From: a virus
DNA: 64,000 bases
Reading direction: 5' to 3' (one strand)
Virus record (IMG/VR): IMGVR_UViG_3300037424_002358
Location: 1 to 64,000 of that record
In this document: positions 1 through 64,000 of the stretch, one piece after another
Position numbering within the stretch: the first letter of the stretch is position 1
Layout of the letters: each line of letters starts with the position of its first letter
Notes under the pieces: generated by a model
The model's input: only the letters and a program-made list of their open reading frames with translations
Databases searched by the model: none
What the model was told of the DNA's origin: nothing
Made by a program: the position numbers and the translations under genes

Positions 1-131
1 CGCAAGCCGTCGACGGATTGGCGGAGCCGAGCAATCTCAAATGCCACCGCCATCGTCGCGATGACCTGCGCGTCATTCTCTCGCTCATCTGTCTGCCAGG
101 GGTTGCCCTCCAGCGGTTCGAGGTCGGCCAT
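1..131 (-). CDS. hypothetical protein (3' truncated by window edge)
   Basis: ATG at 131 directly after the previous gene's stop; open frame MADLEPLEGNPWQTDERENDAQ... continues to the window edge. Confidence 0.55.
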   Translation of the reverse strand, partial: MADLEPLEGNPWQTDERENDAQVIATMAVAFEIARLRQSVDGL

Positions 132-132
132 C

Positions 133-435
133 TCAGTCCTCCTTGGCGAGCGCCGACTCGGCCGGCTTCCCGGCGAGCCTTGCGCGGCCCATGCTGTTGA
201 TGTGCCATCGCTCTATGTCCGACGGCGCGAAGTTGCTTTCGACGCTGACGAGCGACATGCGGATCAGCGACCAGGCGACGCGGCCTGACACTTGGTCCAG
301 CCCGATCCACCATCCGCCCCCCTTGGCATACTCCAACTCCGCCATCTCGTCGGCGGCGAGCCGTTGCAGCATGTCCCGCTCACCCGGAGTGAGCGGCTTG
401 TTGGCGAGTGCCAGCACGATCTGCCGATCACTCAC
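133..435 (-). CDS. hypothetical protein (~100 aa)
   Basis: C-terminal part of ORF 133..1491; GTG start overlaps the upstream TGA (GTGA coupling). Confidence 0.65.
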   Translation of the reverse strand: MSDRQIVLALANKPLTPGERDMLQRLAADEMAELEYAKGGGWWIGLDQVSGRVAWSLIRMSLVSVESNFAPSDIERWHINSMGRARLAGKPAESALAKED

Positions 436-1232
436 AGCGACAGTTCGCCAGCGGCGCTTTCGGCTTCGTTCGCGATTTCCTCGAAGGCATCCGCGGTCCC
501 GTCCACCGCTTCGTCGAACAGCGCCACGGCCTGCGGGTTGAGGAGTTGGCGCCGCAGGGCCGCCAGTCGGTCGAGGGCGGCCTGCCAATCCTCCGCGGTC
601 GCGTCCCTTTCGGTCGCCTTGGTAATTGCCGTGATGATCTCGCCAGCGTGCGGGATCTCCAGCAGGCTGTGGTCCTCCATGCCCGCCGTCACGAACGCCC
701 TGAACGGCTCCCATACTGAGTCGGCTTCGATGCTGACCGATTGCAATGTCCCCGCCCAGGACTCGAGGCTCTCGGCCCTCTCGCGGCATTCGTCCGCGGT
801 GGGCGAGGAAGAGAAGGTCTGCTCGATGTTGTCCGCAGACTCGTTGTACTCGCTGGCGACTTCCTCCGCCTCGGACGCCGCTTCCTCCAAGCCGCCCTGC
901 ATGTCCCCGACGGCTTGGAAAAGCGTCTCGACGCCCGGCACGGGACCGGGGTTCGGATCGTTGCTCGTCAACGCCGCGGTGACGGGCGTAAGCGCGTCCC
1001 GGAGGGCCGTGACAGCGTCCTCGACCGTCTCGCTGGCGGCGTAGGCTCGCGAGAGTTTGTCGGAGGAGGTCATGTCGCTTTGCCGCGGCGGGTGGTTGGC
1101 GCAGCGGACATGCTTGCCGCCGTAGCGGAACTTCCACCAGTAGTATCCCTGACCCTTTCGGATCACGGTTCCGCAATGACCGCAGTTCCCCGGCGACTTC
1201 CTGCTGTTCTTGATGAAATGGGATCGAGCCAC
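432..1232 (-). CDS. hypothetical protein, N-terminal Zn-finger-like region plus acidic helical region
   Basis: CGHC...C..H motif followed by Ala/Glu-rich helices; GGAG RBS upstream. Confidence 0.75.
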   Translation of the reverse strand: MARSHFIKNSRKSPGNCGHCGTVIRKGQGYYWWKFRYGGKHVRCANHPPRQSDMTSSDKLSRAYAASETVEDAVTALRDALTPVTAALTSNDPNPGPVPGVETLFQAVGDMQGGLEEAASEAEEVASEYNESADNIEQTFSSSPTADECRERAESLESWAGTLQSVSIEADSVWEPFRAFVTAGMEDHSLLEIPHAGEIITAITKATERDATAEDWQAALDRLAALRRQLLNPQAVALFDEAVDGTADAFEEIANEAESAAGELSL

Positions 1233-1241
1233 GGTTGTCTC

Positions 1242-1940
1242 CTAGAAGGGTGCGTCGTCGAGGGCCTTGGCGAGGTCGGCGCGGGCCGCGGTCCAGTCCG
1301 TTTTCCCGACCACGGTGTGCGCCGCGATGGAAGCCGCGATCTGGTCCTGGCTCGCCCCCTTCTCGCGGGCGAAGTCCGCGAACACCACCGACTCGTGCTT
1401 CGCCGCCACCCGCGCTGGCGCTGGCTTGGCGCCGCCGTTCGTCGACTGCGGCCTCGCATCCCCGGTCACGTCCTCCGCCCAGCCGCTCCACTTGCCCCGG
1501 TTGCTGAGACTGATCTTCCGCCGTCTCTTGGGCATGTCATAGATGTCGCGGCCGATGCCCAACTGGACGCCGCAGCGCTTGAGGCCGCGGCTGAAGATGG
1601 CCTTGGCGCCACCGCGGCTATCGTCCTCTTCCGCACCCTCGGCGTCAGCCTCGCCGGATGCCTCATTCTGATCCTCCTGGCCCGTGTCCCATCGCCAAAT
1701 CCAGGCACCGTTCTCCGCCTGAATGCCGATGCCGACACAGACGAAGCCACGGATTTCCTTCACGTCCGTCTGCCATCCGAGCGGGCCGAACGCCTCGTCG
1801 AGGCGCTGTTGCACGAACCGGGCATTGATGTACGGGAGCGCCAGCGCGGTCTTGTCGTTCGTGTCGATGTTCTTGGGAAGGTACTTGATCGCCGACGGCG
1901 GCGTCGGTGCCTGCAAGATATCCAGCGCGTTATTCTTCAT
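1242..1940 (-). CDS. Rad52/Rad22-family (Sak-like) single-strand annealing protein
   Basis: YINARFVQQRLDEAFGPLGWQ and KAIFSRGLKRCGVQLGIGRDIYDMP match Rad52/22 family motifs. Confidence 0.85.
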   Translation of the reverse strand: MKNNALDILQAPTPPSAIKYLPKNIDTNDKTALALPYINARFVQQRLDEAFGPLGWQTDVKEIRGFVCVGIGIQAENGAWIWRWDTGQEDQNEASGEADAEGAEEDDSRGGAKAIFSRGLKRCGVQLGIGRDIYDMPKRRRKISLSNRGKWSGWAEDVTGDARPQSTNGGAKPAPARVAAKHESVVFADFAREKGASQDQIAASIAAHTVVGKTDWTAARADLAKALDDAPF

Positions 1941-1953
1941 AGGAAATCCCTCT

Positions 1954-2577
1954 CTACCGTTCTATCTCGGATCGAAGCCACGCCACGCGGACGTAGAAGA
2001 GCGGCGTGTGCGAGCCGTACGTCCGGTCGGCGCTGATTCCCGCGACCCTGTCCGCCCAATGAGCCATCTCGTGGCAGATCGTGTCGCGCATTTCGTCCTG
2101 CGGCTGGTTGTGCGCCAGCGTGATTGCGCCGCGCGAATGGTAAACACCGAGTGTGCCTTGACCGGGGATGACGGTGTCGATCCAGTTCAGCGTTACGCTG
2201 TCGCCCGTGCCGAGATCGCGCCCAAAAGCCTTGAAGAGACGTTCGGCGGCGCGGCCGCGCGACCACTTGTCCTTCGCCAGGAAGACGGCTGTATACGCCT
2301 TGCGCGTGCGAAGGCTGACCCTGATCTTTCGGCCACCCTTGCGCTGGCCCGCGCCGCGCACGACGTTGAACCTACGCGAGGCGCGTGCGTTGTCGAGGCG
2401 AACCTTGATCTCCCGCCGCCGCAGTTGGTCGCTGTAGCGCTGTATAAGCGCTCTCGGATACGTGCGGGCCTTCGCCATCTGGCGAGCGCACTTCGGACAG
2501 CGTCGCCCCGCCTCAGACTTCTTGCGATGCGCCCACCAGGGGCAATGCGAGCAGGTCCACCACCGTTCCTTACGCAT
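1954..2577 (-). CDS. SprT-like zinc metallopeptidase with N-terminal Zn ribbon
   Basis: DTICHEMAH (HExxH) plus downstream SHTPLF histidine; N-terminal CSHC...CPKC. Confidence 0.7.
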   Translation of the reverse strand: MRKERWWTCSHCPWWAHRKKSEAGRRCPKCARQMAKARTYPRALIQRYSDQLRRREIKVRLDNARASRRFNVVRGAGQRKGGRKIRVSLRTRKAYTAVFLAKDKWSRGRAAERLFKAFGRDLGTGDSVTLNWIDTVIPGQGTLGVYHSRGAITLAHNQPQDEMRDTICHEMAHWADRVAGISADRTYGSHTPLFYVRVAWLRSEIER

Positions 2578-2785
2578 GGCGGAACAGCGGTGCCCGCGGC
2601 CGGACCGTGTGCAGACCCGTGTCGAGTTGCTTCCTCATCTCCGCGGGAGCACACGCGCCACAGGCGTATCCGCCCTCCTGCAGGTCGACCGGCTCCTGCG
2701 GGATGGGGTAGATGTACTTCCTCGTCTCGCCGGGCTTGATCTCGCGCTTGCACTTGTAGCACGTCGAGGTCGCAGGTTCTTTCAT
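2570..2785 (-). CDS. small Zn-finger protein
   Basis: CYKC...CGAC; GGAGGT RBS; first gene downstream of a strong promoter. Confidence 0.7.
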   Translation of the reverse strand: MKEPATSTCYKCKREIKPGETRKYIYPIPQEPVDLQEGGYACGACAPAEMRKQLDTGLHTVRPRAPLFRHA

Positions 2786-2800
2786 AACTACCTCCGACGC

Positions 2801-2829
2801 ATTATACCATAAACGGTACTACGTGTCAA
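2801..2829 (-). promoter_or_regulatory. sigma70-type promoter with TACC-N6-GGTA operator
   Basis: TTGACA-17 bp-TATAAT on the minus strand; operator taccataaacggta at 2805-2818. Confidence 0.9.
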
Positions 2830-3182
2830 GTTGGCTGGTGGCCCTCGGGGAGTCTTTCAAGCCAGTACAGGTAGGCCTCGGCGGCGTCATAGGCCCCGAC
2901 GGCGTCGATGAGCGGCTGCAAGTCCATGCCCTGCGCGCCGTAGGCGGTGAACCAGTGGGCCAGGTCCACGGCCAGGACGGTGACGGTGGCACGCCGTTCG
3001 CCCAGGGCACGCTTAGCCCTCTGGATGGCCCTATCGGTCTCGGTCTCCTTGGATATGCCTCGCCTTCGCACGGGCGAGTGCTGCGTGCAGTAGGGCTTGC
3101 CGTCGACCTCGCCAGTCGCATTCCTGCGGCACTGGCGGGGTATCCCGTCGATGGGAATGGCGGTCGCTGAGCATTGGGCCAT
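2826..3182 (-). CDS. hypothetical protein with N-terminal C..C..C..H Zn-finger-like motif
   Basis: MAQCSA...CRRN...YCTQH; TATAAT 7 nt upstream of the ATG. Confidence 0.65.
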   Translation of the reverse strand: MAQCSATAIPIDGIPRQCRRNATGEVDGKPYCTQHSPVRRRGISKETETDRAIQRAKRALGERRATVTVLAVDLAHWFTAYGAQGMDLQPLIDAVGAYDAAEAYLYWLERLPEGHQPT

Positions 3183-3189
3183 GGTGCCT

Positions 3190-3238
3190 ATTATACCGCC
3201 GTCGGCCCCTTGCGCCGCGGGCGGCACCATGCTAGACT
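3190..3238. promoter_or_regulatory. divergent promoter region with degenerate operator
   Basis: plus strand TTGCGC-17-TAGACT (3210-3238, with TG extension); minus strand TATAAT at 3190-3195; operator-like taccgccgtcggcc at 3194-3207. Confidence 0.6.
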
Positions 3239-3292
3239 TTCCAGGTAAGCGGGCAGACCAGCCACGGTCACGCCCCGCCGAGCGAGACGACC

Positions 3293-3598
3293 TTGCCCCG
3301 AGTCCGAGTAGAATGCGATCTGGACCGCCTGATGGCCGCGAACCGTTGGAGCGTGTCCGAGGTGTCGCGCCGCTGCGGCCTGCCACGGCTGACAGTCCGC
3401 CACTGGCGTGACAATCGCGTGACGGCCTACTCACGCCGCGTCCTGGAGCGGCTATGCGCGGGACTCGACGTGCAGGTCGGCTCGCTTCTCATAACCGTGG
3501 ACGGGGGCCGGAAGGCGCGGACGAACGGGTCAGCCCGGAGGAAGCGGCTTGGCGGCGCTACCCGGGTGAAAACCCCGCGGCCCGTCGCCCGCCGCTAG
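3293..3598 (+). CDS. Cro/C1-type (XRE) HTH transcriptional regulator
   Basis: LDRLM...SVSEVSRRCGLPRLTVRHW...LERLCAGLDVQVGSLL pattern. Confidence 0.85.
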   Translation: MPRVRVECDLDRLMAANRWSVSEVSRRCGLPRLTVRHWRDNRVTAYSRRVLERLCAGLDVQVGSLLITVDGGRKARTNGSARRKRLGGATRVKTPRPVARR

Positions 3599-3751
3599 GG
3601 GCGGCCCACCCGACGGTGTTTCGGACCCACTCCTCCGTTGGCCCGAGACATCTTACGATGGGCCACCCCTGCCTTCCGGCCCCCGTCCCGGAGGGATTGA
3701 CAATCCGGGAGGTAGCGTGCTAATCGGCAAACGCCTGCAGGCAGAGTCGGC

Positions 3752-4375
3752 ATGAGTCTCACAGCGCTGACGCTCGTCTGGGAGAAGAGCCGAGCGGATC
3801 ACGGATCACTCCTCATCATGCTCGCGATCTCCGACAACATGAACGAGGAGAGCGGCGTGGCATGGGTCGGCATTGATACTATCGCCAGGAAGTCGCGGCT
3901 CAGCATTCGCAACGTGATTGACATTCTGCCCAAACTAGAGAAGATCGGCGAGTTGTCCATTCAGCGGCAGGCTGGACCGAAGGGGACCCATCTCTATAGG
4001 TTGGGACCGAACTACGATGGCGCACAGGTTCCGTGGCCCAAGCGCTCCACCACCACACCTGGGGGTGAAGTGGGTGCAGGTGCAGTTTCTTCAGGTGCAA
4101 TCCTTGGCGGAAAACGCGTCGCCAAACTGCACCCGAACCGTATAGAACCGGATTCAACCTCATCCTCCAAGAGAAGGAGTCTTCGTAGTAGTAGAGGTTC
4201 GGGTGCAGTTTCTTCCACGACGACTGCTACGAACCCCTGTCCCGTATGCGGAGGCATCGGCGATCACCTCCCGGTCGTCTACCCCGAGGGGGAGGTTGAT
4301 TCTTGCCCTGTGCTCCTCGAGCGGGTGCCGCAGGCCGTCGCGGTGCTCAGATATGGGAGGATGAAGAACCCATGA
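3752..4375 (+). CDS. winged-HTH phage replication initiator-like protein
   Basis: LLIMLAISDNMNEESGVAWVGIDTIARKSRLSIRNV...HLYRL is typical of phage Rep N-termini; gene contains internal DNA repeats. Confidence 0.7.
   Translation: MSLTALTLVWEKSRADHGSLLIMLAISDNMNEESGVAWVGIDTIARKSRLSIRNVIDILPKLEKIGELSIQRQAGPKGTHLYRLGPNYDGAQVPWPKRSTTTPGGEVGAGAVSSGAILGGKRVAKLHPNRIEPDSTSSSKRRSLRSSRGSGAVSSTTTATNPCPVCGGIGDHLPVVYPEGEVDSCPVLLERVPQAVAVLRYGRMKNP
4073..4215. repeat. iteron-like direct and inverted repeats (candidate origin)
   Basis: ggtgcagtttcttc at 4079-4092 and 4202-4215; perfect 16-bp inverted repeat at 4124-4139 / 4196-4211; extra ggtgca copies at 4073 and 4094. Confidence 0.65.
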
Positions 4376-4602
4376 CCAAACGTCGCACCCGGAAGGCTGC
4401 TGTCACCGCCGCCGGCACCCGAGGCCAGCGCGGGAGTCACGGGGACGGCAGCCCTGCGGGCGCGACCACTTACGTGCACGACCTGCGGGCACTCATCAGC
4501 GGGCTAATGGATTTCCCCTTCGGCCTCGGTGACACAGATCGCGTGAACGATCCGAGTCTCCCTGTCGGCCAGCAGATTATCGACGCCGAGTTCAAGTCGT
4601 GA
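4372..4602 (+). CDS. hypothetical protein
   Basis: ATGA and GTGA coupling with both flanking genes. Confidence 0.55.
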   Translation: MTKRRTRKAAVTAAGTRGQRGSHGDGSPAGATTYVHDLRALISGLMDFPFGLGDTDRVNDPSLPVGQQIIDAEFKS

Positions 4603-5192
4603 CCACCGGCAAGGCGCTCATGCCGCTCCATAGGGCACAGAAAGTGACCAACCTCCTGTTCCTGGCCCTGATTGAGTCCTGCCAGCGGCTATCCATCGCA
4701 GGGAGCATGCGCCGAGGGAAGCGTTTTGTCGGCGACATTGAGTTACTCGCCGTGCCGCTGGGGACTGTCCAGGCCGATCTCTTCGGTGCGCCAGCCGGCA
4801 CGGTCTCGGACCTTGACAGTGCGATTGAGCGCCTGGTCCAGCATCCCGAGTGGCAATGGGACCGGCATCAGCCACGCAGGGGGGATCGCTGGAAGCGCGT
4901 TACGTACGTGCCCATGGGCGTCAACGTCGACATCTTCGTGACGACGATGCGGGCCTGGGCTGGCAACATGATCGTAAGGACGGGGCCAGCGGCCTTCTCC
5001 AAACATGTGATGTCGATAGCCAAGCGGCGGGGCTGGCACTTCGCCGACGGCTTCCTGCTTCACCAGCACGAGCCGCCGTGCGACAGGGGGCCGGACTGCC
5101 CACTGATCCGTGACTTCGACGAGGAATGGGAAATCTTCGACGCGCTGGAGATCCCGTGGCGCACCCCCCAGGAGCGGGAGGGCTGGAAGTGA
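4599..5192 (+). CDS. polX: minimal family X DNA polymerase (palm and thumb only)
   Basis: IAGSMRRGKRFVGDIELL, VDIF, RTGPAAFS, EIFDALEIPWRTPQER motifs. Confidence 0.85.
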   Translation: MTTGKALMPLHRAQKVTNLLFLALIESCQRLSIAGSMRRGKRFVGDIELLAVPLGTVQADLFGAPAGTVSDLDSAIERLVQHPEWQWDRHQPRRGDRWKRVTYVPMGVNVDIFVTTMRAWAGNMIVRTGPAAFSKHVMSIAKRRGWHFADGFLLHQHEPPCDRGPDCPLIRDFDEEWEIFDALEIPWRTPQEREGWK

Positions 5193-5923
5193 ACGACGAC
5201 ACACGTTCGGCGATTGCCTCGCTCGGTAGCGACCTCGAGCGCGCTTTTGACACGCAGTTCCGCGTGCTGGCCGATGACCTGCCCCCGCCTCGTGCCGACT
5301 ACCAGTTCGAGCCGACCCGCAACTGGCGATTCGACCGCGCCTGGCCCGAGCACAAGGTGGCGGTCGAACTCGAGGGTGGAGCCTACGGTCAGCGCGTCGT
5401 CTGCCACAACTGCGGTAGCGTCGTCCGCGCCATGACCACGGGGGGGCCGGGGCGCGAGGTCAGGGCCGCCGGCTGGCACGGACACTACTCGCGTTTCGTC
5501 GCCGACCGCGAGAAATACAACGCCGCCGCGCTCAAAGGATGGATTGTGCTACGCTTCGTCAACGAGGACGTCCTCACCGACCCCTTCAAGATGGTCGAGA
5601 CGATCCGGCAGGGACTCGCCTCGCGGCCACTGGCCACGTTCGTCCCCGAGCCACTCACGGGCTACCAGGAGAACATCCTGTACCTGATCGCCGGCGGACT
5701 GTATAACCACGAGATCGTCGAGCGGCTTGGCATGACGATGCAGTCGGTCAAGAAGCAGACGCAGGCGATATGCGGGAAGTTGCACGCTGGCAACCGGGCG
5801 AGCGCCGTCGCACGAGGCCTAGTGAGCGAAATTCTCGATCCAGGCCGCATCCCATGGAAGTGGGACGATATTACTCTTGAAGAGGGTCGGACTATCCCGA
5901 CCAAGGGTGACCGCCTGCCATGA
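5189..5923 (+). CDS. PD-(D/E)XK (Vsr/DUF559-like) endonuclease fused to LuxR-type HTH
   Basis: RNWRFDRAWPEHKVAVELEGG...EKYNAAALKGWIVLRF, then LTGYQENILYLIAGGLYNHEIVERLG...ICGKLHAGNRASAV. Confidence 0.8.
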   Translation: MNDDTRSAIASLGSDLERAFDTQFRVLADDLPPPRADYQFEPTRNWRFDRAWPEHKVAVELEGGAYGQRVVCHNCGSVVRAMTTGGPGREVRAAGWHGHYSRFVADREKYNAAALKGWIVLRFVNEDVLTDPFKMVETIRQGLASRPLATFVPEPLTGYQENILYLIAGGLYNHEIVERLGMTMQSVKKQTQAICGKLHAGNRASAVARGLVSEILDPGRIPWKWDDITLEEGRTIPTKGDRLP

Positions 5924-6327
5924 CCGAACCCACGCCCCCTACAGCCCCCCCAAGCCGCTTTTCGCTACCCCGGGGACCCGAACCCGCCGAAACTCCCTCC
6001 AGCCCAACGTGGATAGCCTGGACGCTGTGGGGCGCCAACCTAGCATTCACGCTGGCATTCACCGCCATCGCCCCCATGCTCTTTGGCCTTATCTTCGTCT
6101 GGATGGCCCATCGCCTCTTACGGCTCCCGCCTCCGGCCATTGTGGGCTCGGACTTGTGGGTCATCTACCTCCTGGGCCTCATCCTGACGCCGTCGGCAGT
6201 CCTGGCCGTCATCGGGATCGTGAGCCTGATCGGGCGCGCCGTCAGGCCACCTCGGAAAAAGCAGCGGGCGGCCCGATCCTGGTCGAGCCGCCCGCCAGAG
6301 GAGAGGAAGAAAACGGCGTCGTCCTGA
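5920..6327 (+). CDS. membrane protein
   Basis: 2-3 hydrophobic segments; ATGA-coupled to the upstream gene. Confidence 0.65.
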   Translation: MTEPTPPTAPPSRFSLPRGPEPAETPSSPTWIAWTLWGANLAFTLAFTAIAPMLFGLIFVWMAHRLLRLPPPAIVGSDLWVIYLLGLILTPSAVLAVIGIVSLIGRAVRPPRKKQRAARSWSSRPPEERKKTASS

Positions 6328-6355
6328 CGGGGGACGGCACCGATCCTTCTGAGGG

Positions 6356-6718
6356 TTATTTGTGCCGCTTGGGGGCCAGAAGGCCGAGCGCGCGTCCCGC
6401 GAACACGATCCGGTCCAAGCCCTCGAGCACAGGCTGGAGGAACTTGTCGTAGAGCATCTGCGCGGCAGTATGGACGGCCCCGGCCAGCGTCAGCAGGGCC
6501 AGGACGAACGGTGCCGGTTCAGAGATCGGCGGCAGCGCGATGCTGGTCTGCAAGAGCGTGATGCCGATGGATGCCGCGTAGACCAGCCAGCGGATCACCG
6601 TCAGCGATGGCTTCGGCTGTTGGAACAGCCCCGACCACACGATGTTGATCGCCTGAACGATGAGAAGCGGGGTCGCCGGGATTAGGACTATCGCGACGAC
6701 CTGTTGCCAGTCAATCAT
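6356..6718 (-). CDS. holin-like membrane protein
   Basis: 120 aa, about 3 TM segments, basic C-terminus, last gene of the late operon. Confidence 0.55.
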   Translation of the reverse strand: MIDWQQVVAIVLIPATPLLIVQAINIVWSGLFQQPKPSLTVIRWLVYAASIGITLLQTSIALPPISEPAPFVLALLTLAGAVHTAAQMLYDKFLQPVLEGLDRIVFAGRALGLLAPKRHK

Positions 6719-7473
6719 GGTTGGACTCCTCCTGGCGCGTCATGCGCCCAGATCAATGGTTCGGCTTGGAAATCCTCAGCGCAGAGTAGCCGATCATCCT
6801 GCCAGCGCCAGCATCCGTCGCCCTTCCACACCGGGCGCCGCCGATGCTCCGTCAATGGCGTGGCGAACTCGGCCCCATCCTCTAGCCAGTCCGGGTAGTA
6901 CACGGCCTCGGGCATCCGATAGTCGGTCGGCTCCGTGAGGTACTTCGGAAGGTAGTCGCCGATCCAGACTTCGACGCCCTTTAGTTTCGCAGATCGCGTC
7001 CTCCACCATCCCTCGCCGCCCACGACCATCCCCCACCGTAGCGCCGTTTGGAAGCCGACCTCCACGACCTCCTCGCGCACCACGGCGATCGGCCACATGT
7101 CGCCCCGGCGGGCACAGTCCACAACGAGGAACGGACCCTCCCAGGCTTCGCCCGGCCGGCGCAGCCAGACCGTCCGGCCAATATCCGCCGGGGACATGAG
7201 CGCGACGCCGTCGAGGTAGCCTTCGAGATCGTAGCCTCGGTAGCGGGCTGTGCCCTCCATGACGTTCGGCGCGTAGAACACCGCCCCTCCGTAGGAGTAG
7301 ATCGGCGCGCGAGCGTACCAGGTCTCGATGGAAATGTAGCCGGGGACCCACCATCCGTCCCACCAGTAACCGTTGTAGCGATTGTCGTCTTCGTTGGTCG
7401 CCATTGAGCCTACGGGGGAGGCCGCTAATAGAAGGCTTGCGAGGACAAGGATCAGCGTGGCGCGCCGGATCAT
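6715..7473 (-). CDS. secreted RlpA/DPBB-like protein (putative lytic transglycosylase)
   Basis: signal peptide MIRRATLILVLASLLLAA; VALMSPADIGRTVWLR...GPFLVVDC...VEVGFQTA; paralogue at 36369-37493. Confidence 0.55.
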   Translation of the reverse strand: MIRRATLILVLASLLLAASPVGSMATNEDDNRYNGYWWDGWWVPGYISIETWYARAPIYSYGGAVFYAPNVMEGTARYRGYDLEGYLDGVALMSPADIGRTVWLRRPGEAWEGPFLVVDCARRGDMWPIAVVREEVVEVGFQTALRWGMVVGGEGWWRTRSAKLKGVEVWIGDYLPKYLTEPTDYRMPEAVYYPDWLEDGAEFATPLTEHRRRPVWKGDGCWRWQDDRLLCAEDFQAEPLIWAHDAPGGVQP

Positions 7474-7955
7474 CCGTCGGCGCAGCCTTCGGGCACCGTG
7501 AACGGGATGAAGTAGCCCGTCACCTTTGTCAGGTGGCCGCTGCTGGCGACGCGCAGTTCGTAGTTGCCAGCGGGCAGATCGGGGATGGCGTAGGAGAGGC
7601 GGGGGAAGGCCGTCGCCTGTGGGCCGCGGATGACCGAGAAATCCGGCTGCTCGTCGAATACGACTGTCCTTGCCTCGTCGACGTTCCATATTGTGCGGAC
7701 GATCTCGAGGCGTTCCACGTCGTCCCCGATGATGCGGATGTCCAGGGACCAGTTGAGTGTCTCGCCCGGACATAGAGTCAAATCGTCGGGCAGGTTGATC
7801 CGCTCGTAGACCACGCGCGGCTGGTCGTTGACCGTCCTGAACAACGTCACAACGGACAGGAGCATCACCACGAAGGAGATGAAAATGTACGGATACAGCC
7901 AGCGGTATCCGTTGTTGAACGGGATGCCCGTGACGCGTTCGATGAGGTTCCTCAT
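7470..7955 (-). CDS. membrane-anchored protein (lysis block)
   Basis: N-terminal TM segment plus beta-rich domain; translationally coupled. Confidence 0.65.
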   Translation of the reverse strand: MRNLIERVTGIPFNNGYRWLYPYIFISFVVMLLSVVTLFRTVNDQPRVVYERINLPDDLTLCPGETLNWSLDIRIIGDDVERLEIVRTIWNVDEARTVVFDEQPDFSVIRGPQATAFPRLSYAIPDLPAGNYELRVASSGHLTKVTGYFIPFTVPEGCADG

Positions 7956-8176
7956 GGGGTGCTCACCGCTTGCAGGATAGCCCCGATCCCGGCGACGAGG
8001 GCGATGAGATTCAGGCCGAGGCCGATGGCGATGCCCCGGACCAGAACCTTGAACTCCTTGATCTCCTTCGCCGTGGACTCGAGGTCCTTGACCCTATCCA
8101 TCAGACCTTTCGCTTCGGTCTTCTCGTTCCCGAACACGGCAAGTTGGAGTTCTTCTAACGGGTCCTTCCCGCTCAA
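7952..8176 (-). CDS. small coiled-coil + TM protein (holin-like)
   Basis: TTG start, short coiled coil and C-terminal hydrophobic helix, typical of lysis cassettes. Confidence 0.6.
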   Translation of the reverse strand: MSGKDPLEELQLAVFGNEKTEAKGLMDRVKDLESTAKEIKEFKVLVRGIAIGLGLNLIALVAGIGAILQAVSTP

Positions 8177-8288
8177 TGGTAGTGCCCTCCGGCCCGGCGG
8201 CGGGTCGTGACCCCTCGCCTTGGCGCTTGATTCTAGCCTATCCCCTATCGCCGGATCGCGCCAGCGCTTTCGGACTCATGCAAGCCAC

Positions 8289-10763
8289 CTAACTGAATAG
8301 GAACATGTGATTGAAGCGAATCCAGTCGACTCCCACGTGCGCCCTGCGCATCAGGGTCGAAACCACGGCGGTCGTAACCCTAACATAGGAGAGGCCCGTC
8401 AACGATTGTGTCTGCAACGCGCTCACCGGAATCCAGCCAAGCCCATCTTCGGATATGGCGGCCCCCCATTGGTTTGTGCTCACGCGCTCCAGGTGTATGT
8501 AGATACGCGTGGACATAGGCGTCTGCCTCGCACCCAGGGCGAACGTATCCACCCCGGCGACGGTCTTGTCGAGCCTGATGTCCGCCTCGGCCTCAGACAC
8601 ACGGACGTAGACGGCCCTCATGGAATTCCTGCCAGCGCCGGACGGGATATCGTTATCGACGGCAAGCGTGATGTTAGCGTTGGCGGCATCGGCGAAGGAG
8701 AACACGACCGCGGCCGTCACACTCGCACTCCCCGAACCGATGGCAAAATAGCCGCATGGCGCCGAGACGGCTAGGTTTTGAGCGCTCCCCGAGAGCATCA
8801 TGTGGAGGTGCGAAGGCCAGGTCGAATTGAGATCGTACAGTGGGTTGTTCCCACCAGTAATGCCCCATGGCGACGTGAGCAAGTCCGTCTCGAATTCCTG
8901 GTCGAGCGGCGAACCCGAGATGTATGGCACCCTGTCCGCGATCCATTGACCGAGCAGATACCCCTGACTGCCACTGACGGCGGCCACAAGGTATTGGCCC
9001 TTCGCATCTATGTCGGTTACGTCGCCGAGGACGACCCCGTCGCGGCTTAGGCCCAATTCGGCCGACCCGCCGCCGGGGATGTTGATGTCGGCGAAGCCGC
9101 CGCTTACTCCGACGGTTACACCGTCCCCGCGGAAGTTCAGGCGCCCTAGCGATCCAACCAGGCCGCCCTCGTCATAGATCGCGACCGTCCCCGAGACGAG
9201 GCCTCCGGCACCTGCCGGCACGCCCCAGACGGCCATGTGGAACGCGCCGGTGGGCGGCATCTCCGAAAGCGTGTAGGTGCCACTCCCCGGATGCTGCGCG
9301 TCGTACGACACATCGAGCGATTGCGCGAGGCCGTTGATGAACACAGCGAGGGAACCCGTGGCGAACACGCCTCCGGGAACGCGCCAGTACACTCCCGTCG
9401 AGCCGTCCAGCGGTTCAGGCACGCCAGCGAGCATGTAGGTGGAATCGCCGCCAGCGCCATCGCCGCCTCCGCCCGTAATCGTGATCTCGGCGTAGGACCC
9501 GGACACCTGCGCGGTGACGCCGGGTCCGACGAAGTTGAGATGGTCCGCCGAGCCGACAGTGACGCCCTCGTCCTGGATGACAACCGAGCCGGAGCCGCCC
9601 GCGCCTCCGGTGGAGTCGACCCGTATCCGCGTCCCGCTTAGAGTCGCTTCGAGGCCGTCCCCGAAGTCTATTGAGGTGCCGGTGCCTATCGGGACGCCGT
9701 CGTCCAGACCCATGACGCCGATCTGGTCCACACCCGCGCCGGGAATGGATATGTTCGCGTACGACCCGCTGAGGGCGACAGAGACGCCCGGCCCTGTGAA
9801 GTTGAGCCTGTCGGCCGCGCCCAGCGGCGCCCCTTCATCCAGGACCGTTGGCCCGGTCACGTTGACGGTGGCGTAGGACCCGCTGACAGTCGCCGTGACC
9901 TCTAGGCCGGTGAAGTCGAGCCGGTCGATGGAGCCGAGTGCCAGCCCCTCGTCGAGCACAATGACCGAGCCGCTGACTCCAGCCACGGAGGAGGGCGGCG
10001 TAGCCGCAAGTCGCAGGTCGAACAGTTCGCCCCAGCCTAGCCGCTGCGTGCCGGAGAGGAGGAAGACGGCGACGAGGGGCACGCCGGCGTTGGGACTCGG
10101 CAGCGTGATGTAGTCGCCGGGGTCATCCGGCGGGAAGATCGCGTTGAACTCCGGCCCAACCATGAAGGCTGGCACGCCGGCGGCGCCCGAGATGTAGACC
10201 GTCAGGAAGCGGCCATTGCTGGCACCCGTCGGCTTGTAGGACGACATGTCGGCGGTGCCGGAGCCGGGCCACCAGTTGTATTGGCCGCCGAAGTAGTAGA
10301 AGTCCGGCTCGATGAAGATGGACATGGAGCCGGTCGCCACGGGCCGCGGCAGGAGCGGCATGAACTGGCGCTTGGCGATCCAGACGGGGTCGGAACCGAC
10401 CCGGGGTGCGTTCGCGAACGAATGGGAATCGGCGTGGGGCGGCAGGTAGGACGTGCCCTGCCAGTCCTCATACTGCCGGATGTCGCGGCCGTAGACCTTC
10501 CAGCGGTCGGGGAAGTTCGGATCGCGGAAGACGAGGATCGGGAGGTCCCAATGCAGGGCGACGGCCTCGTTGTGGGCCTGGATCACCTCGCTGGTCGAGC
10601 CGCGGATGCGGCACCAGACGTAGTCGGGCCTGTTGGCGACGCGGAGCGTCTTCTGGCCGTTGAGGTAGGCACCGAGGGCGGCCGGGTACAGCCGAAGCCT
10701 CTCGGCTTTGGTCGCCATGAGTTCGGCGATAGATTGGCGGAGCCGTCTTCGTCCTTCAGTCAT
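8289..10763 (-). CDS. tail fibre / receptor-binding protein
   Basis: last tail gene; repeated DEG-x3-G-x3-RLNF-x-G-x-GV-x3-VSGS module; lectin-like C-terminal beta domain. Confidence 0.75.
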   Translation of the reverse strand: MTEGRRRLRQSIAELMATKAERLRLYPAALGAYLNGQKTLRVANRPDYVWCRIRGSTSEVIQAHNEAVALHWDLPILVFRDPNFPDRWKVYGRDIRQYEDWQGTSYLPPHADSHSFANAPRVGSDPVWIAKRQFMPLLPRPVATGSMSIFIEPDFYYFGGQYNWWPGSGTADMSSYKPTGASNGRFLTVYISGAAGVPAFMVGPEFNAIFPPDDPGDYITLPSPNAGVPLVAVFLLSGTQRLGWGELFDLRLAATPPSSVAGVSGSVIVLDEGLALGSIDRLDFTGLEVTATVSGSYATVNVTGPTVLDEGAPLGAADRLNFTGPGVSVALSGSYANISIPGAGVDQIGVMGLDDGVPIGTGTSIDFGDGLEATLSGTRIRVDSTGGAGGSGSVVIQDEGVTVGSADHLNFVGPGVTAQVSGSYAEITITGGGGDGAGGDSTYMLAGVPEPLDGSTGVYWRVPGGVFATGSLAVFINGLAQSLDVSYDAQHPGSGTYTLSEMPPTGAFHMAVWGVPAGAGGLVSGTVAIYDEGGLVGSLGRLNFRGDGVTVGVSGGFADINIPGGGSAELGLSRDGVVLGDVTDIDAKGQYLVAAVSGSQGYLLGQWIADRVPYISGSPLDQEFETDLLTSPWGITGGNNPLYDLNSTWPSHLHMMLSGSAQNLAVSAPCGYFAIGSGSASVTAAVVFSFADAANANITLAVDNDIPSGAGRNSMRAVYVRVSEAEADIRLDKTVAGVDTFALGARQTPMSTRIYIHLERVSTNQWGAAISEDGLGWIPVSALQTQSLTGLSYVRVTTAVVSTLMRRAHVGVDWIRFNHMFLFS

Positions 10764-10766
10764 CGC

Positions 10767-13700
10767 TCAGATCGTCCATGCGAATTTCAGCCCGGACCGC
10801 AGGCTTCCCACGCCAAGGTCGCTCACGATCGCCGCCAGGTTGCCCGTCTTGTCCTGCCAACTGTAGCCGCCATCCTCCGAGCCCAGGACTTTGGAGGATG
10901 CCACGCCCAACTTGTAGAACGTCGCCATCTTCAGCGGGTTGCTAGGCAAATACTCGAGGGGCGAGACATTGTTATCGAAGATGTGCCTGATCTGCCAACT
11001 CGCGAGATCGCTGGTGACAAACAGGATCGTCCGGCTGTCGCCGTCCGCGTTCATGAACGCGTAGATGATCCCGTTGATGTTCTTGATGCAACCCGATGCG
11101 TGCCAACCGCCAATGTTCCCGGCTGTGACCGTATACCACTTCTTGCCATCGAAGTTGGGCGAGACCCGCGACACGCGGGCCAAGATGGCCGGCCCCGAGG
11201 TCCCCGCCCAGGCGAGCGGGTCGAAGAGCATCTCGGGCACGTTGGTCGCGAACTCGTCGCACCTCCAGAGCACGCCACCGCCAAACTTCACGGGTGAATG
11301 GTTCTGCTGCCCGCCGAACGGAGCGCTGGTCCAACTCACGCCCCCGTTGGTGCTCCGGCCAACGCTGTTCTGCGAGTACCACAGGAACAAGTTGGCACCG
11401 AGGTGCTCGGCTATATTCCTGCCGTCCTCGGGATTGGGGTAGACGTTGGGCTGCGCGTAGTTGGCCCACGAGAAGGGGGAGCCTCGCAAGAATTGTCCGT
11501 CCGCGCCCAGCAGCGCCCGACCACACCACAGGATATGGTGGCCGAGTTCGGGGAGGATGGCGGCGTAGCCGATGTCGCGCTGCGTGTTGGTTCCCAGAAA
11601 CGTGTCGCTGTCCGCCGATCCCCAGAACTTCGTCCAGGCCGGGCCGGGACTCCCCGTCACGTTGAGGTTGTTCGTGTACCAGCCGAGCGGCCCGTTGCCG
11701 CCGCCATCGTCGCCCTTCGTCCATACGTAGGCGAGGTTCTCGGGTGCGGCGTAGTCCAGGTAGAAATGGCGAGTGATCCCGACGACTGTCCCGCTGAAGC
11801 CGGGGACGATCTCCCAGGTCGGCGAGGCGGCGGAGAAGAAGTTGCGCGTGCGGCAGAGGAAGCCGTTGAAAATGCCGTAGAGAAGGTCGCCCGTGCTCGG
11901 CGGCGGCTCGATGGGCGGCAGGATCGGCGGGAACGGGATGATGGGCGGGAAGTCAATGTCCCAATCCGGCAGGTCCCAATCGTCGTAGGGTGCCTCCGTC
12001 GGGATGATGATCGTCGTCCCCGGAGGCCCGTGCGTCTCCTCCGCCGCCCGGACGGTCATCATGAGGGCCTGGTTGCCAGCCTGGTAGTCGTAGGAAACTT
12101 CCTGGACGATAAAGGATTTGCCGTTCCACACGATCCGACGCCAGTTCTCATCGGCGTCGAGGTCGACCATGAGGCGCTGCTGCGGCGCGATGTCGAGGTT
12201 GCGGTAGTCGCCAGCCATCGGCAGGGTCAGGTCGGTGTAGAGGGCATTCGCCTTCGCGTAGGCCAGCCCGGCGAGGCGGTTGATCCCGGCCTGGCCTTCG
12301 ACGACGAGGCCGGACACGCGCTCAACCCGGCCAGCGTAGCCCGCCACGTCACCGGGCGCGCCGCCGAGGACCGCCGACACCGTGCCCGTGGCCGGACCGT
12401 CGTAGCCGATGCCCCCGAGTTCGACGTAGGCTAGGCCAGCGTAGGAACCATGGCGCCCGAAGGTGATCTCGCTCCGCCAGTCCTGCCGCGTGAGATCGAA
12501 GCCGACCCCCATCGCGCTGAGGCGGGCACTGCCCGTCGGCATAAGTGATCCGTCGACCTCCGCCCACATCTTCCCTTGACGGTCGGCCACGAGCGAGGCC
12601 ATCAGGGCCGATTGATAAAGCCCGTTGGCGGCGTCATAGATCGGCCCGCGGTCGAAGTCGGCGAACTGCACCTGGAGCGCGTCGCCCGATGGCGAGAAGT
12701 CCGCGATCTCCATGAGCGTCGAGTGCCATCTGAGGAAGTGCACGATGGCGCGGTCGACCGTCATGTTCAGCATCTCGTTCCAGGTCATCGCGTTCCGCTT
12801 CGACTCGAGGGTCGCCGAGTAGCCGGCGATCCTCGCCGCGATGCCCGTGACGCTCCGAGCGTTGAATTCGAGCGCGTCGTCGGCTGGATCGAGCCGGATC
12901 GAGTCGTCCTCAATGTATCCACAGAAGATGATGCCGTCGCGGTTCTCCGCCCCGCTGGCCTTCTTCCCGGCCACGCCCCCCTGCCAGTCGTCGGTAAAGA
13001 GAACAACGAGTGCCCCGTCAACGACCTTCGAGAAGTCGGACCTCTCCCGGACTGCTAGGCGAACGGCGTAGCCGCCCTCCGACCGGCTCCCCTCGAAGGA
13101 GCGAAGCATCCAGGCGAGGATGGGAGGCCTCGGGCCCTCGTCGGGCCGGGTATAGATGGAAATGTGGCGGTGGCCGGTGAGCGATTTGCCGGAGGCGGTC
13201 GTCGCCGTGTAGGACGTGAGGAAGTGACCCGCGCCCGTGTAGCCGATCCATCCGGGGTCGGCGAGCGCGCTACCGCTCGGGTCGCCGCCCTCGAAGACCC
13301 ACGAGGAACCCGTGATGGCCGACCCATCGGGCCCGTAGGACCCCGATGAGGAGTAGTAGATGTAGGCGTAGGAACCGCTCGGCGTCGCCTGCATGAAGGC
13401 CGCGTGGTTCGGCCCCATGTCCACGACCGGGTCCATGATCTGGTTCTGGTCCGTGTAGACGATGTCGAAGTCTTTGTAGAAGACGGGGACGTTAGCGGCG
13501 TCGAGCACGATGAGCGGGAAGACCGCCCATGGCTCGAAGTACGCGACGACTGTCAGGTACCAGGCGTCAACCCAATCGGTCGCATTCTCGGCAAGGGTGA
13601 GGATGGACGCGGTCGAGGAGATCGCGCGGATGCGCCCCAAGTCCTGACCGCCGGGCGTCGTCCCAATGTAGCAGGTCATCCCGCGCAGGACCGCGTTGAA

Positions 13701-13874
13701 GTCTCCGGCCAGGATCGAAATGCTGACCTCGCGCTCGCCCTTCTCGATGCCCGGATGGTCGACCTGCGCCGCGAGCACCGTGCCCGGCTGGTAGACGGAC
13801 ATCCACACGCGCGTCCGGTGGGGACGCGTGCGGAGGCGTGAAACCTGCGCGGTGGAAAGAGTCGGCGCTGGCAT
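10767..13874 (-). CDS. large tail tip / baseplate hub protein
   Basis: follows the Dit-like gene; Pro-rich linker then C-terminal beta-propeller-like region with Asp-box motifs (STNGGVSW, SEDGGYSW). Confidence 0.75.
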   Translation of the reverse strand: MPAPTLSTAQVSRLRTRPHRTRVWMSVYQPGTVLAAQVDHPGIEKGEREVSISILAGDFNAVLRGMTCYIGTTPGGQDLGRIRAISSTASILTLAENATDWVDAWYLTVVAYFEPWAVFPLIVLDAANVPVFYKDFDIVYTDQNQIMDPVVDMGPNHAAFMQATPSGSYAYIYYSSSGSYGPDGSAITGSSWVFEGGDPSGSALADPGWIGYTGAGHFLTSYTATTASGKSLTGHRHISIYTRPDEGPRPPILAWMLRSFEGSRSEGGYAVRLAVRERSDFSKVVDGALVVLFTDDWQGGVAGKKASGAENRDGIIFCGYIEDDSIRLDPADDALEFNARSVTGIAARIAGYSATLESKRNAMTWNEMLNMTVDRAIVHFLRWHSTLMEIADFSPSGDALQVQFADFDRGPIYDAANGLYQSALMASLVADRQGKMWAEVDGSLMPTGSARLSAMGVGFDLTRQDWRSEITFGRHGSYAGLAYVELGGIGYDGPATGTVSAVLGGAPGDVAGYAGRVERVSGLVVEGQAGINRLAGLAYAKANALYTDLTLPMAGDYRNLDIAPQQRLMVDLDADENWRRIVWNGKSFIVQEVSYDYQAGNQALMMTVRAAEETHGPPGTTIIIPTEAPYDDWDLPDWDIDFPPIIPFPPILPPIEPPPSTGDLLYGIFNGFLCRTRNFFSAASPTWEIVPGFSGTVVGITRHFYLDYAAPENLAYVWTKGDDGGGNGPLGWYTNNLNVTGSPGPAWTKFWGSADSDTFLGTNTQRDIGYAAILPELGHHILWCGRALLGADGQFLRGSPFSWANYAQPNVYPNPEDGRNIAEHLGANLFLWYSQNSVGRSTNGGVSWTSAPFGGQQNHSPVKFGGGVLWRCDEFATNVPEMLFDPLAWAGTSGPAILARVSRVSPNFDGKKWYTVTAGNIGGWHASGCIKNINGIIYAFMNADGDSRTILFVTSDLASWQIRHIFDNNVSPLEYLPSNPLKMATFYKLGVASSKVLGSEDGGYSWQDKTGNLAAIVSDLGVGSLRSGLKFAWTI

Positions 13875-14258
13875 TCACCGTGTCACGATGTTGCCGATGA
13901 CGAGGGCCACATCCGTCGGGAAACCCTCGAAGAACGCACCCATCATGGGCTCGGCCAGGGAGCAACCCGAATACTCGCGGAATCCGTAGGCGATGCCCGT
14001 GGCTGAGGGATAGTCGAGATAGTCGGGGTAGGCGGGCAGGTTTACGACGGCGGTCCCGGTCGACTCCATCTCGTTGAACGTCGCAAGGAGCAGGGCGAAT
14101 TGCTCCACGTAGGAGAGGACCCAGCGGAGTTCGGCAGCCCGGACCGCCGAATAGATCGGACGGTTGTCGCCCTGGACGTCGAGAACGCCGCGCGGCAGCC
14201 ATCGGAAGGTTGTCGGCGCGAGGAGCCTGCGCCCGTTGACCTCGTAGAAGTCGCTCAC
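13875..14258 (-). CDS. distal tail protein-like
   Basis: small beta-rich ORF immediately after the tape measure gene. Confidence 0.55.
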   Translation of the reverse strand: MSDFYEVNGRRLLAPTTFRWLPRGVLDVQGDNRPIYSAVRAAELRWVLSYVEQFALLLATFNEMESTGTAVVNLPAYPDYLDYPSATGIAYGFREYSGCSLAEPMMGAFFEGFPTDVALVIGNIVTR

Positions 14259-16981
14259 TGGCGCCCTCCGGCGCGCGTTGCGCCCATGCCGGAGGTCTCG
14301 GCCTTGGTCATGGAGACGATCACCTCAGCGGTCTCGTTGAGGGCCTGGTCGACGACCTCAGCCAGCAGGCCCTCAGACAGTCTCAGCGCGAGGTCAATGC
14401 GGATGCGGTCGCGCCCCCCGCCCCCGAAGCCGGCGATCGGTGCGCCGGTAGCGCGGTTGAGCGGCGAGACGGTCACCTGCTCGGGCCGCTCGCCGACGGT
14501 GATGCTCTGCGGCGAGGTTGCCACAAACGAGCCGCCCGCCTGGTAGCCATGTTGGAGATAAGTCCTCCCGCTCGAACCGCCCGATGTCGGGAGCCCGAGT
14601 CCCTCCGGGATGAGATTGGGATTGGTCGAACCCGACAGCGCCGTCGACAGAGCCGCGGCGTAGTTCATAACTGAGGAGATGGCGTACCTGTAGATCAGAT
14701 CGTTCGCCCCGCCCGGACCTAGATACGCCATCAGCCGCTTGCGCAGGTTCTCGAGGGAGGAGGCTTGCAACTGGTTCTCCGCCAGCGCGGCCTTGACCAG
14801 CGCGTCGACCTTCCGTTTGAGCGACTCTTGGAGGTCCTCCTGTTCCCTGCGCCGCGCCAATTCGGCGTCGGCCCGCTTGCGCTCGTCCTGCTCGCGTATG
14901 TCCGCCAATTCCTGCTGGTACTCGATGATCCGATCAGCCCGACGCTGCTGGCGCTGGACCTCAATCTCTTTGAGTTCGAGCGCCAGGTCCTCCCGTCGGC
15001 GGCGCTGGCGCAGGCGGTACTCCTCCATCTCCTTGCGGCGATCCTCGTTGTAGCGCCGCTGGAGCATGAGCACGCCGCGGGCGTCGCGCTCCCGGACTGC
15101 GTCCTCCAACTCGAAGAGGTATTTGCGCTCCAACTCCCGGAGCGCGATCTGGTGGTCCTCGCGCAGGCGCAACTCGTCGCGCTGGGCCTCGCGGATGGCC
15201 TCGACCCGCTCGCGAGCCGCGTCGGTGTCGATGTCCGTCAGATCGCGGCTGAGGTCCCTTGCCGCGTCCTCGAGGTTGCGCGCTAGGTCGCGGTCGAGGT
15301 CAGCCAGCCGCTCGTAGAAATTCTCCTCAATCTCCGCCGCCGACTCGTTGTAGTCCGCGACCAGTTCGTCGAGCGCGGTTGCGATGTCGCTCTCGGCCTT
15401 CTCCATCGCGGCCGTCATCTCGGCAGCGGCGCGCCTCTGCTGTTCCGAGGCGTCCAGCGTTGCGTCGCCGAGGGACCCCATGGCCTGTCTGATTTCTTCG
15501 GCCAGTGCGGCGTCCTGAATCGCCAGTTCTCTTGCGTAGGCCGTTCTCACCGCGAGGTCGCGGGCCAAGATGGCCTCTTGCTTAGTGGCACCTTCCTCAA
15601 TGGCCTTCCGGTACGCCTCCTCACCGGCTACGGAGCCTGCATAGGCGGCCTCCAACTGGCCCTGTTGCCTCTTGAGGCTGTAGGCCACAATCGTGGCGGC
15701 CTGGACAGCGGTGACAGCGAGGTCCGTGAGCGCCTCCTTGATGGTTACGATGGTCGGCGCCAGGAACTCTCCGAGGATTCTGACGGTGTCCTGCCACTTG
15801 ATGTTGGCGACCTCGAGCCGCTTCGCCAGGACTTCCTGGCCCGCTTTGGCGTCCTCGGCGTATCGGTTCACCTGCTGCTGGATGAGGGCGACCCGGACAA
15901 GCGTCTGCTCTTCGCGGGTCCATTCTCGGATGGGCTTGGTAATGCCGAGCGCGAGGGCCACCTGCTGCTGCGTCGCCCGGTCGACGGCGAAGCCCATGAG
16001 CGAAAGGCCCCGGGCGTAGCCGGTGTTGATAAACTGCGTGAAGCGGAAGAGGGCGGACTGCGCGTCGATGCCAGCCACCTGGTTCATGACGGCCGCGGCC
16101 TCGGCCAAGCCCTGGACCTCCTCCTTGGCGAGGCCGAGTTCGTTGGTCAGCCGGAGGGTCGTTCCGATCAGGGAGTACGTCAATTCTCGCTGGATGCCGT
16201 AGGTCTCGGTCAGCCCGTCGGCGAACTGCTTGTACTCCCGGATGGTGCCGATGCCCTCGCCCTGCGCCCGTTGGGCCGCGCGGACGGCGACCTCCAGCCG
16301 GAAGTTGACCTCGCTGAATCGGATCGCGGATTCGACAGCCTCGTCCAACGTCTGTTTGATTTCACTGAACAACTTGACGATAGTCAAGGCGCCGACGACC
16401 TTGGTTGCAATGGTCTCGAGTCCCTGTCCCAGCAGGCCCAAGAAGGTCGCGGACTGCTCCGTCGCCTCGCCCGCCCCCTCCTGACCTCGCGTGTAGTCCG
16501 CGAGGACCGTGTTGGCCCGCTGCACCTGTCCGGCGAGTTGGTCGTTCTTCACGCCAGCCAGCCCGACCTGGACGGTGTAGGCCGCCAGTTGAGCCGCAGT
16601 CTCGTCGCTGATCCTGCCCTGGTCAGCCAGTTCCGTCTCAGCGTCGTTGAGGGCGGTGGTAAAGTTCTTCAGGACTTCGCTTTGATACGCCTGGGCGAGT
16701 TCGAGAAGTTCAGCCCTCGTCCTGCCGCCAGCCACCGCAAGGCTCTCCATCTTCTCCGCGGCTTCCTCGAGCGACAGGCTCAAATCCTCTGCGAACGCGA
16801 CGACCTGCGCGCCGAGACCCTCCGTACCTGAGCGCATGGCCTCGGCCATGACCTCCGCGATCTGGCCTCCGCCTTTCTCGGCTATATCGACGCCAGCCTG
16901 GATGTGTCTCTCGAGGCTAGAGAGAAAGTCCAGGCCGTCGAGACCGAGGCGGATGAACATTTCCTCGACCGGATCAGCCAT
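14255..16981 (-). CDS. tail tape measure protein
   Basis: 908 aa, Ala/Glu/Arg-rich helical; canonical position. Confidence 0.9.
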   Translation of the reverse strand: MADPVEEMFIRLGLDGLDFLSSLERHIQAGVDIAEKGGGQIAEVMAEAMRSGTEGLGAQVVAFAEDLSLSLEEAAEKMESLAVAGGRTRAELLELAQAYQSEVLKNFTTALNDAETELADQGRISDETAAQLAAYTVQVGLAGVKNDQLAGQVQRANTVLADYTRGQEGAGEATEQSATFLGLLGQGLETIATKVVGALTIVKLFSEIKQTLDEAVESAIRFSEVNFRLEVAVRAAQRAQGEGIGTIREYKQFADGLTETYGIQRELTYSLIGTTLRLTNELGLAKEEVQGLAEAAAVMNQVAGIDAQSALFRFTQFINTGYARGLSLMGFAVDRATQQQVALALGITKPIREWTREEQTLVRVALIQQQVNRYAEDAKAGQEVLAKRLEVANIKWQDTVRILGEFLAPTIVTIKEALTDLAVTAVQAATIVAYSLKRQQGQLEAAYAGSVAGEEAYRKAIEEGATKQEAILARDLAVRTAYARELAIQDAALAEEIRQAMGSLGDATLDASEQQRRAAAEMTAAMEKAESDIATALDELVADYNESAAEIEENFYERLADLDRDLARNLEDAARDLSRDLTDIDTDAARERVEAIREAQRDELRLREDHQIALRELERKYLFELEDAVRERDARGVLMLQRRYNEDRRKEMEEYRLRQRRRREDLALELKEIEVQRQQRRADRIIEYQQELADIREQDERKRADAELARRREQEDLQESLKRKVDALVKAALAENQLQASSLENLRKRLMAYLGPGGANDLIYRYAISSVMNYAAALSTALSGSTNPNLIPEGLGLPTSGGSSGRTYLQHGYQAGGSFVATSPQSITVGERPEQVTVSPLNRATGAPIAGFGGGGRDRIRIDLALRLSEGLLAEVVDQALNETAEVIVSMTKAETSGMGATRAGGRQ

Positions 16982-17315
16982 TCCAGCGCTCCTCGGTCAG
17001 GCCGAACAGTCGGGCCGCCTCAATGAGGTCGGGCACGGGGTTGGCCGCTAGGCCGTTCACCAGCGCCGTCGGAAGGCCGGACGGGCCGACCGCGTCCAAC
17101 GCCAGCGCGACTTCCTCCGGGCTACCGTGGAACATCAGCGCCAGGAGGCGGAACGGATACGACGGTGCATCGTCCATCAGAAGGGCGATCACATCCTTGA
17201 CGAACGGCAGCCCGGTCCGGTGCTGTCGCAGTTGGCCGACGTGCGGAAGGATGATCTTGGCGGCCTCCACCGCCTCGCGCAGGCTCATCGGCGTGGGCAC
17301 CTCAGTCAGGTTCAC
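16974..17315 (-). CDS. putative tail assembly chaperone
   Basis: lies between tail tube and tape measure genes; coupled. Confidence 0.55.
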   Translation of the reverse strand: MNLTEVPTPMSLREAVEAAKIILPHVGQLRQHRTGLPFVKDVIALLMDDAPSYPFRLLALMFHGSPEEVALALDAVGPSGLPTALVNGLAANPVPDLIEAARLFGLTEERWNG

Positions 17316-17995
17316 AGCCGAAGGTCCTCCGGCGTGTCCTTCGGGTAGATCACGTTCCCGAGAGGGATCGAATCCTTGCGCATCCTGGTCTTCTTCGGAC
17401 CCACATGTGCGACCATCCAGAACGGCGGGTCGAGGTCGACGTAGCGGCGACGGTTGCTACCGCGCTCTACGTAGTAGTTGACCTCCGACAGCGAATGGAA
17501 AAAGCGGTGCTCGCTGTAGTCGTGGGCCATGATCTCCTGCGAGAGGGCGATGGCCTCCTCGGGGTAGAGGTCGCACACGTATTCCTTGGTCCAGCCGTAG
17601 GCTCGGGCGAAGAGGTCGACCCACCCGACGAGGTCGCGCCCCTCGTAGTCCCACCGGGGGGGCTTGCCGCCGGGGCTGTTGACGAGCGCGAGGCGGTCCG
17701 CGTGGGGCAGACGGTTGGCCCGGAGCGCCATACTGTACGCGTCCGCGACCTCGATCCAGGTCGCGTGCTCGAACGAGTCGCGGTCCGCGCCCACAGCGGC
17801 TTCGAGGTACGCGAAGATCGCGTCGGCCATCTCGCCAGACGCCTGCGTCTTGGCGGCGGCCCGGCGCGCCTTTTCTGCGGCACCAAGGCGAACGAAGGTG
17901 CCGAGGCGGGCGCGAGTTAGAGGGAACTCGCGCCCGCCCAACCGGACAACGGTCTGCGGCTCGGCACGTTCGGGCCGCAGGAGCGACCCGCCCAC
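17312..17995 (-). CDS. putative tail assembly chaperone
   Basis: GTG start after the tail tube stop; VDLFARAYGWTKEYVCDL resembles chaperone C-terminal motifs. Confidence 0.6.
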   Translation of the reverse strand: MGGSLLRPERAEPQTVVRLGGREFPLTRARLGTFVRLGAAEKARRAAAKTQASGEMADAIFAYLEAAVGADRDSFEHATWIEVADAYSMALRANRLPHADRLALVNSPGGKPPRWDYEGRDLVGWVDLFARAYGWTKEYVCDLYPEEAIALSQEIMAHDYSEHRFFHSLSEVNYYVERGSNRRRYVDLDPPFWMVAHVGPKKTRMRKDSIPLGNVIYPKDTPEDLRL

Positions 17996-18008
17996 GCAGC
18001 GGCCCCGA

Positions 18009-18635
18009 CTACAGCAGGTCCGCGTCGCGGCGGATGATGGTCGCGAACTCCTGACCCGAGGGCTTTGCGTCGTCCGCGTAGCCCCAGGCCGAGATGCCTC
18101 CCAGCAACCAGCGGTTGCCGCTCGGCATCGCCAGCGTCCAGGGGCCTGTGAACTGCGCCCGGTGGATCGTGATCGTGACGAAGTCGCCCTCCGACTCGTC
18201 GTAGACCTTGGGTAGGTACACGTGGTAGAACAGGTTGTTGTTGATCGTCCCGATGCCCATCTTCTCGAAGTCGGCGATCGTCGTGACCGCCGAGCCGCGG
18301 ATGATCGGGGCAACCGAGGTGAGCGGGAACAGCGTGGACAGGCTGAAGGTGAATTCGAGGTGGTTCAACTTCTGGATCGTGGCCTTATCGCCGACCTTGT
18401 CGCAGCGGACGGCGTTGACCGTCAGGTCGGAGCCGAGTTGGACGTCCTCGTAGCAGGCCAGCGAGTACACAGGGTACGTCGCCGTGCCCGACAGGCCGTA
18501 GTAGAAGTTGTCCGCGTCGGGGTTGAACAACTCGTTGGCCCGCGCGTCCTGGTAGTAAATCCAGGGCGCGCCCTCGATGTAGACCTCATCCTGTTCGACG
18601 ATGTTCCCAAGGGGAACTCCGGTCAAAAGACTCAT
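18009..18635 (-). CDS. major tail tube protein
   Basis: 208 aa beta-rich; position after terminator-like gene; GGAGG RBS. Confidence 0.75.
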   Translation of the reverse strand: MSLLTGVPLGNIVEQDEVYIEGAPWIYYQDARANELFNPDADNFYYGLSGTATYPVYSLACYEDVQLGSDLTVNAVRCDKVGDKATIQKLNHLEFTFSLSTLFPLTSVAPIIRGSAVTTIADFEKMGIGTINNNLFYHVYLPKVYDESEGDFVTITIHRAQFTGPWTLAMPSGNRWLLGGISAWGYADDAKPSGQEFATIIRRDADLL

Positions 18636-18638
18636 CGT

Positions 18639-19004
18639 CTAGCCTCCTGGGGCTGATTGGAAATAGTCCCGCCGCCCTGTTCCACCGCAGCACGCGCGTG
18701 AGCCGCCGTGGTTGAAGGACAGCAGGTAGTCCACGTCCTCCTGCTTCACCAGCACCGTCGCCCCGCCGTGCGACCAGCGGTACGTCTCGCCGCTCGGCGT
18801 GTCCCGCATGACAATCACGCCGGGTCGAAGGCTGGTGATAGGGGTGGACGCGGTCAAGGCCAGCCGGTCGGGCGTTAGCACCCGACCGGAGCCGAGGGCC
18901 GCGGGTCTGGCCGCGTCCATCGCCGCGGCCTCGGCTTCCGAGATCACAGGCTTTACCCCCGGGGGGACGCCTGACTTCTCCTTGGGTTTGCGCTCCTCCA
19001 TCAT
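18639..19004 (-). CDS. hypothetical protein with CCG motif
   Basis: GGAGGT RBS; EDVDYLL...ACCGG. Confidence 0.65.
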   Translation of the reverse strand: MMEERKPKEKSGVPPGVKPVISEAEAAAMDAARPAALGSGRVLTPDRLALTASTPITSLRPGVIVMRDTPSGETYRWSHGGATVLVKQEDVDYLLSFNHGGSRACCGGTGRRDYFQSAPGG

Positions 19005-19020
19005 AGCGGACAACCTCCCA

Positions 19021-19449
19021 TCACGCGAAGACGCCGACGGTTGGGTAGACCGTCCCGGTGAAGAGCGCCTCCGAACGCCAGAGGCGCTCATCCACCCGCA
19101 GCGCGCCGATCAGGCCGGCGCTCCGCAGCCAGGACATCCAGCCCGTCCCGAAGAAGTTGCGCCGGTGGAGCCGATCGTTCGCCAGCCCGGCGAGCCTGTC
19201 GGCCATCTTGCTCGATGCCTCCTCCGCAAAGCATCGAACACTGAGCACCAGCGTCGCTAGGTCGCATTGCTCCGGGCCGACGATGGGTGTCTGGTTCAGG
19301 ATCGCCACACGCACCGCAGGGTAACCGAAAACCGTGCCCTGATACTGATCCTCACGCACCTCGCCCGCCGAGGACAGCAACGAGGTCAGCGAAGCGAAGG
19401 TCAGCAGGTCGGCCAGCACGTCGGCCTGGATCGTGTTGTTTGGGATCAT
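19021..19449 (-). CDS. tail terminator / completion protein
   Basis: size, position and YPAVRV...SVRCFAE...ADRLA pattern (DUF3168-like). Confidence 0.7.
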   Translation of the reverse strand: MIPNNTIQADVLADLLTFASLTSLLSSAGEVREDQYQGTVFGYPAVRVAILNQTPIVGPEQCDLATLVLSVRCFAEEASSKMADRLAGLANDRLHRRNFFGTGWMSWLRSAGLIGALRVDERLWRSEALFTGTVYPTVGVFA

Positions 19450-19964
19450 CTCTTCCCAAACTCCGCCATGACGGCCTGGACGGCCAGCCGGGCACCGTGC
19501 TGCTTCTCCTCATCCAGCGCGCCCCGAAGGTATCGCCTCGGCCTGACGCCCGGATGCTTCACACTGCGGAAGAAGAAGTAGCCCGACTCGGGATCGTAGC
19601 CGGCCGAGGACCGCGGGTCGCCAGCGAAGCCCGGCCATTTGAACCGGAGCACCTTCCGCCGGCGGGCCGTGATCCTGATGAACGACACCGGATTCCTCTC
19701 CGCGAACTGTCCGCTACCGAACTCCTGCGCCGCCGCGTATTCGACGTTCGTGCCGATGTCCACGGTGATCTGGAGCGGCGCCAGTTCCTCCGCATCGCCG
19801 AGTTTGATTGAACGCGCCAGCCGGGCCGTCTTGACCGGGGCCTTCAGTTGGGCCTTCTGGCGGGTCAAGTCTCCCCACGCCAGCACGCCCTTGATCGCGC
19901 CGACGCGGAACTTCTGCTCGTTCTCCTCGAGACTTCCCGTCCGGCGTGCGAAGTCGCGGGCCAT
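19446..19964 (-). CDS. HK97 gp10-like tail completion / neck protein
   Basis: APVKTARLARSI, GTNVEYAAAQEFGS, VKHPGVRPRRYL. Confidence 0.85.
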   Translation of the reverse strand: MARDFARRTGSLEENEQKFRVGAIKGVLAWGDLTRQKAQLKAPVKTARLARSIKLGDAEELAPLQITVDIGTNVEYAAAQEFGSGQFAERNPVSFIRITARRRKVLRFKWPGFAGDPRSSAGYDPESGYFFFRSVKHPGVRPRRYLRGALDEEKQHGARLAVQAVMAEFGKR

Positions 19965-20347
19965 CAGACGTGCACCTCAGCCCGCGCCCGGTCGTAGCGG
20001 CTGACCGTCAAATGCAGGAAGCCCCGCCGGTCCGCCGGGTGCATCCCGGTCCGCTCAACGTCCACCACCCGCCACCGCTGACCCTGCTGCGGATGGTAGG
20101 GCGGGCCGACGATCTCGACCAGATCGCGCTCGTAGATCAGCATCGTATCGGGGCGGGTGATAATCGTCGCCATGCGTTCCGTCTCAAGCCCCTGCTCGAG
20201 GAGAAACTGAGTTGCCCGTAGCGGGGTGAGCCGACAGTAGACGCAATCGTAGACCACCGTCCCGCTCATCAGCGCGCCGCCGACGTCGTCGTCGGCGACG
20301 TTGACCATGCGCCAAACCCGCATCTGTGCGTTCATCCCCGCCGGCAT
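19964..20347 (-). CDS. head closure / head-tail adaptor
   Basis: position and size; beta-rich. Confidence 0.65.
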   Translation of the reverse strand: MPAGMNAQMRVWRMVNVADDDVGGALMSGTVVYDCVYCRLTPLRATQFLLEQGLETERMATIITRPDTMLIYERDLVEIVGPPYHPQQGQRWRVVDVERTGMHPADRRGFLHLTVSRYDRARAEVHV

Positions 20348-20351
20348 TGCT

Positions 20352-21047
20352 TCAACGCCTCGGAAGCCGTAGCGCGCGGAATCGCTTCAGGTGGCGGACC
20401 ATATTGGCAATGTAGGTGCCCTGCGCCGTCTGACCGAAGGCGGTCTTCTTCGGCGTCACCCGCGTCTCGCTGTAGCGGTCTGCCGACCACTGCGTGATGC
20501 CCGGAGCACCGGGGCCACCTTCGTTTGATCCGGGGTCGACGATCTCGCGTAGCGCTGTCGCCGCGGCCATGGACAGCGCGGCGTGGAGCGAGGAGTCATC
20601 TGCCGCCACGCCCGTCGGGAGGCCGGCCGTGTAGGCGACGCGCAACTGGTAGAAATGACCACCGCCGCATCCGCAGCCCTGCGCCCAAGCGCCCTCGACG
20701 ACGCGCACGTCGATGTACCCAAGCGAATCGCGCAAGAAGGCACAGGCCTTGTACTCCGTCAGGTCGCACGAGCATCCTTCGTCGGCCGACAATGCCACGA
20801 CCGAGTCAATGGATTTCACCCGGTCGTGCGGGAGTTCGAGGGGCTGCTGGAACGGAAACGTAAAGGTGCCCGTCACGCTGGTGGGCAGCAGGAAGGTCGA
20901 CAGTTCCCTCATCATTTGCTGCTCGGCGGTCAGGTAGGCGGCCCGACGGTTTGAGACCGAACCCGTCACGACGCACGAGGGCTGGAACTCGAAGAAGAGG
21001 TCGTCGGTGAGGATGACCGGGGCTAGGTGAAAATACTCGACCGTCAC
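20352..21047 (-). CDS. head-tail connector protein
   Basis: LELPHDRVKSIDSV and RVAYTAGLP motifs of the gp6-like long form. Confidence 0.7.
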   Translation of the reverse strand: MTVEYFHLAPVILTDDLFFEFQPSCVVTGSVSNRRAAYLTAEQQMMRELSTFLLPTSVTGTFTFPFQQPLELPHDRVKSIDSVVALSADEGCSCDLTEYKACAFLRDSLGYIDVRVVEGAWAQGCGCGGGHFYQLRVAYTAGLPTGVAADDSSLHAALSMAAATALREIVDPGSNEGGPGAPGITQWSADRYSETRVTPKKTAFGQTAQGTYIANMVRHLKRFRALRLPRR

Positions 21048-21325
21048 GGGAGCCTCGGCGGCGTTTGGTCCGGTAGCCGGTGGCCGACCTGGATCTTCAG
21101 CGCGTCGCTCCGGCGCTCTGCCAGTGCGTCAATCTTGGCAGCCTGATCGACGAGCCATCCAGCCGCGGCGCGCATCTGGCCCGAGTCGACCTGGCCGATG
21201 AACTCGCAGGCCGTGACGCGGGCGGTGTTGCCCATGAATCGCAGGACGATGCCGCTGTCGCCCGCCGGCGGCTGATAGCGGGGGTCGAGGCCCCACACAA
21301 CCTGCGGCGTCGTGTCCGCGCTCAC
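21044..21325 (-). CDS. hypothetical protein
   Basis: GTGA-coupled on both sides. Confidence 0.6.
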   Translation of the reverse strand: MSADTTPQVVWGLDPRYQPPAGDSGIVLRFMGNTARVTACEFIGQVDSGQMRAAAGWLVDQAAKIDALAERRSDALKIQVGHRLPDQTPPRLP

Positions 21326-22233
21326 CATCGCCTCCACTCGTCCCACATGAGCATGTGCTGCCATCGGCCCCGGAAGATCGTCTCGTTGACGGGAAGCGCG
21401 AAACCGGAGCGGTTGGCACCGGCCTGCATGCTCCCGCCTACCACATGGTAGCCCCTGGCGGATGGCAGGTAAAGGACTTTCGCGCCGCCCTGCCGGACGG
21501 CGAAGCAGTATTCCATGTCCTCGTAGGTTCCCTTGCCGTAGACCTCGGCGAAGCCGCCGATCTGGTTCCAGAGATTCCGCCTCGTCATGAGGCATGCGCC
21601 GGTCACGGCGGCGACCTCAGCCGGTTTGCTCACGCGCGGATTCTCGGGCGTCCAGCCGATGAAGTGGTGGAAGGTCTTGCCCCGGATGTCGAAGGATATG
21701 CCGGCGTGTTGGACACGCCCCGCCGGGCCGTACTTCGTCCCCTCGGGGAAGATCAGGAGGGGTCCGACCACGCCGACCTGCGGATCGTCGAGTCCGCGCA
21801 CCATAGCCGAGATGGCTCCGGGCATGAGGTAGACATCGGCAGTCAGGATCAAGATCAGCGGCGATACGCCGCGGGCCGCGGCCTTGTTGACCGCCCGTGG
21901 GTATCCCTCGTTCTCCTCAATGCGGAAGAACACGTCGCCGGGCCGTATCCGATCCTTGACGGCGATGGCCTGGTCCTTGGGAAGGATCGTCTTGCCCTCC
22001 GCATCCTGCCAGGCAGGCGTGCCATTGTCGACCACGATCACCCTATAGCCCTCGGGCAGTCCGACCGCGGCCTGCGCTATCGAGTCCAGCGCCTTCTCGG
22101 CCAAGGCCCATTCGCCGAAGATCGGCATGACAATGTCGACGAGCGCCCGGGTGGCGGTCGGCGGCTGTGGCGCTGACTGGACGGCGACCAATGTGCCCTT
22201 GCTCTGCTTTCGGTTGCGCGATCTCTTGCTCAT
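21322..22233 (-). CDS. GT2 family glycosyltransferase
   Basis: VDIVMP, VIVVDNGT, ENEGYPRAVN, AVTGACLMTRR, GGFAE...YEDMEYC. Confidence 0.92.
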   Translation of the reverse strand: MSKRSRNRKQSKGTLVAVQSAPQPPTATRALVDIVMPIFGEWALAEKALDSIAQAAVGLPEGYRVIVVDNGTPAWQDAEGKTILPKDQAIAVKDRIRPGDVFFRIEENEGYPRAVNKAAARGVSPLILILTADVYLMPGAISAMVRGLDDPQVGVVGPLLIFPEGTKYGPAGRVQHAGISFDIRGKTFHHFIGWTPENPRVSKPAEVAAVTGACLMTRRNLWNQIGGFAEVYGKGTYEDMEYCFAVRQGGAKVLYLPSARGYHVVGGSMQAGANRSGFALPVNETIFRGRWQHMLMWDEWRRW

Positions 22234-23495
22234 GGCTGTTCCTCGGGCTGGATGGGGATGGGCCGTGGGATCGTGAGCGGCTCTAGGCCCGGCAGGACGG
22301 GCGGTGGCGGCGGAGCCTCCTTCACCCGGACCCGCTCGATGGCGGCGTCCAAGACATCTCCCGCCGCCTTCCACGTGCGCGAGCGCGCGTAGGCGAGTCC
22401 GCGTTCCACGATGGAGGCGAGACGGGCGTCGCCGCTCGCCTTCCACGCGGCCACGGTCCGCAACTGCTCCGCAGCGCTCTTGGCCGAGGCCCAGGACCGG
22501 ACGGAGTTGCCCCACGGGTCGACATGCTGGTACTCAATCTCGATGGGGAAGCCGCGCGGCACGCTGTTCGTCGGGTAGTCGTCGTAGATTTGTTCTGTGA
22601 CCGCGGTGCAGTCGGTTGCCACCACCGGCAGGCCGCAGGCCATCGCCTCAATCATCGGCATCCCAAAGCCCTCTGCCTTCGAGGGGAGGAGGAACGCGTC
22701 CGCGGTTGCGTAGAGCATCCACAAGCGCTCGAATGCCAACCCGCGCTCATAGGTCATGAGCCGCTCACCGATGCCGAGCGAGTTCGCAAGGTCCGGGATG
22801 ATCCAGCCGGCTGGCGAGGCCAGCCGTGTCACGAGAATCCAGTAGACATCGTTCGTCTTCGCCAGTTCCCGGATCGTCCTGGCCCCGGCCCACAGATTCT
22901 TGCGCTCCTGGTTGTCGGCCACCGTCAGCACGACGAGCGTCGACTCGTCGAAGCCGAGCGCCTTGCGGAGCGCCGTGCGTTCATGCGGCTGCGGCGGGCG
23001 CCAAGAGGCTGTGTCGAGGCCGATGGGGATGAAGTCTCCCGTCAGGCCGGCCTCCTTCAGGCAGTCTAGGCCCCAACGCGAGATGACTAGACGCTCATCC
23101 AGCCCGGCCAGGATGTTCCCCCACGTGGGGCAGACGGGGCCGGACTCGACAGGGAAGAGACCTATGAGCGGGCGGCTGAGGCCCTTTTGCCCGACGATGG
23201 CCCGGATGCGCTCCTGGTAGGGAATGTCAAGCGCGGCCACGACGGCCTCGATGTGCTCGAACTGCCCAGCCTGCGACAGCATGATGAGGTTCTGATACAT
23301 GGCCGACAGGAACATGAACGTCTCGGGGCCGCGGACCGGGATGATGGAAAACGGCCAGTTGTGTTCGTCGCCCTTGTAGCCCATACCGAGCGCGGTGACC
23401 TTGCGCCCGCGCTCAGAGAGTTCGCGACAGAGGGAGATGGACAACTGCATGTAGCCCGACGAGACCATGTCGAAGTCTGAGATGTACAGGATCAC
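22230..23495 (-). CDS. GT4 family (GT-B) glycosyltransferase
   Basis: NQERKN, ADAFLLPSKAEGFGMPMIEAMACGLPVVAT. Confidence 0.92.
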   Translation of the reverse strand: MILYISDFDMVSSGYMQLSISLCRELSERGRKVTALGMGYKGDEHNWPFSIIPVRGPETFMFLSAMYQNLIMLSQAGQFEHIEAVVAALDIPYQERIRAIVGQKGLSRPLIGLFPVESGPVCPTWGNILAGLDERLVISRWGLDCLKEAGLTGDFIPIGLDTASWRPPQPHERTALRKALGFDESTLVVLTVADNQERKNLWAGARTIRELAKTNDVYWILVTRLASPAGWIIPDLANSLGIGERLMTYERGLAFERLWMLYATADAFLLPSKAEGFGMPMIEAMACGLPVVATDCTAVTEQIYDDYPTNSVPRGFPIEIEYQHVDPWGNSVRSWASAKSAAEQLRTVAAWKASGDARLASIVERGLAYARSRTWKAAGDVLDAAIERVRVKEAPPPPPVLPGLEPLTIPRPIPIQPEEQP

Positions 23496-24568
23496 GCGCT
23501 CTCCTCCAGTTTCCCCTTCTCGATCAGCCGCTCCCAATCAGCGGCGATGCGGTTCCAGTCGAAACGGCGGCGCGACGCCACGATCATGTTGTCGCGCTTC
23601 CGGGTGAAGTAGGACTTCTCCTCCGTCATCAACGCCACGATCCGCTGCACGAAGGTCCGCACGAAGCCCGGCTCGGTGGGCGTGCCGAAGACCTGGATGC
23701 CGTATTGGTTGGTCGTCGGCAGCGCGCCGTAGGCGGACGTGACGGGCATGGCGCCGGCGACCTGGCACTCGGCCACGGAGATGCAGAACAGTTCGTCGTA
23801 GGTGCAGGGGTAGGCGTTGATCTGTGCCTTCATCTGTTCCTGGCACAGCGACAGGCGGGGTATCCGCCCCAGGAACTCGACGCCCTTCTCGCCAGCCCAG
23901 GCTAGGCGGTGCTGGTGGTTGTTCGGAGTGCTCAGGCCCCACAGGCGGTAGTCGCTCGTGATGACGAGCGTCGCGTCGGGGACCTCCCGACGTATCAGCG
24001 GCCAGCACGCGTGGAGGACCGGCAGCCCGCGGTCCGGCACCGAGCAGTAGATGAGCCGGTGCGGGATGGGTTCGGGCACGTTCTCGTAGTCTTGCTGGCG
24101 GACGCCGAGATCGAGTGTGACGAGTTTGGATGGCGGCAGGCCATAACGCCCCGCGAGGAATTGCGCGTGGTGGGGCGAAATCGTCACGCACAGGTCGACC
24201 TTCGCCCCCAGTTCCTTGAACGATCCGACGGTGTACTGGTCGGTGCTCCACCAGATAAGCCTCGTCCAGGTGCGGTCCTCGAAGCGCACCCGAGCGTTGG
24301 GGCTTCGGAAGATGATGAGCGCGTCCCGCTGGACCCGGTTGTCGTAGGCCGCCAGCGGCAGGAACTCGACGCCTTCGTGGACGCCCGCAGGCTGGGGATC
24401 GTTGAACACCCGCACGTCGTGGCCGCGCGCCGCCAGCGTCGTGACCAGCGACAGCATGGCGAGTTCGGCGCCCCCGACGCCCCGCCCGTAGATGTCGGGC
24501 GGCGTCACGCCGAGGGGCGAGCCGTCGTTGCAGAGTAGGTCTATGCGCATGGAACCGCCATCAGCCAT
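23492..24568 (-). CDS. GT4 family (GT-B) glycosyltransferase
   Basis: GVGGAE, YCSVPDRGL, YPCTYDELFCISVAECQVAG. Confidence 0.9.
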   Translation of the reverse strand: MADGGSMRIDLLCNDGSPLGVTPPDIYGRGVGGAELAMLSLVTTLAARGHDVRVFNDPQPAGVHEGVEFLPLAAYDNRVQRDALIIFRSPNARVRFEDRTWTRLIWWSTDQYTVGSFKELGAKVDLCVTISPHHAQFLAGRYGLPPSKLVTLDLGVRQQDYENVPEPIPHRLIYCSVPDRGLPVLHACWPLIRREVPDATLVITSDYRLWGLSTPNNHQHRLAWAGEKGVEFLGRIPRLSLCQEQMKAQINAYPCTYDELFCISVAECQVAGAMPVTSAYGALPTTNQYGIQVFGTPTEPGFVRTFVQRIVALMTEEKSYFTRKRDNMIVASRRRFDWNRIAADWERLIEKGKLEESA

Positions 24569-24611
24569 AGGTCAAATCTCCGCTCTAATGGTACTCCGAT
24601 ACTGGCACCGC

Positions 24612-24640
24612 TTGACATTGTACCGCATGCGGTATAAGAT
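24612..24640 (+). promoter_or_regulatory. sigma70-type promoter with perfect palindromic operator
   Basis: TTGACA-17-TAAGAT; TACCGCATGCGGTA at 24621-24634. Confidence 0.9.
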
Positions 24641-24665
24641 GGTAGACGGAAGGAAGGGAGGGACG

Positions 24666-25259
24666 ATGACACACCCGAGCGAGACGCCTGAGTATTGGGA
24701 GCGACTTGCCTCCGAGGAACGCAAGTTTGCGGAGCAGGACCGACGCACTCGTGCGACTGTCGAGAGCATCCGCATACACGAGAGCAACGCGACGGAGTAT
24801 GAGGCTCGGGCCAGGAGCCTTCGTGCGGGACCGAGCGAAGAGGACGTGCAGAAGGCCATCCAGCAGGTCAAGGCCGAGTTGGAAAGCCCCGGCTTCGCCG
24901 AGGCGCTGTCGTCCATCAAGTCGGGGGCGATCCGTCCCTCCGGGGCCATCTACATCCCCGGACGAATTGTCGAATTCTCGTGGGGCTACGATCAGACGAA
25001 CATTGACTACTACCTCATCACCCGCCGGACCGACAAATTCGTTACCCTCCAGAAGATCGGTTCCAAGGATGTCTCTCGGCCCGACTCGCCGTGGGCCACG
25101 GGGCAATCCGTTCCCGACCCGGACAACGTCCTGCCCGACAAGCCGATCCGCCGCAAGGTTCAGGTGTGGGATGGCAAGGAGCAGGGCGTCGCGATTGAAT
25201 CCTACGGGTGGGCAAGTCTGTGGGACGGCAAGCCGAGCAACTGGACCGCTTACGCCTAG
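24666..25259 (+). CDS. hypothetical phage protein
   Basis: GGAGG RBS; contains SWGYDQTNIDYY segment. Confidence 0.8.
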   Translation: MTHPSETPEYWERLASEERKFAEQDRRTRATVESIRIHESNATEYEARARSLRAGPSEEDVQKAIQQVKAELESPGFAEALSSIKSGAIRPSGAIYIPGRIVEFSWGYDQTNIDYYLITRRTDKFVTLQKIGSKDVSRPDSPWATGQSVPDPDNVLPDKPIRRKVQVWDGKEQGVAIESYGWASLWDGKPSNWTAYA

Positions 25260-25595
25260 CAGGAGGGCGACCATGCGTTTCACGCTGACTGCATCCGACA
25301 ACGCGACGTTCGCGGGGATTGAACACACGACCTTCCGCGACAAGATTTTCCCCGTCAACTTCAAGGCGGGCTTCCCGCTGTTCCTCATCCGCGAAGCGTG
25401 GAACCGCGGCACATCTTTCGAGGACCTCGCCGACGGCTTTGGCGCGGGCCTCGGCACGTGCGGGGGCGACTGGTCGGGCATCCGCGACTCAAGCCCCTCG
25501 GCAAAGACCGCCATGCTCGAACGGGCACTCAACGCTCTATTCCCCGCGGTGGACTCATGACGGCAAGCCGAGCAACTGGAACCGCCTACGCTTGA
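25224..25595 (+). repeat. direct repeat pair flanking one gene
   Basis: gacggcaagccgagcaactgga identical at 25224-25245 and 25559-25580, with imperfect extension. Confidence 0.85.
25273..25560 (+). CDS. hypothetical protein
   Basis: AGGAGG RBS, ATG at 25273 (MRFTLTASDN...). Confidence 0.75.
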   Translation: MRFTLTASDNATFAGIEHTTFRDKIFPVNFKAGFPLFLIREAWNRGTSFEDLADGFGAGLGTCGGDWSGIRDSSPSAKTAMLERALNALFPAVDS

Positions 25596-25607
25596 AGGGA
25601 GCCTGAC

Positions 25608-26189
25608 ATGACCAGAAAAACATGCTGGTGCTGTAGCAAAGAGGAAGAGGTCTTCGAGAGCGAACTGTGCTTCCCATGCTGGTCGTGGGCGGAAACGCAC
25701 CTCCAGAGCGGGGCCAGCGAACAGGCCATCCGGCTGGCGTGGCGCGAAGCCCATCCTGATTTCAAGACCGTTCAGACGCAGATCGGTCCGGCGAAAGTCC
25801 GCGCCGTCGCGCCGAACGAGGTGAACGTCGAGATCGCTCCGTTCACCCTGAACGGCATCGCCTACAACCGGGTCTACATCGCCGCCAATCGCAACAACGC
25901 AGGTGCATTCCTGTGGCGTGTGTCGAGCGCCGTCTATCTGAGCCGCGAAACCGGCGGGGATGGTACGGACAAAGCCCGCCGAGCCGTCTACGATGCGGCG
26001 CTTTTCGCCGCGGCCGAGGCGACGAAGGACGACGAGCGGTGGCTGACCGTCGGCGCGGCCACGCATTTCGACAGAGAGATTGAGCACCACCGCCGGAAGA
26101 TTCAGGATGAGGGCGAAGAGATTGAGCGGCTCGTCGAGGCGCAGAGGACGTTTCTCCGTGCAAAACTGATTGAGGAGGTGCAGAGATGA
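25608..26189 (+). CDS. hypothetical protein, N-terminal Cys cluster
   Basis: CWCC...CFPC; GGAG RBS. Confidence 0.75.
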   Translation: MTRKTCWCCSKEEEVFESELCFPCWSWAETHLQSGASEQAIRLAWREAHPDFKTVQTQIGPAKVRAVAPNEVNVEIAPFTLNGIAYNRVYIAANRNNAGAFLWRVSSAVYLSRETGGDGTDKARRAVYDAALFAAAEATKDDERWLTVGAATHFDREIEHHRRKIQDEGEEIERLVEAQRTFLRAKLIEEVQR

Positions 26190-26362
26190 AGGGCCAACTT
26201 CCGGCGCGACATGCCATCCGAACGATCCGCACATTCTGGTGCAAGCGGCACGTCTACGACGGTCGCGGGCGATACCTAGTGTCCACGCCCGACAATCCGA
26301 CGACCTGCCGCCAATGCCTTGCCGCGATGAAGCGGGCCGGTCATCAGCCCGGAAGCCTCTAG
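26186..26362 (+). CDS. small Cys/His protein (58 aa, below ORF-track cutoff)
   Basis: GAGGAGGT RBS, ATGA coupling; MKGQLPARH...WCKRH...TCRQC. Confidence 0.65.
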   Translation: MKGQLPARHAIRTIRTFWCKRHVYDGRGRYLVSTPDNPTTCRQCLAAMKRAGHQPGSL

Positions 26363-26371
26363 GAGGAAAAT

Positions 26372-26713
26372 ATGAAGCGCGAACCGAAACTCCCGACGGT
26401 CTACGAATCGCTCGACGACGATCAGCGCAAGGGACGCGGTGCTGTGCCCGCCCTGCCCGAAGTATGGTGGGTGAACGACTCGGGCGTGGCGCACACAGTC
26501 GCCACGGATGCGGTCCTGATCCCTCTGGAGGCAAAACACAAGGGCGAAGGGGTATTCTCCTTCCGGCCCGTGGGCGCGCAGGGTAGCCGCCCCGCCACGA
26601 TCCGGTCAAACGCGCCCGCGATCCTGCGGGTGTGGCGCGATCTCGCCAAGGCTGGCTACCAGCCCACGACGAAGCGCAACTATCAGGCCACGCTGCGACG
26701 CATCGCGGCGTAG
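26372..26713 (+). CDS. hypothetical protein
   Basis: AGGAGG RBS; last gene of the plus-strand island. Confidence 0.7.
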   Translation: MKREPKLPTVYESLDDDQRKGRGAVPALPEVWWVNDSGVAHTVATDAVLIPLEAKHKGEGVFSFRPVGAQGSRPATIRSNAPAILRVWRDLAKAGYQPTTKRNYQATLRRIAA

Positions 26714-26729
26714 GCACCCTTCCTTCCGC

Positions 26730-26758
26730 ACCCTGCCGCCCTGGATGGGCGGCAGGGT
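26730..26758. terminator. hairpin between convergent transcription units
   Basis: accctgccgccc-tggat-gggcggcagggt, 12-bp stem. Confidence 0.7.
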
Positions 26759-26763
26759 CGCGC

Positions 26764-28104
26764 CTACCGGAAGAAGTCATGGAAACTCTCAATCATGAAG
26801 TCGAGCATCGGCTTTGACAATCCCGGCCAGCAACCGATCCACAGGGTCCTCTCGGCGATGATGTCGGAGTTGCGCAGGTCGCCGTGCACCCGCCAGAAGG
26901 ACGCGTAGGGGCGATAGGCTGGCTGCCGCAACAGGTTGCCCCCGAACAGGAGCCGCGTCCCGATCTTCCGCTCCGCCAGGAACCGCAGGAGCGCCGGGCG
27001 CCGGGCCTCCCGCAGTGTGATCGGGAACCCGAACCAGGATGGCCGCGAGTTGGCCGTCGCCCTCGGGAGCATCAAATGCTCCTCGAGATCGCGTAGGCCG
27101 TCGGCCAGGATGGAGAAGTTGCCGACCCTCGCCGCCGTGAAAGCGGTCAGGCGCTCCAACTGCGCCACGCCGATCGCCGCCTGGAGATCCGTGGACTTCA
27201 GGTTGTATCCGATGGCGCTGTAGACGTACTTGTGGTCGTAGGCCTCCGGCAGGCCGTCGAAGTCCCACTCGAAGCGCTTGCCGCAGGTGTTCTCCTTCCC
27301 TGGATCGCACCAGCAGTCCCTCCCCCAGTCCCGCAGGCTCTCGAGGGCCTTCCGGTAGGAAGCGCTCCGGGTCAGCACGGCACCACCCTCACCCGTCGTG
27401 ATCTGGTGGGCCGGGTAGAACGACTGCGTCGCCGCCAAGCCGAAGGAACCTGTCAGGTGCTCGCCGTATCTCGATCCCAGGGCGTCGCAGTTATCCTCAA
27501 TCAGCGTCACGCCTAGACGATCAAAGGCGTCGAGCATATCGAGCGGAAGCGGGTTGCCGAGGGTGTGCGCCATGAAGACCGTGCGAATGTCGCGGCGCTC
27601 GTGCAATGCGTCCAGGATCATCTGCTTGGAGGGGACGTACGTTTCCAGTTCAACGTCGACGAAGACTGGCTGAAGGCGATTGTGGAGGATCGCGTTCAGG
27701 GTAGTTGGAAATCCCGCGGCCGTTGTGAGCACGCTTGCGTTGTCTTTGATCGGCTCCCACTTCATCCGCGGCAAGCGCAGCGCCGCCATCGCCAGCAGGT
27801 TCGCCGACGAACCAGAGTTCACCATTGAGGCGTGGCGCACGCCGACGATCTCCGCCAGCCTGCGCTCGAAGGCGTCCACCCATGGCCCCTCGGTCAGAAC
27901 ATTCTCGAGGAGGGCCATGACCGCGCGGGTGATTTCGCCGCGGCCGATGATCTTGCCGCTCGGGGGGATCGGCGTGTCGCCAGCCACGAATGGGCGCGGC
28001 TCGAAGTAGCGGTCGGCGAAGTCGCCCGCGGCGTTGGCAATCTCGGCGACCTCGCTGAGTCGCCGGCCCTCCTCCTCGCCTATCGAAAGAAGTCCTGCGA
28101 CCAT
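26764..28104 (-). CDS. rfbH: CDP-4-keto-6-deoxyglucose 3-dehydratase (E1, RfbH/DdhC)
   Basis: SFYPAHQITTGEGG (His in place of the PLP lysine), EDNCDALG, CWCDPGKENTCGKRF Fe-S motif, YDHKY. Confidence 0.92.
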   Translation of the reverse strand: MVAGLLSIGEEEGRRLSEVAEIANAAGDFADRYFEPRPFVAGDTPIPPSGKIIGRGEITRAVMALLENVLTEGPWVDAFERRLAEIVGVRHASMVNSGSSANLLAMAALRLPRMKWEPIKDNASVLTTAAGFPTTLNAILHNRLQPVFVDVELETYVPSKQMILDALHERRDIRTVFMAHTLGNPLPLDMLDAFDRLGVTLIEDNCDALGSRYGEHLTGSFGLAATQSFYPAHQITTGEGGAVLTRSASYRKALESLRDWGRDCWCDPGKENTCGKRFEWDFDGLPEAYDHKYVYSAIGYNLKSTDLQAAIGVAQLERLTAFTAARVGNFSILADGLRDLEEHLMLPRATANSRPSWFGFPITLREARRPALLRFLAERKIGTRLLFGGNLLRQPAYRPYASFWRVHGDLRNSDIIAERTLWIGCWPGLSKPMLDFMIESFHDFFR

Positions 28105-28547
28105 GCGAACTCCACTCCCGCGGCCTCGGCCGCTCCGTAATCCTCCGGCCTGTCGCCGACGAACAGCGTGTCTTCCAGGTCGGCCCCCGCCTTGCGCAGG
28201 ATCTCCAGGAGCATGCCCGGCTTCGGCTTCCGGCAGTCAGCGTCCTTCGTGTACTCAGGCAACAGCCCTTCCGGGTGATAGGGGCACAACTCGTAGAACT
28301 CCGCCCCGATCATACGGGCCGCGTTCTCTACGAGGGCGCGCGCCTCCTCCTCGGTCAGCATGCCCATCGCCACGCCGCCCTGATTCGATGCCACCGCCAG
28401 AGTGTGACCAGCGGCCCGCAGCGCTTCGCACGTTTCAACGACCAAGGGCATCGGCGTCTGCTGCTCAGGGAAGCGGACCCATCCCTCCGGGTCGTTTGGC
28501 CCCCGGTAGACAAGCGTACCGTCCATGTCGAAGATGAACAGGCTCAT
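28080..28547 (-). CDS. GmhB-like HAD IIIA sugar-bisphosphate phosphatase
   Basis: FDMDGTL, SNQGG, CPYHP...CRKPKPGM, VGDRPED. Confidence 0.88.
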   Translation of the reverse strand: MSLFIFDMDGTLVYRGPNDPEGWVRFPEQQTPMPLVVETCEALRAAGHTLAVASNQGGVAMGMLTEEEARALVENAARMIGAEFYELCPYHPEGLLPEYTKDADCRKPKPGMLLEILRKAGADLEDTLFVGDRPEDYGAAEAAGVEFAWSQDFFR

Positions 28548-29158
28548 CCGAGGGCCGCCTTGACCATCCGCGGCCAGTAGATCGCGCATTCCTGGACCGA
28601 GTCCACGTCGTCCGTGTAGTCATTCAGGTCGACCGTCGGCGGGCACACTAGGTTGTCCCATAGGCTCCACAATCCGTGCCGCTTGTGGTAATCGGAGCGT
28701 GTCACACGTTTCATCACGCGGTAGATATCCGCCAGCGCCGGGCCGGCGGCCCGGAAGCCGTACATCTCAGGCTTGACCTTTCCGCTGATCGCGTTCGGCA
28801 GGAAGCGCGCGACGAAGCGGACGGGCGCGTCGTCCTCCAGAAGCCACTCAATGGCCCTCGGCGAGTAGAGCACGTCGCCGAGTAGGATGACAATCTCATC
28901 CGCGCTCCGGGCCAGGTCCATGACCTGGACAACTCCGTTGAGAAGCCCGGTGCCGGGGTCGGGCAGGGTCAAGCCCATCAAGCCCTTCAACGCTTGCTCC
29001 GCCAGCATGTCGCGGGGCGCCACCACGTCACAGTCTCCTACGAGACGGCACGTGCGGGCGATGAGCGCCTCCCCGCCGACGGGCAAGCATTGGCGGTAGC
29101 GGGGCAGCCCCCACGCGCTGGTCGTGCCCTGCGCCATCACGAAGATCGTCCGGTTCAT
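28544..29158 (-). CDS. nucleotidyltransferase-like (NTP transferase fold) protein
   Basis: VMAQG...W...CLPVGGEALIART, LLGDVLYS, DDVDS. Confidence 0.7.
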   Translation of the reverse strand: MNRTIFVMAQGTTSAWGLPRYRQCLPVGGEALIARTCRLVGDCDVVAPRDMLAEQALKGLMGLTLPDPGTGLLNGVVQVMDLARSADEIVILLGDVLYSPRAIEWLLEDDAPVRFVARFLPNAISGKVKPEMYGFRAAGPALADIYRVMKRVTRSDYHKRHGLWSLWDNLVCPPTVDLNDYTDDVDSVQECAIYWPRMVKAALG

Positions 29159-29676
29159 CCCGACACACGTCCGTCGTATTCCCCCCAATCGAACTGCGCC
29201 CAGAAGTATGGCGGAAGCCTGTCCATCTCGGCGTCGTCGTGCGGGTGGGAGGCGAGGTTGAGGATCACGGCGGCGCTGGCGGAGTCTTCCACAGCGCGGA
29301 AGCCCGTCCAGACTCCGGGCGGAACGACCAGCCCGCTGTAGCAGTAGGTGTAGGGCGGTTTGCCGTCGGACAAGAAGAGTCGGCGCATCCGGCTCTCCTC
29401 GCTACGCTCGTCCATCAGACCGACCATCACGGCGCCCGACACGCAGGCGAGACGTAGCGTCATCGTGCGGTGCCTGTGCCAGCCCTTGACGATGCCGGGA
29501 TGCACCGCGCTCATGTAGACCTCGCCGAGGATGGGCGCGTCGTCGCCAGCCTGCCACAGTTTGGTAATGTACCCGCGAGCGTCACCGTGACGGCCAAGCC
29601 GAACGAGGTAGGTGCCAGGCAGAATCTCCTCGCGCAGGTCAGCATCCGTCCAGGGATTAGCGATCAGGTTGGTCAT
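29155..29676 (-). CDS. RmlC-like NDP-4-keto-6-deoxyhexose epimerase (cupin)
   Basis: HGDARG, PGIVKGWHRH, VPPGVWTGF. Confidence 0.85.
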   Translation of the reverse strand: MTNLIANPWTDADLREEILPGTYLVRLGRHGDARGYITKLWQAGDDAPILGEVYMSAVHPGIVKGWHRHRTMTLRLACVSGAVMVGLMDERSEESRMRRLFLSDGKPPYTYCYSGLVVPPGVWTGFRAVEDSASAAVILNLASHPHDDAEMDRLPPYFWAQFDWGEYDGRVSG

Positions 29677-30706
29677 CGAACGCCTCTGCGCTCCAAGCCT
29701 CTCCGTCTTCGTCGCTCACCTGCTTCCACGCCCGCATCCATTCCAGCGTCCGGCGCAGCCCGTCGTCCAGCGTCACCCGCGTCAGGCCACCGACGGAGGC
29801 TTCGAGCGCGAGAGGGTCAATCCGAATCTCTTGCGTCTCATGGAAGGCCTCGGACGCGATCAGAGGTTCAAGGTCAGAGCCGCACAGTTCCAGGATCATC
29901 TTCACCAGGGGCAGGACGGCGATCCGGTCGCCCGGACATAGAACCGCCCGCCAGGCCCCGACGGACTCCTCTGCCGCCCGCAGGTAGACCTCTATGGCGT
30001 CGGTGATGTAGAGATATTCCCGTACGGGCGTGCCATTGCTACGTAGCACGGGACGATGGCCGTGGAGCACGCTCCACATCGTTCCAGGGATGATCCGGCG
30101 CAGGTGCATGTCGCCGGGTCCGTAGACGTTGGCCGTCCGCACGGACTGCACCTCGAGCCCGTAGAAGTCCGCGTAGGAGAGCGCGATGAGGTCGGCCGCG
30201 GCCTTCGTCATGTCGTACGGGTGCGAGGGCCGCAGGACCAGCGGTTCGGACGCCACGATCTCAAGGTCTATATCGCCCAGCGCTTTGTCGGATGAGGCAA
30301 TGACAATCCGCGGCTGGAACCCCATCGTCCTGATAGCCTCCAGGAGGTTGAGGGTCCCGACGGCGTTCACCTCGAACGCGTAGACCGGCATCCGGGCGGC
30401 CTCGGTGACCTGGGTCACCGCCGCCAAATGGAAAACGACATCCGGCTCGGCCTCGGCCAGGACGGCGCGCACCCGCTCGCGGTCCCGCAGGTCGCAGTGA
30501 ATCTCCGTCAGGCGGGGGTGCGGCTCGGCGATCTCCTCGTCGAACGTGGGCACCCAAACCTGCGCGCCGAGGGTAAGCAGGCGCCCAACGAGGCCCGTCC
30601 CGATGAACCCGGCCCCGCCCGTCACCAGGACGCGCTTGTCGCTCCACTCTATGATGCGGCGCGCTTCGCCTGCAGTCGCGTCCACGGGGCTTTGCCCGTC
30701 TGCCAT
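29657..30706 (-). CDS. rfbG: CDP-glucose 4,6-dehydratase-like extended SDR
   Basis: VTGGAGFIG, SSDK, YDMTK, NVYGPGD; start uncertain. Confidence 0.8.
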   Translation of the reverse strand: MADGQSPVDATAGEARRIIEWSDKRVLVTGGAGFIGTGLVGRLLTLGAQVWVPTFDEEIAEPHPRLTEIHCDLRDRERVRAVLAEAEPDVVFHLAAVTQVTEAARMPVYAFEVNAVGTLNLLEAIRTMGFQPRIVIASSDKALGDIDLEIVASEPLVLRPSHPYDMTKAAADLIALSYADFYGLEVQSVRTANVYGPGDMHLRRIIPGTMWSVLHGHRPVLRSNGTPVREYLYITDAIEVYLRAAEESVGAWRAVLCPGDRIAVLPLVKMILELCGSDLEPLIASEAFHETQEIRIDPLALEASVGGLTRVTLDDGLRRTLEWMRAWKQVSDEDGEAWSAEAFDDQPDR

Positions 30707-31401
30707 AGTTCCTCCAGCATGACCTTCTCGCGCGGATGGTCCATCGCCTGCCACCATCCCGTGTGCAGGAAGGCGGCCAGGCGGTTCTGCGCGGCCAGGG
30801 CCGGGAGCACGTCGAGTTCCCAGGCCGATGCGTCGCCAGGGATGATCCTCAGGACTTCGGGCTGCACGACGTAGAACCCGCCGTTGATCCAGCCCTGTAG
30901 CGCTTGCGACTTCTCAGAGAAGATTTCGACGAGCGAGTTTTCTTTGATGACCATCGCCCCCCACCGGGCGGGCGGGTGCACGGCGGTCAGCGTCACGCCG
31001 GTGTCGAGCCTGTCCACCATCCGGTGATGGAAATCCAGCAGGGCCAGTAGGTTCACATCCGCTAGGCCGTCGCCGTACGTCAGCATGAAGGGTTCTTCCA
31101 AGAGTTCCGCTAGGCGAAGTAGCCGGCCCCCCGTCATCGTCTCCTCGCCCGTGTCGACCACGGTGACCTTCTCGCCCGCGTAATAGGGCTGGCGCTCAAA
31201 CGACAGTGCCCACTCCTGGACGCTATCCTGCAGATACCCGGCGGCGACCACGAACTCCCGGAAGCCCTGCGCGGCGTAAAGCGAGATGACATGAGCCAGC
31301 ATCGGCCGGTCGCCGACCGCGACCATCGGCTTCGGGATCAGGCCCTTGGTCTCTTCCTCGAGACGGGTTCCACGACCACCGGCGAAGATGACGACCTTCA
31401 T
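30649..31401 (-). CDS. rfbF: glucose-1-phosphate cytidylyltransferase
   Basis: AGGRGTRLEEET...PKPMV, VDTGEETMTGGRL, LTYGDGLAD, WINGGF, GKAPW. Confidence 0.92.
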   Translation of the reverse strand: MKVVIFAGGRGTRLEEETKGLIPKPMVAVGDRPMLAHVISLYAAQGFREFVVAAGYLQDSVQEWALSFERQPYYAGEKVTVVDTGEETMTGGRLLRLAELLEEPFMLTYGDGLADVNLLALLDFHHRMVDRLDTGVTLTAVHPPARWGAMVIKENSLVEIFSEKSQALQGWINGGFYVVQPEVLRIIPGDASAWELDVLPALAAQNRLAAFLHTGWWQAMDHPREKVMLEELWQTGKAPWTRLQAKRAAS

Positions 31402-31532
31402 TTGCCCCTCGCCGCGCGCTTCCAGACATGTTTGGGCATGTACATCCATAGACCGTTCTTTACCCGCGCCCTGGCCTCATGCGCCGGAACCCTCTCAACG
31501 ATGCCGGTTCGCCTGCTCTTGATGGTCTTCAC
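31398..31532 (-). CDS. small basic protein (44 aa)
   Basis: coupled on both sides; MKTIKSRRTGIVERV...WMYMPKHVWK. Confidence 0.6.
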   Translation of the reverse strand: MKTIKSRRTGIVERVPAHEARARVKNGLWMYMPKHVWKRAARGK

Positions 31533-32164
31533 GCCGTCACCTCCGGGCCGCGTTCAAGGAGGAAGCGGTATTCGACTGGCTTCGTCACCTCTGGCGCGGC
31601 CTGGTATGCCTGGAACAGTTCGTCGTCGGTAGTGAAAATATGCTCGTGAAGCGGGCGCCAGCCAGCGCGGGCGAAGAGCCAAAGCCAGTTCTCCTTGGGC
31701 AACACTGAGTAGTGATTCTGCCCGCGCACGCCCCAATACTCGGGGGCTGGCAGGATCAGGGCCATCCAGCCCTGACAGACACGCCGCAACTCCATCAGTG
31801 TGACGACGGGGCACGGTGAGTGCTCGAGGGCATGGCGGACGAAGAGAAGGTCGAAGGACCCGTCGGCGAACGGCAGGAAGGACATGTCTCCCGCGTACAC
31901 GTCCAGACCCTTCAACTTCGCTTCGTAGTAGTCCTCGCCGATCGTGATGCCAGTCCACCTCAGGCCCATCGCCTCGAGCGCCGGGGCGAACTGGCCCTGG
32001 CCGCAGCCTACGTCGAGCACCGTGTGACAGTTCTGCGGGATCGACAGGAGGGTCTGGATCGCCTGCTGGCCCCACGCGAGGTGACCGCCGTCGGGCGGCT
32101 GCGCGTACACATCCTGCGTCAGGCGGTTCAGGTACGAGTCAAACCGGGCGAAGTCGCGCATCAC
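31529..32164 (-). CDS. class I SAM-dependent methyltransferase
   Basis: VLDVGCGQG, GDMSFLPFADGSFDL, HALEH. Confidence 0.9.
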   Translation of the reverse strand: MMRDFARFDSYLNRLTQDVYAQPPDGGHLAWGQQAIQTLLSIPQNCHTVLDVGCGQGQFAPALEAMGLRWTGITIGEDYYEAKLKGLDVYAGDMSFLPFADGSFDLLFVRHALEHSPCPVVTLMELRRVCQGWMALILPAPEYWGVRGQNHYSVLPKENWLWLFARAGWRPLHEHIFTTDDELFQAYQAAPEVTKPVEYRFLLERGPEVTA

Positions 32165-33159
32165 GGCTCGCAGGCCTCGCCCGTCTCCAGCAGGCAGGCC
32201 GTCCATGTCGGCAGGTCGTGGTTGGAAACCAGGATGCTACCGTAGAGCGGATCGCTGGCAAAGTCGACGTCGTCGAGGGCGAAGCGCAAGAAGCGCATCT
32301 CGGCGTCGGGGAGCCGTGGCAACAGGTCCAGGAGGCTGACGACGGTTGCCAAATCGGCGTCCGTCTGGAACAAGTCCTTGCTCGCTACGCCCTTGTACAG
32401 GTCGAGCGCCCTGGTCGGATCGTGAGCAATGGCCGCCGGCCATTGGCTCATGGCAGCCTTGACGATCTCCAGCACCCGCCGGTTGCGGTCGAGGTCGCCG
32501 CCGTATGCCTTTCGCCCCCGGACGTAGCAGAGCGCCTCCAGCCCGCTGAACTCGTAGGCCGTGCCTGCGTTCCAGACGAGGTCTTCGTCTCGACAGGGGT
32601 CCGCGTGCGTTACCTCCGGCGTGATCGTCAGGCCCCCCATCAGGTCGACTAGGCTCATGTACTGGACCATGTCGATGACAGCCATGGGGCCGTTGACGGT
32701 CAAGCCAAACGATTCCTCCATCGTCTGCTTTAGGCAGTCGAAGCCGCCGCGATACCATGCCGCGTTGACCCGGTTGTAGCCCCCGTACTCACAGGGCACG
32801 TTGACGAAGAGATCGCGCGGGACGGAGAGCAGCGTGACGCGCATCCGACTCGGCCACACGTCGGCGACGACGATGATGAAAGCGTCGCTACGCACGCCGT
32901 AGCCCGGAGCCTCCGGCCGGGTTGCGCCGCGGTCCAGGCCCAGCAGCAGTCCGACGGTGCGCTCGCGCGGCTCAGGCGTTGCCGATGGCACCGCCGTCGG
33001 TTCCAGCGTCGCCGTCGCCGGCTCCGGCGCAAGGCCGCGCGGCGCGGCGGTCAGCGTCTCCGCCGACTGAGCGGTCACCGTCTGCATATCGAACGAGGTC
33101 TCCGGCATCGGCACGCAGCCCGACGCCAGGAGCATCATGACAATCGCAATGCGTTTCAT
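32161..33159 (-). CDS. LytR-CpsA-Psr (LCP) family lipoprotein
   Basis: lipobox LASGC; LLLGLD, RSD, SVPRDL, RVNAAW, YVRGR, DLDRNRR. Confidence 0.9.
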   Translation of the reverse strand: MKRIAIVMMLLASGCVPMPETSFDMQTVTAQSAETLTAAPRGLAPEPATATLEPTAVPSATPEPRERTVGLLLGLDRGATRPEAPGYGVRSDAFIIVVADVWPSRMRVTLLSVPRDLFVNVPCEYGGYNRVNAAWYRGGFDCLKQTMEESFGLTVNGPMAVIDMVQYMSLVDLMGGLTITPEVTHADPCRDEDLVWNAGTAYEFSGLEALCYVRGRKAYGGDLDRNRRVLEIVKAAMSQWPAAIAHDPTRALDLYKGVASKDLFQTDADLATVVSLLDLLPRLPDAEMRFLRFALDDVDFASDPLYGSILVSNHDLPTWTACLLETGEACEP

Positions 33160-33175
33160 ATTCCCTCTCCTCCAA

Positions 33176-34831
33176 CTAGGCTGGATGAAGTTTGTAACCC
33201 GGATTCCAATACCATCCCTCTTGACCTTGCGCCGTCTTCACCTTCCACCAGTCGCCGCCGTCCCCGCCGATGTCGAACGCCTGCAAGCGCTCGTTGGCCG
33301 CTATCCACCGGATGAGCGCCCCTGAAACATTGGGTTCACTTCGCAGGTTTCCACCTACATCGACGATCCACCCGTTGCCGGGGAACAGGGCCGAGAAATA
33401 GGGCGTCGGATTGACGATGTCGCGGCCCATCCACGGCGACCCGTTGCCCTTGTGCTTGAGCGTGATGTGCAGGTGCGCGCCGAAGGAATTGCCCGTGTTG
33501 TCGGCGAGTCCGAGGACCGTGCCCGCCGCGACCGCCTGTCCAACGCTCACCTTCGTGCTCCCAAGTTTCATGTGAGCGTAGACGCTCTCAAACTCATTGC
33601 CGCCTGCGAGGATGTGCTGGAGGCGGACATGGACGCCGTAGGCCCCGCTGCCCGCCGAGGTCTCGACGCGAGCGACCACCCCGTCGGCCATCGCCATGAG
33701 CGGCGTGCCTCCGACCGCGCGTATGTCAATCCCCTCATGACCAGGAAGTCCGAACGGCTTGTAGTTCTGCGGGTTGATGCCGTAGCGTTGCGTCACGATG
33801 GGCGTGCCGGTCACTGGCCAGCGAAGCCGAAGACGATCAGCGGCAGCCGGCAGGTCAATCTCCTCCCGGATGAGGTAGGCCCGCACCTTGTCGCTCTCGA
33901 CGTAGCCGTTGAGGGTGTTTTGACTGATGTGGGCGCGCAGGGCGTCCGATAGCACGACTTTCATGGTTCCACCTCCTGGAATTGGATCGTCGATGGGCGG
34001 GACAGGCTCGGACCAATGGAAATCGGCGAGGGCATCCTTCTCCTCTTCAGTGGCCTGCGCAAGGTCCCAGACGCTCACAGCCACGCAGCCGATCACCTTG
34101 GCCCGCTCGAATAGGGCCAGCAGTTGGGCCTTCGTGGGCCGCCAGATGCGTACCACGCCGGCCGCGTCCTTGTACTTATACGGGTAGGTCGGCGCCACCG
34201 GAAAGTATGGCAGGGGCCGGATGGAGTCGTGTTGGTCGACGCTCGTTTCAAGTTGGATGGCGCCCCCCAGAGGCCGGTTGTCGCGCAGGAAGTAGACCTG
34301 CGGGCACCAGGCATCCATGTGCGGCGCGAAGATAAGGATGGGGTACTCCGGCTGGTGGGTGGTCGGGAAGCGGTATCCGCACAGGCTGTAGTCAATGTCC
34401 GGTGCCAGGTCGTTGATCTCCGATGTGTACTCCTCGGCGTAGTCGGGATGCCTCACGTAGGAGGCCTCGGCGTTGACGACCATGTGTCGGAATCCGTACT
34501 TGCGGCAGGCGGCCACGCCAGCCGCCGCCTCCTTCTTCGGCGTGGACTGGACCGGAACCTTCTTGTCCCAATCGAAGATGATTTTTCGGCCCCATAGCCA
34601 GACCCAGCCGTACGGCTCAATCCCGGCCTCAGTCAGGGCGGCGACCGTCCGCTCCAAGAGGTCGGCATTGGTCGTCGTGCCACTCTCCCACCTCAGCCGA
34701 CATCCGTCCGCGATCTTGATCGTGACGGACGACAACCCAAGCCGCCTGCACTCGGCGACCTGTCTGGCCGGGTCTCCGCCCTGCCAGAGTCGCAACTGCC
34801 ACACCATCGCCGTCTTGCCTTGGGGGATCAT
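33176..34831 (-). CDS. modular endolysin: glycoside hydrolase-like + M23 peptidase + SH3-like domain
   Basis: N-terminal TIM-barrel-like region (IKIADG, VNAE, WCPQVY); HEGID, YAHM, HLH; C-terminal NLRSEP...WWKV...EGW. Confidence 0.85.
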   Translation of the reverse strand: MIPQGKTAMVWQLRLWQGGDPARQVAECRRLGLSSVTIKIADGCRLRWESGTTTNADLLERTVAALTEAGIEPYGWVWLWGRKIIFDWDKKVPVQSTPKKEAAAGVAACRKYGFRHMVVNAEASYVRHPDYAEEYTSEINDLAPDIDYSLCGYRFPTTHQPEYPILIFAPHMDAWCPQVYFLRDNRPLGGAIQLETSVDQHDSIRPLPYFPVAPTYPYKYKDAAGVVRIWRPTKAQLLALFERAKVIGCVAVSVWDLAQATEEEKDALADFHWSEPVPPIDDPIPGGGTMKVVLSDALRAHISQNTLNGYVESDKVRAYLIREEIDLPAAADRLRLRWPVTGTPIVTQRYGINPQNYKPFGLPGHEGIDIRAVGGTPLMAMADGVVARVETSAGSGAYGVHVRLQHILAGGNEFESVYAHMKLGSTKVSVGQAVAAGTVLGLADNTGNSFGAHLHITLKHKGNGSPWMGRDIVNPTPYFSALFPGNGWIVDVGGNLRSEPNVSGALIRWIAANERLQAFDIGGDGGDWWKVKTAQGQEGWYWNPGYKLHPA

Positions 34832-35973
34832 TGCTGGCTCTCCTTGATCCTGCGCACCCGGACGGACATGCCCTCACCGACGGGCATGCCATCGTCGGGC
34901 GGTCTCTCCACCCGCGGCTCATAGCCCTCGCGTGTGCGATGCCGTTGGTCACGCTGGCGGGCACGTTGGAGGAGAAGCCACAATTTGTCCATGTTATCGG
35001 AGTCTGACATCCGCTGCGCCGGATACGACTTGAGCCACTCGCGCAACTCTTCAATGTCCATCTCGGGCAGGTCGAGCGCCGCCGGCCCCACGAGGGAGGA
35101 CTGCATCTCACCATCAGGCATGATCGACGTGCGGACGTGCGCCTGGTGGTAACAGAGGATGGCGTGGGGCGTCAAGTCGACATACTCATTTTCGCGCCGA
35201 TAGTTGAGGAGCCAAAAGTCCAACGAGGCGTGCCCCTTGAACGTCGGCATATCCTCCCACAGGTTAGCATCCCGCGGGGCCGAGGCGGCGAACCAGTACG
35301 GAAACTCGCGCCGCGCCTGAATATCGTCAATGCCCAGGCTGGCGAAGTTCTGCCCGTTCCAGATGAAATTGGGTTGCTGATCTATAGCCGTCATATCGCT
35401 GTGCCAGTCGATCCCGTCAAGCGCCAGCGTGATCCTCTCAGAGAGCGGTGCTGGCTTTAGGTTCACCCACGTCGGGCGCCCGAGCATGGAGGCCCGACTA
35501 CTGGATATCTTGTAGCGGTGAATGTCCGGCATGTTGGCCGTATGAGCCAGCGCCAGATATGCCGCGACGTCAGGTTTTGGCATCACCTCCGGCTGCTGTA
35601 TCGCGATAATAGAACCCTGAGCCAGCGGCAGGAGCGCCTTGAGGCCCGTCGTCGGGCAGGCGAGAAACTCGCCGCGTTCCAGGCGGACGGACCTGACCTG
35701 CAAATACGGCTCGAACTGCTCGACCACAGGCACCAGCGGTATGGCGGAGCCATTGTCGCAGATTAGCACCTCGAAATGGCGGTAGGTCTGGCGGGCGTAG
35801 GCTTCAAGCGTCCGCGCGATCTGAGATGCGCGGAAGTCATTGGCGCTCATGAGGATAGACAGCACGGGTTCGCCCTCGAAGCGCGGGGGCAGATCGCCGA
35901 GACGCAACTGCGGGTTAGCCCTGTTGAACTTATCGCGTTCTGGCTGGTAGTTACGGAACTCAATATCGCGCAT
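34828..35973 (-). CDS. GT2-like glycosyltransferase
   Basis: LSILMS...TLEAYARQTYRHFEVLICDNGS. Confidence 0.75.
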   Translation of the reverse strand: MRDIEFRNYQPERDKFNRANPQLRLGDLPPRFEGEPVLSILMSANDFRASQIARTLEAYARQTYRHFEVLICDNGSAIPLVPVVEQFEPYLQVRSVRLERGEFLACPTTGLKALLPLAQGSIIAIQQPEVMPKPDVAAYLALAHTANMPDIHRYKISSSRASMLGRPTWVNLKPAPLSERITLALDGIDWHSDMTAIDQQPNFIWNGQNFASLGIDDIQARREFPYWFAASAPRDANLWEDMPTFKGHASLDFWLLNYRRENEYVDLTPHAILCYHQAHVRTSIMPDGEMQSSLVGPAALDLPEMDIEELREWLKSYPAQRMSDSDNMDKLWLLLQRARQRDQRHRTREGYEPRVERPPDDGMPVGEGMSVRVRRIKESQQ

Positions 35974-36372
35974 CTACCACCATCTTCTGCTCTTGGTCGC
36001 GTGCATGCCGGTCCCGTAGTTCGTGAGCGTGTCCTGGTAGACGTAGCAGACCAGGAGTTGTTCCGCGATCTCACTCTCATGGCCCCGAGCCTCTTTGGGC
36101 GAGATCATGACCGCGGGCGATCCGCACGTGCACATGGCGAACCAGCGCCCGATCTTGCCCTTCAGCCACTCGGGGTCGAGGAACAGGAAGTGCTCTCCGT
36201 GATAATCCGCGCACTTGACCCTGCGCCAGATGCCGTCCTGATCCTGGAAGAACAGGAACGGTTCCTTCTTGACCACATCCCCCGAGGCGAGGGTGGCTGT
36301 CGTCGGGTCGCCCCGGTGGCGGATGATATTGAACGTCATGTTCCGCCACTTGACGCTCGGGTCTGTCTTCAT
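35974..36372 (-). CDS. hypothetical protein
   Basis: ATG at 36372 coupled to the upstream stop; Cys/His cluster. Confidence 0.65.
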   Translation of the reverse strand: MKTDPSVKWRNMTFNIIRHRGDPTTATLASGDVVKKEPFLFFQDQDGIWRRVKCADYHGEHFLFLDPEWLKGKIGRWFAMCTCGSPAVMISPKEARGHESEIAEQLLVCYVYQDTLTNYGTGMHATKSRRWW

Positions 36373-37493
36373 AGCGACACCACCATGTAGGCCCACACCA
36401 GTTTGGAGATCACGTGCAATCCTTGATCGAGGTAAGCGTTCCGCCTCGGGATTGAGTCGGCGGCGACGGCCCACACCAGTTTGGAGATCACGTGCAATCC
36501 TTGATTGAGGTAAGCGTTCCGCCTCGGGATTGAGTCGGCGGCGAAGTGCACGACGAATTCGAGCATCCCGATTTCGATTCGTCCCGTCGCCAGCGCGACG
36601 GCACCGGCGTGCACGAGACAGTGGGCCGACATCCAGAACCACCACGGCGCGCCACCCTCCTGCACTCTGACGGGGCGTTTGAACTGCCTCATCTTGTCCG
36701 TCTGAAAGACAAAGTCGGCCAGCGCGTGGCCCACCAGTAGCCAGAACAGAACCTCAGCAAAGTCAAGCACCGTGTCGGACCTCGCGATTTCTCTGGGTCC
36801 CACGATCACTTGGTCCGCGCTGGCCAGCGCTCGACGCACGCCTGTCGGCTCGGGCGAGGGCGTGACGGTCGCGGACGGAGCCGCGGTCGGCGTCGAGAAG
36901 GGCAGATTGGCGGGATAGTCGAAAGTGAGCACGTTCCTCTCGAACCACGTCGCCAAGGACATGCCTGGCACGCCGCCCACGTTGCCCTCGACACGCACGT
37001 CCACCCACGGCAGAGTCAGGCCACCGAGGCGCTTCGCCGTTTGGTAATCGACCTCGATAGCGAGCCTCCGCACCAGGATGTATTCGTAGAGGCCCGACCT
37101 CCCCGAGCAGTCGACAACCAGGAGCGGCCCGTACCAGTCCCCGCCCGGAACGCGGACGTAGGCACTCATCCCGATGTCGCCGCAGCCCATGAGCGCCGCG
37201 CCGCCCTTGAAGCCCCCGAGGCCCATCCCTCGGTTGCCGGCGACCCGCTCCATGATGCCGTCGGCGTATGAGGACATCGCCCCGCTGAAATACTGCGGGT
37301 GGCTGAAGCGTGCCGTCTCGTAGGTCACCATCCCCGGCACGCAGTAGCCCTCGAACAGATAGCCATTCTCCTTGATGTCGTCGGCGCAATCGACCGACCA
37401 CGGCACGGACAGCGGAGTGGGCGTGGGCGCGGGCGTGGCCGAAGGCGTCGGCGGCGTCAGGCCGACGATGAGGGACAGGATAAGCGCCAGCAT
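36369..37493 (-). CDS. secreted DPBB-like protein in frame with a DUF3307-like membrane domain
   Basis: signal peptide, PT-rich linker, GPLLVVDC domain; then GHALADFVFQT...AHCLVH...DQGLH; internal GTG at 36770 with GAGGT RBS. Confidence 0.7.
   Translation of the reverse strand: MLALILSLIVGLTPPTPSATPAPTPTPLSVPWSVDCADDIKENGYLFEGYCVPGMVTYETARFSHPQYFSGAMSSYADGIMERVAGNRGMGLGGFKGGAALMGCGDIGMSAYVRVPGGDWYGPLLVVDCSGRSGLYEYILVRRLAIEVDYQTAKRLGGLTLPWVDVRVEGNVGGVPGMSLATWFERNVLTFDYPANLPFSTPTAAPSATVTPSPEPTGVRRALASADQVIVGPREIARSDTVLDFAEVLFWLLVGHALADFVFQTDKMRQFKRPVRVQEGGAPWWFWMSAHCLVHAGAVALATGRIEIGMLEFVVHFAADSIPRRNAYLNQGLHVISKLVWAVAADSIPRRNAYLDQGLHVISKLVWAYMVVSL
36390..36544. repeat. 78-bp-period tandem duplication
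   Basis: 36390-36466 vs 36468-36544, one mismatch; duplicates AADSIPRRNAYL[N/D]QGLHVISKLVWA. Confidence 0.95.
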
Positions 37494-37496
37494 CGC

Positions 37497-38177
37497 TCAG
37501 GCTGGGTCCGGGGCTTCGACGGCTAGGCATGCCTCACCCTCGCGCTTCAGGAGGAGGTCGAGGTCCGGGTAGGATAGGTATGCGTGACCGTCCCGCCCCC
37601 ACGACCGGCCCCAACTGTTCTTGATGCGAACCATCCGCGTGATCTCGTTCACACCGTTGGCGACATACGCGTGCCCGCCGACAGTGAAGCCCCGGACGTG
37701 GACCACGCCGAAGATGTCAGGCGTCATCATGCCATCCATCCAGTCCGTCCCCAGGACGACCGGCCCGAAGTGCTTGATCGTGTCAATCACGTCGCGGGCG
37801 CTCCATCCCCAACGGTACTCCATGATGAGTCCGCGGGCCGCGAGGCCCTTCGCACCGCCACGGACCGACGAGCCTTCGTAGTCGGAGCCGGCCCACTCGT
37901 CGTTCTCCTGAGCCAGGTGATAAAGTTCGACGGGGTCCGCCTGTGCGGCGTGCGTGATGGGTCCGTCGCAGAGCCAATGCGACCAGGAGTAACCGACGCA
38001 CATCGGCGTCTCGCCCTGATCGTTCCAGCATCCGCCGTCCCACCAGTAGCGCCAGAGGCGGAAGGGCCGTGGCCTACGTTCGAGCAGCGCACGCATCGTC
38101 CACAGCCGATCTCGGCTGTCCGGTGCCACCCGCCGCCCCATGCCGTACCCCATGGAATCATCGCGTCTGACTCGCAT
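37497..38177 (-). CDS. papain-like C1 cysteine peptidase
   Basis: DQGETPMCVGYS, GGHAY, IKNSWGRSWGRDG. Confidence 0.9.
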   Translation of the reverse strand: MRVRRDDSMGYGMGRRVAPDSRDRLWTMRALLERRPRPFRLWRYWWDGGCWNDQGETPMCVGYSWSHWLCDGPITHAAQADPVELYHLAQENDEWAGSDYEGSSVRGGAKGLAARGLIMEYRWGWSARDVIDTIKHFGPVVLGTDWMDGMMTPDIFGVVHVRGFTVGGHAYVANGVNEITRMVRIKNSWGRSWGRDGHAYLSYPDLDLLLKREGEACLAVEAPDPA

Positions 38178-38179
38178 GC

Positions 38180-38419
38180 CTACATCTCCCTCTGGTCAGA
38201 GTGCCTTGCGCGCCGCCGCTCGCGCCGATTCTCATGCCGCCTAATGCTACAGCCCAGGCAACTACAACCCAGGCCGCGCACGCTGGCACGGCGGCCAACA
38301 TCGCGTGGCGTCAGCGGGAACGGAGTCGGCATCATTCGGTTGTACATCTGGAGCAACCGCAGAGCGCGGGACTTCGAGCGCCAGTCGTGATGCCTGCGAA
38401 AGTCCCGCGTGCGATTCAC
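38180..38419 (-). CDS. small basic protein
   Basis: GTGA-coupled; CSCLGC motif. Confidence 0.6.
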   Translation of the reverse strand: MNRTRDFRRHHDWRSKSRALRLLQMYNRMMPTPFPLTPRDVGRRASVRGLGCSCLGCSIRRHENRRERRRARHSDQREM

Positions 38420-39237
38420 CCCGTATCCTCCAACGGCGTCAGGGCAATGATAAACCGCGCCTGGCGCCAGTAACTCACCTTCGGATTCGACTCCTCGCCG
38501 CCTAGCCGTAGCCCACAGAAGAACAGGGTCAGCACATCCGTCCTCGGCAGGACGGCGAAGCCCGACTCAGGATAGTTGTAGGCGAGGTACTCAATCATGT
38601 CGCCCACATGGGTTGAGAGACGGTCAACCTGATCGGGGGCGATCCGCACCACGGCCACGATCTGCGACCGTGAGGAACGCCTTGCCTGCATCAGCAGGAC
38701 CTCGGTCCCGAGCAACTTGTCCAGGACCGCCTCAGCGTCCCCCACGGTGCGTAGGTAGCCCCTCCCGTCCCTCTCGACGTATTCCTGTAACGGCGAGGCC
38801 GTTTGGTCTAGGCCGGAGTGCAGCCACAGCCCCACCCGGCCTGCGTCATCGAGCCACGCGAGGGCTGTGCCAGCCCCCAGGTCGAAGATTCCGCTACTCA
38901 GGGCATCCGGGGTCCAGATGTGCGGCGTGAACGGCTCCAGCAAGGCTAGGCCGTCGAAGGCCGTGACAATCTGCCCTCCCCCCGACATGTCGAGTCCGTC
39001 GTAGAGCCATGGGTTGGGGATCGGCGTCAGTGTCGGCGCGGCCGCAGTCGCCGGCTGCGGCAGGAACGGCGTGATCGTCGGCGTCGCGCTCGCCTGAAAC
39101 CTCAAGGTCATCTCGACACGCTCAGGTTCCGAGCGCCGTGGACCATAGATGCTCCAGGCGAGCGCGACTAGACCAGCCACCGTCAGGCTGGCCCCCGCGA
39201 TCAACAGGATAGGCGCGATCTCATCGGTGCGCGGCAC
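38416..39237 (-). CDS. sortase-like transpeptidase
   Basis: N-terminal TM + PT linker; WLHSG, LTLFFCG, QARFIIAL give the His-Cys-Arg order; start uncertain. Confidence 0.65.
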   Translation of the reverse strand: MPRTDEIAPILLIAGASLTVAGLVALAWSIYGPRRSEPERVEMTLRFQASATPTITPFLPQPATAAAPTLTPIPNPWLYDGLDMSGGGQIVTAFDGLALLEPFTPHIWTPDALSSGIFDLGAGTALAWLDDAGRVGLWLHSGLDQTASPLQEYVERDGRGYLRTVGDAEAVLDKLLGTEVLLMQARRSSRSQIVAVVRIAPDQVDRLSTHVGDMIEYLAYNYPESGFAVLPRTDVLTLFFCGLRLGGEESNPKVSYWRQARFIIALTPLEDTG

Positions 39238-39835
39238 GTCCGCGCATACCCCAGAAGCCGACGGCGGCGCCAGCCAGGGTGATAAGCGCACCCACGATCA
39301 TTGCCGTCAGGTCAGCGCCGCCAGTCGGCGGGTGCCTCGGCGGCTTGCGCGTCGGCGTGGGTGTCACGCATTGTCCGTCCACGCAGGGGTCAGCCGTGTC
39401 CGTGGGCGTCACGCATTGGCCCTCACATGGATCGGTCGTGACCGTCGCGGTCGGCGTCTGAGAAGACTCAGACTCCGTCGGCGTTACCGTTGGCGAAGGA
39501 GTCGAAGTCGGCGGTTTCGTCGGCTTCGGAGTCGGCGTCACCTCATGGCGATAGGACCAGTGGCTTAGGTCGCAAGCATCCTCATCGCCAACCTGCTGCT
39601 CGACCTTGTCAAACGACCCGAGCGTCAAGTATCCCTCGCAGCCCTGACTGTTGTCGCTTCCCCCTTTGCCGCAGTATTCAACGGCACCGTTGACCTCCTC
39701 CAAGGGCGGGTCCTGATGCTCAGACCATCCATCCGCCCCATGCGGGCAAACAGTCTCGCCCGTCGCGCCCGCCGTCAATGCCGCGACTAGCAGAACCGCA
39801 AGCGCCAGAACCGTAGCCATCCCTATGCGTTTCAT
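39221..39835 (-). CDS. cell-wall-anchored surface protein (PxTG sorting signal)
   Basis: signal peptide MKRIG...AGA; Cys-containing domain; PT-rich stalk; HPPTGG + hydrophobic helix + RGRAAHR tail. Confidence 0.8.
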   Translation of the reverse strand: MKRIGMATVLALAVLLVAALTAGATGETVCPHGADGWSEHQDPPLEEVNGAVEYCGKGGSDNSQGCEGYLTLGSFDKVEQQVGDEDACDLSHWSYRHEVTPTPKPTKPPTSTPSPTVTPTESESSQTPTATVTTDPCEGQCVTPTDTADPCVDGQCVTPTPTRKPPRHPPTGGADLTAMIVGALITLAGAAVGFWGMRGRAAHR

Positions 39836-40191
39836 CCTCTCCTCGCTTTCTTGCAGTTGGCGAGCCGATTGTCCTCGGCCCGCATCGATTCCGTTGCCTC
39901 CTGCATGATCGCCGCCTGATAGTCGGCCTGCTCGACCCACCTACCGATCATGTCTGTTACCGCGCTCAGCGTCTCGGGCCTCATCTCGCTGCTCGCCGCC
40001 ATGATGACGGTCTGCAAGTCGCCGATGATGTCCTTCTCCTTCAACACCGAACCCATCAGCCGCCTCGTCGTCCTGACATAGATCGCAAGCCTAGTTTCGA
40101 GCGACCGCATGAACTCCTCAATATCGGCCACTAGGTCTCCGACATCCGGCTTGCGCTTCAAGCCCGCCGGCCAGCCTGCCTCGGCGTTCAC
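39832..40191 (-). CDS. hypothetical protein
   Basis: coupled on both sides; helical. Confidence 0.65.
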   Translation of the reverse strand: MNAEAGWPAGLKRKPDVGDLVADIEEFMRSLETRLAIYVRTTRRLMGSVLKEKDIIGDLQTVIMAASSEMRPETLSAVTDMIGRWVEQADYQAAIMQEATESMRAEDNRLANCKKARRG

Positions 40192-41105
40192 AGGACTCTA
40201 GCCTCCCTCAGCAGTTGATCGACGCGGGCATCCCAGGTGTGCGGGGCGACGGCGAGCCTTGCCCTTTCGCCCAATTCCGATGCCTCCTTCGGGTGGTCCA
40301 GCAGCCATACCACGTTGGCGCAGGCCTCTCCCTCAGTCGTGAACGAAAGGAAGTCGCGGCCCTCCTGGAACATCTCGGCTAGGTCGGGCACGCGGTTGAG
40401 GACGGGCGCGATCCCGAACGCCATGACCTCGAACACGCGTGCCGTTGTATCCTGCATGCTCGACCAGTTCAGCCCCACGCGCGTCGAATGGTAAATCCGC
40501 TTCGCGTCGTCGTAGGCCGGCCCGAGTTCATAGGCGACCTTCTTGCCGAGCCGCCGGAGGTGGTCCACAAGCAGGTTGCGGTTCGGATAATGGAGGCCGA
40601 GTAGCGCCGCATCGTATTCGCGCTCCGCGAACGGGATCGCCGTGGGTGAGTGCCACACCGGGTCGTAGCCGTACGGGAGCCATCGGTCACCGGGCTTGAG
40701 ATAGGGCTTTTGCATCCCGAAGAAGAGGTCGGCCTTCTCGCGGGCCTTCGCGTAGTCGAGCACGTGCGGGTCGGTGCCGACGACGATGTACTTGCAGGAT
40801 GGCCGACCATAGGTCGTCAGCCCGGCGTTGGCCTCAATCCACACGTCGGCCTGCCAGGGCATTGACTTCTCGACGAGCGCGTACATCATCTCCGGCCGCG
40901 GCCCGATGCTCATGGGCAGATCGGGCCGGTGGACGTAGGACATGGGCAAGTGCATGCCCGTCCCGCCGCCCCACGGAATCCAGCGCCCGCTGTAGGGTCC
41001 GGCGGTATACAACTCCACGTCCGAGCGGCGCCGCAGGGCCTCGAAGATGTAGCGCCCCATTGCGACCGGGTACCAGATGGTGGAAAAGCCGACCCGGATC
41101 GTCAT
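40188..41105 (-). CDS. CgeB-like (GT-B) glycosyltransferase
   Basis: WLPYGYDP, YPNR, VGLNWS...TARVFEVMAFG, HTWDARV. Confidence 0.85.
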   Translation of the reverse strand: MTIRVGFSTIWYPVAMGRYIFEALRRRSDVELYTAGPYSGRWIPWGGGTGMHLPMSYVHRPDLPMSIGPRPEMMYALVEKSMPWQADVWIEANAGLTTYGRPSCKYIVVGTDPHVLDYAKAREKADLFFGMQKPYLKPGDRWLPYGYDPVWHSPTAIPFAEREYDAALLGLHYPNRNLLVDHLRRLGKKVAYELGPAYDDAKRIYHSTRVGLNWSSMQDTTARVFEVMAFGIAPVLNRVPDLAEMFQEGRDFLSFTTEGEACANVVWLLDHPKEASELGERARLAVAPHTWDARVDQLLREARVL

Positions 41106-41674
41106 GCCTTCACCGCCGCGAAGATGCGCACCGGCTCGGGAAGCGTGATCGGCGTCAGCCCGTAACGATGGACAGTTGGCCCGATCACGTCGTCGTCGAT
41201 CTCCGGCTTCCAGCCCTCGCCGACATCCTGCGGCACTGCGCCGTAGTAGTCGTGCACCGCGATCACGTCGCCGGGCCGCAACACGGGAGCGTAGAACGGG
41301 AACTCCATCGCCTTCTCGCCGTTGTCGCAGTAAATCATGGCCGTCTCCGAGGATCGGTCAACAAATTTGTGCACCCCCCCGCGCATGTCTTCCGTCAGGC
41401 AGTCGCCGGCGACGAACTCGAAGCCCGCATACAGCCGACTGAGTCCGGCGACGGCGTGGCTGATCTGCGGGTTGATCTCGACCGCCATGTACTCGAAGCC
41501 CTTGAAGGCCATGATCGGCGTGACGACCGCCGTCAGCCCGCCCACGTGGACGCCCAACTCGACGAACCGCCGGACGTCGTAGCGGTTGATGAGGTCGAGG
41601 ATCACGCCGACCTCAATCCACGTGTGGCCCACCAGCAGGCCGTAGGGGTCAATCTTGAAACGGTTGAGCGCCAT
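41102..41674 (-). CDS. CmcI-like class I O-methyltransferase
   Basis: FVELGVHVGG, YCDNG, LRPGDVIAVHDY. Confidence 0.8.
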   Translation of the reverse strand: MALNRFKIDPYGLLVGHTWIEVGVILDLINRYDVRRFVELGVHVGGLTAVVTPIMAFKGFEYMAVEINPQISHAVAGLSRLYAGFEFVAGDCLTEDMRGGVHKFVDRSSETAMIYCDNGEKAMEFPFYAPVLRPGDVIAVHDYYGAVPQDVGEGWKPEIDDDVIGPTVHRYGLTPITLPEPVRIFAAVKA

Positions 41675-41798
41675 CAGAGCCTCTCCCGGTTACACTGTCC
41701 GGGTCGTCGTCCCTGCGCCTCTCGGTCGGGCGACCGCTTTGCCCAGCGACGATGCTGTCTAGCCCCCGACTGTCGTTCTCTTCGCTGTTATTTGGGCA

Positions 41799-41874
41799 TG
41801 GTAGCGGGCGTCGGAGTTGAACCGACATGTGGGGGTTTATGGGACCCGTGAGGTCGCCGTCCCTCCCGCCCGCA
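41799..41874 (-). tRNA. tRNA-Met (CAT), initiator-like, non-canonical
   Basis: 76-nt cloverleaf: GCGGGC/GCCCGC acceptor stem, GAGG/CCTC D stem, loop CCCATAA, GTCGG-TTCAACT-CCGAC T arm, encoded CCA. Confidence 0.8.
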
Positions 41875-41880
41875 TCGCTC

Positions 41881-42072
41881 CTAGAGTTCGGGGATCTTCA
41901 GGACCATGCCGGGCTTGATGATGTAGGGGTTCCCCCCGATCACATCCTTGTTGGCGTCATAGATGCGCTTCCAATGCTCCTGACCGCCGGGACCGTAATA
42001 CTTGAGGGCAATCAACCGGAGCGAGTCGCCAACGAGCACCGTGTGTTCCCTGACCTTCTTGTCCTCGTCCAC
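41881..42072 (-). CDS. stand-alone LysM domain protein
   Basis: HTVLVGDSLRLIALKYYG...WKRIYDAN...IKPGMVLKIP. Confidence 0.9.
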   Translation of the reverse strand: MDEDKKVREHTVLVGDSLRLIALKYYGPGGQEHWKRIYDANKDVIGGNPYIIKPGMVLKIPEL

Positions 42073-42081
42073 CTTCGCCTC

Positions 42082-42786
42082 CTATGGTCTCTTGGGGGTA
42101 TTCGGGAGTTCCCATTTCTGCGCAAACAGCGCGCGCATGCGGACCGTCTGCTCCATGCGCTCGGGCGTGTAGCCGATCGTTCCGGCGGACGCGTGCAACA
42201 GTTGCAGGCCCGGCATCGGCACGATGGGGATGTTGGCGGCGCGCGCCTTCATCCCCAGATCGACATCTTCGTAGTCGTTCGGCCAGAAGCGCGGGTCGAA
42301 TCTCTGCAACTCGTTCCACACCGCGCCCGGCGCAGCCAGGAAGTAGCCCATCGGGTAGCGGAACGTCACCCCGCCAAAGACATTCCAGCCCGCCGGCCAG
42401 TCCACCATCTTATGGCAGATGAGCGCGCGAGGGGACGCGCGGAACGCCTCATCCAGGGCTGACAGGAAGTCCCCCCCGATCTGCACGTCATCCGAGAGGC
42501 AAATCCAGATGTCGCCCTCGGCCTCGTCCATTGCATGGTTGAACCCCTGACCGAATCCGCGGTTGGGGTCGAGCCGCAATGTCTGCACCGTGAAGCGCGC
42601 CGCCAGGCCGAACGATGCGGCCACCAGCGAGGCCTCGCGGTTGGGGCTACCGTTGTCGCAGACGACGACCTCAAACGACGGATCGTCTCGACCCGCGATG
42701 TAGCCGTCGATCTCCGCGAGGCGTGCTTGGAGCAGATCGGGCTTCGTGTAGGTCAGGATGAGAATACTAAATCTAGGGGCTGGCAC
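42082..42786 (-). CDS. GT2 family glycosyltransferase
   Basis: FSILIL, EVVVCDNGS, NRGFGQGFN, FDPRF...YEDVDL. Confidence 0.9.
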   Translation of the reverse strand: MPAPRFSILILTYTKPDLLQARLAEIDGYIAGRDDPSFEVVVCDNGSPNREASLVAASFGLAARFTVQTLRLDPNRGFGQGFNHAMDEAEGDIWICLSDDVQIGGDFLSALDEAFRASPRALICHKMVDWPAGWNVFGGVTFRYPMGYFLAAPGAVWNELQRFDPRFWPNDYEDVDLGMKARAANIPIVPMPGLQLLHASAGTIGYTPERMEQTVRMRALFAQKWELPNTPKRP

Positions 42787-43600
42787 CTTCGGCCTCCCGC
42801 AGGGCTTTCAGGCCCTCCTGTGGTCCGTAGATCGGCACGTTCATGGCCTTTGCTCGATCTACCAGGAGACCCCCCCGCAGGGGCCGCATGGCTGTTCCCC
42901 ACGGCTTGTCCGTCGGGCGGACGAGCGCGGGGTCGGCGCCAAACGCTTCGGCGATGGCTTGGCACCATGCGAAGCGGCTGATCGTGGCGTCGCCGGCGAC
43001 GTGCAGATGGTGCAGCGACAGGTCAAGTCTACCAGAAAACGCCTCCGCAAGCCACAGCAGGGCCTCCACAAGGTGCGGAATATAGGTCGGCGTCACGAAC
43101 TGGTTGGCAGGCATCTCGACCGGCATGCCGAGTTCCAGTTGGTCACGCGTCCGCCGGACAAAGTCCGAACGCTGTCCCGGCCCATACAGGTCGAGCGTGC
43201 GTATGACGAGGGTCGGCTGACGCACCTGAGCCGCCGCCTCGCCGCCCAACTTCGTCATCCCATAGAAGTTGAGCGGTGACGGCACCGCATCCTCCTGGTA
43301 CGGACCCTCGTTGCCGAAGACGTAGCCCGTGGAAATGTGGAGTAGCAGGCCTCCGAAGGCCCGCCGCACGTTGCCTGGCCCGCGGGTGTTGACAAGCACG
43401 GCCCGCTCCCGGTTCTCGCGTTGCTCGGCTCCATCCACGTCGGAGTAGGCCGCGGCGTTGACAATCGCGTCGAGGCCGATCGGGATTGCCTCACCGAGTT
43501 GGGCTGGGGCTAGCGTGATGTCGGCCACGATGGCTTCGCAGCCTGCGGCTACGAGCGCGCTTCCCAGACGCCCCCGGGGACCCGTGACGCCGATTCGCAC
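42773..43600 (-). CDS. RmlD-like NDP-4-ketosugar reductase
   Basis: VTGPRGRLG, NAAAYSDVDGAE, HISTGYVF, PLNFYGMTKLGGE, TPTY. Confidence 0.88.
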   Translation of the reverse strand: MRIGVTGPRGRLGSALVAAGCEAIVADITLAPAQLGEAIPIGLDAIVNAAAYSDVDGAEQRENRERAVLVNTRGPGNVRRAFGGLLLHISTGYVFGNEGPYQEDAVPSPLNFYGMTKLGGEAAAQVRQPTLVIRTLDLYGPGQRSDFVRRTRDQLELGMPVEMPANQFVTPTYIPHLVEALLWLAEAFSGRLDLSLHHLHVAGDATISRFAWCQAIAEAFGADPALVRPTDKPWGTAMRPLRGGLLVDRAKAMNVPIYGPQEGLKALREAEGASP

Positions 43601-43602
43601 GT

Positions 43603-44232
43603 TCAGATTTCGCGCCCCTCGGCGCGTGCCTGGCGGATGCGCTGCACCCGGATGGAGGCCGGGGGAAGCGGGCGAGGCGCTTCCGGCCCGAAGTCCATGT
43701 CGGACGGCGATGCGACCGTGCGCGGGGCCGAAGGATCGGGTTGGGCGGTCCAGACCGACCCCCCGAGGGGTAGCGTCCATACCTTGCCCATCAGGACGGC
43801 CTTGAAGGCCGTGGGCTCGTTCGGCGCGACGTACACGTCGGCCAGGCTCCCGCCGGGCGGCTCAGGGATCGCTAGGGCGATCATGGCGCCCATGCTGACG
43901 GGTAGCCCGTCGGGGCCGGTGGGCCATGTCCCCTCTCTGATCCAGCCCTCGACGCCGGCGAGCGTGCGGTACAGAAACGGCACGCCGTCCGAACGTGAGG
44001 CCCGCCACACGTCCTCGTTTGTCCATCGGAAGGCCTCGGTGACCTTCTCGGACTTTCGCTTGGGAGGCTCCACCGGGATAGGCGGCAAGAGTTTCAGCGC
44101 CTCGTCGGTCGCCTTGATCGGCTCATCGAGCGCTGGCGGCAGCGGGATGGCGTCCGCGGCTGGCGGCTGATCCGCGGCCGTGACGCCTGGACCCTCAACC
44201 GCCGGTTCCGGCACGTTCGGTTCGTCGGTCAT
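43603..44232 (-). CDS. hypothetical Pro-rich protein
   Basis: GGAGG RBS, ATGA coupling. Confidence 0.65.
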   Translation of the reverse strand: MTDEPNVPEPAVEGPGVTAADQPPAADAIPLPPALDEPIKATDEALKLLPPIPVEPPKRKSEKVTEAFRWTNEDVWRASRSDGVPFLYRTLAGVEGWIREGTWPTGPDGLPVSMGAMIALAIPEPPGGSLADVYVAPNEPTAFKAVLMGKVWTLPLGGSVWTAQPDPSAPRTVASPSDMDFGPEAPRPLPPASIRVQRIRQARAEGREI

Positions 44233-44522
44233 CTGCCTCCTCCATTCGTCCATTGGCGGACGTCGGCCTCGTTCGCGTAGATGATGATACCCGCCTTCTT
44301 GTTGCCGCAACAGCCGCCCACGACGCCCAGGCAACAGGGCACATCTTCTGCCGGAATCCAGGCCAGGGAGATGTTCGCCTTCATGGAGAACACATGCTGG
44401 CGCCGAGCCTTGCCCGGCCCGCATTCTACAATCATCCGCTGCTGGCGCAAGTAGCGCATGGCGACTGCGCCGTCGTCGTTGGAGATCGCGGTCCGGCCGC
44501 GGTTGTCGGGTGGTAGGGTCAA
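44229..44522 (-). CDS. hypothetical protein with CCG motif
   Basis: EDVPCCLGVVGGCCG; resembles 18639-19004. Confidence 0.6.
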   Translation of the reverse strand: MTLPPDNRGRTAISNDDGAVAMRYLRQQRMIVECGPGKARRQHVFSMKANISLAWIPAEDVPCCLGVVGGCCGNKKAGIIIYANEADVRQWTNGGGR

Positions 44523-45829
44523 CGCAGTTCCCTCCAGTTCAGGGCGGCCGATACGTCCGTCGCGCCCGCCCGCGAGCCTACCACAACCGACAGAACGTCG
44601 CTGGGCGTGCCCGTCGGGTGTGACCCGTCAATTTCAAGGGTAAGCGGAACCCGTGAGAGGAAGTCGCGTTCCGCCTGCCCCGGCACCTTCGTCGCCCCGC
44701 CCCCTCCGACGCTCGTGGCCGCCACGAAGCCGCCGGCAATCGTGATGCCCCCCAGGACAGCCGTCGCCGCGATATCGGCCTCCGCCACGCTGTCGGCATG
44801 CACGGGCGAGAAACTCCCGCTGACCAGGACGCCGCCCTGGACGAGTTCCCAATAGACGGCCTGGTCATCCGAGTAGATGTCCACGCTCTCCGGCAGGATG
44901 CGGGCGCGATTGACGGCCCCCTTGAAGGTCGCTCCGGGCCGCACCGACAAGATTGGCCGGCGGTTCGTTACCGGCGTTCCCGTCGGGCCGTTCGTCGCCG
45001 CAAATGGAAATCCCTGCTCGTACTGGAAGCCGCCCTCCGAGATAACGGACGCGCAAATCTGCATCAGCCCGTGCGTCCCCGTCACGCCCCCGCCGCCGCC
45101 GATCTCATAGCGCACGGGCAGGTTGGCAGTCGCCATGTAGGGCCGGACGGCGACGTTGGCGTTGTGGAAGTAGTGCGCGAACCGGATGACGCCGTCGATG
45201 ACGAACCCGACCCGGACCGTGCCCACGCCGAGCCATTCGAGGTCGATGATGAGAATCTGCGTGCGGGTCAGGTCGAGTCCGTGGCCGGAGGGGTTGAACT
45301 TAGCGTCGTCGCTGTTGTCTAGGCGGTCGACGTTCCATGAAGCCTGGGCCACGCGCGTCTCTTGCACAAGCCCCGAAACCGATGACCGAAGGACGAAGTA
45401 GGGTGTCTCACCGTCGATCTCGAAGAAGATGCCGTCGTCGGCGTCGAAGTAGCCGACGCGGCGAGTGACCTCCTGCGTGGTCTTGCCGCCCCGGAAGGTC
45501 ATCAGCGCCATCTGGCTCTTGCCGGGCTGGTAGCGCACGTACTGCCGGCTCTGGCGCACGGCCATGGAATCGAGTCCGCCCGACATCTCCACAGCGGATT
45601 CGGATGATAAATGCTGGATGCTGGCGAGCGAGCCGGAGGTGAACTGCGCCCAGATCAGCGGTTGCGCGTCGTACTCCATCTGGCTGTCGAATAGGGTAAC
45701 AGCGTCGGACACCCGCAGGCGCCCGAAGGCGTCCGAGGCGGCATGACTGTGGTCGCCAGGCGCGAGCGCGACGGCGGGCACCTTCTCGCCGGAGAGCCAT
45801 TGGCCGAGGAGAACATCGTCACCGGGCAT
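44519..45829 (-). CDS. putative virion decoration / structural protein
   Basis: directly after the capsid gene; DAFGRLRVS...TLFDS N-terminus; lectin-like beta content. Confidence 0.6.
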   Translation of the reverse strand: MPGDDVLLGQWLSGEKVPAVALAPGDHSHAASDAFGRLRVSDAVTLFDSQMEYDAQPLIWAQFTSGSLASIQHLSSESAVEMSGGLDSMAVRQSRQYVRYQPGKSQMALMTFRGGKTTQEVTRRVGYFDADDGIFFEIDGETPYFVLRSSVSGLVQETRVAQASWNVDRLDNSDDAKFNPSGHGLDLTRTQILIIDLEWLGVGTVRVGFVIDGVIRFAHYFHNANVAVRPYMATANLPVRYEIGGGGGVTGTHGLMQICASVISEGGFQYEQGFPFAATNGPTGTPVTNRRPILSVRPGATFKGAVNRARILPESVDIYSDDQAVYWELVQGGVLVSGSFSPVHADSVAEADIAATAVLGGITIAGGFVAATSVGGGGATKVPGQAERDFLSRVPLTLEIDGSHPTGTPSDVLSVVVGSRAGATDVSAALNWRELR

Positions 45830-45845
45830 CGCCGTCTCCTAGCGT

Positions 45846-45885
45846 GGAGGGGCAGACGGCTTCTTGGCGAGCCGCCTGCCCCTCC
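45846..45885 (-). terminator. hairpin after major capsid gene
   Basis: ggaggggcagacggc...gccgcctgcccctcc stem. Confidence 0.6.
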
Positions 45886-45910
45886 GTTGCGAACTATGGT
45901 GGACAGACTC

Positions 45911-47098
45911 CTAGCCGATGGTCGGGCAGGAGGTCGTGAGCCGGCCCGTGAAGAAGCCGGTGTAGTCGCCGTGAGCGCAGCAGTGCTTGATGATGAGGGC
46001 CGTCCGCGCCCACACCTCGAAGGAGATGGCCGTACAGCCGGGGACTAGGTCCTTCAGCGCCAGCGGGATTGACGTGATCTTGTAGACCAGCGGCGTCCCG
46101 TTGTGCGTCATGCGCATGGCGAACAGGTGCGACTGGAAGAGATTCGCCCCGGCCGCGGTCCGGGTGAAGTTGTTGTCGGCCACGACTGCCAGCCGCCCGA
46201 CGCCGGTGTTGACGAAGCCGGCGAAGTTGAAGCCGGGCACGATCCGGTCACCCGAGTCGAACTGGATGACCTGCGATCCCTGGAAGCCGAGTTGGAAGTA
46301 GCCCGACATCATCTCCTGGACCGCCTGGGGCGCTCCAAAGATGGTCGTCGGCTTGGCGCAGCCCTCGGCCAGCCAGCGGTCGAAGGAGGTCGAGGAGAAC
46401 GAGCCCGACGAAGCCCACTCCGCCTCGTTCGTGCGGAAGTCGCAGTTGGCGACGTTGTCGTCGTACTGCTCGAATCCGTCGAACTCGAGGGCGTTCGCGG
46501 CCGAGTCGCCGAGCGCCAGCAGGCGGTCCCACCCGTTCATCACGAGGGTCATCGCCAGCCGGATTTCCTTCTCCTTCAGGTCGGCGACGCGCTCCTGCTC
46601 GAACGTCGCCGTGGACGATCCGCCCGGCATGCCCTCGCCCGTGGGGACGCCCCCGATCAGGCGGTTGATGCCGTGCCAGTTCGCCCCCGCCACCGCCGCC
46701 GAGTGCATGATGTCGCTGATGGCTAGCGTCTTCTTGGCGCCGATGTTCTTGAGGGTGATGGTCGTGTTGTCCCCGTCGTGGCGGAATTCCTCGGGGCACT
46801 CGCCCGTGGCGAAGGCGATGTAGGCCGAGCCGGACGTGAAAGCCAACTCGTTCAACTCACGCCACATGTGAGCGTTGAGGGCCGTCATCTCCTCGGGAAG
46901 CGCCTGCCACAGCGACACTTCCTCGCACATGGCGATGATCTCCGTCGGATCGAGCGGCTGCGGGTACTGCGCAGCGAAATCCGTCGGGGCCACGTACGGC
47001 TGAGGGAGGATGACGGGGTCGGTCGCGCGGGCGACGAAAGGCTCGGGCATGTAGGCTCCCCTGCCTCCGCTGCCGAGATCGAGTACGGGTGCGGTCAT
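45911..47098 (-). CDS. major capsid protein
   Basis: 395 aa, directly after the protease/scaffold; LALGDS...EFDGF motif; strong RBS; followed by a hairpin. Confidence 0.85.
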   Translation of the reverse strand: MTAPVLDLGSGGRGAYMPEPFVARATDPVILPQPYVAPTDFAAQYPQPLDPTEIIAMCEEVSLWQALPEEMTALNAHMWRELNELAFTSGSAYIAFATGECPEEFRHDGDNTTITLKNIGAKKTLAISDIMHSAAVAGANWHGINRLIGGVPTGEGMPGGSSTATFEQERVADLKEKEIRLAMTLVMNGWDRLLALGDSAANALEFDGFEQYDDNVANCDFRTNEAEWASSGSFSSTSFDRWLAEGCAKPTTIFGAPQAVQEMMSGYFQLGFQGSQVIQFDSGDRIVPGFNFAGFVNTGVGRLAVVADNNFTRTAAGANLFQSHLFAMRMTHNGTPLVYKITSIPLALKDLVPGCTAISFEVWARTALIIKHCCAHGDYTGFFTGRLTTSCPTIG

Positions 47099-47150
47099 GT
47101 TCCCTTCTCCTGGATTGGTAATGTCACGTCAAATCGCCAGAGACCTTTAC

Positions 47151-47181
47151 CCGTCCGCCGCGGCTGACAGTCGGCGGACGG
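47151..47181 (-). other. intergenic hairpin upstream of the capsid gene
   Basis: ccgtccgccg / cggcggacgg 10-bp stem. Confidence 0.5.
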
Positions 47182-47193
47182 ACAGTCCGGCGT

Positions 47194-49239
47194 CTACTCC
47201 TGCTGGATTCCGACGCTCCGTCGAACCAGTGCCCTGAGCGGCGATACCGGCTTCTGGTTCGGCGCGCCGAGCGTGATAAGGCCTCCGCTGCCTTGCAGTC
47301 CCATCGTGCGCGGGACGAGTTGGACAGCCCGGCGCTGGAGGCCGACGGGTTCGAGCGGCTTGCGCGGCGAGACCCTGGGCGTTGCGTCCCTCGGCCCGGC
47401 GGAGCGCACCGCCATGGCGTTCAGGACCGCCCGGAGTTCCTGCTGCATCGCCGCCTGCGCGGCTGCGATGGGCGCGAACTGGGCCGCGACCTGATCGCTC
47501 ACCTGCCGCGAGATGATTGCGCCAATCTGCTGCGGATCGAGGATGGTCCCGTCCGCCGCCAGCGCGGGGGCTTCCTCTTCCTCCGCCATGGCGCGCATGA
47601 CCACGTCGGCCAGCGCGTCATAGTGCGGCTGGAGGGCACTCCCCCGGTCGGCTGGATTGAGGCTCGCCGCCATCACGGTGTCGTAGGCGGCCTTGAACGC
47701 GGTCAGGGGCGCATCCAACACGTGGGCGGTCGGCTCGGGCGTCGGGGCTACGACTTCGGACTCGGGCTCGGGCGCGGGCGCGGGCGCGACGGGAGTCGGC
47801 TCCGGGGCGGGTTCGGCCGCGGGGGCCGGTGCCGTTTCCACCGGAGGTTCGGTCCTCTCAACTACGTCGGTCACTTGGGCACCTCCCGGTTTGAGCAGCG
47901 GCGCGACCTCTGTGAGAGCGCGCACCGCCATGATGTCCACCGTCTTCTGGAACTCGGACAGGGTGGATCGAATCGACTCGCCGTGCTCATGTCCGGCGAT
48001 GTTCGTGAGGACGGCACCGAGGACGGCCCACGAGTCGGTGTCGAGAAGAACGCCCCTCGACCTCGAGAGGAACGCGTGGGCGTCGGCCAGCGTCTTGGCC
48101 CCGCCCAGGTATCCGCGCGTCTCCATCGTGCCCGTCACCACGGGCTTCTCCTCCCCCATCATCGGCTGCATCATCGCCTCGCCCTCGGCGGGCGCTGACG
48201 GGGGCGTGGCCGCGGCGTCCTCGGCCTTCATGACAATCGCACCTGGGTCGATGGCCCGCTCGGTCAACTTTCGCGCCCGGCGTTCCAACTCCTCGGCCAT
48301 CTCGTCACCCACGATGGAAGCGGCGTCGCCGCGCTTGCTGGTCATGGACCTCTCCTCCAACGCAATCTCGGTGTCGTTGTAGGCGGGCATCCTCGTAAGC
48401 GCTAGGTGCACAAGTTGGCCCGCACGATAATGCTTCTCGCCGACGCCACGCTCGCAAAGGTCGCAATGGTCGACGAGCGAACGGCGCTGGAAGGCACCGT
48501 GTGGGCCGTGATCGTGGCCCCAATCGACGAAGGCAATGGAAATACGCGTGCGCTGCTCGGGCGGGATGCCCGCCTCAATGTCGCGCTTGATCGTCCCGTA
48601 GGCCGCCTCGGCCAGAGGCGTGTCGCGGAAGTAGCCCCGGGCCTTGAAGGTCGACCCGTCGATATACTCCTTCTCCGTGTCGCCGACGATCCCGAAGCCG
48701 TCCATGTCCAGATAGTGGGCCACGCCGAGATAGGGGTGCCCGCCCTTCCAGGATGGCGAGGCAAACAGTTCGGGGGCAGGCTCGTTCTTCTTGATCCGCT
48801 GGATGAAGTCGCGGAAGAGGTCGATAGTCATCCACTCGCCGTACGCATCCCGCTTGACGCCGGACGAGGTGGCGTACCAGCGCTTGCGCCCGTCTTTGTC
48901 GGGCGCGACGCGCGTGATGTACAGGTCGAGGTGGGCAGGCTGAGACATGACCGCGAGCGTCTGGGCGGAGACGGAGGGCTGGCGGCCGTCGGACAGCGCC
49001 GGGGTGAACTCGTCGCAGTAGTCCTCGGGCATGGGCGATATGTCCACCAGCATGCAGATCGGTTCGGTCTGGCCTTCTGTCAGTCCGGCGCCGACGAAGT
49101 AGCGGCAGTCGCCGCATGACAAGCCGGGTATGCCCCCGCCGCGCCGGAAGCCAGCCTCGCCGGGGGTCAACTTCTTCGTGCCGGGTCCGAGCGAAGTCTG
49201 GCCCGTTACGCCATCGCGGAGGGTCAAGGCTTCAGTCAT
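47194..49239 (-). CDS. prohead protease-scaffold fusion with N-terminal HiPIP-like Cys domain
   Basis: KRDAYGEWM, VAHY, RISIAF, HLALTRMPAY protease pattern; Pro/Ala/Glu-rich scaffold; precedes the capsid gene. Confidence 0.75.
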   Translation of the reverse strand: MTEALTLRDGVTGQTSLGPGTKKLTPGEAGFRRGGGIPGLSCGDCRYFVGAGLTEGQTEPICMLVDISPMPEDYCDEFTPALSDGRQPSVSAQTLAVMSQPAHLDLYITRVAPDKDGRKRWYATSSGVKRDAYGEWMTIDLFRDFIQRIKKNEPAPELFASPSWKGGHPYLGVAHYLDMDGFGIVGDTEKEYIDGSTFKARGYFRDTPLAEAAYGTIKRDIEAGIPPEQRTRISIAFVDWGHDHGPHGAFQRRSLVDHCDLCERGVGEKHYRAGQLVHLALTRMPAYNDTEIALEERSMTSKRGDAASIVGDEMAEELERRARKLTERAIDPGAIVMKAEDAAATPPSAPAEGEAMMQPMMGEEKPVVTGTMETRGYLGGAKTLADAHAFLSRSRGVLLDTDSWAVLGAVLTNIAGHEHGESIRSTLSEFQKTVDIMAVRALTEVAPLLKPGGAQVTDVVERTEPPVETAPAPAAEPAPEPTPVAPAPAPEPESEVVAPTPEPTAHVLDAPLTAFKAAYDTVMAASLNPADRGSALQPHYDALADVVMRAMAEEEEAPALAADGTILDPQQIGAIISRQVSDQVAAQFAPIAAAQAAMQQELRAVLNAMAVRSAGPRDATPRVSPRKPLEPVGLQRRAVQLVPRTMGLQGSGGLITLGAPNQKPVSPLRALVRRSVGIQQE

Positions 49240-49768
49240 TCTTCCTGTACCACGATCCAGGCGTGGCCTGGAGTTTGGCGATATGCGAGGCAATACCTGC
49301 GGACGTGTAGGGAGATGGCCCGCCCCCTCCGCTGACCCCGCGCACGTGTTCCCGCCACTGAGCGGCGTTCACTTCACTTGTGGGACGGCTGACCAGTTCG
49401 TCCCTAACAGCCTCCACGAAATCGGAGTCGTAGTGCTTGGCGTTCATGGCAATGTGTAGCAGGGCTTCCGTCTCCGCCGTTGAGACGGCATGACCGCCCT
49501 GCTTGCTCGTTCCCCTCGACCAAATCCCCTGAATGTTATTGGCAATCTGAGCCGTCATGCTGAAGTTGCCAGGTCCGCCGACGGGTGTGCCCGCGGGTCC
49601 GCCGCCAGCGTTGCCAGCGCCACCGCCGCCCGGAGCGCTCCCCCCCACCTCGCCAGGGCGCCCCGCGTGGCCGAAATGTCCCGATCCGGGGCCTCCCCGG
49701 ACCACGCCTAGTTCGGGGAGGTCCCGGACCACAAGGTGCAACGGGTGGACGTGCTTGTGGATCGTCAC
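49232..49768 (-). CDS. putative head-associated protein with GGPGSG tag
   Basis: GGPGSGHFGHAGRPGEVGGS at 49637-49696. Confidence 0.7.
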   Translation of the reverse strand: MTIHKHVHPLHLVVRDLPELGVVRGGPGSGHFGHAGRPGEVGGSAPGGGGAGNAGGGPAGTPVGGPGNFSMTAQIANNIQGIWSRGTSKQGGHAVSTAETEALLHIAMNAKHYDSDFVEAVRDELVSRPTSEVNAAQWREHVRGVSGGGGPSPYTSAGIASHIAKLQATPGSWYRKND

Positions 49769-49770
49769 GG

Positions 49771-51006
49771 TCAGATGCGCGGGTCGCCGAAGCGGCGCTC
49801 GCCTTCCGGGATTTGGACGGCGAGCGAGAGTGCCACGCCGCGGGTCATCTCGCGCAGGTTCCAGTCAATTGTGCCGGACCGGCGGACGAGGACGGCCCGC
49901 TGGAGTAGGTAGCCATCGGGCGAGTCGACCCAACGCTGGAAGATGTACTCCTCCGGCCGCGTGGGGTTCGTGATCGCCTGCCAGCCCTCGTCCATGCTCT
50001 TCTCGACCGCCTCCTCGTAGGAGCGCAGGACGGTGCGCTCCTGGACGAGATAGCCGATCGTGCGCTGCTGGAGCGGGCGGGCCATCCACGCGTTGGAGTT
50101 GACGTTGTCGGGCCGGCGGGCGATCCGGTTGGCGAAGCCGCCGTCGAGCATCTTCTGGTCGGCATCGGCCTCGACCTCACGCTGCCGGGCCGCCAGCGAC
50201 TTCTCTTCCTCGCCGCCCCACTCGGGCGACATGTCCTTCATCGCGCCGAGTTGGCGAGCCCGCTTGCGAAGGTGCGCCTTCACCTGGCCGCGCTTCGCCT
50301 CCGGGGCGCGCCCGTAGGACTGGACGCCGTCCATGAGGTCTTCGCGGTCGGCGATGGGGTAAGACCCATCGGGAAGCGCCCAGCCCCTCTTCGCGTACTC
50401 GGCCCGCTTCTCCGGCGAGTAATCCTTGCGGATCACCAGCGGGAGCGACAAGTCGAGGAAATCGTTGCGATGCAGGCGCCGAGCGGTCAAGGATTTCTCC
50501 TCCATCGGCTTCTCCCCCGGCGCTTCTTCCTGCGCCGGCTCCCCCTCTTCCTCCTCGCCCTCCTGACCTCCGGCGATGGCTGCGTCGGCCTGTTCGAGGG
50601 CGCAGCCCACCGGGTCATCCGTCTTCACACACTCACCCAGCAGGGCGGCGGCAAACGCGTCGCGCCACTCCTGCGAATACCTCGGGTCCTGATTGTCGGA
50701 CTCTTCCTCTTCCGGCTCAGCGGCCTCTTCCTCCGGCTCGGCCAGGTTGCTCACGTTCCCGTTCTTTTTCTCTTCGGCTTTCTTCCCCTTGTCGAGCCAC
50801 GGCGGAGGTCCGGCCCGCTTCACCCATTCGCCTTGCTCGTTCTTGCGGTAGTCGTTCTTCACCGCCGACCAGGCAATGGAGGCCGCGCACGCATCCCGGT
50901 CGTCGCGCTTGGCGCAGGTGCCGTCGTAGGCACCCAGGAAGGCCGACCGCCATATCTCGGCGGCGTGGCCTTTCAGCACCGAAGGAACGGTGACCGTCTC
51001 GGGCAT
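49771..51006 (-). CDS. ChaB-domain multidomain head protein
   Basis: VLKGHAAEIWRSAF...AASIAWSAVKNDYRK...WVK; later ALPDGSYPIAD...VKAHLRKRARQLG domain. Confidence 0.8.
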   Translation of the reverse strand: MPETVTVPSVLKGHAAEIWRSAFLGAYDGTCAKRDDRDACAASIAWSAVKNDYRKNEQGEWVKRAGPPPWLDKGKKAEEKKNGNVSNLAEPEEEAAEPEEEESDNQDPRYSQEWRDAFAAALLGECVKTDDPVGCALEQADAAIAGGQEGEEEEGEPAQEEAPGEKPMEEKSLTARRLHRNDFLDLSLPLVIRKDYSPEKRAEYAKRGWALPDGSYPIADREDLMDGVQSYGRAPEAKRGQVKAHLRKRARQLGAMKDMSPEWGGEEEKSLAARQREVEADADQKMLDGGFANRIARRPDNVNSNAWMARPLQQRTIGYLVQERTVLRSYEEAVEKSMDEGWQAITNPTRPEEYIFQRWVDSPDGYLLQRAVLVRRSGTIDWNLREMTRGVALSLAVQIPEGERRFGDPRI

Positions 51007-51070
51007 GGGCCTATTCTCCCTACCGTGATTGTAGACAGAATGCAAGGGGATTGCCCGCACTTTCGCGCCG

Positions 51071-51102
51071 CCAAAAGGAAGGCCCCCGGTGGTCCGGGGG
51101 CC
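51071..51102 (-). terminator. intrinsic terminator
   Basis: GC stem ggcccccgg/ccgggggcc followed by ttcctttt on the minus strand. Confidence 0.65.
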
Positions 51103-51132
51103 ATGGCTTCGGGCTGGCGGAGGCGTGGCTGG

Positions 51133-51420
51133 CTAGGCGGTCAGTAGCCCGGACTGCCGATGGAAGACGTGTCTGGCCTCGGCGCTGGCTAGGCGGAGCG
51201 TCCCGACGTACTCCCAAGTGTCGAGCGATCCTTCTCCTCCGGGCGCGTCCTCTCCGTCGGCAACGACAGCGAAGACGTGGCTGACCGTCGGCTTGCTGTC
51301 GTCCAGGAGCATCCAGACCGTGAAGAGCGCGGGCGTCCCGTAGAAGCCGACGCAGATGGGCCTCGCCCCCTGAGGCAACTCGAGGACCGGAACGATGGCG
51401 AATGGCTTGATCGTCGTCAT
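51133..51420 (-). CDS. hypothetical phage protein
   Basis: LELPQGARPICVG...VWMLLD...EYVGT...HVF; coupled. Confidence 0.7.
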   Translation of the reverse strand: MTTIKPFAIVPVLELPQGARPICVGFYGTPALFTVWMLLDDSKPTVSHVFAVVADGEDAPGGEGSLDTWEYVGTLRLASAEARHVFHRQSGLLTA

Positions 51421-51860
51421 CGGTTCTCTGGTGTCGAAGGCACCCCGAGGGCGGCGAGCCGACGAAGGAGATTCCAGTGTGAGGAGCAGGAGCACGAATG
51501 GGTGCGCATCTCCTCGGCGGCTAATCCGGGAAGACTCAGGATTTCCCCGTCCTGCTTTTTCCAGGCGGCGCGCCCATTCACGGCGTCCTCAATGTCGGAG
51601 ACAGTCGGATGCTCGTCGCAGTCCGGGCAGTACATGAAATGGTCACCGTGCGGCGCCTTCGTGTTGACGAACGCGTCCGTGTTTAGTCGGAACCTGTGCT
51701 CGTGCGTCTTGGCCTCGGACGCGGCGATGGCGGCACGCATCTTTGCCAGCGCTTCGTTCCATCCGCGGACATAGCCATGCCCATGCTCGTTCAACTCAAT
51801 TCCATCGGTCAGTGGCTCAATATGTCCTAGCGCCACCACCTTGGTATAGGCATCATCCAT
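51417..51860 (-). CDS. mosaic small protein (ASEAK family)
   Basis: AIAASEAK segment; CPDC. Confidence 0.65.
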   Translation of the reverse strand: MDDAYTKVVALGHIEPLTDGIELNEHGHGYVRGWNEALAKMRAAIAASEAKTHEHRFRLNTDAFVNTKAPHGDHFMYCPDCDEHPTVSDIEDAVNGRAAWKKQDGEILSLPGLAAEEMRTHSCSCSSHWNLLRRLAALGVPSTPENR

Positions 51861-52122
51861 GCTTCACCTTCCCTGCGGCGGCGAGTGCGGCTAATTGCTC
51901 TTCAACGTCCATCACAACCAAATGTCGGTCGCCTTTGGTTAGTTGTCTCATGGCAACTTGATACGCCTCCACCTTGGCCTCGGACGCGGTCAGGGCGGGG
52001 ATAGGACAATCTTTGGCATGTGGTTTCTGCCCACACCACTTGCATTGTGCAACCAACGCTCCTCGTGTCGTTCGGTACTCGTTCCAACAGTTCTCCGGCA
52101 CCGTCTTGGCGTCAGTCCCCAT
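51853..52122 (-). CDS. mosaic small protein (ASEAK family)
   Basis: GGAGGT RBS; GTDAKTV, CKWC, ASEAKVEA, LAALAAA. Confidence 0.65.
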   Translation of the reverse strand: MGTDAKTVPENCWNEYRTTRGALVAQCKWCGQKPHAKDCPIPALTASEAKVEAYQVAMRQLTKGDRHLVVMDVEEQLAALAAAGKVKHG

Positions 52123-52651
52123 CGGGAACCTCCGGGAGTTTCCTCCAGTGATTAGGGCCATTGACTCGATGCTCTCTATCAACATCCGTCTCCTGCGGCG
52201 CGGCGGCGAGGGCGGCGGGTGTCTTGTCGTGCTGCCTACCGTCATAGATGTTGCGATAGCGGCCTACGAAGTAGTTAGCGCATCGGAAGTAGACCTCAAT
52301 TATTCTCGCCCGGAAGCGTGTCCTCTTGCGCTCCACCCTCACTTCCTTCTCCAGCGCCTCCACCTTGGACCGGAGTGCCACGTTCTCGGCCTTGAACTCC
52401 AGGCCCTTGCGTCGATAGAAGTCCGCGAACCCACGATTGCGCCGTGCCTTTCCTTCCAGCGCCTCCACCTTGGCCTCGGACGTAGCGAGGGAGTTCAGGC
52501 GGGCCTCAATACCCGCTTGGTCGAGGTGCTGGTCGGTGCCTTCAAGTCTCGCCTCGGCCTCTGCATGCGCGCCCGAATAGATGCGACAAGTCACGTGCCA
52601 CTTCTGCACCGCCTTGGCGTCAGTCCCCTGCGGGACGCTAGGCGCTGTCAT
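52112..52651 (-). CDS. mosaic coiled-coil protein (ASEAK family)
   Basis: GTDAKAV, TSEAKVEALE, SKVEALE, ALAAAP. Confidence 0.7.
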   Translation of the reverse strand: MTAPSVPQGTDAKAVQKWHVTCRIYSGAHAEAEARLEGTDQHLDQAGIEARLNSLATSEAKVEALEGKARRNRGFADFYRRKGLEFKAENVALRSKVEALEKEVRVERKRTRFRARIIEVYFRCANYFVGRYRNIYDGRQHDKTPAALAAAPQETDVDREHRVNGPNHWRKLPEVPDGD

Positions 52652-53181
52652 CGGGAATTCTCCTTGGCGTCGGCCATCAGTCGCTCAACAGGGTTCATCC
52701 CCTCTCGACTTTCCATCTTGGGTGCGGCGGCGAGGGTGGCCCCATCGAGAATGTGTACAACATGCTCGACTAGCCACGGCCTCCCCGGAGCATCGGGGTC
52801 GTCCTCCGAAAGAATGGCCGCAATCGCCGCCTCCACCTTGGCCTCGGACGCGGCCAGGGCGGCTACGAGGCGCAGGCGCTTGGCTATCTCGTGGGGAATG
52901 CAGCCGCCGTGACCGCGCGGGCAAATCAAGTTGACTGGCCCACCCGTCAATGACTTTCGCATGTAGACGGTGTTGCAAGTCTCGCACAGCCACTCTTCTT
53001 CGTTGTCGCGTCGCTCCAGCGCCGCCAGCCTGGCCTCGGAGGCGGCGAGGGCGTCAATGGCACGTAGTCCTAGAGGTTCAAACTCAAGTGCTAGATCAGC
53101 GTGGCTCATGGATGGTCTAGGCGTCCCCGCCCATCGCTTGCATTCTTCCAGAACCGTCTTGCTGTCAGGCTTGTCAGTCAT
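52648..53181 (-). CDS. mosaic small protein (ASEAK family)
   Basis: PDSKTV, ALAASEAR, CETC...CPRGH, ALAASEAKVEA, LAAAP. Confidence 0.7.
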   Translation of the reverse strand: MTDKPDSKTVLEECKRWAGTPRPSMSHADLALEFEPLGLRAIDALAASEARLAALERRDNEEEWLCETCNTVYMRKSLTGGPVNLICPRGHGGCIPHEIAKRLRLVAALAASEAKVEAAIAAILSEDDPDAPGRPWLVEHVVHILDGATLAAAPKMESREGMNPVERLMADAKENSR

Positions 53182-53851
53182 CGTGAGGTTCCTTGCCGAC
53201 GCCTATGCCCGGCGGCTCCACCCTCACTTGAGACCAGTTCGCATTCACGTCTTGCCCCTCCCCGGACGGCTCCGAGGCGGCGTCGTTGTCCTGCCTTTGG
53301 TAGATAGCGTCAACGGCATCGAGAATTTCGACGTTGCCATCGTCGGGAGCCAGAACGATGACGGCCCCCGTTCTCCCATCCTTCTCCTTGAAACGAAGCG
53401 CCATGTGGCCTATGCCCAGGTTGTCATCCGACTTGATGATGCGGTACAACTTTCCCGCCAGTAGAGCCGCCGCCTCAAGACCGCTCCCCTCCAGCGGCTC
53501 CACGTTGGCCTGAGTGGCGGGGTCGACCGAAACCCACATCTGATCGCCGGGTTCAACTTCGATGTGTTCACGCTCTGCCTCGGTGAAGTCTTCGGGGTTG
53601 TAGGTCACCCACTTGATGAGGCCGTGTTTCTCGGCCAGTTCCTCAAAGTCGCCTCCGTCTAGGTTCATCGAACCGTCGAAGCCGAACACCTGCACCATGT
53701 CACGCCAGAAGCCTTCCAGCACCTCCAGCCTAGCCTTCCAGGCGTCGGCGTGGGCGCGCACCAAATTGCCGGTAACGATGCGCCGATGTCGCCAGCCGCG
53801 CAGTATGTCAGCCGCCAGCGCCGTCAGGGTCTCGTGGGTGTATTCAGTCAT
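53174..53851 (-). CDS. hypothetical protein
   Basis: AGGAGGT RBS; acidic protein. Confidence 0.7.
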   Translation of the reverse strand: MTEYTHETLTALAADILRGWRHRRIVTGNLVRAHADAWKARLEVLEGFWRDMVQVFGFDGSMNLDGGDFEELAEKHGLIKWVTYNPEDFTEAEREHIEVEPGDQMWVSVDPATQANVEPLEGSGLEAAALLAGKLYRIIKSDDNLGIGHMALRFKEKDGRTGAVIVLAPDDGNVEILDAVDAIYQRQDNDAASEPSGEGQDVNANWSQVRVEPPGIGVGKEPHDD

Positions 53852-53890
53852 CGCGAACCTCCTTGGCGAGGGTGGCACCAGCAAGGGTTC

Positions 53891-54040
53891 TTAGTACCAC
53901 CAGTCTACGCCGCCTGACCCGCTCACATCGGGATGTGCGCGAAAGAAGGCCGCCCAATAATGTCCCTCCCGTACCTCCTCGTGGTATCTCCATGCCAGCC
54001 ATAGGAACAGAAGGGCAAAGCACGCCATCAAGGTGACCAT
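53891..54040 (-). CDS. small membrane protein (49 aa)
   Basis: GGAGG RBS; hydrophobic N-terminus. Confidence 0.5.
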   Translation of the reverse strand: MVTLMACFALLFLWLAWRYHEEVREGHYWAAFFRAHPDVSGSGGVDWWY

Positions 54041-54056
54041 CTAAGCGCCCTCCGGC

Positions 54057-54557
54057 CTAGCGCAGCCCGAACAGGCTGACGCCGATCAGGATGAATAACA
54101 CCGCGGCGACGGCGATTGCGCCGCCCCCCAGCAGCCCGATGACGAACGAGGGCCAGTCCCAGCGGAGCCGCCAGGCGGGTTGGAGGCCCGCGAGGTAGGG
54201 CTGTTCGAGCAGGCGGCCCTTGCGCTTCTTGACACGCTCATCGACGCCGAGTTGCAGGATTTCGACGCTCGACCCATGCTTGCCCGGCTGGCGCCCGACG
54301 ACGCGAACTAGGCCATCCCAGATCAGAGAGTTGACGGCGCTCGAAACGGTCGTGATCTTCACGCCCGTCCCGAACGGATTCTCGCTGAATAGTTCGTAGA
54401 GCGCTTCCCGGGTCGTCGGCTGGAGGTAGGCGATCGCAAGCCGCACGCGCTCCTTGACCTTCAGATCGCGCCCGGACTCGTGCAGTCGCCGCCACGCCTC
54501 CGCGGAGGTTTCCTTATAGGCGGGCGGCGGAGCGCCGAAGAGAAATTGCTGTCTCAC
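54057..54557 (-). CDS. winged-HTH protein with C-terminal TM helix
   Basis: TSAEAW...TTREAL...VSSAVNSLIWDGLVRVVG; hydrophobic tail. Confidence 0.65.
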   Translation of the reverse strand: MRQQFLFGAPPPAYKETSAEAWRRLHESGRDLKVKERVRLAIAYLQPTTREALYELFSENPFGTGVKITTVSSAVNSLIWDGLVRVVGRQPGKHGSSVEILQLGVDERVKKRKGRLLEQPYLAGLQPAWRLRWDWPSFVIGLLGGGAIAVAAVLFILIGVSLFGLR

Positions 54558-55078
54558 TTTGCCTCCTTGAGCGTCCACACCCGCATCCACAACGTGTCGC
54601 CCATCAACTGCTGGAGTTCTCGGATCGGAAGGAGCGCATCGTAGCGCACCTGCCAGCACGGGACGGGCGCATTGGGGTTCCAGTAGGGCGAGTCAGGAAC
54701 GACAACCAAGTCCTTCCTGATCCAGCCCCGGATGGCATACCGTGGCATCTCTCCCGAGACCCCAACGTAGGCATCGCACTTCCTGCCAGGGGGACGAATG
54801 GAAAAGCGGTCGCTGTTGCCCAACTTCACGTCAATCAGCCAACCGTGCCCGTTCAAGTCCTGCCCGATGGAACGCAAGAGCATGAAGGACAGGTCCGGCC
54901 ATAGGTTCAGGTACTTGGCGACGGCGAACTCGGCACCGACGCTGTTTATCGCGTTGACCAGCGGATCGCGCCTCGTGACGATCCGGTCCTTGACGTGCGC
55001 CTCGCGATCCTTCTTATCGCGCTGCCGCGCGATATGGGTGGCGATGGAGCGCTCTTCCGGCGTGAGGGGGACAATCAC
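54554..55078 (-). CDS. PD-(D/E)XK-like phage protein
   Basis: GAEFAVAKYL...QDL...IDVK...IRGWI. Confidence 0.6.
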   Translation of the reverse strand: MIVPLTPEERSIATHIARQRDKKDREAHVKDRIVTRRDPLVNAINSVGAEFAVAKYLNLWPDLSFMLLRSIGQDLNGHGWLIDVKLGNSDRFSIRPPGRKCDAYVGVSGEMPRYAIRGWIRKDLVVVPDSPYWNPNAPVPCWQVRYDALLPIRELQQLMGDTLWMRVWTLKEAK

Positions 55079-55130
55079 GCGGAGGTTCCCCTGTAGGCGG
55101 GGGGAGGAGCACCGAAGAGGAACTGTTGGG

Positions 55131-55793
55131 TCACGCGTTCCGCCAATGGGCTGACTTCAAGCCACGATACTTATTCCGATCACTCATGTATCTTCGGAAC
55201 TCATCGCCTGTCATGTTGCCTTTGACGACGTTGCAATTGGCGCAGGACGCTACCGTATTGTCGGGCTTATCTGACCCCCCACGGCTTGTAGGGATCACGT
55301 GGTCGACATGCCAACCGTCAACAAAGGTCAGCGGCTCATGACAGTACGCGCACTGACCATCGGAACGAGCGTAGCACGTGAGACGCCTAAGAAAGACTCG
55401 CGTATTGTCCACCTGACCGGGCCAGTCCTTAGTCACAATCGTTCGCATCAGGAGGCGTTCTGCACGCGCTTCCGCCTTCCGCTTTTTCTCATGGGCCTCA
55501 CGACGCTCTTGTATGGTTCGTTGGTGGCCACCCCAAAGTCTAGCGACGAGCGCGTCAATATCATCTGCGCTTTGCGCGTATATGAAGAACCAATCGTGGT
55601 AGTTATTTTGGGCCAACGACCACCGGATGAGACGTTCTACTCGGGCAATGGCCCTCGCCGCCACCAACATCCAGTCCTCGGGCAGTTCGGATAGGCGACC
55701 GGGTTCTACGACTACTTCTGTGCGCGGCTCACCATCCTCTATTCTCACGCCGAGTGCGATCCCCGGAAGGATAGCCGTGCTCCATTCGCGCAT
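55131..55793 (-). CDS. HNH endonuclease
   Basis: CAYC...HVDHVIPTSRGGSDKPDNTVASCANCNVVKG. Confidence 0.9.
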   Translation of the reverse strand: MREWSTAILPGIALGVRIEDGEPRTEVVVEPGRLSELPEDWMLVAARAIARVERLIRWSLAQNNYHDWFFIYAQSADDIDALVARLWGGHQRTIQERREAHEKKRKAEARAERLLMRTIVTKDWPGQVDNTRVFLRRLTCYARSDGQCAYCHEPLTFVDGWHVDHVIPTSRGGSDKPDNTVASCANCNVVKGNMTGDEFRRYMSDRNKYRGLKSAHWRNA

Positions 55794-55800
55794 AATTTGC

Positions 55801-55830
55801 ATTGTACCTTATACGGTACTAGGCTGTCAA
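55801..55830 (-). promoter_or_regulatory. sigma70-type promoter with TACC-N6-GGTA operator
   Basis: TTGACA-18-TACAAT; taccttatacggta at 55805-55818. Confidence 0.85.
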
Positions 55831-55842
55831 GCCCCCGTGGGG

Positions 55843-56565
55843 CTACTCCCCCGCCCACTCCGGTAACGGATTCAGCGGCCCGGCGAACGTGAGCGGATGA
55901 GCCATCGCGGGGATGAAGCCGCTCTCGCGGTAGAAGGTGACCTTGCGATCAACCCGCGCCGGATCATCCCAGGAGTAATGCAGGAGGCACAGTGGGGGGA
56001 GGATGTCCAGCACCCGGTGGCTCAGGTGGACGTCGCCGAGGACGGTGTCGCCGACCCGGAAGTCGTAGGCGGGCGGCTTATCTACCGTCCAGAAGTCCAG
56101 CGGTCCCCGCCACGCCCAAAGGCTCGGCTCCCACCGCTCGTGCGCCGGCTCCGGCTTCGCCATGTGCGGGAAATGCTGGTCGGTCCCCCACAGGTAGAGC
56201 CGCACGGCCAGGGCGAAGTCGGCGTCGGTCCCCTCGAGCAGATCGCGGCCCGCCTCCCGTAGCAGTCGGTTGGGGCGGCAGTCGCAGTCGTCGTACACAA
56301 TCCAGTCGGGGGCAAGTTCGTTGGCGCAGGCGATGAGGTGGTTGGCGTGGCCGGAGTCGTTGTTGCGCCAGAGGCCGTTAGCGAGTTGCACACGCTCGCC
56401 GAATGGACGAAGCAACACGTTGGGGAAGCGCGAGGCAATGGAAATCGTGTCGTCCAGACTCCCCCCGTCCGAGACGATGACCTGGTCGGCCCACCGATAG
56501 GACTCGCAGAACGGGCCGATCCTGCGGGACTCGTCGCGGGTGCGGACGATGACGACGATCTTCAT
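55843..56565 (-). CDS. GT2 family glycosyltransferase
   Basis: VIVRTRDE, VSDGGSLDDT, WIVYDDCD, LLHY. Confidence 0.85.
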   Translation of the reverse strand: MKIVVIVRTRDESRRIGPFCESYRWADQVIVSDGGSLDDTISIASRFPNVLLRPFGERVQLANGLWRNNDSGHANHLIACANELAPDWIVYDDCDCRPNRLLREAGRDLLEGTDADFALAVRLYLWGTDQHFPHMAKPEPAHERWEPSLWAWRGPLDFWTVDKPPAYDFRVGDTVLGDVHLSHRVLDILPPLCLLHYSWDDPARVDRKVTFYRESGFIPAMAHPLTFAGPLNPLPEWAGE

Positions 56566-56650
56566 AGGGGAAACGCCTCCCCGCCGCTCGGGCGGTCTGA
56601 TTACCGGCCAAACGTCAAGGGACGGAGCCACGGACGGCGAAGCGCAATGC

Positions 56651-56884
56651 TCACGGCAGGGGCAGGCTCTCCCTGAGCGACTGCGCCGCCCGTAGCAGGC
56701 AGGCGGCGCAGTCGGGGTTGTAGGCGACGAGGTCCCTCAGGAAGTTGGCGGCATCGTCGACCGCCTCGTTGTAGACGAACCGGATGCGCTCCCGGCTCTC
56801 CATCGCGGCCGTCCGCGTCTCCAACACCTGAACGATCATCGCACCGGACGCAACCTTATCTTGAGCGGGAATATGGTCAGCCAT
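56651..56884 (-). CDS. hypothetical protein
   Basis: GAGG RBS; short ORF filling the gap. Confidence 0.5.
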   Translation of the reverse strand: MADHIPAQDKVASGAMIVQVLETRTAAMESRERIRFVYNEAVDDAANFLRDLVAYNPDCAACLLRAAQSLRESLPLP

Positions 56885-56978
56885 CGTTGCCTCGGGGGGA
56901 AAGTTCCAGGGCCGACACGCCGAGCCGGCCCTGGATGGCCTTGGAGGAGAACCACGCCGCCCCCAATTCTACGTCAAA

Positions 56979-57710
56979 TCACCTCGGGCAAGCCAGGCAG
57001 TGCGGGTGCCACGCCCGGCCACCGGGCTGCGCCAGCCGGGCCTGGATCGCGGCGTGGACGCCGTTCCAATGCTCGGCCAGAGGAACCTCGGGGAAGGTCC
57101 CGAGGTTGAAAATCCCGATCATGTCGTCGCAGCAGAGGAGGTACTGCCGCCGGTGGTTGATGATGAGCCGCATTGCCGGCTCGATGCACGGGTGGCCCGC
57201 GTGGGCCTTCGCCAGGGCGACGACGTCGAACTTGGGCGAGAAGTGGGTCGGGATGTGCTCCGACATGGTGATGATCTGCGCCTCGGTATGGTGGAAGAGG
57301 GTGCGCATCCAGGCCGCCCGTTCGCTCTTCATCGGCTCGTCCATGTAGAGCGTGATGATAATCCGGTCGAGGACCGGATCGAGCGCCGCCGCCAGTTCGG
57401 GCGTCAGGTAGTCACCGTTCGTGTTGAAACCGACGCGTTTGAACTTCCCGTGGCGCCGGACCTCGGCCGCGATCTCGACGATCCGCTCGTCCATGAGCGG
57501 CTCGTTGTAGTGTGACAGCCACACGCCGCCCGAGAAGCCCATGCGGACGGCCTGGTCGAGTGCCTCGCCGATCACGTCCACCTCGAGGTAGTGCGGCTCG
57601 AACCACGAGGCCACGGCCTCGCGGTCAGGGATCGAGTTGCGCAGGCAGGTCGGGCAGCGGCGGTTGCACGACGAGACAGTTTCTAGGTCAAGAAATTGGA
57701 ACAGGCTCAC
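56979..57710 (-). CDS. radical SAM protein with SPASM/twitch domain
   Basis: CNRRCPTC, YNEPLMD, NTNG, C-terminal C...LCCDD...CLAC. Confidence 0.9.
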   Translation of the reverse strand: MSLFQFLDLETVSSCNRRCPTCLRNSIPDREAVASWFEPHYLEVDVIGEALDQAVRMGFSGGVWLSHYNEPLMDERIVEIAAEVRRHGKFKRVGFNTNGDYLTPELAAALDPVLDRIIITLYMDEPMKSERAAWMRTLFHHTEAQIITMSEHIPTHFSPKFDVVALAKAHAGHPCIEPAMRLIINHRRQYLLCCDDMIGIFNLGTFPEVPLAEHWNGVHAAIQARLAQPGGRAWHPHCLACPR

Positions 57711-57916
57711 CGCTCAGCCCGCTTGGCCCGCTTCCGCCGCAGGTAATTGAGCCGGCGGCGGCAGATGCTCCGCCGGTGGTCGCATTCGCCCGTCACGTAG
57801 CATTTGCACTTCGGGCACCAGCGCCAGATCGCGCCGTTCACGTGTTCGCCCCTCCGGGGGTAGCGGTGGATGTGGCCCCAGGGAGCAGCCTCGGAGGCGA
57901 TCCGATAGGAGGTCAC
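57707..57916 (-). CDS. small basic Cys-rich protein
   Basis: CPKCKC...C...C; coupled. Confidence 0.5.
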   Translation of the reverse strand: MTSYRIASEAAPWGHIHRYPRRGEHVNGAIWRWCPKCKCYVTGECDHRRSICRRRLNYLRRKRAKRAER

Positions 57917-57918
57917 GT

Positions 57919-59349
57919 CTAGTTGCCTGGGCCGATCCACCCGGAGGGGACAGCGCCGGGACTGGTCTCCAAGCACACCTGCCCGGCGCAGAAGTAGACA
58001 TCCCGTTCCGGCTGTGCGGCCGGCGTGAACTGATTGATCTTGTCGTCGATGAGGATGTCCCCGTAGACCCCCACGAACATGCCGACCATCTTGATGGGGT
58101 GGCAATCCAGGCCCGGCTCAGTACAGTCCGCGTTCCGTTGGCCGAAGCGCGTGGTGAAGCCATCAGCCGTGATACGTCCGGGTCGCGGGTCGGTATCGAA
58201 GCCGGCTAGGTTGTCCCATGCGCTCGGAATGGTCCCGGCTACCTCGTGGACGTTGGCCGTGCTGTTGTTGTATCGACACTGCGTCGGGTTGTAGTCCACC
58301 CCGCCGTTGTACGAGCAGACAAATGGCCAGGTGAACGGATGGACGAGGTCCCGGCTGTCCAGCACTTGGTATCCGTCCCGCACCCGGAACAGCAGGCGGA
58401 AGATGGACGAGGTCTGCGGTCTGGCCCCTGAGCCGGTCCGCTTCCCCGTTACCGTGCTGTTGACGTTGGCGTTGTGCGACAGGATGAACGGGATATCAGG
58501 ACGGCAGCCTGGAATGCCGGTGTAGGCGCAGTCCGCCGACCAGTAAGGTCCCCTCGGCGTGTCATACGAGGGCAGGAAGGTGTTGGGATAGGGCAGCAAC
58601 GTGCCTTGGTAGGGTGATACTCGTTGGCCGTACTCCTGCAATTGGTTCGTGAACAGGTAGCCGCAGTCGCTTGGGCTGGCCGGGTTACACACCTTCAGGA
58701 GCGCCACGCTGGAATGGATCGACCCCTCGAGTTCCATCCGGGCGTCTCCGAAGTCATGGAACTGGATGGCCGCCGCCTCCACGCAGTAGGTCGCTCCCTC
58801 GAAGCCCGCCTGGCACGGTCCGGGGACATCCAGCACCACGTCCCACTTGAAGCCGCCGTGCTTCATCGTGTTCTCGATGGGACTGGACGGGTTCGTATGT
58901 CCTACGCCCACGCCGCCGATGAGCGCCCGCAGGTCGAAGCCGGGGAAGGCCGCAAGCCTGTCCGCTGTGAACGGGTTGTCGCCGTGCTCATGGTCGTAGT
59001 GGCAGCCGCGCACTCCGTCCCAAAGCGTGTGGAAGATGCTCGTGTCGTGGACGCCGTTCGAGTCCGGGCATAGCGGCGCTCCGGGGTACGCTACCACGCC
59101 CCCCGGGGGCACCGTTGGGACGCCCGCCGTTGGCGATGCGGTCAGCGTGGCGGTCGCCGTCGCCGATACCGCTACGGTCGGCGTAGGGGTTCGTGTGGTC
59201 GTCGGTGTAAGCGTAGTCGTCGTTGGCGTGCGCGTCGTCTTCCCTTTGAGCGTCGCTGTCGGCGTTGGCTTTACTTCGTCTTTGCTGGCCATCAGCGACA
59301 GAACAACCACCACCCCTAACAACGCACCTATCAGCGTCAGTTTTCTCAT
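57919..59349 (-). CDS. secreted Thr/Pro-rich, Cys/His-rich protein
   Basis: signal anchor MRKLTLIGALLG..., long PT stalk, GCHYDHEHGD domain. Confidence 0.8.
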   Translation of the reverse strand: MRKLTLIGALLGVVVVLSLMASKDEVKPTPTATLKGKTTRTPTTTTLTPTTTRTPTPTVAVSATATATLTASPTAGVPTVPPGGVVAYPGAPLCPDSNGVHDTSIFHTLWDGVRGCHYDHEHGDNPFTADRLAAFPGFDLRALIGGVGVGHTNPSSPIENTMKHGGFKWDVVLDVPGPCQAGFEGATYCVEAAAIQFHDFGDARMELEGSIHSSVALLKVCNPASPSDCGYLFTNQLQEYGQRVSPYQGTLLPYPNTFLPSYDTPRGPYWSADCAYTGIPGCRPDIPFILSHNANVNSTVTGKRTGSGARPQTSSIFRLLFRVRDGYQVLDSRDLVHPFTWPFVCSYNGGVDYNPTQCRYNNSTANVHEVAGTIPSAWDNLAGFDTDPRPGRITADGFTTRFGQRNADCTEPGLDCHPIKMVGMFVGVYGDILIDDKINQFTPAAQPERDVYFCAGQVCLETSPGAVPSGWIGPGN

Positions 59350-59374
59350 CACATCACCTCGATTGGCCCCTGCG

Positions 59375-60685
59375 TCACGGCAGGATGCCCTCGGCTCGCA
59401 GGAGCGCGTCCGTTTCCTTCCAGAAGGCGTCAATCTCCTCCCGGCTGAGGCCGGACGTGCTGACGAAGGCGCCATGCGGCAGCCCCGGATCACCCCGGAA
59501 GAAGAACTCCTCGGGCACTTCCTGCTCCAACTTGATGTCGTAGTCCTCCATGTGCGTCACGAGTGGCGTGCCAGGGAATGGGATCAGGCGGTCGAAGCCG
59601 GCCCGCTCAGGTCGATGTTTGAGAATCCAGTCGCGGGTGCGCTCCATGCTCTCGCGCGTCTCGCCCGGCAGGCCGAGGATGAAGGACATCTTGAGCGTGA
59701 TCCCGAGTTCCTTGCACCAGCGCAGCACGTCCTCGTCCTGCTCGATGGTCGTGCCCTTGTGGATGTTTGCCTTGATCCGGTTGTCGGCGCTCTCGACGCC
59801 GACGAAGCACTCGATCAGCCCGCCTTCGCGCAAACGCTCCATGTACTCCCGCCCGCCGTACTTGGCGATGATGTCGGAGCGCAGGAAGCAGCGGTAGACT
59901 AGGCCCCCATACTTCCGGTGCAGGTCCAGCAGCGCCAGCGTCCGCGGTCGGTTCAGCGGCATGATGTCGTCGTAGTAGGCTAACCCGGTGAAGCCCATCT
60001 CGACGATCTCGCGTATCTGCTGTTCGACGGAGTCGACGGACTCATAGCGCACGCGGTCGCCCCAGATGACGCCGTGCCGGCCACTCTCACAGAACGCGCA
60101 GGCCATGGGGCATCCGCGAGTCGTGAAGAGCGAGGCCATCCGGTGCTTGAAGCCGACACGGTCAGCCATGTACGAGTGATAAGCGAGGTTCCAGCGGCGG
60201 ATGGGGGGTAGCACCCAGTCCAGATCGCGGCGGAGCATCGGCATGAACAGTCGATCGCCGGACGCCTGTGCCAGTTCGAGGGTCCTGGCGACCGTGTCCG
60301 GGTGGTCGCCCTCGCCAGCGACAACCAGGTCGAAGGGGCGCCCGGAGCCGTCCGCTCCTACGGCCAGCGCAGCCGAGGGGTTCGCCCAGGGGGCGGCACC
60401 ACCGAACACGGTCCGAGACTTGGTCCACCCGTCCATTGCTCGGGCGATCCGCCGCACCTCGAACATCTGCGGCGAGGTGGCCGACAGCCACACCTGGTGG
60501 AAATCCCCGTCTTCCATCGGCAGCCGGTGGCCATCCCACTTCGGACTGGTCAGCGACATGTCGAAGAACTCGACCTCGTGCCCCTGCGCCTCGAGTTGGG
60601 CGGCGATATACCACAGCCCCAGCGGGGGCCAGACCATGGGGTCGGTGAGGAACGTGGACGGGGGGAACAGGAGGGCGACGCGCAT
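59375..60685 (-). CDS. cobalamin-binding radical SAM protein (class B methyltransferase-like)
   Basis: PPLGLWYIAA, VFGG, GEG, TTRGCPMACAFC, GVES, FILGLPGET, PFPGT. Confidence 0.92.
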   Translation of the reverse strand: MRVALLFPPSTFLTDPMVWPPLGLWYIAAQLEAQGHEVEFFDMSLTSPKWDGHRLPMEDGDFHQVWLSATSPQMFEVRRIARAMDGWTKSRTVFGGAAPWANPSAALAVGADGSGRPFDLVVAGEGDHPDTVARTLELAQASGDRLFMPMLRRDLDWVLPPIRRWNLAYHSYMADRVGFKHRMASLFTTRGCPMACAFCESGRHGVIWGDRVRYESVDSVEQQIREIVEMGFTGLAYYDDIMPLNRPRTLALLDLHRKYGGLVYRCFLRSDIIAKYGGREYMERLREGGLIECFVGVESADNRIKANIHKGTTIEQDEDVLRWCKELGITLKMSFILGLPGETRESMERTRDWILKHRPERAGFDRLIPFPGTPLVTHMEDYDIKLEQEVPEEFFFRGDPGLPHGAFVSTSGLSREEIDAFWKETDALLRAEGILP

Positions 60686-60921
60686 TAGTGCGAAGAGTCT
60701 AGCAGAAATTCCGTTGCGCGGAGGCATCTTACGCGCCCGGAATGACCACGGGCCCGTGTGCAATCACAGGCCCGTGCGCGTTCTCGCCCCGTTTGCCTTC
60801 CCGCTAGGGCTTGGTCGAATTCAACGACCACCGTGTAGGACGCCGCTTTCGCCAGCGCGTCGCCCGTGGGGCCGGGGCAGCCGCGAGGAGGCTCCTCAGC
60901 CAGCGAGTCTACCACAAAGGC

Positions 60922-60955
60922 GCAGGCCCCGACGCGTGGGGAGGTCGGGGCCTGC
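60922..60955 (-). terminator. intrinsic terminator-like hairpin
   Basis: gcaggccccgac / gtcggggcctgc 12-bp stem. Confidence 0.65.
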
Positions 60956-60989
60956 TATGCGTTCACTCCGCCGGGGGCGGGTGGTGAGC

Positions 60990-61313
60990 CTATTGTACTG
61001 AGTCCTGGGCCACCTGCAAGCGCTTCGCTAGGTCCATGACCACCTGGGCGTCAGCCCGGTTCAGCAGTTGCATGCTTAAGAAGCACGGCATGCCGTTGAT
61101 GCCCCGCGGCCCCGACTTGTCGACGTACTCGAAGATCAGCCCGAGGTCCGACCCTTGCAGTTCCGCGATCTGCGATGGCTTCATGAGCGCGAGCGGCATG
61201 AAGGCCAGCCGGAGATCGTCGGCCCGGCAATGATGGTCGGTGAACAACTTTCCGGCGAGCCAGTCAAGCGCCAGTTGCCGCAGTTCCTCCCGCGTTCGTG
61301 ACGAGATCGACAT
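60990..61313 (-). CDS. hypothetical phage protein
   Basis: FMPLALM...IFEYVDKSGPRGINGMPCFLS. Confidence 0.65.
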   Translation of the reverse strand: MSISSRTREELRQLALDWLAGKLFTDHHCRADDLRLAFMPLALMKPSQIAELQGSDLGLIFEYVDKSGPRGINGMPCFLSMQLLNRADAQVVMDLAKRLQVAQDSVQ

Positions 61314-61980
61314 CGGAGCCTTCGCTGGTCGCGGCTTCCCCGACCTGGGGCGCCCCCGCGCTTTCGCTGGACGGCGGTTCTTCGGCAACGGGTACCTCCT
61401 TGCCTTCGTACTTCGGGCGCCATGCTTTGTCGGGCCGATCATAGTGCATCGGCATGATGAGGACGTAGGGACCGCCGTCAACGCCAGAGCAAAGTTCAAT
61501 CGGTGCCCATCCCTCTTCCTGCTCGGCTTCGCCGATGGCCCGCTTCCCATAGAAGCGGAGAAGCACGGCGCTATGTCCCGTCCTCCAACCTTTCGGTGCC
61601 ATCTCAATGAACGCGTTGAGCGCGTCCCGCAGGAAGACGGGGTTGAGCGCGATGATGGCCGACGGTTCGTCGTGGGGGAGGATGGAAGAGAAGTCCGGGA
61701 ACTTCTTGATGTGCTCCTCCTCCTCGAGGATCAGCGGCCCCTTGCTCGTCGGTGGGATGAAGATCGGCCTGACGTAGCGCGCGTCCGGCCACCCGTCGGG
61801 TGCCTCGACCGCCTGTAGGCGGACGCCGTCGCAGGCCACCAGCGCGTCGCCATGGCGGGCGATGACACCTAAGTCGTGCCGGTCCGGCGCGGTGCCCTTC
61901 GCCAGCCAGCGCGCGATCTTCAGGACCTCGGCTGGCGGGTGCCAAATGGTAAAGCGGCGGGGGAACGTGTCATCTTCCAT
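61264..61980 (-). CDS. truncated beta sliding-clamp-like protein
   Basis: LVACDGVRL, KFPDFSSILP, IALNPVFLRDAL, VLIMPM. Confidence 0.65.
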   Translation of the reverse strand: MEDDTFPRRFTIWHPPAEVLKIARWLAKGTAPDRHDLGVIARHGDALVACDGVRLQAVEAPDGWPDARYVRPIFIPPTSKGPLILEEEEHIKKFPDFSSILPHDEPSAIIALNPVFLRDALNAFIEMAPKGWRTGHSAVLLRFYGKRAIGEAEQEEGWAPIELCSGVDGGPYVLIMPMHYDRPDKAWRPKYEGKEVPVAEEPPSSESAGAPQVGEAATSEGSDVDLVTNAGGTAATGA

Positions 61981-62002
61981 TGATCTGCCTCCGAATGAAG
62001 AT

Positions 62003-62206
62003 TCAGGCTGGCTTCGATGGCTCGGACTCCAAAGTGTAGAAGCGGTAATCCTCCCGTCGCGGCAGGTCAGCATGGGCGAGGAAGAAGTCGCTCACCCGTT
62101 CGACGATCTCGGAGTGCGACGGCAGTCGTTCCTCCCGGAACGAGAACGAGGCTATAGGTTCCCCGTCCTCACGGCAAAGCGTCAGAAGATAATCGCGAGC
62201 GGTCAC
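62003..62206 (-). CDS. hypothetical protein
   Basis: AGGAGGT RBS, GTG start. Confidence 0.6.
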   Translation of the reverse strand: MTARDYLLTLCREDGEPIASFSFREERLPSHSEIVERVSDFFLAHADLPRREDYRFYTLESEPSKPA

Positions 62207-62283
62207 GGTGACCTCCTTCGCCCGGACGGAAGCAGGCCGACGGCTTTGCGGCTCCGTCGGCCTGTTGGCTCCGATTGGAAATG

Positions 62284-62454
62284 CTATTCGCTAGGTTCCT
62301 CGCTCACCCGCGGCCGAATGACGGCGACCACGTCGCCCTCGTCCGTCGGGATCGGCGGCAAGACGGGGATTTCACGTTCATACGAGCGGTCAGCGCCCTC
62401 GGCCTCTACGACCGCCTGACGCAAGCGCTCCCGAGTTTCATCGGTTACGGGCAT
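62284..62454 (-). CDS. small acidic protein (56 aa)
   Basis: GGAGGT RBS; first gene after the promoter; MPVTDETRERLRQ... Confidence 0.6.
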   Translation of the reverse strand: MPVTDETRERLRQAVVEAEGADRSYEREIPVLPPIPTDEGDVVAVIRPRVSEEPSE

Positions 62455-62489
62455 GCGGACCTCCCTGTCGCCCGCGGGCGAGCAGGACC

Positions 62490-62518
62490 AGTATATACCG
62501 CCTGCGGTACCATGTCAA
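62490..62518 (-). promoter_or_regulatory. sigma70-type promoter with TACC-N6-GGTA operator
   Basis: TTGACA-17-TATACT; taccgcctgcggta at 62496-62509. Confidence 0.9.
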
Positions 62519-63342
62519 GGGGTCACGACGGTCATTTTCGCCCGGAAATCTCTGCGGGTCGTGAGCAGGCCAGCCTGGGCTAGTTCTTCCGCCAGCCCCG
62601 CCAGAGCGGCCCGGTGCTGGCCCTCGCCGAAGCCCCACTCGGCGACGGCGGCGACCCGGAGGAAGACGCCGGTATCGGAGCGGCCCCACGTCCAGCCGCT
62701 CACGCCGAGGTCCTGCGCGGCAGCCTCAATGGCGGAGCGCAGGTCGGGCGTCAGCGGCGTCCAGAACTCCAATTCGCTCACGGGTTCGCCCTCGCCCTCG
62801 CCAGCCGCCTCCATGATAAGGACGCTCTCCTGCCCGAACATCTCGGCGGTATCCCGCAGAAGTTCCAGCGCTTCGCCGTCCCCGCGATAGCCGACGACCC
62901 AGGTCGGCTCGTGGGTGACCTCGCCTGTGTCCTGGCGCGTGTAGCCGCCGACGCCCGGAGCCACGGTCACATACGAGACCGTGGAAATCTCCCGTAGCCG
63001 TTCCCCGAAGACTCGCATCTCCTGAAAGACCTGCTTGGCGGGGATGCCTGGCTTAGCGGACGTGATCCCGACGGCCTTCGGCCCCGGCCCGCCTCCGGGC
63101 TGACTGCCCCCCACCTCGCCCGGACGCCCCTCGTGTCCGAAGTGCCCTGATCCAGGGCCACCACGTTCTACGCCGAGAGGCTCCGGGACGATCTCGAACG
63201 GGCCGTCGTCCATCGTGATGAGATGCCCGCCCACCTCGACCGTTTCGCCCTCAGTCAGGCGGACGAACTGCGCGCCGGTCACCTGCGTCCGGCTACCGCT
63301 GTAGCGCTCAGCACCTTCGTAGCGGTCCATGATGAAGCCCAT
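62515..63342 (-). CDS. putative head-associated protein with GGPGSG tag
   Basis: GGPGSGHFGHEGRPGEVGGS at 63103-63162, followed by an unknown domain. Confidence 0.75.
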   Translation of the reverse strand: MGFIMDRYEGAERYSGSRTQVTGAQFVRLTEGETVEVGGHLITMDDGPFEIVPEPLGVERGGPGSGHFGHEGRPGEVGGSQPGGGPGPKAVGITSAKPGIPAKQVFQEMRVFGERLREISTVSYVTVAPGVGGYTRQDTGEVTHEPTWVVGYRGDGEALELLRDTAEMFGQESVLIMEAAGEGEGEPVSELEFWTPLTPDLRSAIEAAAQDLGVSGWTWGRSDTGVFLRVAAVAEWGFGEGQHRAALAGLAEELAQAGLLTTRRDFRAKMTVVTP

Positions 63343-64000
63343 CAGTTCACCTTCTCGCGGCCGTAGAAGCGCACGACCTCCGGGTGGTCAATGGAAAAGC
63401 GCGTCATGACCTCGTGACCATGATTGGTCTCGGCCCACGACCTGAGACTGCTGTCCGCCGTGACTTGCGGTTGCCACTCGTCGTATACGCTCCGGTCCGC
63501 CGAGCCGTAGGCATCCGCGATCTTTCCGGTGTCCCATCCCGCGCGTCCGGCTGCATTCTCTGCCGGCTGGAAACGGTAGAGCCAGCGATTGCCAGCGTAG
63601 TCCGTCCCGACAGCCCTGATCTCGGCCAGATGATTCTTGCAGGCGAATATGATGTCCTCAGGCGAGAATGCTCTGCCCGATGGATGGGAATGCGTCAGCG
63701 TACTGCCCCTCATGGTCGCCTGCTCTTCGTCAGTCCAAAATATCCCGGCGCCCTTGGGGTCATCCCAGCCCGTGCCGATCTTCTCAATGAGGACTTCGCC
63801 AGAGGCATCCACGGCGTAGGCTTTCTCCGCATCGTCGTGACCACGCGAGTATAGATCACTTTCGGCGGAGCGGATCGCTTCCTGCGCGGCCGATGATGGA
63901 TCAAACTGGACTCCGACGTATTCCCGCTCCTGGTAGGTCTTGAGACCCTCGCCGATCAGCGAGCCGCCGGAACCGACGACTTCCCGCATGCCTCCGCCCC
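63342..64000 (-). CDS. JAB/MPN-like domain protein (likely 5' truncated)
   Basis: EKAYAVD...LTHSHPSGRAFSPED (E...HxH...S..D); frame stays open to the window edge (GGG-M). Confidence 0.7.
   Translation of the reverse strand, partial: GGGMREVVGSGGSLIGEGLKTYQEREYVGVQFDPSSAAQEAIRSAESDLYSRGHDDAEKAYAVDASGEVLIEKIGTGWDDPKGAGIFWTDEEQATMRGSTLTHSHPSGRAFSPEDIIFACKNHLAEIRAVGTDYAGNRWLYRFQPAENAAGRAGWDTGKIADAYGSADRSVYDEWQPQVTADSSLRSWAETNHGHEVMTRFSIDHPEVVRFYGREKVN

Follow-up and report, generated by a model that had tools for sequence, protein, structure and literature searches.

Glycosyltransferase genes in a conserved order between capsid and head-tail adaptor in a phage lineage, with a proposed role in virion glycosylation

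Why would a phage keep sugar enzymes among its head genes, and what do these enzymes modify? The question is raised by a 112-kb uncultivated sediment phage (complete genome 111,962 bp, with terminal repeats), of which we analyzed the stretch from position 1 to 64,000, hereafter the window. Sugar genes there lie between the genes for capsid and head-tail adaptor, and the original prediction read them as one self-contained system that makes activated sugars and assembles a glycan on cytoplasmic virion proteins. The following genes border the interval.

45911..47098, minus strand: major capsid protein (MCP) candidate, upstream border
44519..45829, minus strand: virion structural protein, phrog_1645 (PHROG E 2.4e-90)
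43603..44424, minus strand: Pro-rich ORF, no family match
20352..21047, minus strand: head-tail adaptor, downstream border (phrog_442, E 3.4e-5)

The MCP is a candidate named by its position, its codon bias (GC3 0.92) and a language-model match (0.98 to SU10_MCP clusters, by ESM Atlas features); it had no Pfam or PHROG match and its AF2 model was poor. It shares 54-83% identity with 19 IMG/VR relatives, and a search for a Ser/Thr-rich C-terminal extension found none. Homologues of the phrog_1645 protein in cyanophages and HMO-2011 are annotated as virion structural proteins, and this protein is a possible glycan acceptor. The real start of the Pro-rich ORF is probably internal, and a Pro/Glu-repeat protein occupies the matching position in the nearest relative. 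Adaptor homologues close the cluster in 7/7 complete relatives, and a tail-completion gene likewise lies downstream of it, so the predicted location between virion genes and head-tail connector was borne out. The sugar genes are co-oriented on the minus strand and about 14 of 29 gene junctions have 4-nt overlaps, including a chain from GT4a through GT2a and x21044 to the adaptor. Thus the prediction of a coupled, single-strand operon held except where a 2.2-kb plus-strand island breaks it up. Terminator-like sites did not exceed their frequency in shuffled sequence, and independent contigs show the same layout.

Families were assigned by HMM searches with Pfam, NCBIfam and PHROGs. All six predicted glycosyltransferases (GTs; three GT2, two GT4, one CgeB-like) were recovered, together with a displaced seventh.

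21322..22233, minus strand: GT2a, core GT2 (PF00535, 47 bits), overlapping its neighbour on either side by 4 nt
22230..23495, minus strand: GT4a, core GT4 (PF00534, 56 bits)
23492..24568, minus strand: GT4b, core GT4 (PF13439 and PF13692)
34828..35973, minus strand: GT2w, weak GT2-like (PF00535, 23.7 bits against a cut-off of 23.3)
40188..41105, minus strand: CgeB-like GT, core (PF13524, 70 bits)
42082..42786, minus strand: GT2b, core GT2 (PF00535, 44.6 bits)
55843..56631, minus strand: GT2c, displaced, weak GT2-like (phrog_13126, E 8.5e-6; PF00535, 16.6 bits)

A hydropathy scan of the cluster GTs found no TM segments and no multi-pass protein, consistent with the soluble enzymes that had been expected. 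GT2w, only just above its cut-off, has homologues in phages L014, L016 and L031. GT2c, a weak match, shows 32-41% identity to genes that lie inside the cluster in relatives. The CgeB-like GT is the best conserved (36-59% identity, all relatives), and a search of GenBank phages gave no match to it. GT4b is 37-52% identical across all relatives, while GT2b and GT4a were found in every relative examined.

The order of these genes fits a function linked to the virion. Seven related IMG/VR phages have sequence running from MCP through adaptor, and in 7/7 five GTs occur in identical order between those two genes, namely GT2b, CgeB-like GT, GT4b, GT4a and GT2a; these seven have a GC content of 38-59%, genomes of 67-103 kb and MCP-adaptor intervals of 7.5-17.5 kb. 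The cluster begins likewise in the remaining relatives whose sequence extends far enough downstream. Usual companions of the five GTs are an RmlD-like reductase, a small Cys/His protein and a methyltransferase. Mean pairwise identity is 33-44% for the GTs and 36% for the adaptor, a similar degree of conservation, and co-divergence with the MCP was detected for GT4b (Mantel p = 0.006), GT2a (0.014) and the adaptor (0.008) but was not significant for GT2b, GT4a or the CgeB-like GT.

The predicted sugar-supply and modifying enzymes (RfbF, RfbG-like, RmlC-like cupin, RfbH, RmlD-like, GmhB-like, NTP-transferase and two methyltransferases) were all found by HMM, several of them weakly.

42773..43600, minus strand: RmlD-like NDP-4-keto-sugar reductase, core (PF04321, 126 bits; TIGR01214, 126 bits, under its cut-off of 224), in most relatives
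41102..41674, minus strand: putative class-I methyltransferase, weak (PF13578, also labelled Methyltransf_24; 17.8 bits, under cut-off)
35974..36372, minus strand: small Cys/His protein with CTCG motif, core (alignment of homologues)
31529..32164, minus strand: SAM methyltransferase, frequent core gene (Methyltransf_11, PF08241, 52.8 bits), in most relatives
30649..31449, minus strand: glucose-1-phosphate cytidylyltransferase-like, RfbF-like (best match TIGR02623, 247 bits, under its cut-off of 300)
29657..30757, minus strand: NDP-hexose 4,6-dehydratase, RfbG-like SDR (PF01370, 163 bits; TIGR01181, 141 bits, and TIGR02622, 126 bits, both under cut-off)
29155..29676, minus strand: cupin sugar isomerase/epimerase, FdtA/RmlC-like (PF05523, 35 bits; PF00908, 24 bits)
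28544..29158, minus strand: NTP-transferase-like, weak (NTP_transf_3, PF12804, 25.9 bits, under its cut-off of 27), homologues in L016 and L010
28080..28547, minus strand: HAD-IIIA phosphatase, GmhB-like (TIGR01662, 73 bits, above cut-off; GmhB models under cut-off)
26764..28104, minus strand: RfbH/E1, CDP-4-keto-6-deoxyglucose 3-dehydrase (NF011936, 536 bits against a cut-off of 423)

The Cys/His protein comes after the CgeB-like GT in relatives, and its residues C81, C83, C109, H61 and H124 are invariant in the alignment. RfbH/E1 retains the Fe-S (Cys) and His motifs, and its entire length aligns to Yersinia E1 (PDB 3BCX, 431 bits). In Salmonella and Yersinia, CDP-3,6-dideoxyhexoses are made by RfbF/DdhA, RfbG/DdhB, RfbH/DdhC (E1) and DdhD (E3), and RfbF/RfbG-like enzymes (YfnH/YfnG) also serve the crust sugars of Bacillus subtilis. 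Our phage resembles the Salmonella/Yersinia pathway in having E1 beside cytidylyltransferase-like and 4,6-dehydratase genes. However, those genes form an O-antigen locus and these lie in a phage head operon, the first two enzymes here score under equivalog cut-offs, and a search for the E3 reductase that RfbH requires found none encoded. With E3 absent and the rare-sugar module present in some relatives only, the system is not self-contained.

Nor is it a single system, since two other segments lie within it. One is a lysis/envelope insert of about 8 kb, at 32.2-39.9 kb; the other is the plus-strand island. These and a further gene not found in relatives are as follows.

41881..42072, minus strand: small LysM-domain protein, not in relatives (PF01476, 26.9 bits)
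39832..40191, minus strand: ORF of 119 aa, first gene of the envelope insert, no family match, not in relatives
39221..39835, minus strand: secreted Thr/Pro-stalk protein, sorting-signal-like (translation)
38416..39237, minus strand: membrane-anchored sortase-fold protein (AF2 pLDDT 72 and Foldseek)
38180..38419, minus strand: Arg-rich 79-aa ORF, no family match
37497..38177, minus strand: peptidase (phrog_16701, E 3e-49; faint papain-like PF00112, 17 bits)
36369..37493, minus strand: secreted/lipoprotein-like protein with C-terminal DUF3307 membrane domain (PF11750, 25.8 bits; phrog_2470)
33176..34831, minus strand: endolysin-like protein, N-terminal domain, M23 peptidase and SH3 (PF01551, 71 bits; PF08239, 35 bits)
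32161..33159, minus strand: LCP (LytR-CpsA-Psr) lipoprotein (PF03816, 71.5 bits; TIGR00350, 67 bits; above cut-off)
24492..26713, plus strand: island of four opposite-strand ORFs (GC3 0.75-0.81)

The Thr/Pro-stalk protein ends in HPPTGG, a TM helix and a basic tail, and in phage L038 an analogous HPGTG-TM-RRR protein adjoins a sortase-like gene. The sortase-fold protein has no Pfam match, but all 25 of its Foldseek PDB matches with E <= 0.001 are sortases, and H140, C241 and R261 are invariant. The DUF3307 domain has an internal tandem duplication, and its gene adjoins LCP in L023-L027. The endolysin-like protein, whose N-terminal domain has no recognised family, matches endolysin PHROGs too. 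The LCP has the lipobox LLASGC, keeps the conserved Arg/Asp residues and belongs to a phage-borne subfamily; in the nearest relative it is located outside the GT cluster, and in five other phages its gene is grouped with those for endolysin and DUF3307 protein, with no GTs among them. The LCP, the endolysin, the sortase-fold enzyme and its substrate are extracytoplasmic and are found without GTs in other phages; the envelope genes are a separate insertion and no part of the glycan machinery. The island is likewise a separate insertion outside it; it is not in relatives, has a sigma70-like site at 24612-24640, and its first ORF matches phrog_37844. A 735-aa minus-strand ORF overlapping the island is probably non-coding, given its low GC3 (0.61 vs 0.76-0.89 for well-supported cluster genes).

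The prediction that no initiating transferase or flippase is encoded extends to the complete genome: family searches of all 111,962 bp found no match to Bac_transf, Glycos_transf_4 (WecA/MraY-type) or Polysacc_synt (Wzx). The broader claim that membrane glycan enzymes are absent is true of the window only, as a membrane GT87 (GT-C) lies at 106.4 kb. A pyruvyl transferase and a GDP-mannose dehydratase are encoded elsewhere in the genome, which has several DNA methylases too. Serotype-conversion cassettes and O-antigen or capsule loci (GtrABC, Wzx/Wzy) also involve phage-borne sugar enzymes; in our cluster, by contrast, neither a membrane GT nor a flippase, polymerase or initiating transferase is encoded.

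Chloroviruses decorate their capsid by means of their own soluble GTs and nucleotide-sugar enzymes and by methylating sugars, with no need of the host's membrane pathways. The likeness lies in virus-encoded soluble GTs, nucleotide-sugar enzymes and methylation, whereas chloroviruses infect eukaryotes and their enzymes and capsid are unrelated. Autonomous capsid glycosylation in giant viruses is described in PMC5408694. Mycobacteriophages such as Che8, Corndog and Myrna have GTs and an O-methyltransferase that act on subunits of the capsid and tail tube (Freeman et al. 2023, as related in PMC11600133 and PMC12619734). On those accounts, both have soluble GTs that the phage encodes in tandem, along with a methyltransferase, here at the level of genes. 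The mycobacteriophages have about 2-3 GTs against 6-7 here, and the lineage-wide capsid-adaptor location and dedicated nucleotide-sugar genes set our phage apart; their glycans are described at C-termini, and no C-terminal acceptor tail is evident here. The two sets of GTs have no sequence relationship, which, with the lack of a Ser/Thr-rich MCP tail, counts against a virion target. The B. subtilis spore crust (CgeB/CgeD) also pairs a PF13524 CgeB-family GT with GT2 enzymes; together they work in the cytoplasm, with no lipid carrier, on a protein shell that assembles itself, and CgeB glycosylates its protein CgeA at Thr112 (PMC13577073). That system is, however, cellular and sporulation-specific, and CgeA has no homologue here.

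The phage also invests in envelope glycobiology (LCP, sortase-fold enzyme, GT87, pyruvyl transferase), which makes it conceivable that the soluble GTs serve the host surface via host initiating and export enzymes. They and the rare sugars would then build or decorate a cell-wall glycopolymer or lipid-linked glycan that the host initiates, flips and ligates, altering receptors so that, for example, superinfecting phages are excluded or progeny are kept off debris. Genes of the RfbF/G/H and RmlD types are typical of surface-polysaccharide synthesis, the GDP-mannose dehydratase is phage-encoded as well, and O-antigen GTs of the cytoplasmic face are likewise soluble or peripheral. We nevertheless find this unlikely, as the genome encodes neither initiating transferase nor flippase, the envelope enzymes belong to separate modules or transcription units and do not share the conservation of the GT core, and the five-GT order beside the capsid gene is kept in phages of GC 38 to 65%, which probably differ greatly in hosts and surface polymers.

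It is quite improbable that the LCP transfers glycan to the Thr/Pro stalk of the HPPTG protein, which the sortase-fold enzyme then anchors to the wall. Actinomyces oris offers a precedent, in which LcpA adds glycan to GspA, a substrate of sortase (PMC6381275), and as with LcpA-GspA-SrtA, an LCP above cut-off with its Arg/Asp residues and lipobox, a sortase-fold enzyme whose His, Cys and Arg are invariant, and a neighbouring substrate with sorting signal, TM helix and basic tail lie within a few kb. Here, though, the motif is HPxTG rather than LAxTG, and the LCP is a lipoprotein of an endolysin-linked subfamily. An LCP also requires a polyprenyl-pyrophosphate-linked donor, which no phage enzyme makes or flips. 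The three genes do not occur together in other phages: in five, LCP accompanies endolysin and holin-like genes with the sortase pair missing, L038 has the pair without LCP, and relatives retaining the GT core lack all three. We give scarcely any credence to glycosylation of phage DNA (base hypermodification) or of a small molecule unrelated to the virion. Phage GTs often glucosylate DNA (PMC12619734), and the DNA methylases show investment in DNA modification, but the genes sit in the head operon and not among replication genes, 5-7 GTs with enzymes for deoxysugars and methylation are more than the known sets for DNA glycosylation contain, and no base-hydroxymethylase turned up when the larger ORFs beyond the cluster were scanned with Pfam.

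We return to virion proteins as the best-fitting target, a reading that fits the conserved GT order between capsid and adaptor genes and is the part of the original prediction that lineage synteny strengthens, the glycan itself being deduced from the genes. The stretch appears to be a mosaic, and we lean modestly toward a conserved core that glycosylates virion proteins. We propose that this core (five soluble GTs, RmlD-like reductase, methyltransferase and Cys/His protein) would be transcribed with the late head genes. The CgeB-like GT may prime Ser/Thr of a virion protein during or after its assembly, in the way that CgeB acts on CgeA, with the capsid, phrog_1645, Pro-rich and tail proteins as candidate acceptors. 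The GT2 and GT4 enzymes could then lengthen the glycan in the cytoplasm with no lipid carrier, and methyltransferases would cap its sugars. As donor, the variable module (RfbF-like, 4,6-dehydratase, cupin, RfbH/E1, in this phage also the HAD phosphatase and NTP-transferase) might yield a CDP-6-deoxy- or CDP-3,6-dideoxy-hexose, a host reductase standing in for E3. Phage virion glycosylation is itself already known; what is new here is a GT order kept throughout a phage lineage.

The phage record spans 111,962 bp with direct terminal repeats (65% GC, CheckV completeness 100%), and the window is its first 64 kb. DNA of this phage is found in several sediment metagenomes. None of the GenBank phages is close, with a terminase identity of at most 37% and no match at the DNA level, and when the 23-kb stretch was compared with phage records by Megablast, no match came back either. 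The minus strand carries almost every gene from 6.7 to 92 kb, including the cluster of glycosyltransferases (GTs) at 21322-43600.

Features in minus-strand gene order
74.6 kb, minus strand: terminase
71938-74547, minus strand: 869-aa ORF, a putative portal called by position only, with no family match; followed by a 2647-aa ORF, several head genes and a 699-aa protein
45911-47098, minus strand: candidate major capsid protein (MCP)
44519-45829, minus strand: phrog_1645 virion protein, followed by the cluster
42082-42786, minus strand: GT2b
40188-41105, minus strand: CgeB-like GT
38416-39835: pair of a sortase-fold protein and an HPPTG protein
36369-37493 and 32161-34831: LCP, endolysin and DUF3307 genes
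34828-35973: GT2w, a weak GT2-like gene
26764-28104: RfbH
24492-26713, plus strand: four ORFs that interrupt the late operon and are absent from relatives
23492-24568, minus strand: GT4b
22230-23495, minus strand: GT4a
21322-22233, minus strand: GT2a
20352-21047, minus strand: head-tail adaptor, followed by a tail-completion gene and then the tail and large fibre genes

The gene at 45911-47098 is our MCP candidate on the strength of its position, of a codon bias that is extreme (GC3 0.92), and of SU10_MCP clusters being its match in the ESM Atlas (0.98). An AF2 model built from a 13-sequence alignment (pLDDT 41) was too poor for structure search, and no match was returned by a profile search against PDB sequences or by tblastn of the candidate against phage records. 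In the search for a host, the MCP profile matched only short MAG contigs (Anaerolineae, Bathyarchaeia and Anoxychlamydiales), and a prophage search in 400 sampled genomes from the phylum of the Anaerolineae MAG found none. The head region also encodes a B12-binding radical SAM enzyme (59375-60763, minus strand), which may C-methylate sugars or peptides, and a 429-aa protein with an N-terminal ChaB domain (49771-51060). Further along the genome are a BCS1-like AAA ATPase, an RtcB RNA ligase and a C5 cytosine methylase (76469-77620, 81448-82578 and 88557-90521).

With the MCP candidate as a query we recovered 19 IMG/VR loci at 54-83% identity, took the full capsid-to-adaptor interval from four longer records, and located the counterparts of every window protein in the relatives. 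The original prediction had named synteny in related phages as a check, and the gene order bears it out: all seven loci spanning the MCP to the adaptor carry the same five GTs in the same order, GT2b and the CgeB-like GT, then GT4b, GT4a and GT2a immediately before the adaptor. These seven loci range from 38 to 59% GC with intervals of 7.5-17.5 kb, and the loci that end before the adaptor start with the same gene order. Most spanning loci also have an RmlD-like reductase, a Methyltransf_11 gene and a homologue of GT2c (the GT2-like gene at 55843-56631 in the window), and in most of them a small Cys/His protein follows the CgeB-like GT (alignment A3). The set of RfbF, dehydratase, cupin and RfbH genes is found in some relatives only (L031, L032 and L016, and in part L018 and L033). 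Mean pairwise identity of the GTs, at 33-44%, is similar to the 36% of the adaptor. Across eight genomes, the distances of GT4b and GT2a follow those of the MCP, as do those of the adaptor, while the other three GTs fall short of significance with this number of genomes. In one relative the phrog_1645 gene is flanked by two tandem paralogues of the MCP (L014:8543-12397).

HMM assignment recovered all of the predicted enzyme classes where they had been placed. The CgeB-like GT scores 70.3 bits against PF13524 (cut-off 25) and covers profile positions 25-143 of 144; GT2w, the NTP-transferase and the second methyltransferase match their families weakly. The claimed tight coupling is also evident, with 4-nt overlaps at about half of the 29 junctions and an overlap chain that includes GT4b, GT4a, GT2a, x21044 (the gene between GT2a and the adaptor) and the adaptor itself. 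Tandem phage GTs and a methyltransferase are thus joined to structural genes, as in virion-glycosylation systems of the mycobacteriophage type. Against 50,697 phage records the CgeB-like GT had no match, and GT4a had weak partial matches only, none of them to a mycobacteriophage.

The GTs had been described as soluble, and by a Kyte-Doolittle scan neither the GTs nor the sugar enzymes have transmembrane segments; hydropathy scans likewise found no multi-pass proteins within the cluster. In agreement with the predicted lack of an initiating transferase and flippase, the complete genome gave no Bac_transf, WecA/MraY-type or Wzx-type match, whereas control genomes do give them. By these family models and the hydropathy scans, the locus lacks the initiating transferase plus flippase or membrane GT that would mark a lipid-carrier polysaccharide or serotype-conversion system.

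RfbH, the E1 enzyme, is the strongest single assignment (536 bits, cut-off 423). It aligns full-length to the Yersinia E1 structure 3BCX with the YPAH and C-x-C...C motifs kept, and it has the His in place of the PLP-binding Lys and the Fe-S cysteines of the CDP-3,6-dideoxyhexose pathway. The best match of the RfbF-like gene is TIGR02623, at 247 bits and below the equivalog cut-off of 300, and the 4,6-dehydratase reaches 126 bits against TIGR02622 (cut-off 278), with a dTDP-type model scoring slightly higher. E1 requires a partner reductase, E3, with Fer2 and FAD/NAD-binding domains. The cluster had been called self-contained, and its enzyme classes are indeed present, but E3 is absent from the complete genome, which has no PF00175 or PF00111 match. 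Two further carbohydrate loci lie outside the window. At the start of the long minus-strand block is a GDP-mannose 4,6-dehydratase (361 bits; genome 91055-92080, minus strand; L002:8055-9080), which is a second deoxysugar entry point. The other, at genome 106447-111271 on the plus strand (L003:3447-8271), encodes a multi-pass GT87 (GT-C), an NTP_transf_3 protein and a polysaccharide pyruvyl transferase and probably serves the envelope; five relatives lack GT87.

The original prediction treated the cluster as one system. The sugar enzymes are there, but it overlooked the plus-strand island and, at 32.2-39.9 kb, lysis and envelope genes for an LCP with a lipoprotein signal, a phrog_16701 peptidase, an M23-SH3 endolysin-like protein, a DUF3307 membrane protein, and the sortase-fold and HPPTG pair. 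The endolysin, sortase pair, LysM protein, HAD phosphatase and plus-strand island are in the interval of none of these relatives, and no relative examined has an LCP between the MCP and the adaptor. Because these genes are missing from the relatives' intervals, the window arrangement, judged by gene order, is one of insertions plus displacement of GT2c to 55.8 kb.

Positions of the insertions
Insertion 1: between the CgeB-like GT and the Cys/His protein
Insertion 2: between GT2w and the methyltransferase
Insertion 3: between RfbH and GT4b

Logan contigs from four sediment runs cover the stretch without differences and bridge the insertion junctions, and therefore the mosaic is real and not a chimera. 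The sole assembly break falls at a tandem duplication in the DUF3307 gene, where about 23 residues of the domain are repeated (36419-36515). In a relative of 38% GC, a gene for a GH25-like lysozyme separates the MCP gene from the RmlD-like one (L034:13115-14023), so lysis genes recur at this inter-module position. Within the plus-strand island, one ORF matches phrog_37844 and a near-consensus sigma70-like site lies at 24612-24640; from a site on the minus strand, at 26820-26792, transcription may resume in the direction of GT4b. A 735-aa minus-strand ORF at 24585-26792 was ruled out as a gene by its non-coding codon bias.

The LCP catalytic domain scores above cut-off (PF03816, 71.5 bits; TIGR00350, 67.3 bits). 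Its small subfamily has invariant R90, D92, R115, D116, R214, R216, R225 and R227, and a likewise invariant lipobox Cys (Cys15) in place of the usual transmembrane anchor. We read the contexts of LCP and sortase-like homologues on IMG/VR contigs. In five other phages (L023-L027, around 7800-12200) the same LCP subfamily belongs to a module of constant order that follows the tail-fibre genes and has no GTs nearby: M23-SH3 endolysin, small transmembrane protein, LCP, lipoprotein with DUF3307, and small transmembrane protein. The nearest relative carries its LCP outside the GT cluster, ~16 kb past the adaptor. The module looks like a lysis-cassette layout to which the LCP is an accessory that may act on the linkages of wall polymers. 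We found no description of a phage-encoded LCP in the literature.

The other inserted pair includes a secreted Thr/Pro-stalk protein that ends in HPPTGG, a transmembrane helix and a basic tail. For the adjoining membrane-anchored protein, an AF2 model (pLDDT 72) had significant Foldseek matches to sortases only (25 of 25 with E <= 0.001; target-normalised TM 0.4-0.62). It has an N-terminal transmembrane helix and invariant H140, C241 and R261, in the sortase order His, Cys, Arg. The Pfam Sortase model did not match, nor did any Pfam family at E <= 0.01, and none of seven homologues has a precomputed Pfam domain. An unrelated IMG/VR phage has a sortase-fold gene beside an HPGTG-TM-RRR protein, without an LCP (L038:6611-8627). 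The fold, the invariant residues and the recurring pair point to a phage sortase whose sorting motif would be HPxTG.

The motif [S/T]-G-[S/T] occurs much more often than expected in two large tail proteins within 8289-13874 (17 versus 2.6 and 8 versus 2.1) and in the phrog_1645 protein (5 versus 1.1), and is not over-represented in the MCP. Since fibre repeat structure could explain this enrichment, we set the motif aside as a glycosylation "sequon" and do not use it as evidence.

The sequence itself shows gene identity and lineage-wide synteny; going beyond these, we infer, with somewhat more confidence than doubt, that the conserved core glycosylates the phage's own virion proteins, as predicted. 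Soluble enzymes kept in the head operon across the lineage, without lipid-carrier machinery, fit a target that travels with the phage. We propose that the CgeB-like GT would prime the acceptor, by analogy with CgeB, the priming enzyme for Thr112 of CgeA, a shell protein of the spore crust (PMC13577073). Extension of the glycan would then fall to the GT2 and GT4 enzymes, and the methyltransferases would cap it. In this phage and in part of its relatives, CDP-deoxyhexose would come from the RfbF-like, dehydratase, E1 and cupin genes together with the RmlD-like reductase, a host enzyme taking the place of E3. The main rival, remodelling of a host-surface glycan with host initiating and export enzymes, gains from the evident interest of this phage in the envelope; however, the core persists in phages that, judging by base composition, infect very different hosts, which fits less well with a host-specific surface polymer, and we regard this rival as unlikely. 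Less probable still, the phage would furnish the wall of the infected cell with a glycoprotein of its own: the LCP would glycosylate the secreted Thr/Pro-stalk HPPTG protein, outside the membrane, with a glycan containing CDP-deoxysugars made by the phage, and the divergent sortase would anchor the product covalently to the wall. In that case a virus would reproduce an LcpA-GspA-SrtA type pathway in full, alongside cytoplasmic capsid glycosylation. As the LCP and sortase genes occur apart in other phages, the LCP module without GTs, we treat them as separate cell-wall tools. The LCP lipoprotein in lysis cassettes and the sortase-fold enzyme with its HPxTG substrate may represent novel types of tool with which phages act on cell walls.

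Virion glycosylation by phage GTs is established: in mycobacteriophages, subunits of the capsid and of the tail tube are modified by GTs together with an O-methyltransferase (PMC11600133 and PMC12619734, which cite Freeman 2023). In contrast to those systems, the GTs described here are unrelated, and the set is much larger and has its own nucleotide-sugar synthesis. What is new is a larger system of unrelated enzymes, with nucleotide-sugar synthesis, that defines an uncultivated lineage. If virion proteins are the target, no particle-glycosylation system seen in tailed phages would be more elaborate, since this one combines five to seven GTs with methylation and a rare-sugar supply of its own, and it would be a hallmark of a whole uncultivated lineage as opposed to a sporadic accessory. 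Virion glycans influence particle stability, adsorption and recognition. Glycosylation of virions would then reach beyond mycobacteriophages, in parallel with giant-virus capsids and the spore crust, and the core would provide a defined enzyme set for protein glycosylation independent of a lipid carrier.

Follow-up and report, generated by a model that had tools for sequence, protein, structure and literature searches.

A recurrent 20-residue peptide before unrelated phage protein modules: a possible head-maturation cleavage site

Results

The window analysed here, 64,000 nucleotides in length, represents positions 1 to 64,000 of a complete phage genome of 111,962 bp. On its minus strand it encodes copies of a short glycine-rich peptide, here called the header (consensus R|GGPGSGHFGHxGRPGxVGGS-xP), along with head-assembly genes and the end of a giant polyvalent protein:

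45911..47098, (-): major capsid protein, 395 aa; homologues 67-76% identical adjoin the protease in relatives
47024-47038, (-): capsid F-V-x-R|A, Arg24|Ala25, a putative cleavage site
47194..49293, (-): putative S78-like prohead serine protease plus scaffold-like part, assigned by ESM Atlas likeness, gene position, and conserved Ser and His residues
48346..48360, (-): LEERS, protease residues 312-316, directly after the protease domain
49232..49768, (-): ORF A, 178 aa; 24-residue leader, header, Gly-rich linker, ~110-residue module
49637..49696, (-): header copy 1, GGPGSGHFGHAGRPGEVGGS, residues 25-44 of ORF A, after Arg24
49771..51060, (-): ChaB-domain protein, 429 aa (PF06150, E 4.2e-9)
62515..63342, (-): ORF B, 275 aa; N-terminal domain, header and linker, two-lobed module
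63103..63162, (-): header copy 2, GGPGSGHFGHEGRPGEVGGS, residues 61-80 of ORF B, after Arg60
63345..64000, (-): module 10 ('JAB-like ORF'), the C-terminal module of the polyvalent protein, whose frame continues past the window end

A 40-residue query picked out 12 places in the whole 111,962-bp genome (E from 3.5e-21 to 1.1e-9), two in window ORFs and ten within the polyvalent protein, and the resemblance among these copies is far beyond chance. A preliminary description of this DNA had reported two ORFs 13.5 kb apart that share 19 of 20 residues, at 49637-49696 and 63103-63162, with LGV(V/E)R before and xPGGG after both copies. Both ORFs are real and their shared residues and flanks are as described, but the main carrier, the polyvalent protein, had been missed; the JAB-like ORF at the window edge, rightly named as a possible further member, is part of a frame that holds ten more headers. 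Copies 1 and 2 differ at 11 nucleotides, comprising, as had been counted, 10 synonymous codons and one non-synonymous change (A/E). Arg precedes all 12 copies, Pro stands two residues past the final Ser in all 12, and 18 of 32 aligned columns are invariant. Besides Gly, the header conserves His, Arg, Pro, Ser, and one aromatic residue, and a Gly-rich linker comes after it. Among the 66 copy pairs (23 codons), codon differences are 821 synonymous vs 107 non-synonymous, and the Ser codons include both TCN and AGY types. Since synonymous sites are scrambled to this extent, the data support selection on the header peptide rather than on the DNA, as had been proposed from two copies. The header is predicted to be disordered, without a fold of its own (AlphaFold2 mean pLDDT 56, 137-row alignment).

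ORF A lies directly upstream of the protease gene, in a place that in syntenic relatives holds a header-bearing ORF or a ChaB fusion; its module matched no known family (no Pfam at E<=0.01, none in NCBIfam). In ORF B, AlphaFold2 predicts a small folded domain at about residues 16-52 and a two-lobed alpha+beta module at residues 89-275, with the header and linker (residues 55-86, pLDDT <50) between the two folded parts. This module shows a weak predicted resemblance to phage S-adenosylmethionine lyase (in Foldseek, 6zm9 at 22% identity, E 1.4e-3, and TM 0.41 by target; in Pfam, a sub-threshold match to PF23780, E 0.0027), and its homologues include both stand-alone proteins and last modules in polyproteins. 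An alignment places an acidic linker in the ChaB protein of this phage where homologues have the header; in ChaB homologues of related phages the header is internal (L016) or forms the joint to a C-terminal module (L035).

The polyvalent-protein frame is open over genome positions 63345-71294 (2650 codons), its longest ORF being 63342-71285 (2647 aa). Ten headers, the first past the window edge at 64008-64067, split it into 11 modules of 129-318 residues, and only three modules give a family signal: module 0 is 2H-phosphoesterase-like (PF13563, E 4.5e-5), module 9 has an HEVGH motif, and module 10 matches Prok-JAB faintly (E 0.069, 13.5 bits, cut-off 25). Module 10 contains HSHPSGRAFSPED; the signature metal site of JAB/MPN proteins is H-x-H ... 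S-x-x-D. The ESM Atlas gives no family name for this module. The gene order is terminase (phrog_38, 9.4e-80), portal-MuF fusion (phrog_2662 and phrog_2468, about 1e-11), a 175-aa ORF, and then the polyvalent protein, a short distance downstream of terminase and fusion.

No protease family in Pfam, PHROG, or NCBIfam matched ORF 47194-49293; in the ESM Atlas its feature score is 0.92, and 16 of 30 matches fall in PF04586 clusters (TM 0.37-0.59). The protease domain spans about residues 118-306, the C-terminal part is Ala/Pro/Glu-rich and scaffold-like, and H193, S252, H260, and H262 are invariant in the 80 sequences aligned from 82 homologues found. This putative S78-like protease is a candidate reader of the Arg|Gly-Gly site. 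Its LEERS segment follows the family pattern I-x-L-E-E-[R/K]-S-M, with position 315 being R in 63/80 and K in 16/80 sequences, and may be a self-cleavage site, cut after Arg315. Among the hydrophobic-x-R-small sites that the preliminary description had listed, LEERS is conserved, whereas VVERT and MAVRS fall in mostly-gap columns. The major capsid protein ORF had no family match in Pfam or PHROG searches. In an alignment of six related capsid proteins, about 20 variable N-terminal residues are followed by a conserved F-V-x-R|A, with Arg present in all six and the next residue Ala in five and Gln in one. This pattern of hydrophobic P4, specific P1, and small P1' matches known prohead-protease sites, such as the A-X-E|S of SPN3US (PMC10052503).

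A header profile searched against 1.84 billion protein clusters matched 3121 clusters at E<=1e-3 and 627 at E<=1e-10, and the best 150 of the 3121 contain 651 header instances, 2-9 each; most clusters have more than one copy. Of 147 proteins, 85 have the first header <=40 residues from the N-terminus, and one has the last header <=40 residues from the C-terminus; by the same 40-residue measure, 104 viral-contig ORFs have it near the N-terminus in 42 cases and near the C-terminus in one. With 12 copies in this genome, 3121 clusters elsewhere, and this N-terminal bias, the motif search that had been called for bears out a portable unit before unrelated domains. Cargo modules include ADP-ribosyltransferase (ART), 2H phosphoesterase, NUDIX, zeta-toxin, ParB-nuclease, and zincin domains. 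Most modules of header-bearing clusters belong to no known family. A decayed header, or an acidic linker in its place, is seen in some homologues.

The flanks of 45 of 57 loci hold terminase, portal, MuF, protease, or capsid genes, and header and cargo come after portals of three Pfam families. Header carriers lie in head-assembly gene blocks, next to portal, MuF, and head-protease genes or fused with them, with many fusions to portal or MuF; this context lends support to the capsid-related reading in the preliminary description. No match to the header was found in Pfam, the PDB, or the literature, nor was a cultured phage with the header found. When 137 header instances were compared with Pfam, none matched DUF7211, and three gave single weak unrelated matches at E<=1.

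The residue before Gly-Gly is uniform within a phage and differs by lineage (R, K, D, N, E, or L/A). Identity at this position is 0.84 within proteins vs 0.27 between them (153 proteins, 641 instances), the largest such gap among 34 positions. Counted by locus, it is R in 41/41 instances for this phage's protease family, K in 13/13 for PF04586 loci, and D in 7/7 for one DUF2213 cluster and L/A in 41/42 for another; two further records, L022 (D) and L055 (L/A), both with DUF2213, agree. In the covariation check proposed in the preliminary description, the residue appears to track the neighbouring head-protease family, across four protease clusters. With many loci being near-duplicates, this circumstantial signal represents about four independent lineages and is inseparable from shared descent.

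Discussion

The explanation we favour, and consider a little short of an even prospect, is that the header is a head-maturation cleavage site, cut in this phage after Arg by the S78-like protease encoded at 47194-49293. The header would be the conserved, disordered opener of each cargo module in a capsid-associated polyvalent effector system. The bond cut by the protease would be the one joining the lineage-specific residue, Arg in this phage, to the header's Gly-Gly, and the invariant Gly-rich 20-mer would provide an extended, accessible recognition stretch that stays on the new N-terminus. Within the prohead, the polyprotein together with ORFs A and B would give rise to some 13 individual proteins that could exit with the DNA. 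The case for cleavage after Arg is circumstantial: the residue before Gly-Gly is uniform within a phage and follows the protease family, and similar R|small sites are conserved in the protease (LEE[R/K]|S, 79/80) and at capsid N-termini (5/6, with R|Q in the sixth). A preprint by others reports that phi24B virions contain a polyvalent protein of 2811 residues (bioRxiv 10.64898/2026.04.10.717836); that protein has no header copy. Against cleavage, quite different head-protease families would all have to accept one 20-residue core, and a plain cut site needs no 20 conserved residues. First modules need no cut, yet they carry headers, behind leaders as short as 'MR' (P0304) or 6-8 residues. Many loci of this protease family have no header within 10 kb, and the decay or acidic-linker replacement seen in some homologues also counts against a cut site.

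The 20-mer might instead be a cargo-loading tag that docks modules to a conserved prohead part, with the capsid interior, scaffold core, portal, or MuF as proposed partners and any cleavage secondary. This is the reading of the preliminary description, and such a tag would be akin to the T4 capsid-targeting sequence or an encapsulin cargo-loading peptide; we regard it as fairly unlikely. There is about one header per module, even on first modules with very short leaders, and tandem stand-alone single-module genes each open with leader and header, as a tag would suggest. The core is constant despite differing portal, terminase, and protease families, suggesting either a partner common to all of these phages or a role intrinsic to the core itself, and a Gly-rich linker comes after it as in cargo-loading peptides. 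However, portal- or MuF-fused modules carry the header though they would need none, the carriers' capsid and portal proteins are so diverse that it is difficult to see how a single peptide could bind every one, the same module loses its header in some homologues, and a pure tag leaves the lineage-specific residue before Gly-Gly unexplained.

Processing by the polyproteins' own peptidases, either zincin-like modules or the JAB-like last module, acting in the head or after injection, is a quite improbable alternative to cleavage by the head protease. Zincin-module processing was proposed by Iyer et al. 2017 (PMC5512222, in its available text), and HExxH is abundant in header-bearing ORFs (44 in 117,587 residues vs 5 in 149,949 of neighbours; 125 vs 12 expected from composition in 217 library proteins). 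The present polyprotein has both HEVGH and the faint JAB-like module, and P0210 consists of leader, header, HEIGH module, and XkdF protease. On the other hand, 31 of 57 loci, L049 with its 12 headers and L055 with its 14 among them, lack HExxH in every header-bearing ORF of the stretch analysed, only 7 of 57 loci have a homologue of the JAB-like module, and the JAB assignment itself is weak, at the E-value given above and with no ESM Atlas family. It is very improbable that the header is only a passive, flexible spacer that nothing reads specifically and that stays similar through exchange of module-plus-spacer cassettes among phages. The header is predicted disordered, can decay while its module persists, and gives way to an acidic low-complexity stretch in ChaB homologues, but its invariant columns persist despite scrambled synonymous sites, not only Gly is conserved, headers stand at N-termini where a spacer is unnecessary, and the residue before Gly-Gly is uniform within each phage.

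In encapsulins, cargo-loading peptides consist of a short Gly-rich peptide plus flexible linker that sends diverse enzymes into an HK97-fold shell; they are usually C-terminal, different in sequence from the header, and uncleaved. Cleavage of T4 head proteins falls after Glu. The T4 capsid-targeting sequence is a short N-terminal peptide common to unrelated internal head proteins, removed by the prohead protease (gp21) and portable to foreign proteins; as described in the available text of PMC9958956, it has ~10 residues and occurs at N-termini only, in few T4 proteins, whereas the header has at least 20 residues and is also found between modules, in thousands of protein clusters. In SPN3US/phiKZ-like phages, ejection and head proteins undergo propeptide cleavage: the prohead protease acts on many head proteins at A-X-E, a short motif that favours Val at P4 and Ser at P1', mostly removing N-terminal propeptides of 20-254 residues; in the available part of that account (PMC10052503) the motif comprises three residues, with no conserved downstream block and no polyprotein junctions.

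Phage-type polyvalent proteins (Iyer, Burroughs, Anand, de Souza, Aravind 2017; PMC5512222) are likewise giant multi-domain proteins encoded beside portal/MuF genes. Among their conflict domains are ART, 2H phosphoesterase, zincin metallopeptidase, RadC/JAB, and ParB, and they are predicted to be packaged, processed, and delivered with DNA. Our 11-module protein shares the several unrelated domains (2-15) of that class and its head-morphogenesis location beside portal/MuF. No recurrent junction peptide was found in the available text of PMC5512222, and the header is also found on single-module genes. PF23847 (DUF7211), a 25-position family of unknown function with a GVKGMKWGVR-like short junction motif, occurs in header-bearing phages before an ART module and after portal-NUDIX, but differs from the header in matching 0 of 137 header instances. 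In the MuF polymorphic toxins of temperate phages, the MuF head protein is fused at its C-terminal side to toxin domains that vary (Jamet et al. 2017, PMC5576092), and the main text of that study describes no header, glycine linker, conserved motif, or cleavage.

The processing of polyvalent proteins becomes testable, since the bond is defined (Arg|Gly-Gly here) and a candidate protease is named. If the header marks capsid-carried proteins that are released into the host, its 20-residue profile would be a cheap finder of the first-strike enzymes of uncultured phages, and would show where to divide giant proteins into domains for study; if it is portable, it could serve as a tool to load foreign proteins into phage particles. 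A broader and, in our judgement, unlikely generalization is that the header is a 'pack-and-release' signal of tailed phages, with a protease-tuned residue before it. The invariant disordered 20-mer would then be recognised through some feature that very different proheads or portals share, or alternatively might act as a threading end for ejection through the tail. Were this true, header fusion would load any protein into the capsids of many phage lineages, and the header profile would index thousands of injected anti-defence enzymes in metagenomes.

A recurrent peptide header in one phage genome

The preliminary description had picked out a glycine-rich peptide of 20 residues in two ORFs of the window. 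As it stated, the two copies are identical at 19/20 residues, their 11 nucleotide differences comprising 10 synonymous codons and 1 non-synonymous one, and both are flanked by LGV(V/E)R and xPGGG. The virus record is complete (111,962 bp, with a 127-bp terminal repeat), and a search of all of it with a 40-residue stretch returned 12 matches (E 3.5e-21 to 1.1e-9), 10 of which lie inside a single open frame. The ORF called JAB-like at the edge of the window, proposed earlier as a further member, proved to be the final 218 codons of this frame, whose ten header copies split the encoded polyprotein into 11 modules of 129-318 residues each, numbered 0 to 10. The genes of the region are on the minus strand.

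Features of the header-bearing region, in gene order
Large terminase, minus strand, phrog_38 (9.4e-80), first in gene order
Portal fused to a MuF-like head-morphogenesis domain, minus strand, phrog_2662 and phrog_2468, after the terminase
Genome 71395-71922, minus strand, 175-aa ORF between the portal-MuF gene and the polyprotein, beyond the window
Genome 63345-71294, minus strand, polyprotein of 2650 codons; module 0, 2H-phosphoesterase-like (PF13563, E 4.5e-5); module 9, HEVGH in a zincin-like context; module 10, faint Prok-JAB match (E 0.069)
62515-63342, minus strand, ORF B, 275 aa, header GGPGSGHFGHEGRPGEVGGS at 63103-63162
49232-49768, minus strand, ORF A, 178 aa, header GGPGSGHFGHAGRPGEVGGS at 49637-49696
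47194-49293, minus strand, 699-aa ORF, candidate prohead protease with a scaffold-like part

From the 175-aa ORF the order runs through the polyprotein and ORF B to about twenty assorted genes, including two radical-SAM enzymes, a glycosyltransferase and an HNH nuclease, and then to a ChaB-domain protein, ORF A, the 699-aa ORF and the major capsid protein. The 175-aa ORF, which had no match in the family search, is kept at the same interval in 6 related loci. The radical-SAM genes, of which one encodes a B12-binding domain, and the glycosyltransferase, at window positions 56979-57710 and 59375-60763, are located between the header-bearing genes, an unusual cargo for a block of head genes. The TGA stop of the ChaB ORF precedes the GTG start codon of ORF A by 2 nt and is in a different frame (window 49766-49773); the 2-nt offset of the frames rules out in-frame read-through between the two ORFs. 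In one relative (L035), a ChaB protein is joined via a header to a C-terminal module.

In all 12 copies an Arg stands directly before the header and a Pro two residues past its final Ser, and 18/32 aligned columns are invariant. Codon differences between copies are synonymous in 821 cases and non-synonymous in 107 (66 pairs, 23 codons), nucleotide identity averages 77%, and Ser is encoded by both TCN and AGY. This synonymous excess and nucleotide divergence indicate strong purifying selection on the peptide while the DNA has diverged, in agreement with the earlier claim that the peptide rather than the DNA is selected.

Position and predicted disorder

In 85 of 147 library proteins from the profile search, no more than 40 residues separate the first header from the N-terminus, whereas in 1 of them the last header comes as close to the C-terminus; a median of 260 residues follows the last header. 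By the same 40-residue measure, 104 distinct complete ORFs of viral contigs gave 42 N-terminal cases versus 1 C-terminal case, their leader lengths being upper bounds because ORF calling uses the most upstream start. Leaders can be as short as 6-8 residues, one ORF B homologue beginning Met-Arg-Gly-Gly, and copies are spaced by a median of 205 residues (n=455). The N-terminal bias, short leaders and spacing together indicate about one header ahead of each module; the peptide is thus a header and not a symmetric linker. First modules that lack it are often portals or similar proteins.

AlphaFold2 modeling of a 44-residue stretch, run on a 137-row alignment, returned a mean pLDDT of 56 and no secondary structure. 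In the model of ORF B, residues 55-86 fall below 50, flanked by a small domain on the N-terminal side (81-87) and by the C-terminal module (about 80). The header is therefore predicted to be disordered.

Distribution in uncultured phages

A profile built from the 12 copies in this genome was scored against 1.84 billion representative proteins. The motif search suggested in the preliminary description thereby reached 3121 proteins at E<=1e-3; stricter cut-offs of E<=1e-10 and E<=1e-30 left 627 and 79. The 150 best-ranked proteins, 502-2546 residues in length, together contain 651 instances, with 2-9 matched stretches per protein. The 602 strict instances have the consensus [K/R/L/A]-GG-x-GSG-[N/H]-[F/H]-G-H-x-G-R-P-G-x-[V/I/R]-GG-S, in which the invariance of G, S and H is by construction, these positions being set by the search pattern. 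In viral contigs, the best 80 of 254 matching stretches correspond to 57 loci, where headers occur in same-strand tandem gene arrays and multi-header giants; the fetched flanks contain terminase, portal, MuF, protease or capsid genes in 45/57 of these loci. Portals of three Pfam families (PF06381, PF06074, PF04860) are followed by header and cargo, and the modules at headers include MuF, an XkdF-type protease, ADP-ribosyltransferases (ART-PolyVal among them), 2H phosphoesterases, NUDIX, zeta toxin/AAA_33, ParB-like nuclease, GNAT, ChaB and Ntox50. In one locus (L020:1575-4265), an intein-like insert with LAGLIDADG and homing-endonuclease domains splits a Mu-type portal gene, and a header follows at residue 758.

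A second junction motif, GVKGMKWGVR-like and spanning 25 positions (Pfam DUF7211), occurs in phages that also use the header, before an ART module (L023:5000-5692, residues 63-76) and after a portal-NUDIX protein (L022:1672-4128, residues 717-729). Variants of the type G-L-K-G-V-W-GG-S (L044, P0256) look intermediate between the two motifs.

The header was found in uncultured material only. The profile search of genome contigs gave 9 loci, every one on a metagenome-assembled-genome contig; two short contigs (L070, L071), binned to Methanospirillum and Methanotrichaceae, could be archaeal viruses or binning errors. A tblastn search of 50,697 phage records with the 40-residue stretch gave no match, possibly owing to the BLAST low-complexity filter. 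The header is absent from four cultured viruses reached by module homology: Aphanizomenon phage CL131, Agathobaculum phage AB434P2, cyanophage PSS2 (gp030 region) and halovirus HVTV-1. The 2807-residue protein detected in phi24B virions gave 0 header matches (hmmsearch, all filters off, E<=100). No Pfam match naming the motif was returned for 137 header instances at E<=1, and no PDB chain matched the header profile at E<=10.

The residue before GG

Identity within and between proteins was compared at 34 positions in 153 proteins with at least three copies (641 instances). The residue before GG has the widest gap, 0.84 within proteins versus 0.27 between them, followed by the N/H position (0.84 versus 0.42); positions farther upstream are near random (0.09-0.33 within proteins). 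This front residue is R in 41/41 instances from six loci with the protease family of the 699-aa ORF, K in 13/13 from four loci whose protease belongs to PF04586, D in 7/7 from six loci with one DUF2213 cluster, and L or A in 41/42 from six loci with another. DUF2213, a possible protease, occupies the place of the protease or scaffold gene. Two further records with DUF2213 agree (L022, D; L055, L/A), and three have none of the three families searched. In other loci the front residue is consistently N, D or E. Because near-duplicates are common among the loci, the match between protease family and front residue amounts to about four independent lineages.

A candidate protease and a proposed maturation-cleavage model

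The 699-aa ORF matched no curated protease family, but residues 100-480 group by ESM Atlas features with Peptidase_S78 clusters (score 0.92; 16/30 matches; structural TM 0.37-0.59). It has 82 homologues, one of which (P0270) bears a header of its own at residues 82-110, and an 80-sequence alignment shows invariant His193, Ser252, His260 and His262. We consider it a candidate prohead protease and reader of the header. Just past its protease domain, I-x-L-E-E-[R/K]-S-M is conserved (R in 63 and K in 16 of 80); loci whose protease has Lys at this site were without headers in the flanking sequence. In six relatives the capsid protein begins with ~20 variable residues, after which comes a conserved Arg, followed by Ala in five and Gln in one. 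Both sites share the form of Φ-x-x-R|GG, and the sites of this phage recall those of the SPN3US prohead protease, A-X-E|S with Val preferred at P4, as given in an excerpt of PMC10052503.

The most economical model, which we favor tentatively, is that the header is a maturation-cleavage junction of polyvalent proteins carried in the capsid; cleavage would separate the lineage-specific residue from GG, with the 20-mer as an exposed recognition stretch. This model leaves unexplained both the conservation of 20 residues across phages with different protease families and the headers on first modules whose leaders are trivial. For these two reasons the cargo tag proposed in the preliminary description, although doubtful, stays alive. 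Processing of the header by zincin peptidases embedded in the polyproteins would fit the strong enrichment of HExxH in header-bearing ORFs (44 in 117,587 residues, versus 5 in 149,949 residues of neighbors), but header ORFs lack HExxH in 31/57 loci (best 80 of 254 stretches), making it improbable. The pattern of selection makes a passive spacer unlikely.

Other ideas were dropped. A ubiquitin-like tail cut by the JAB module fails on JAB-like homologues in 7/57 loci (best 80 of 254 stretches) and on D, N, E or L/A before GG in other lineages. AT-hook-like DNA binding via GRP meets Glu after GRPG in 317/602 instances, and metal-assisted self-cleavage at S-x-H meets Asn for His in 326/602. A 2A-like translational skip gives no account of N-terminal headers, and a relic of a GGPGSGK P-loop is suggested by resemblance only.

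Relation to known systems

The kind of system is already known: polyvalent proteins, capsid-targeting and propeptide cleavage. According to excerpts of the sources, capsid-targeting and propeptide cleavage occur in T4 (PMC9958956), propeptide cleavage in SPN3US (PMC10052503), and a polyvalent protein was seen in phi24B virions (bioRxiv 10.64898/2026.04.10.717836). By the usage of Iyer et al. 2017 (PMC5512222), the 2650-residue protein counts as a phage-type polyvalent protein. No description of the recurrent header, of the N-terminal rule or of the lineage-tuned front residue turned up in the literature searched, where supplements may show the motif in alignments. The strings GHAGRPG, GHEGRPG, GHSGRPG, GRPGxxGGS, GHxGRPG and GSGNFGH were not found there, and 'GRPG' together with 'phage' led to unrelated papers only.

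Family signals are rare among the modules. The cargo module of ORF B has a two-lobed alpha+beta fold, the first lobe weakly resembling phage SAM lyase (6zm9, E 1.4e-3; PF23780, E 0.0027). If this likeness is real, ORF B would be an anti-restriction enzyme that carries the header.
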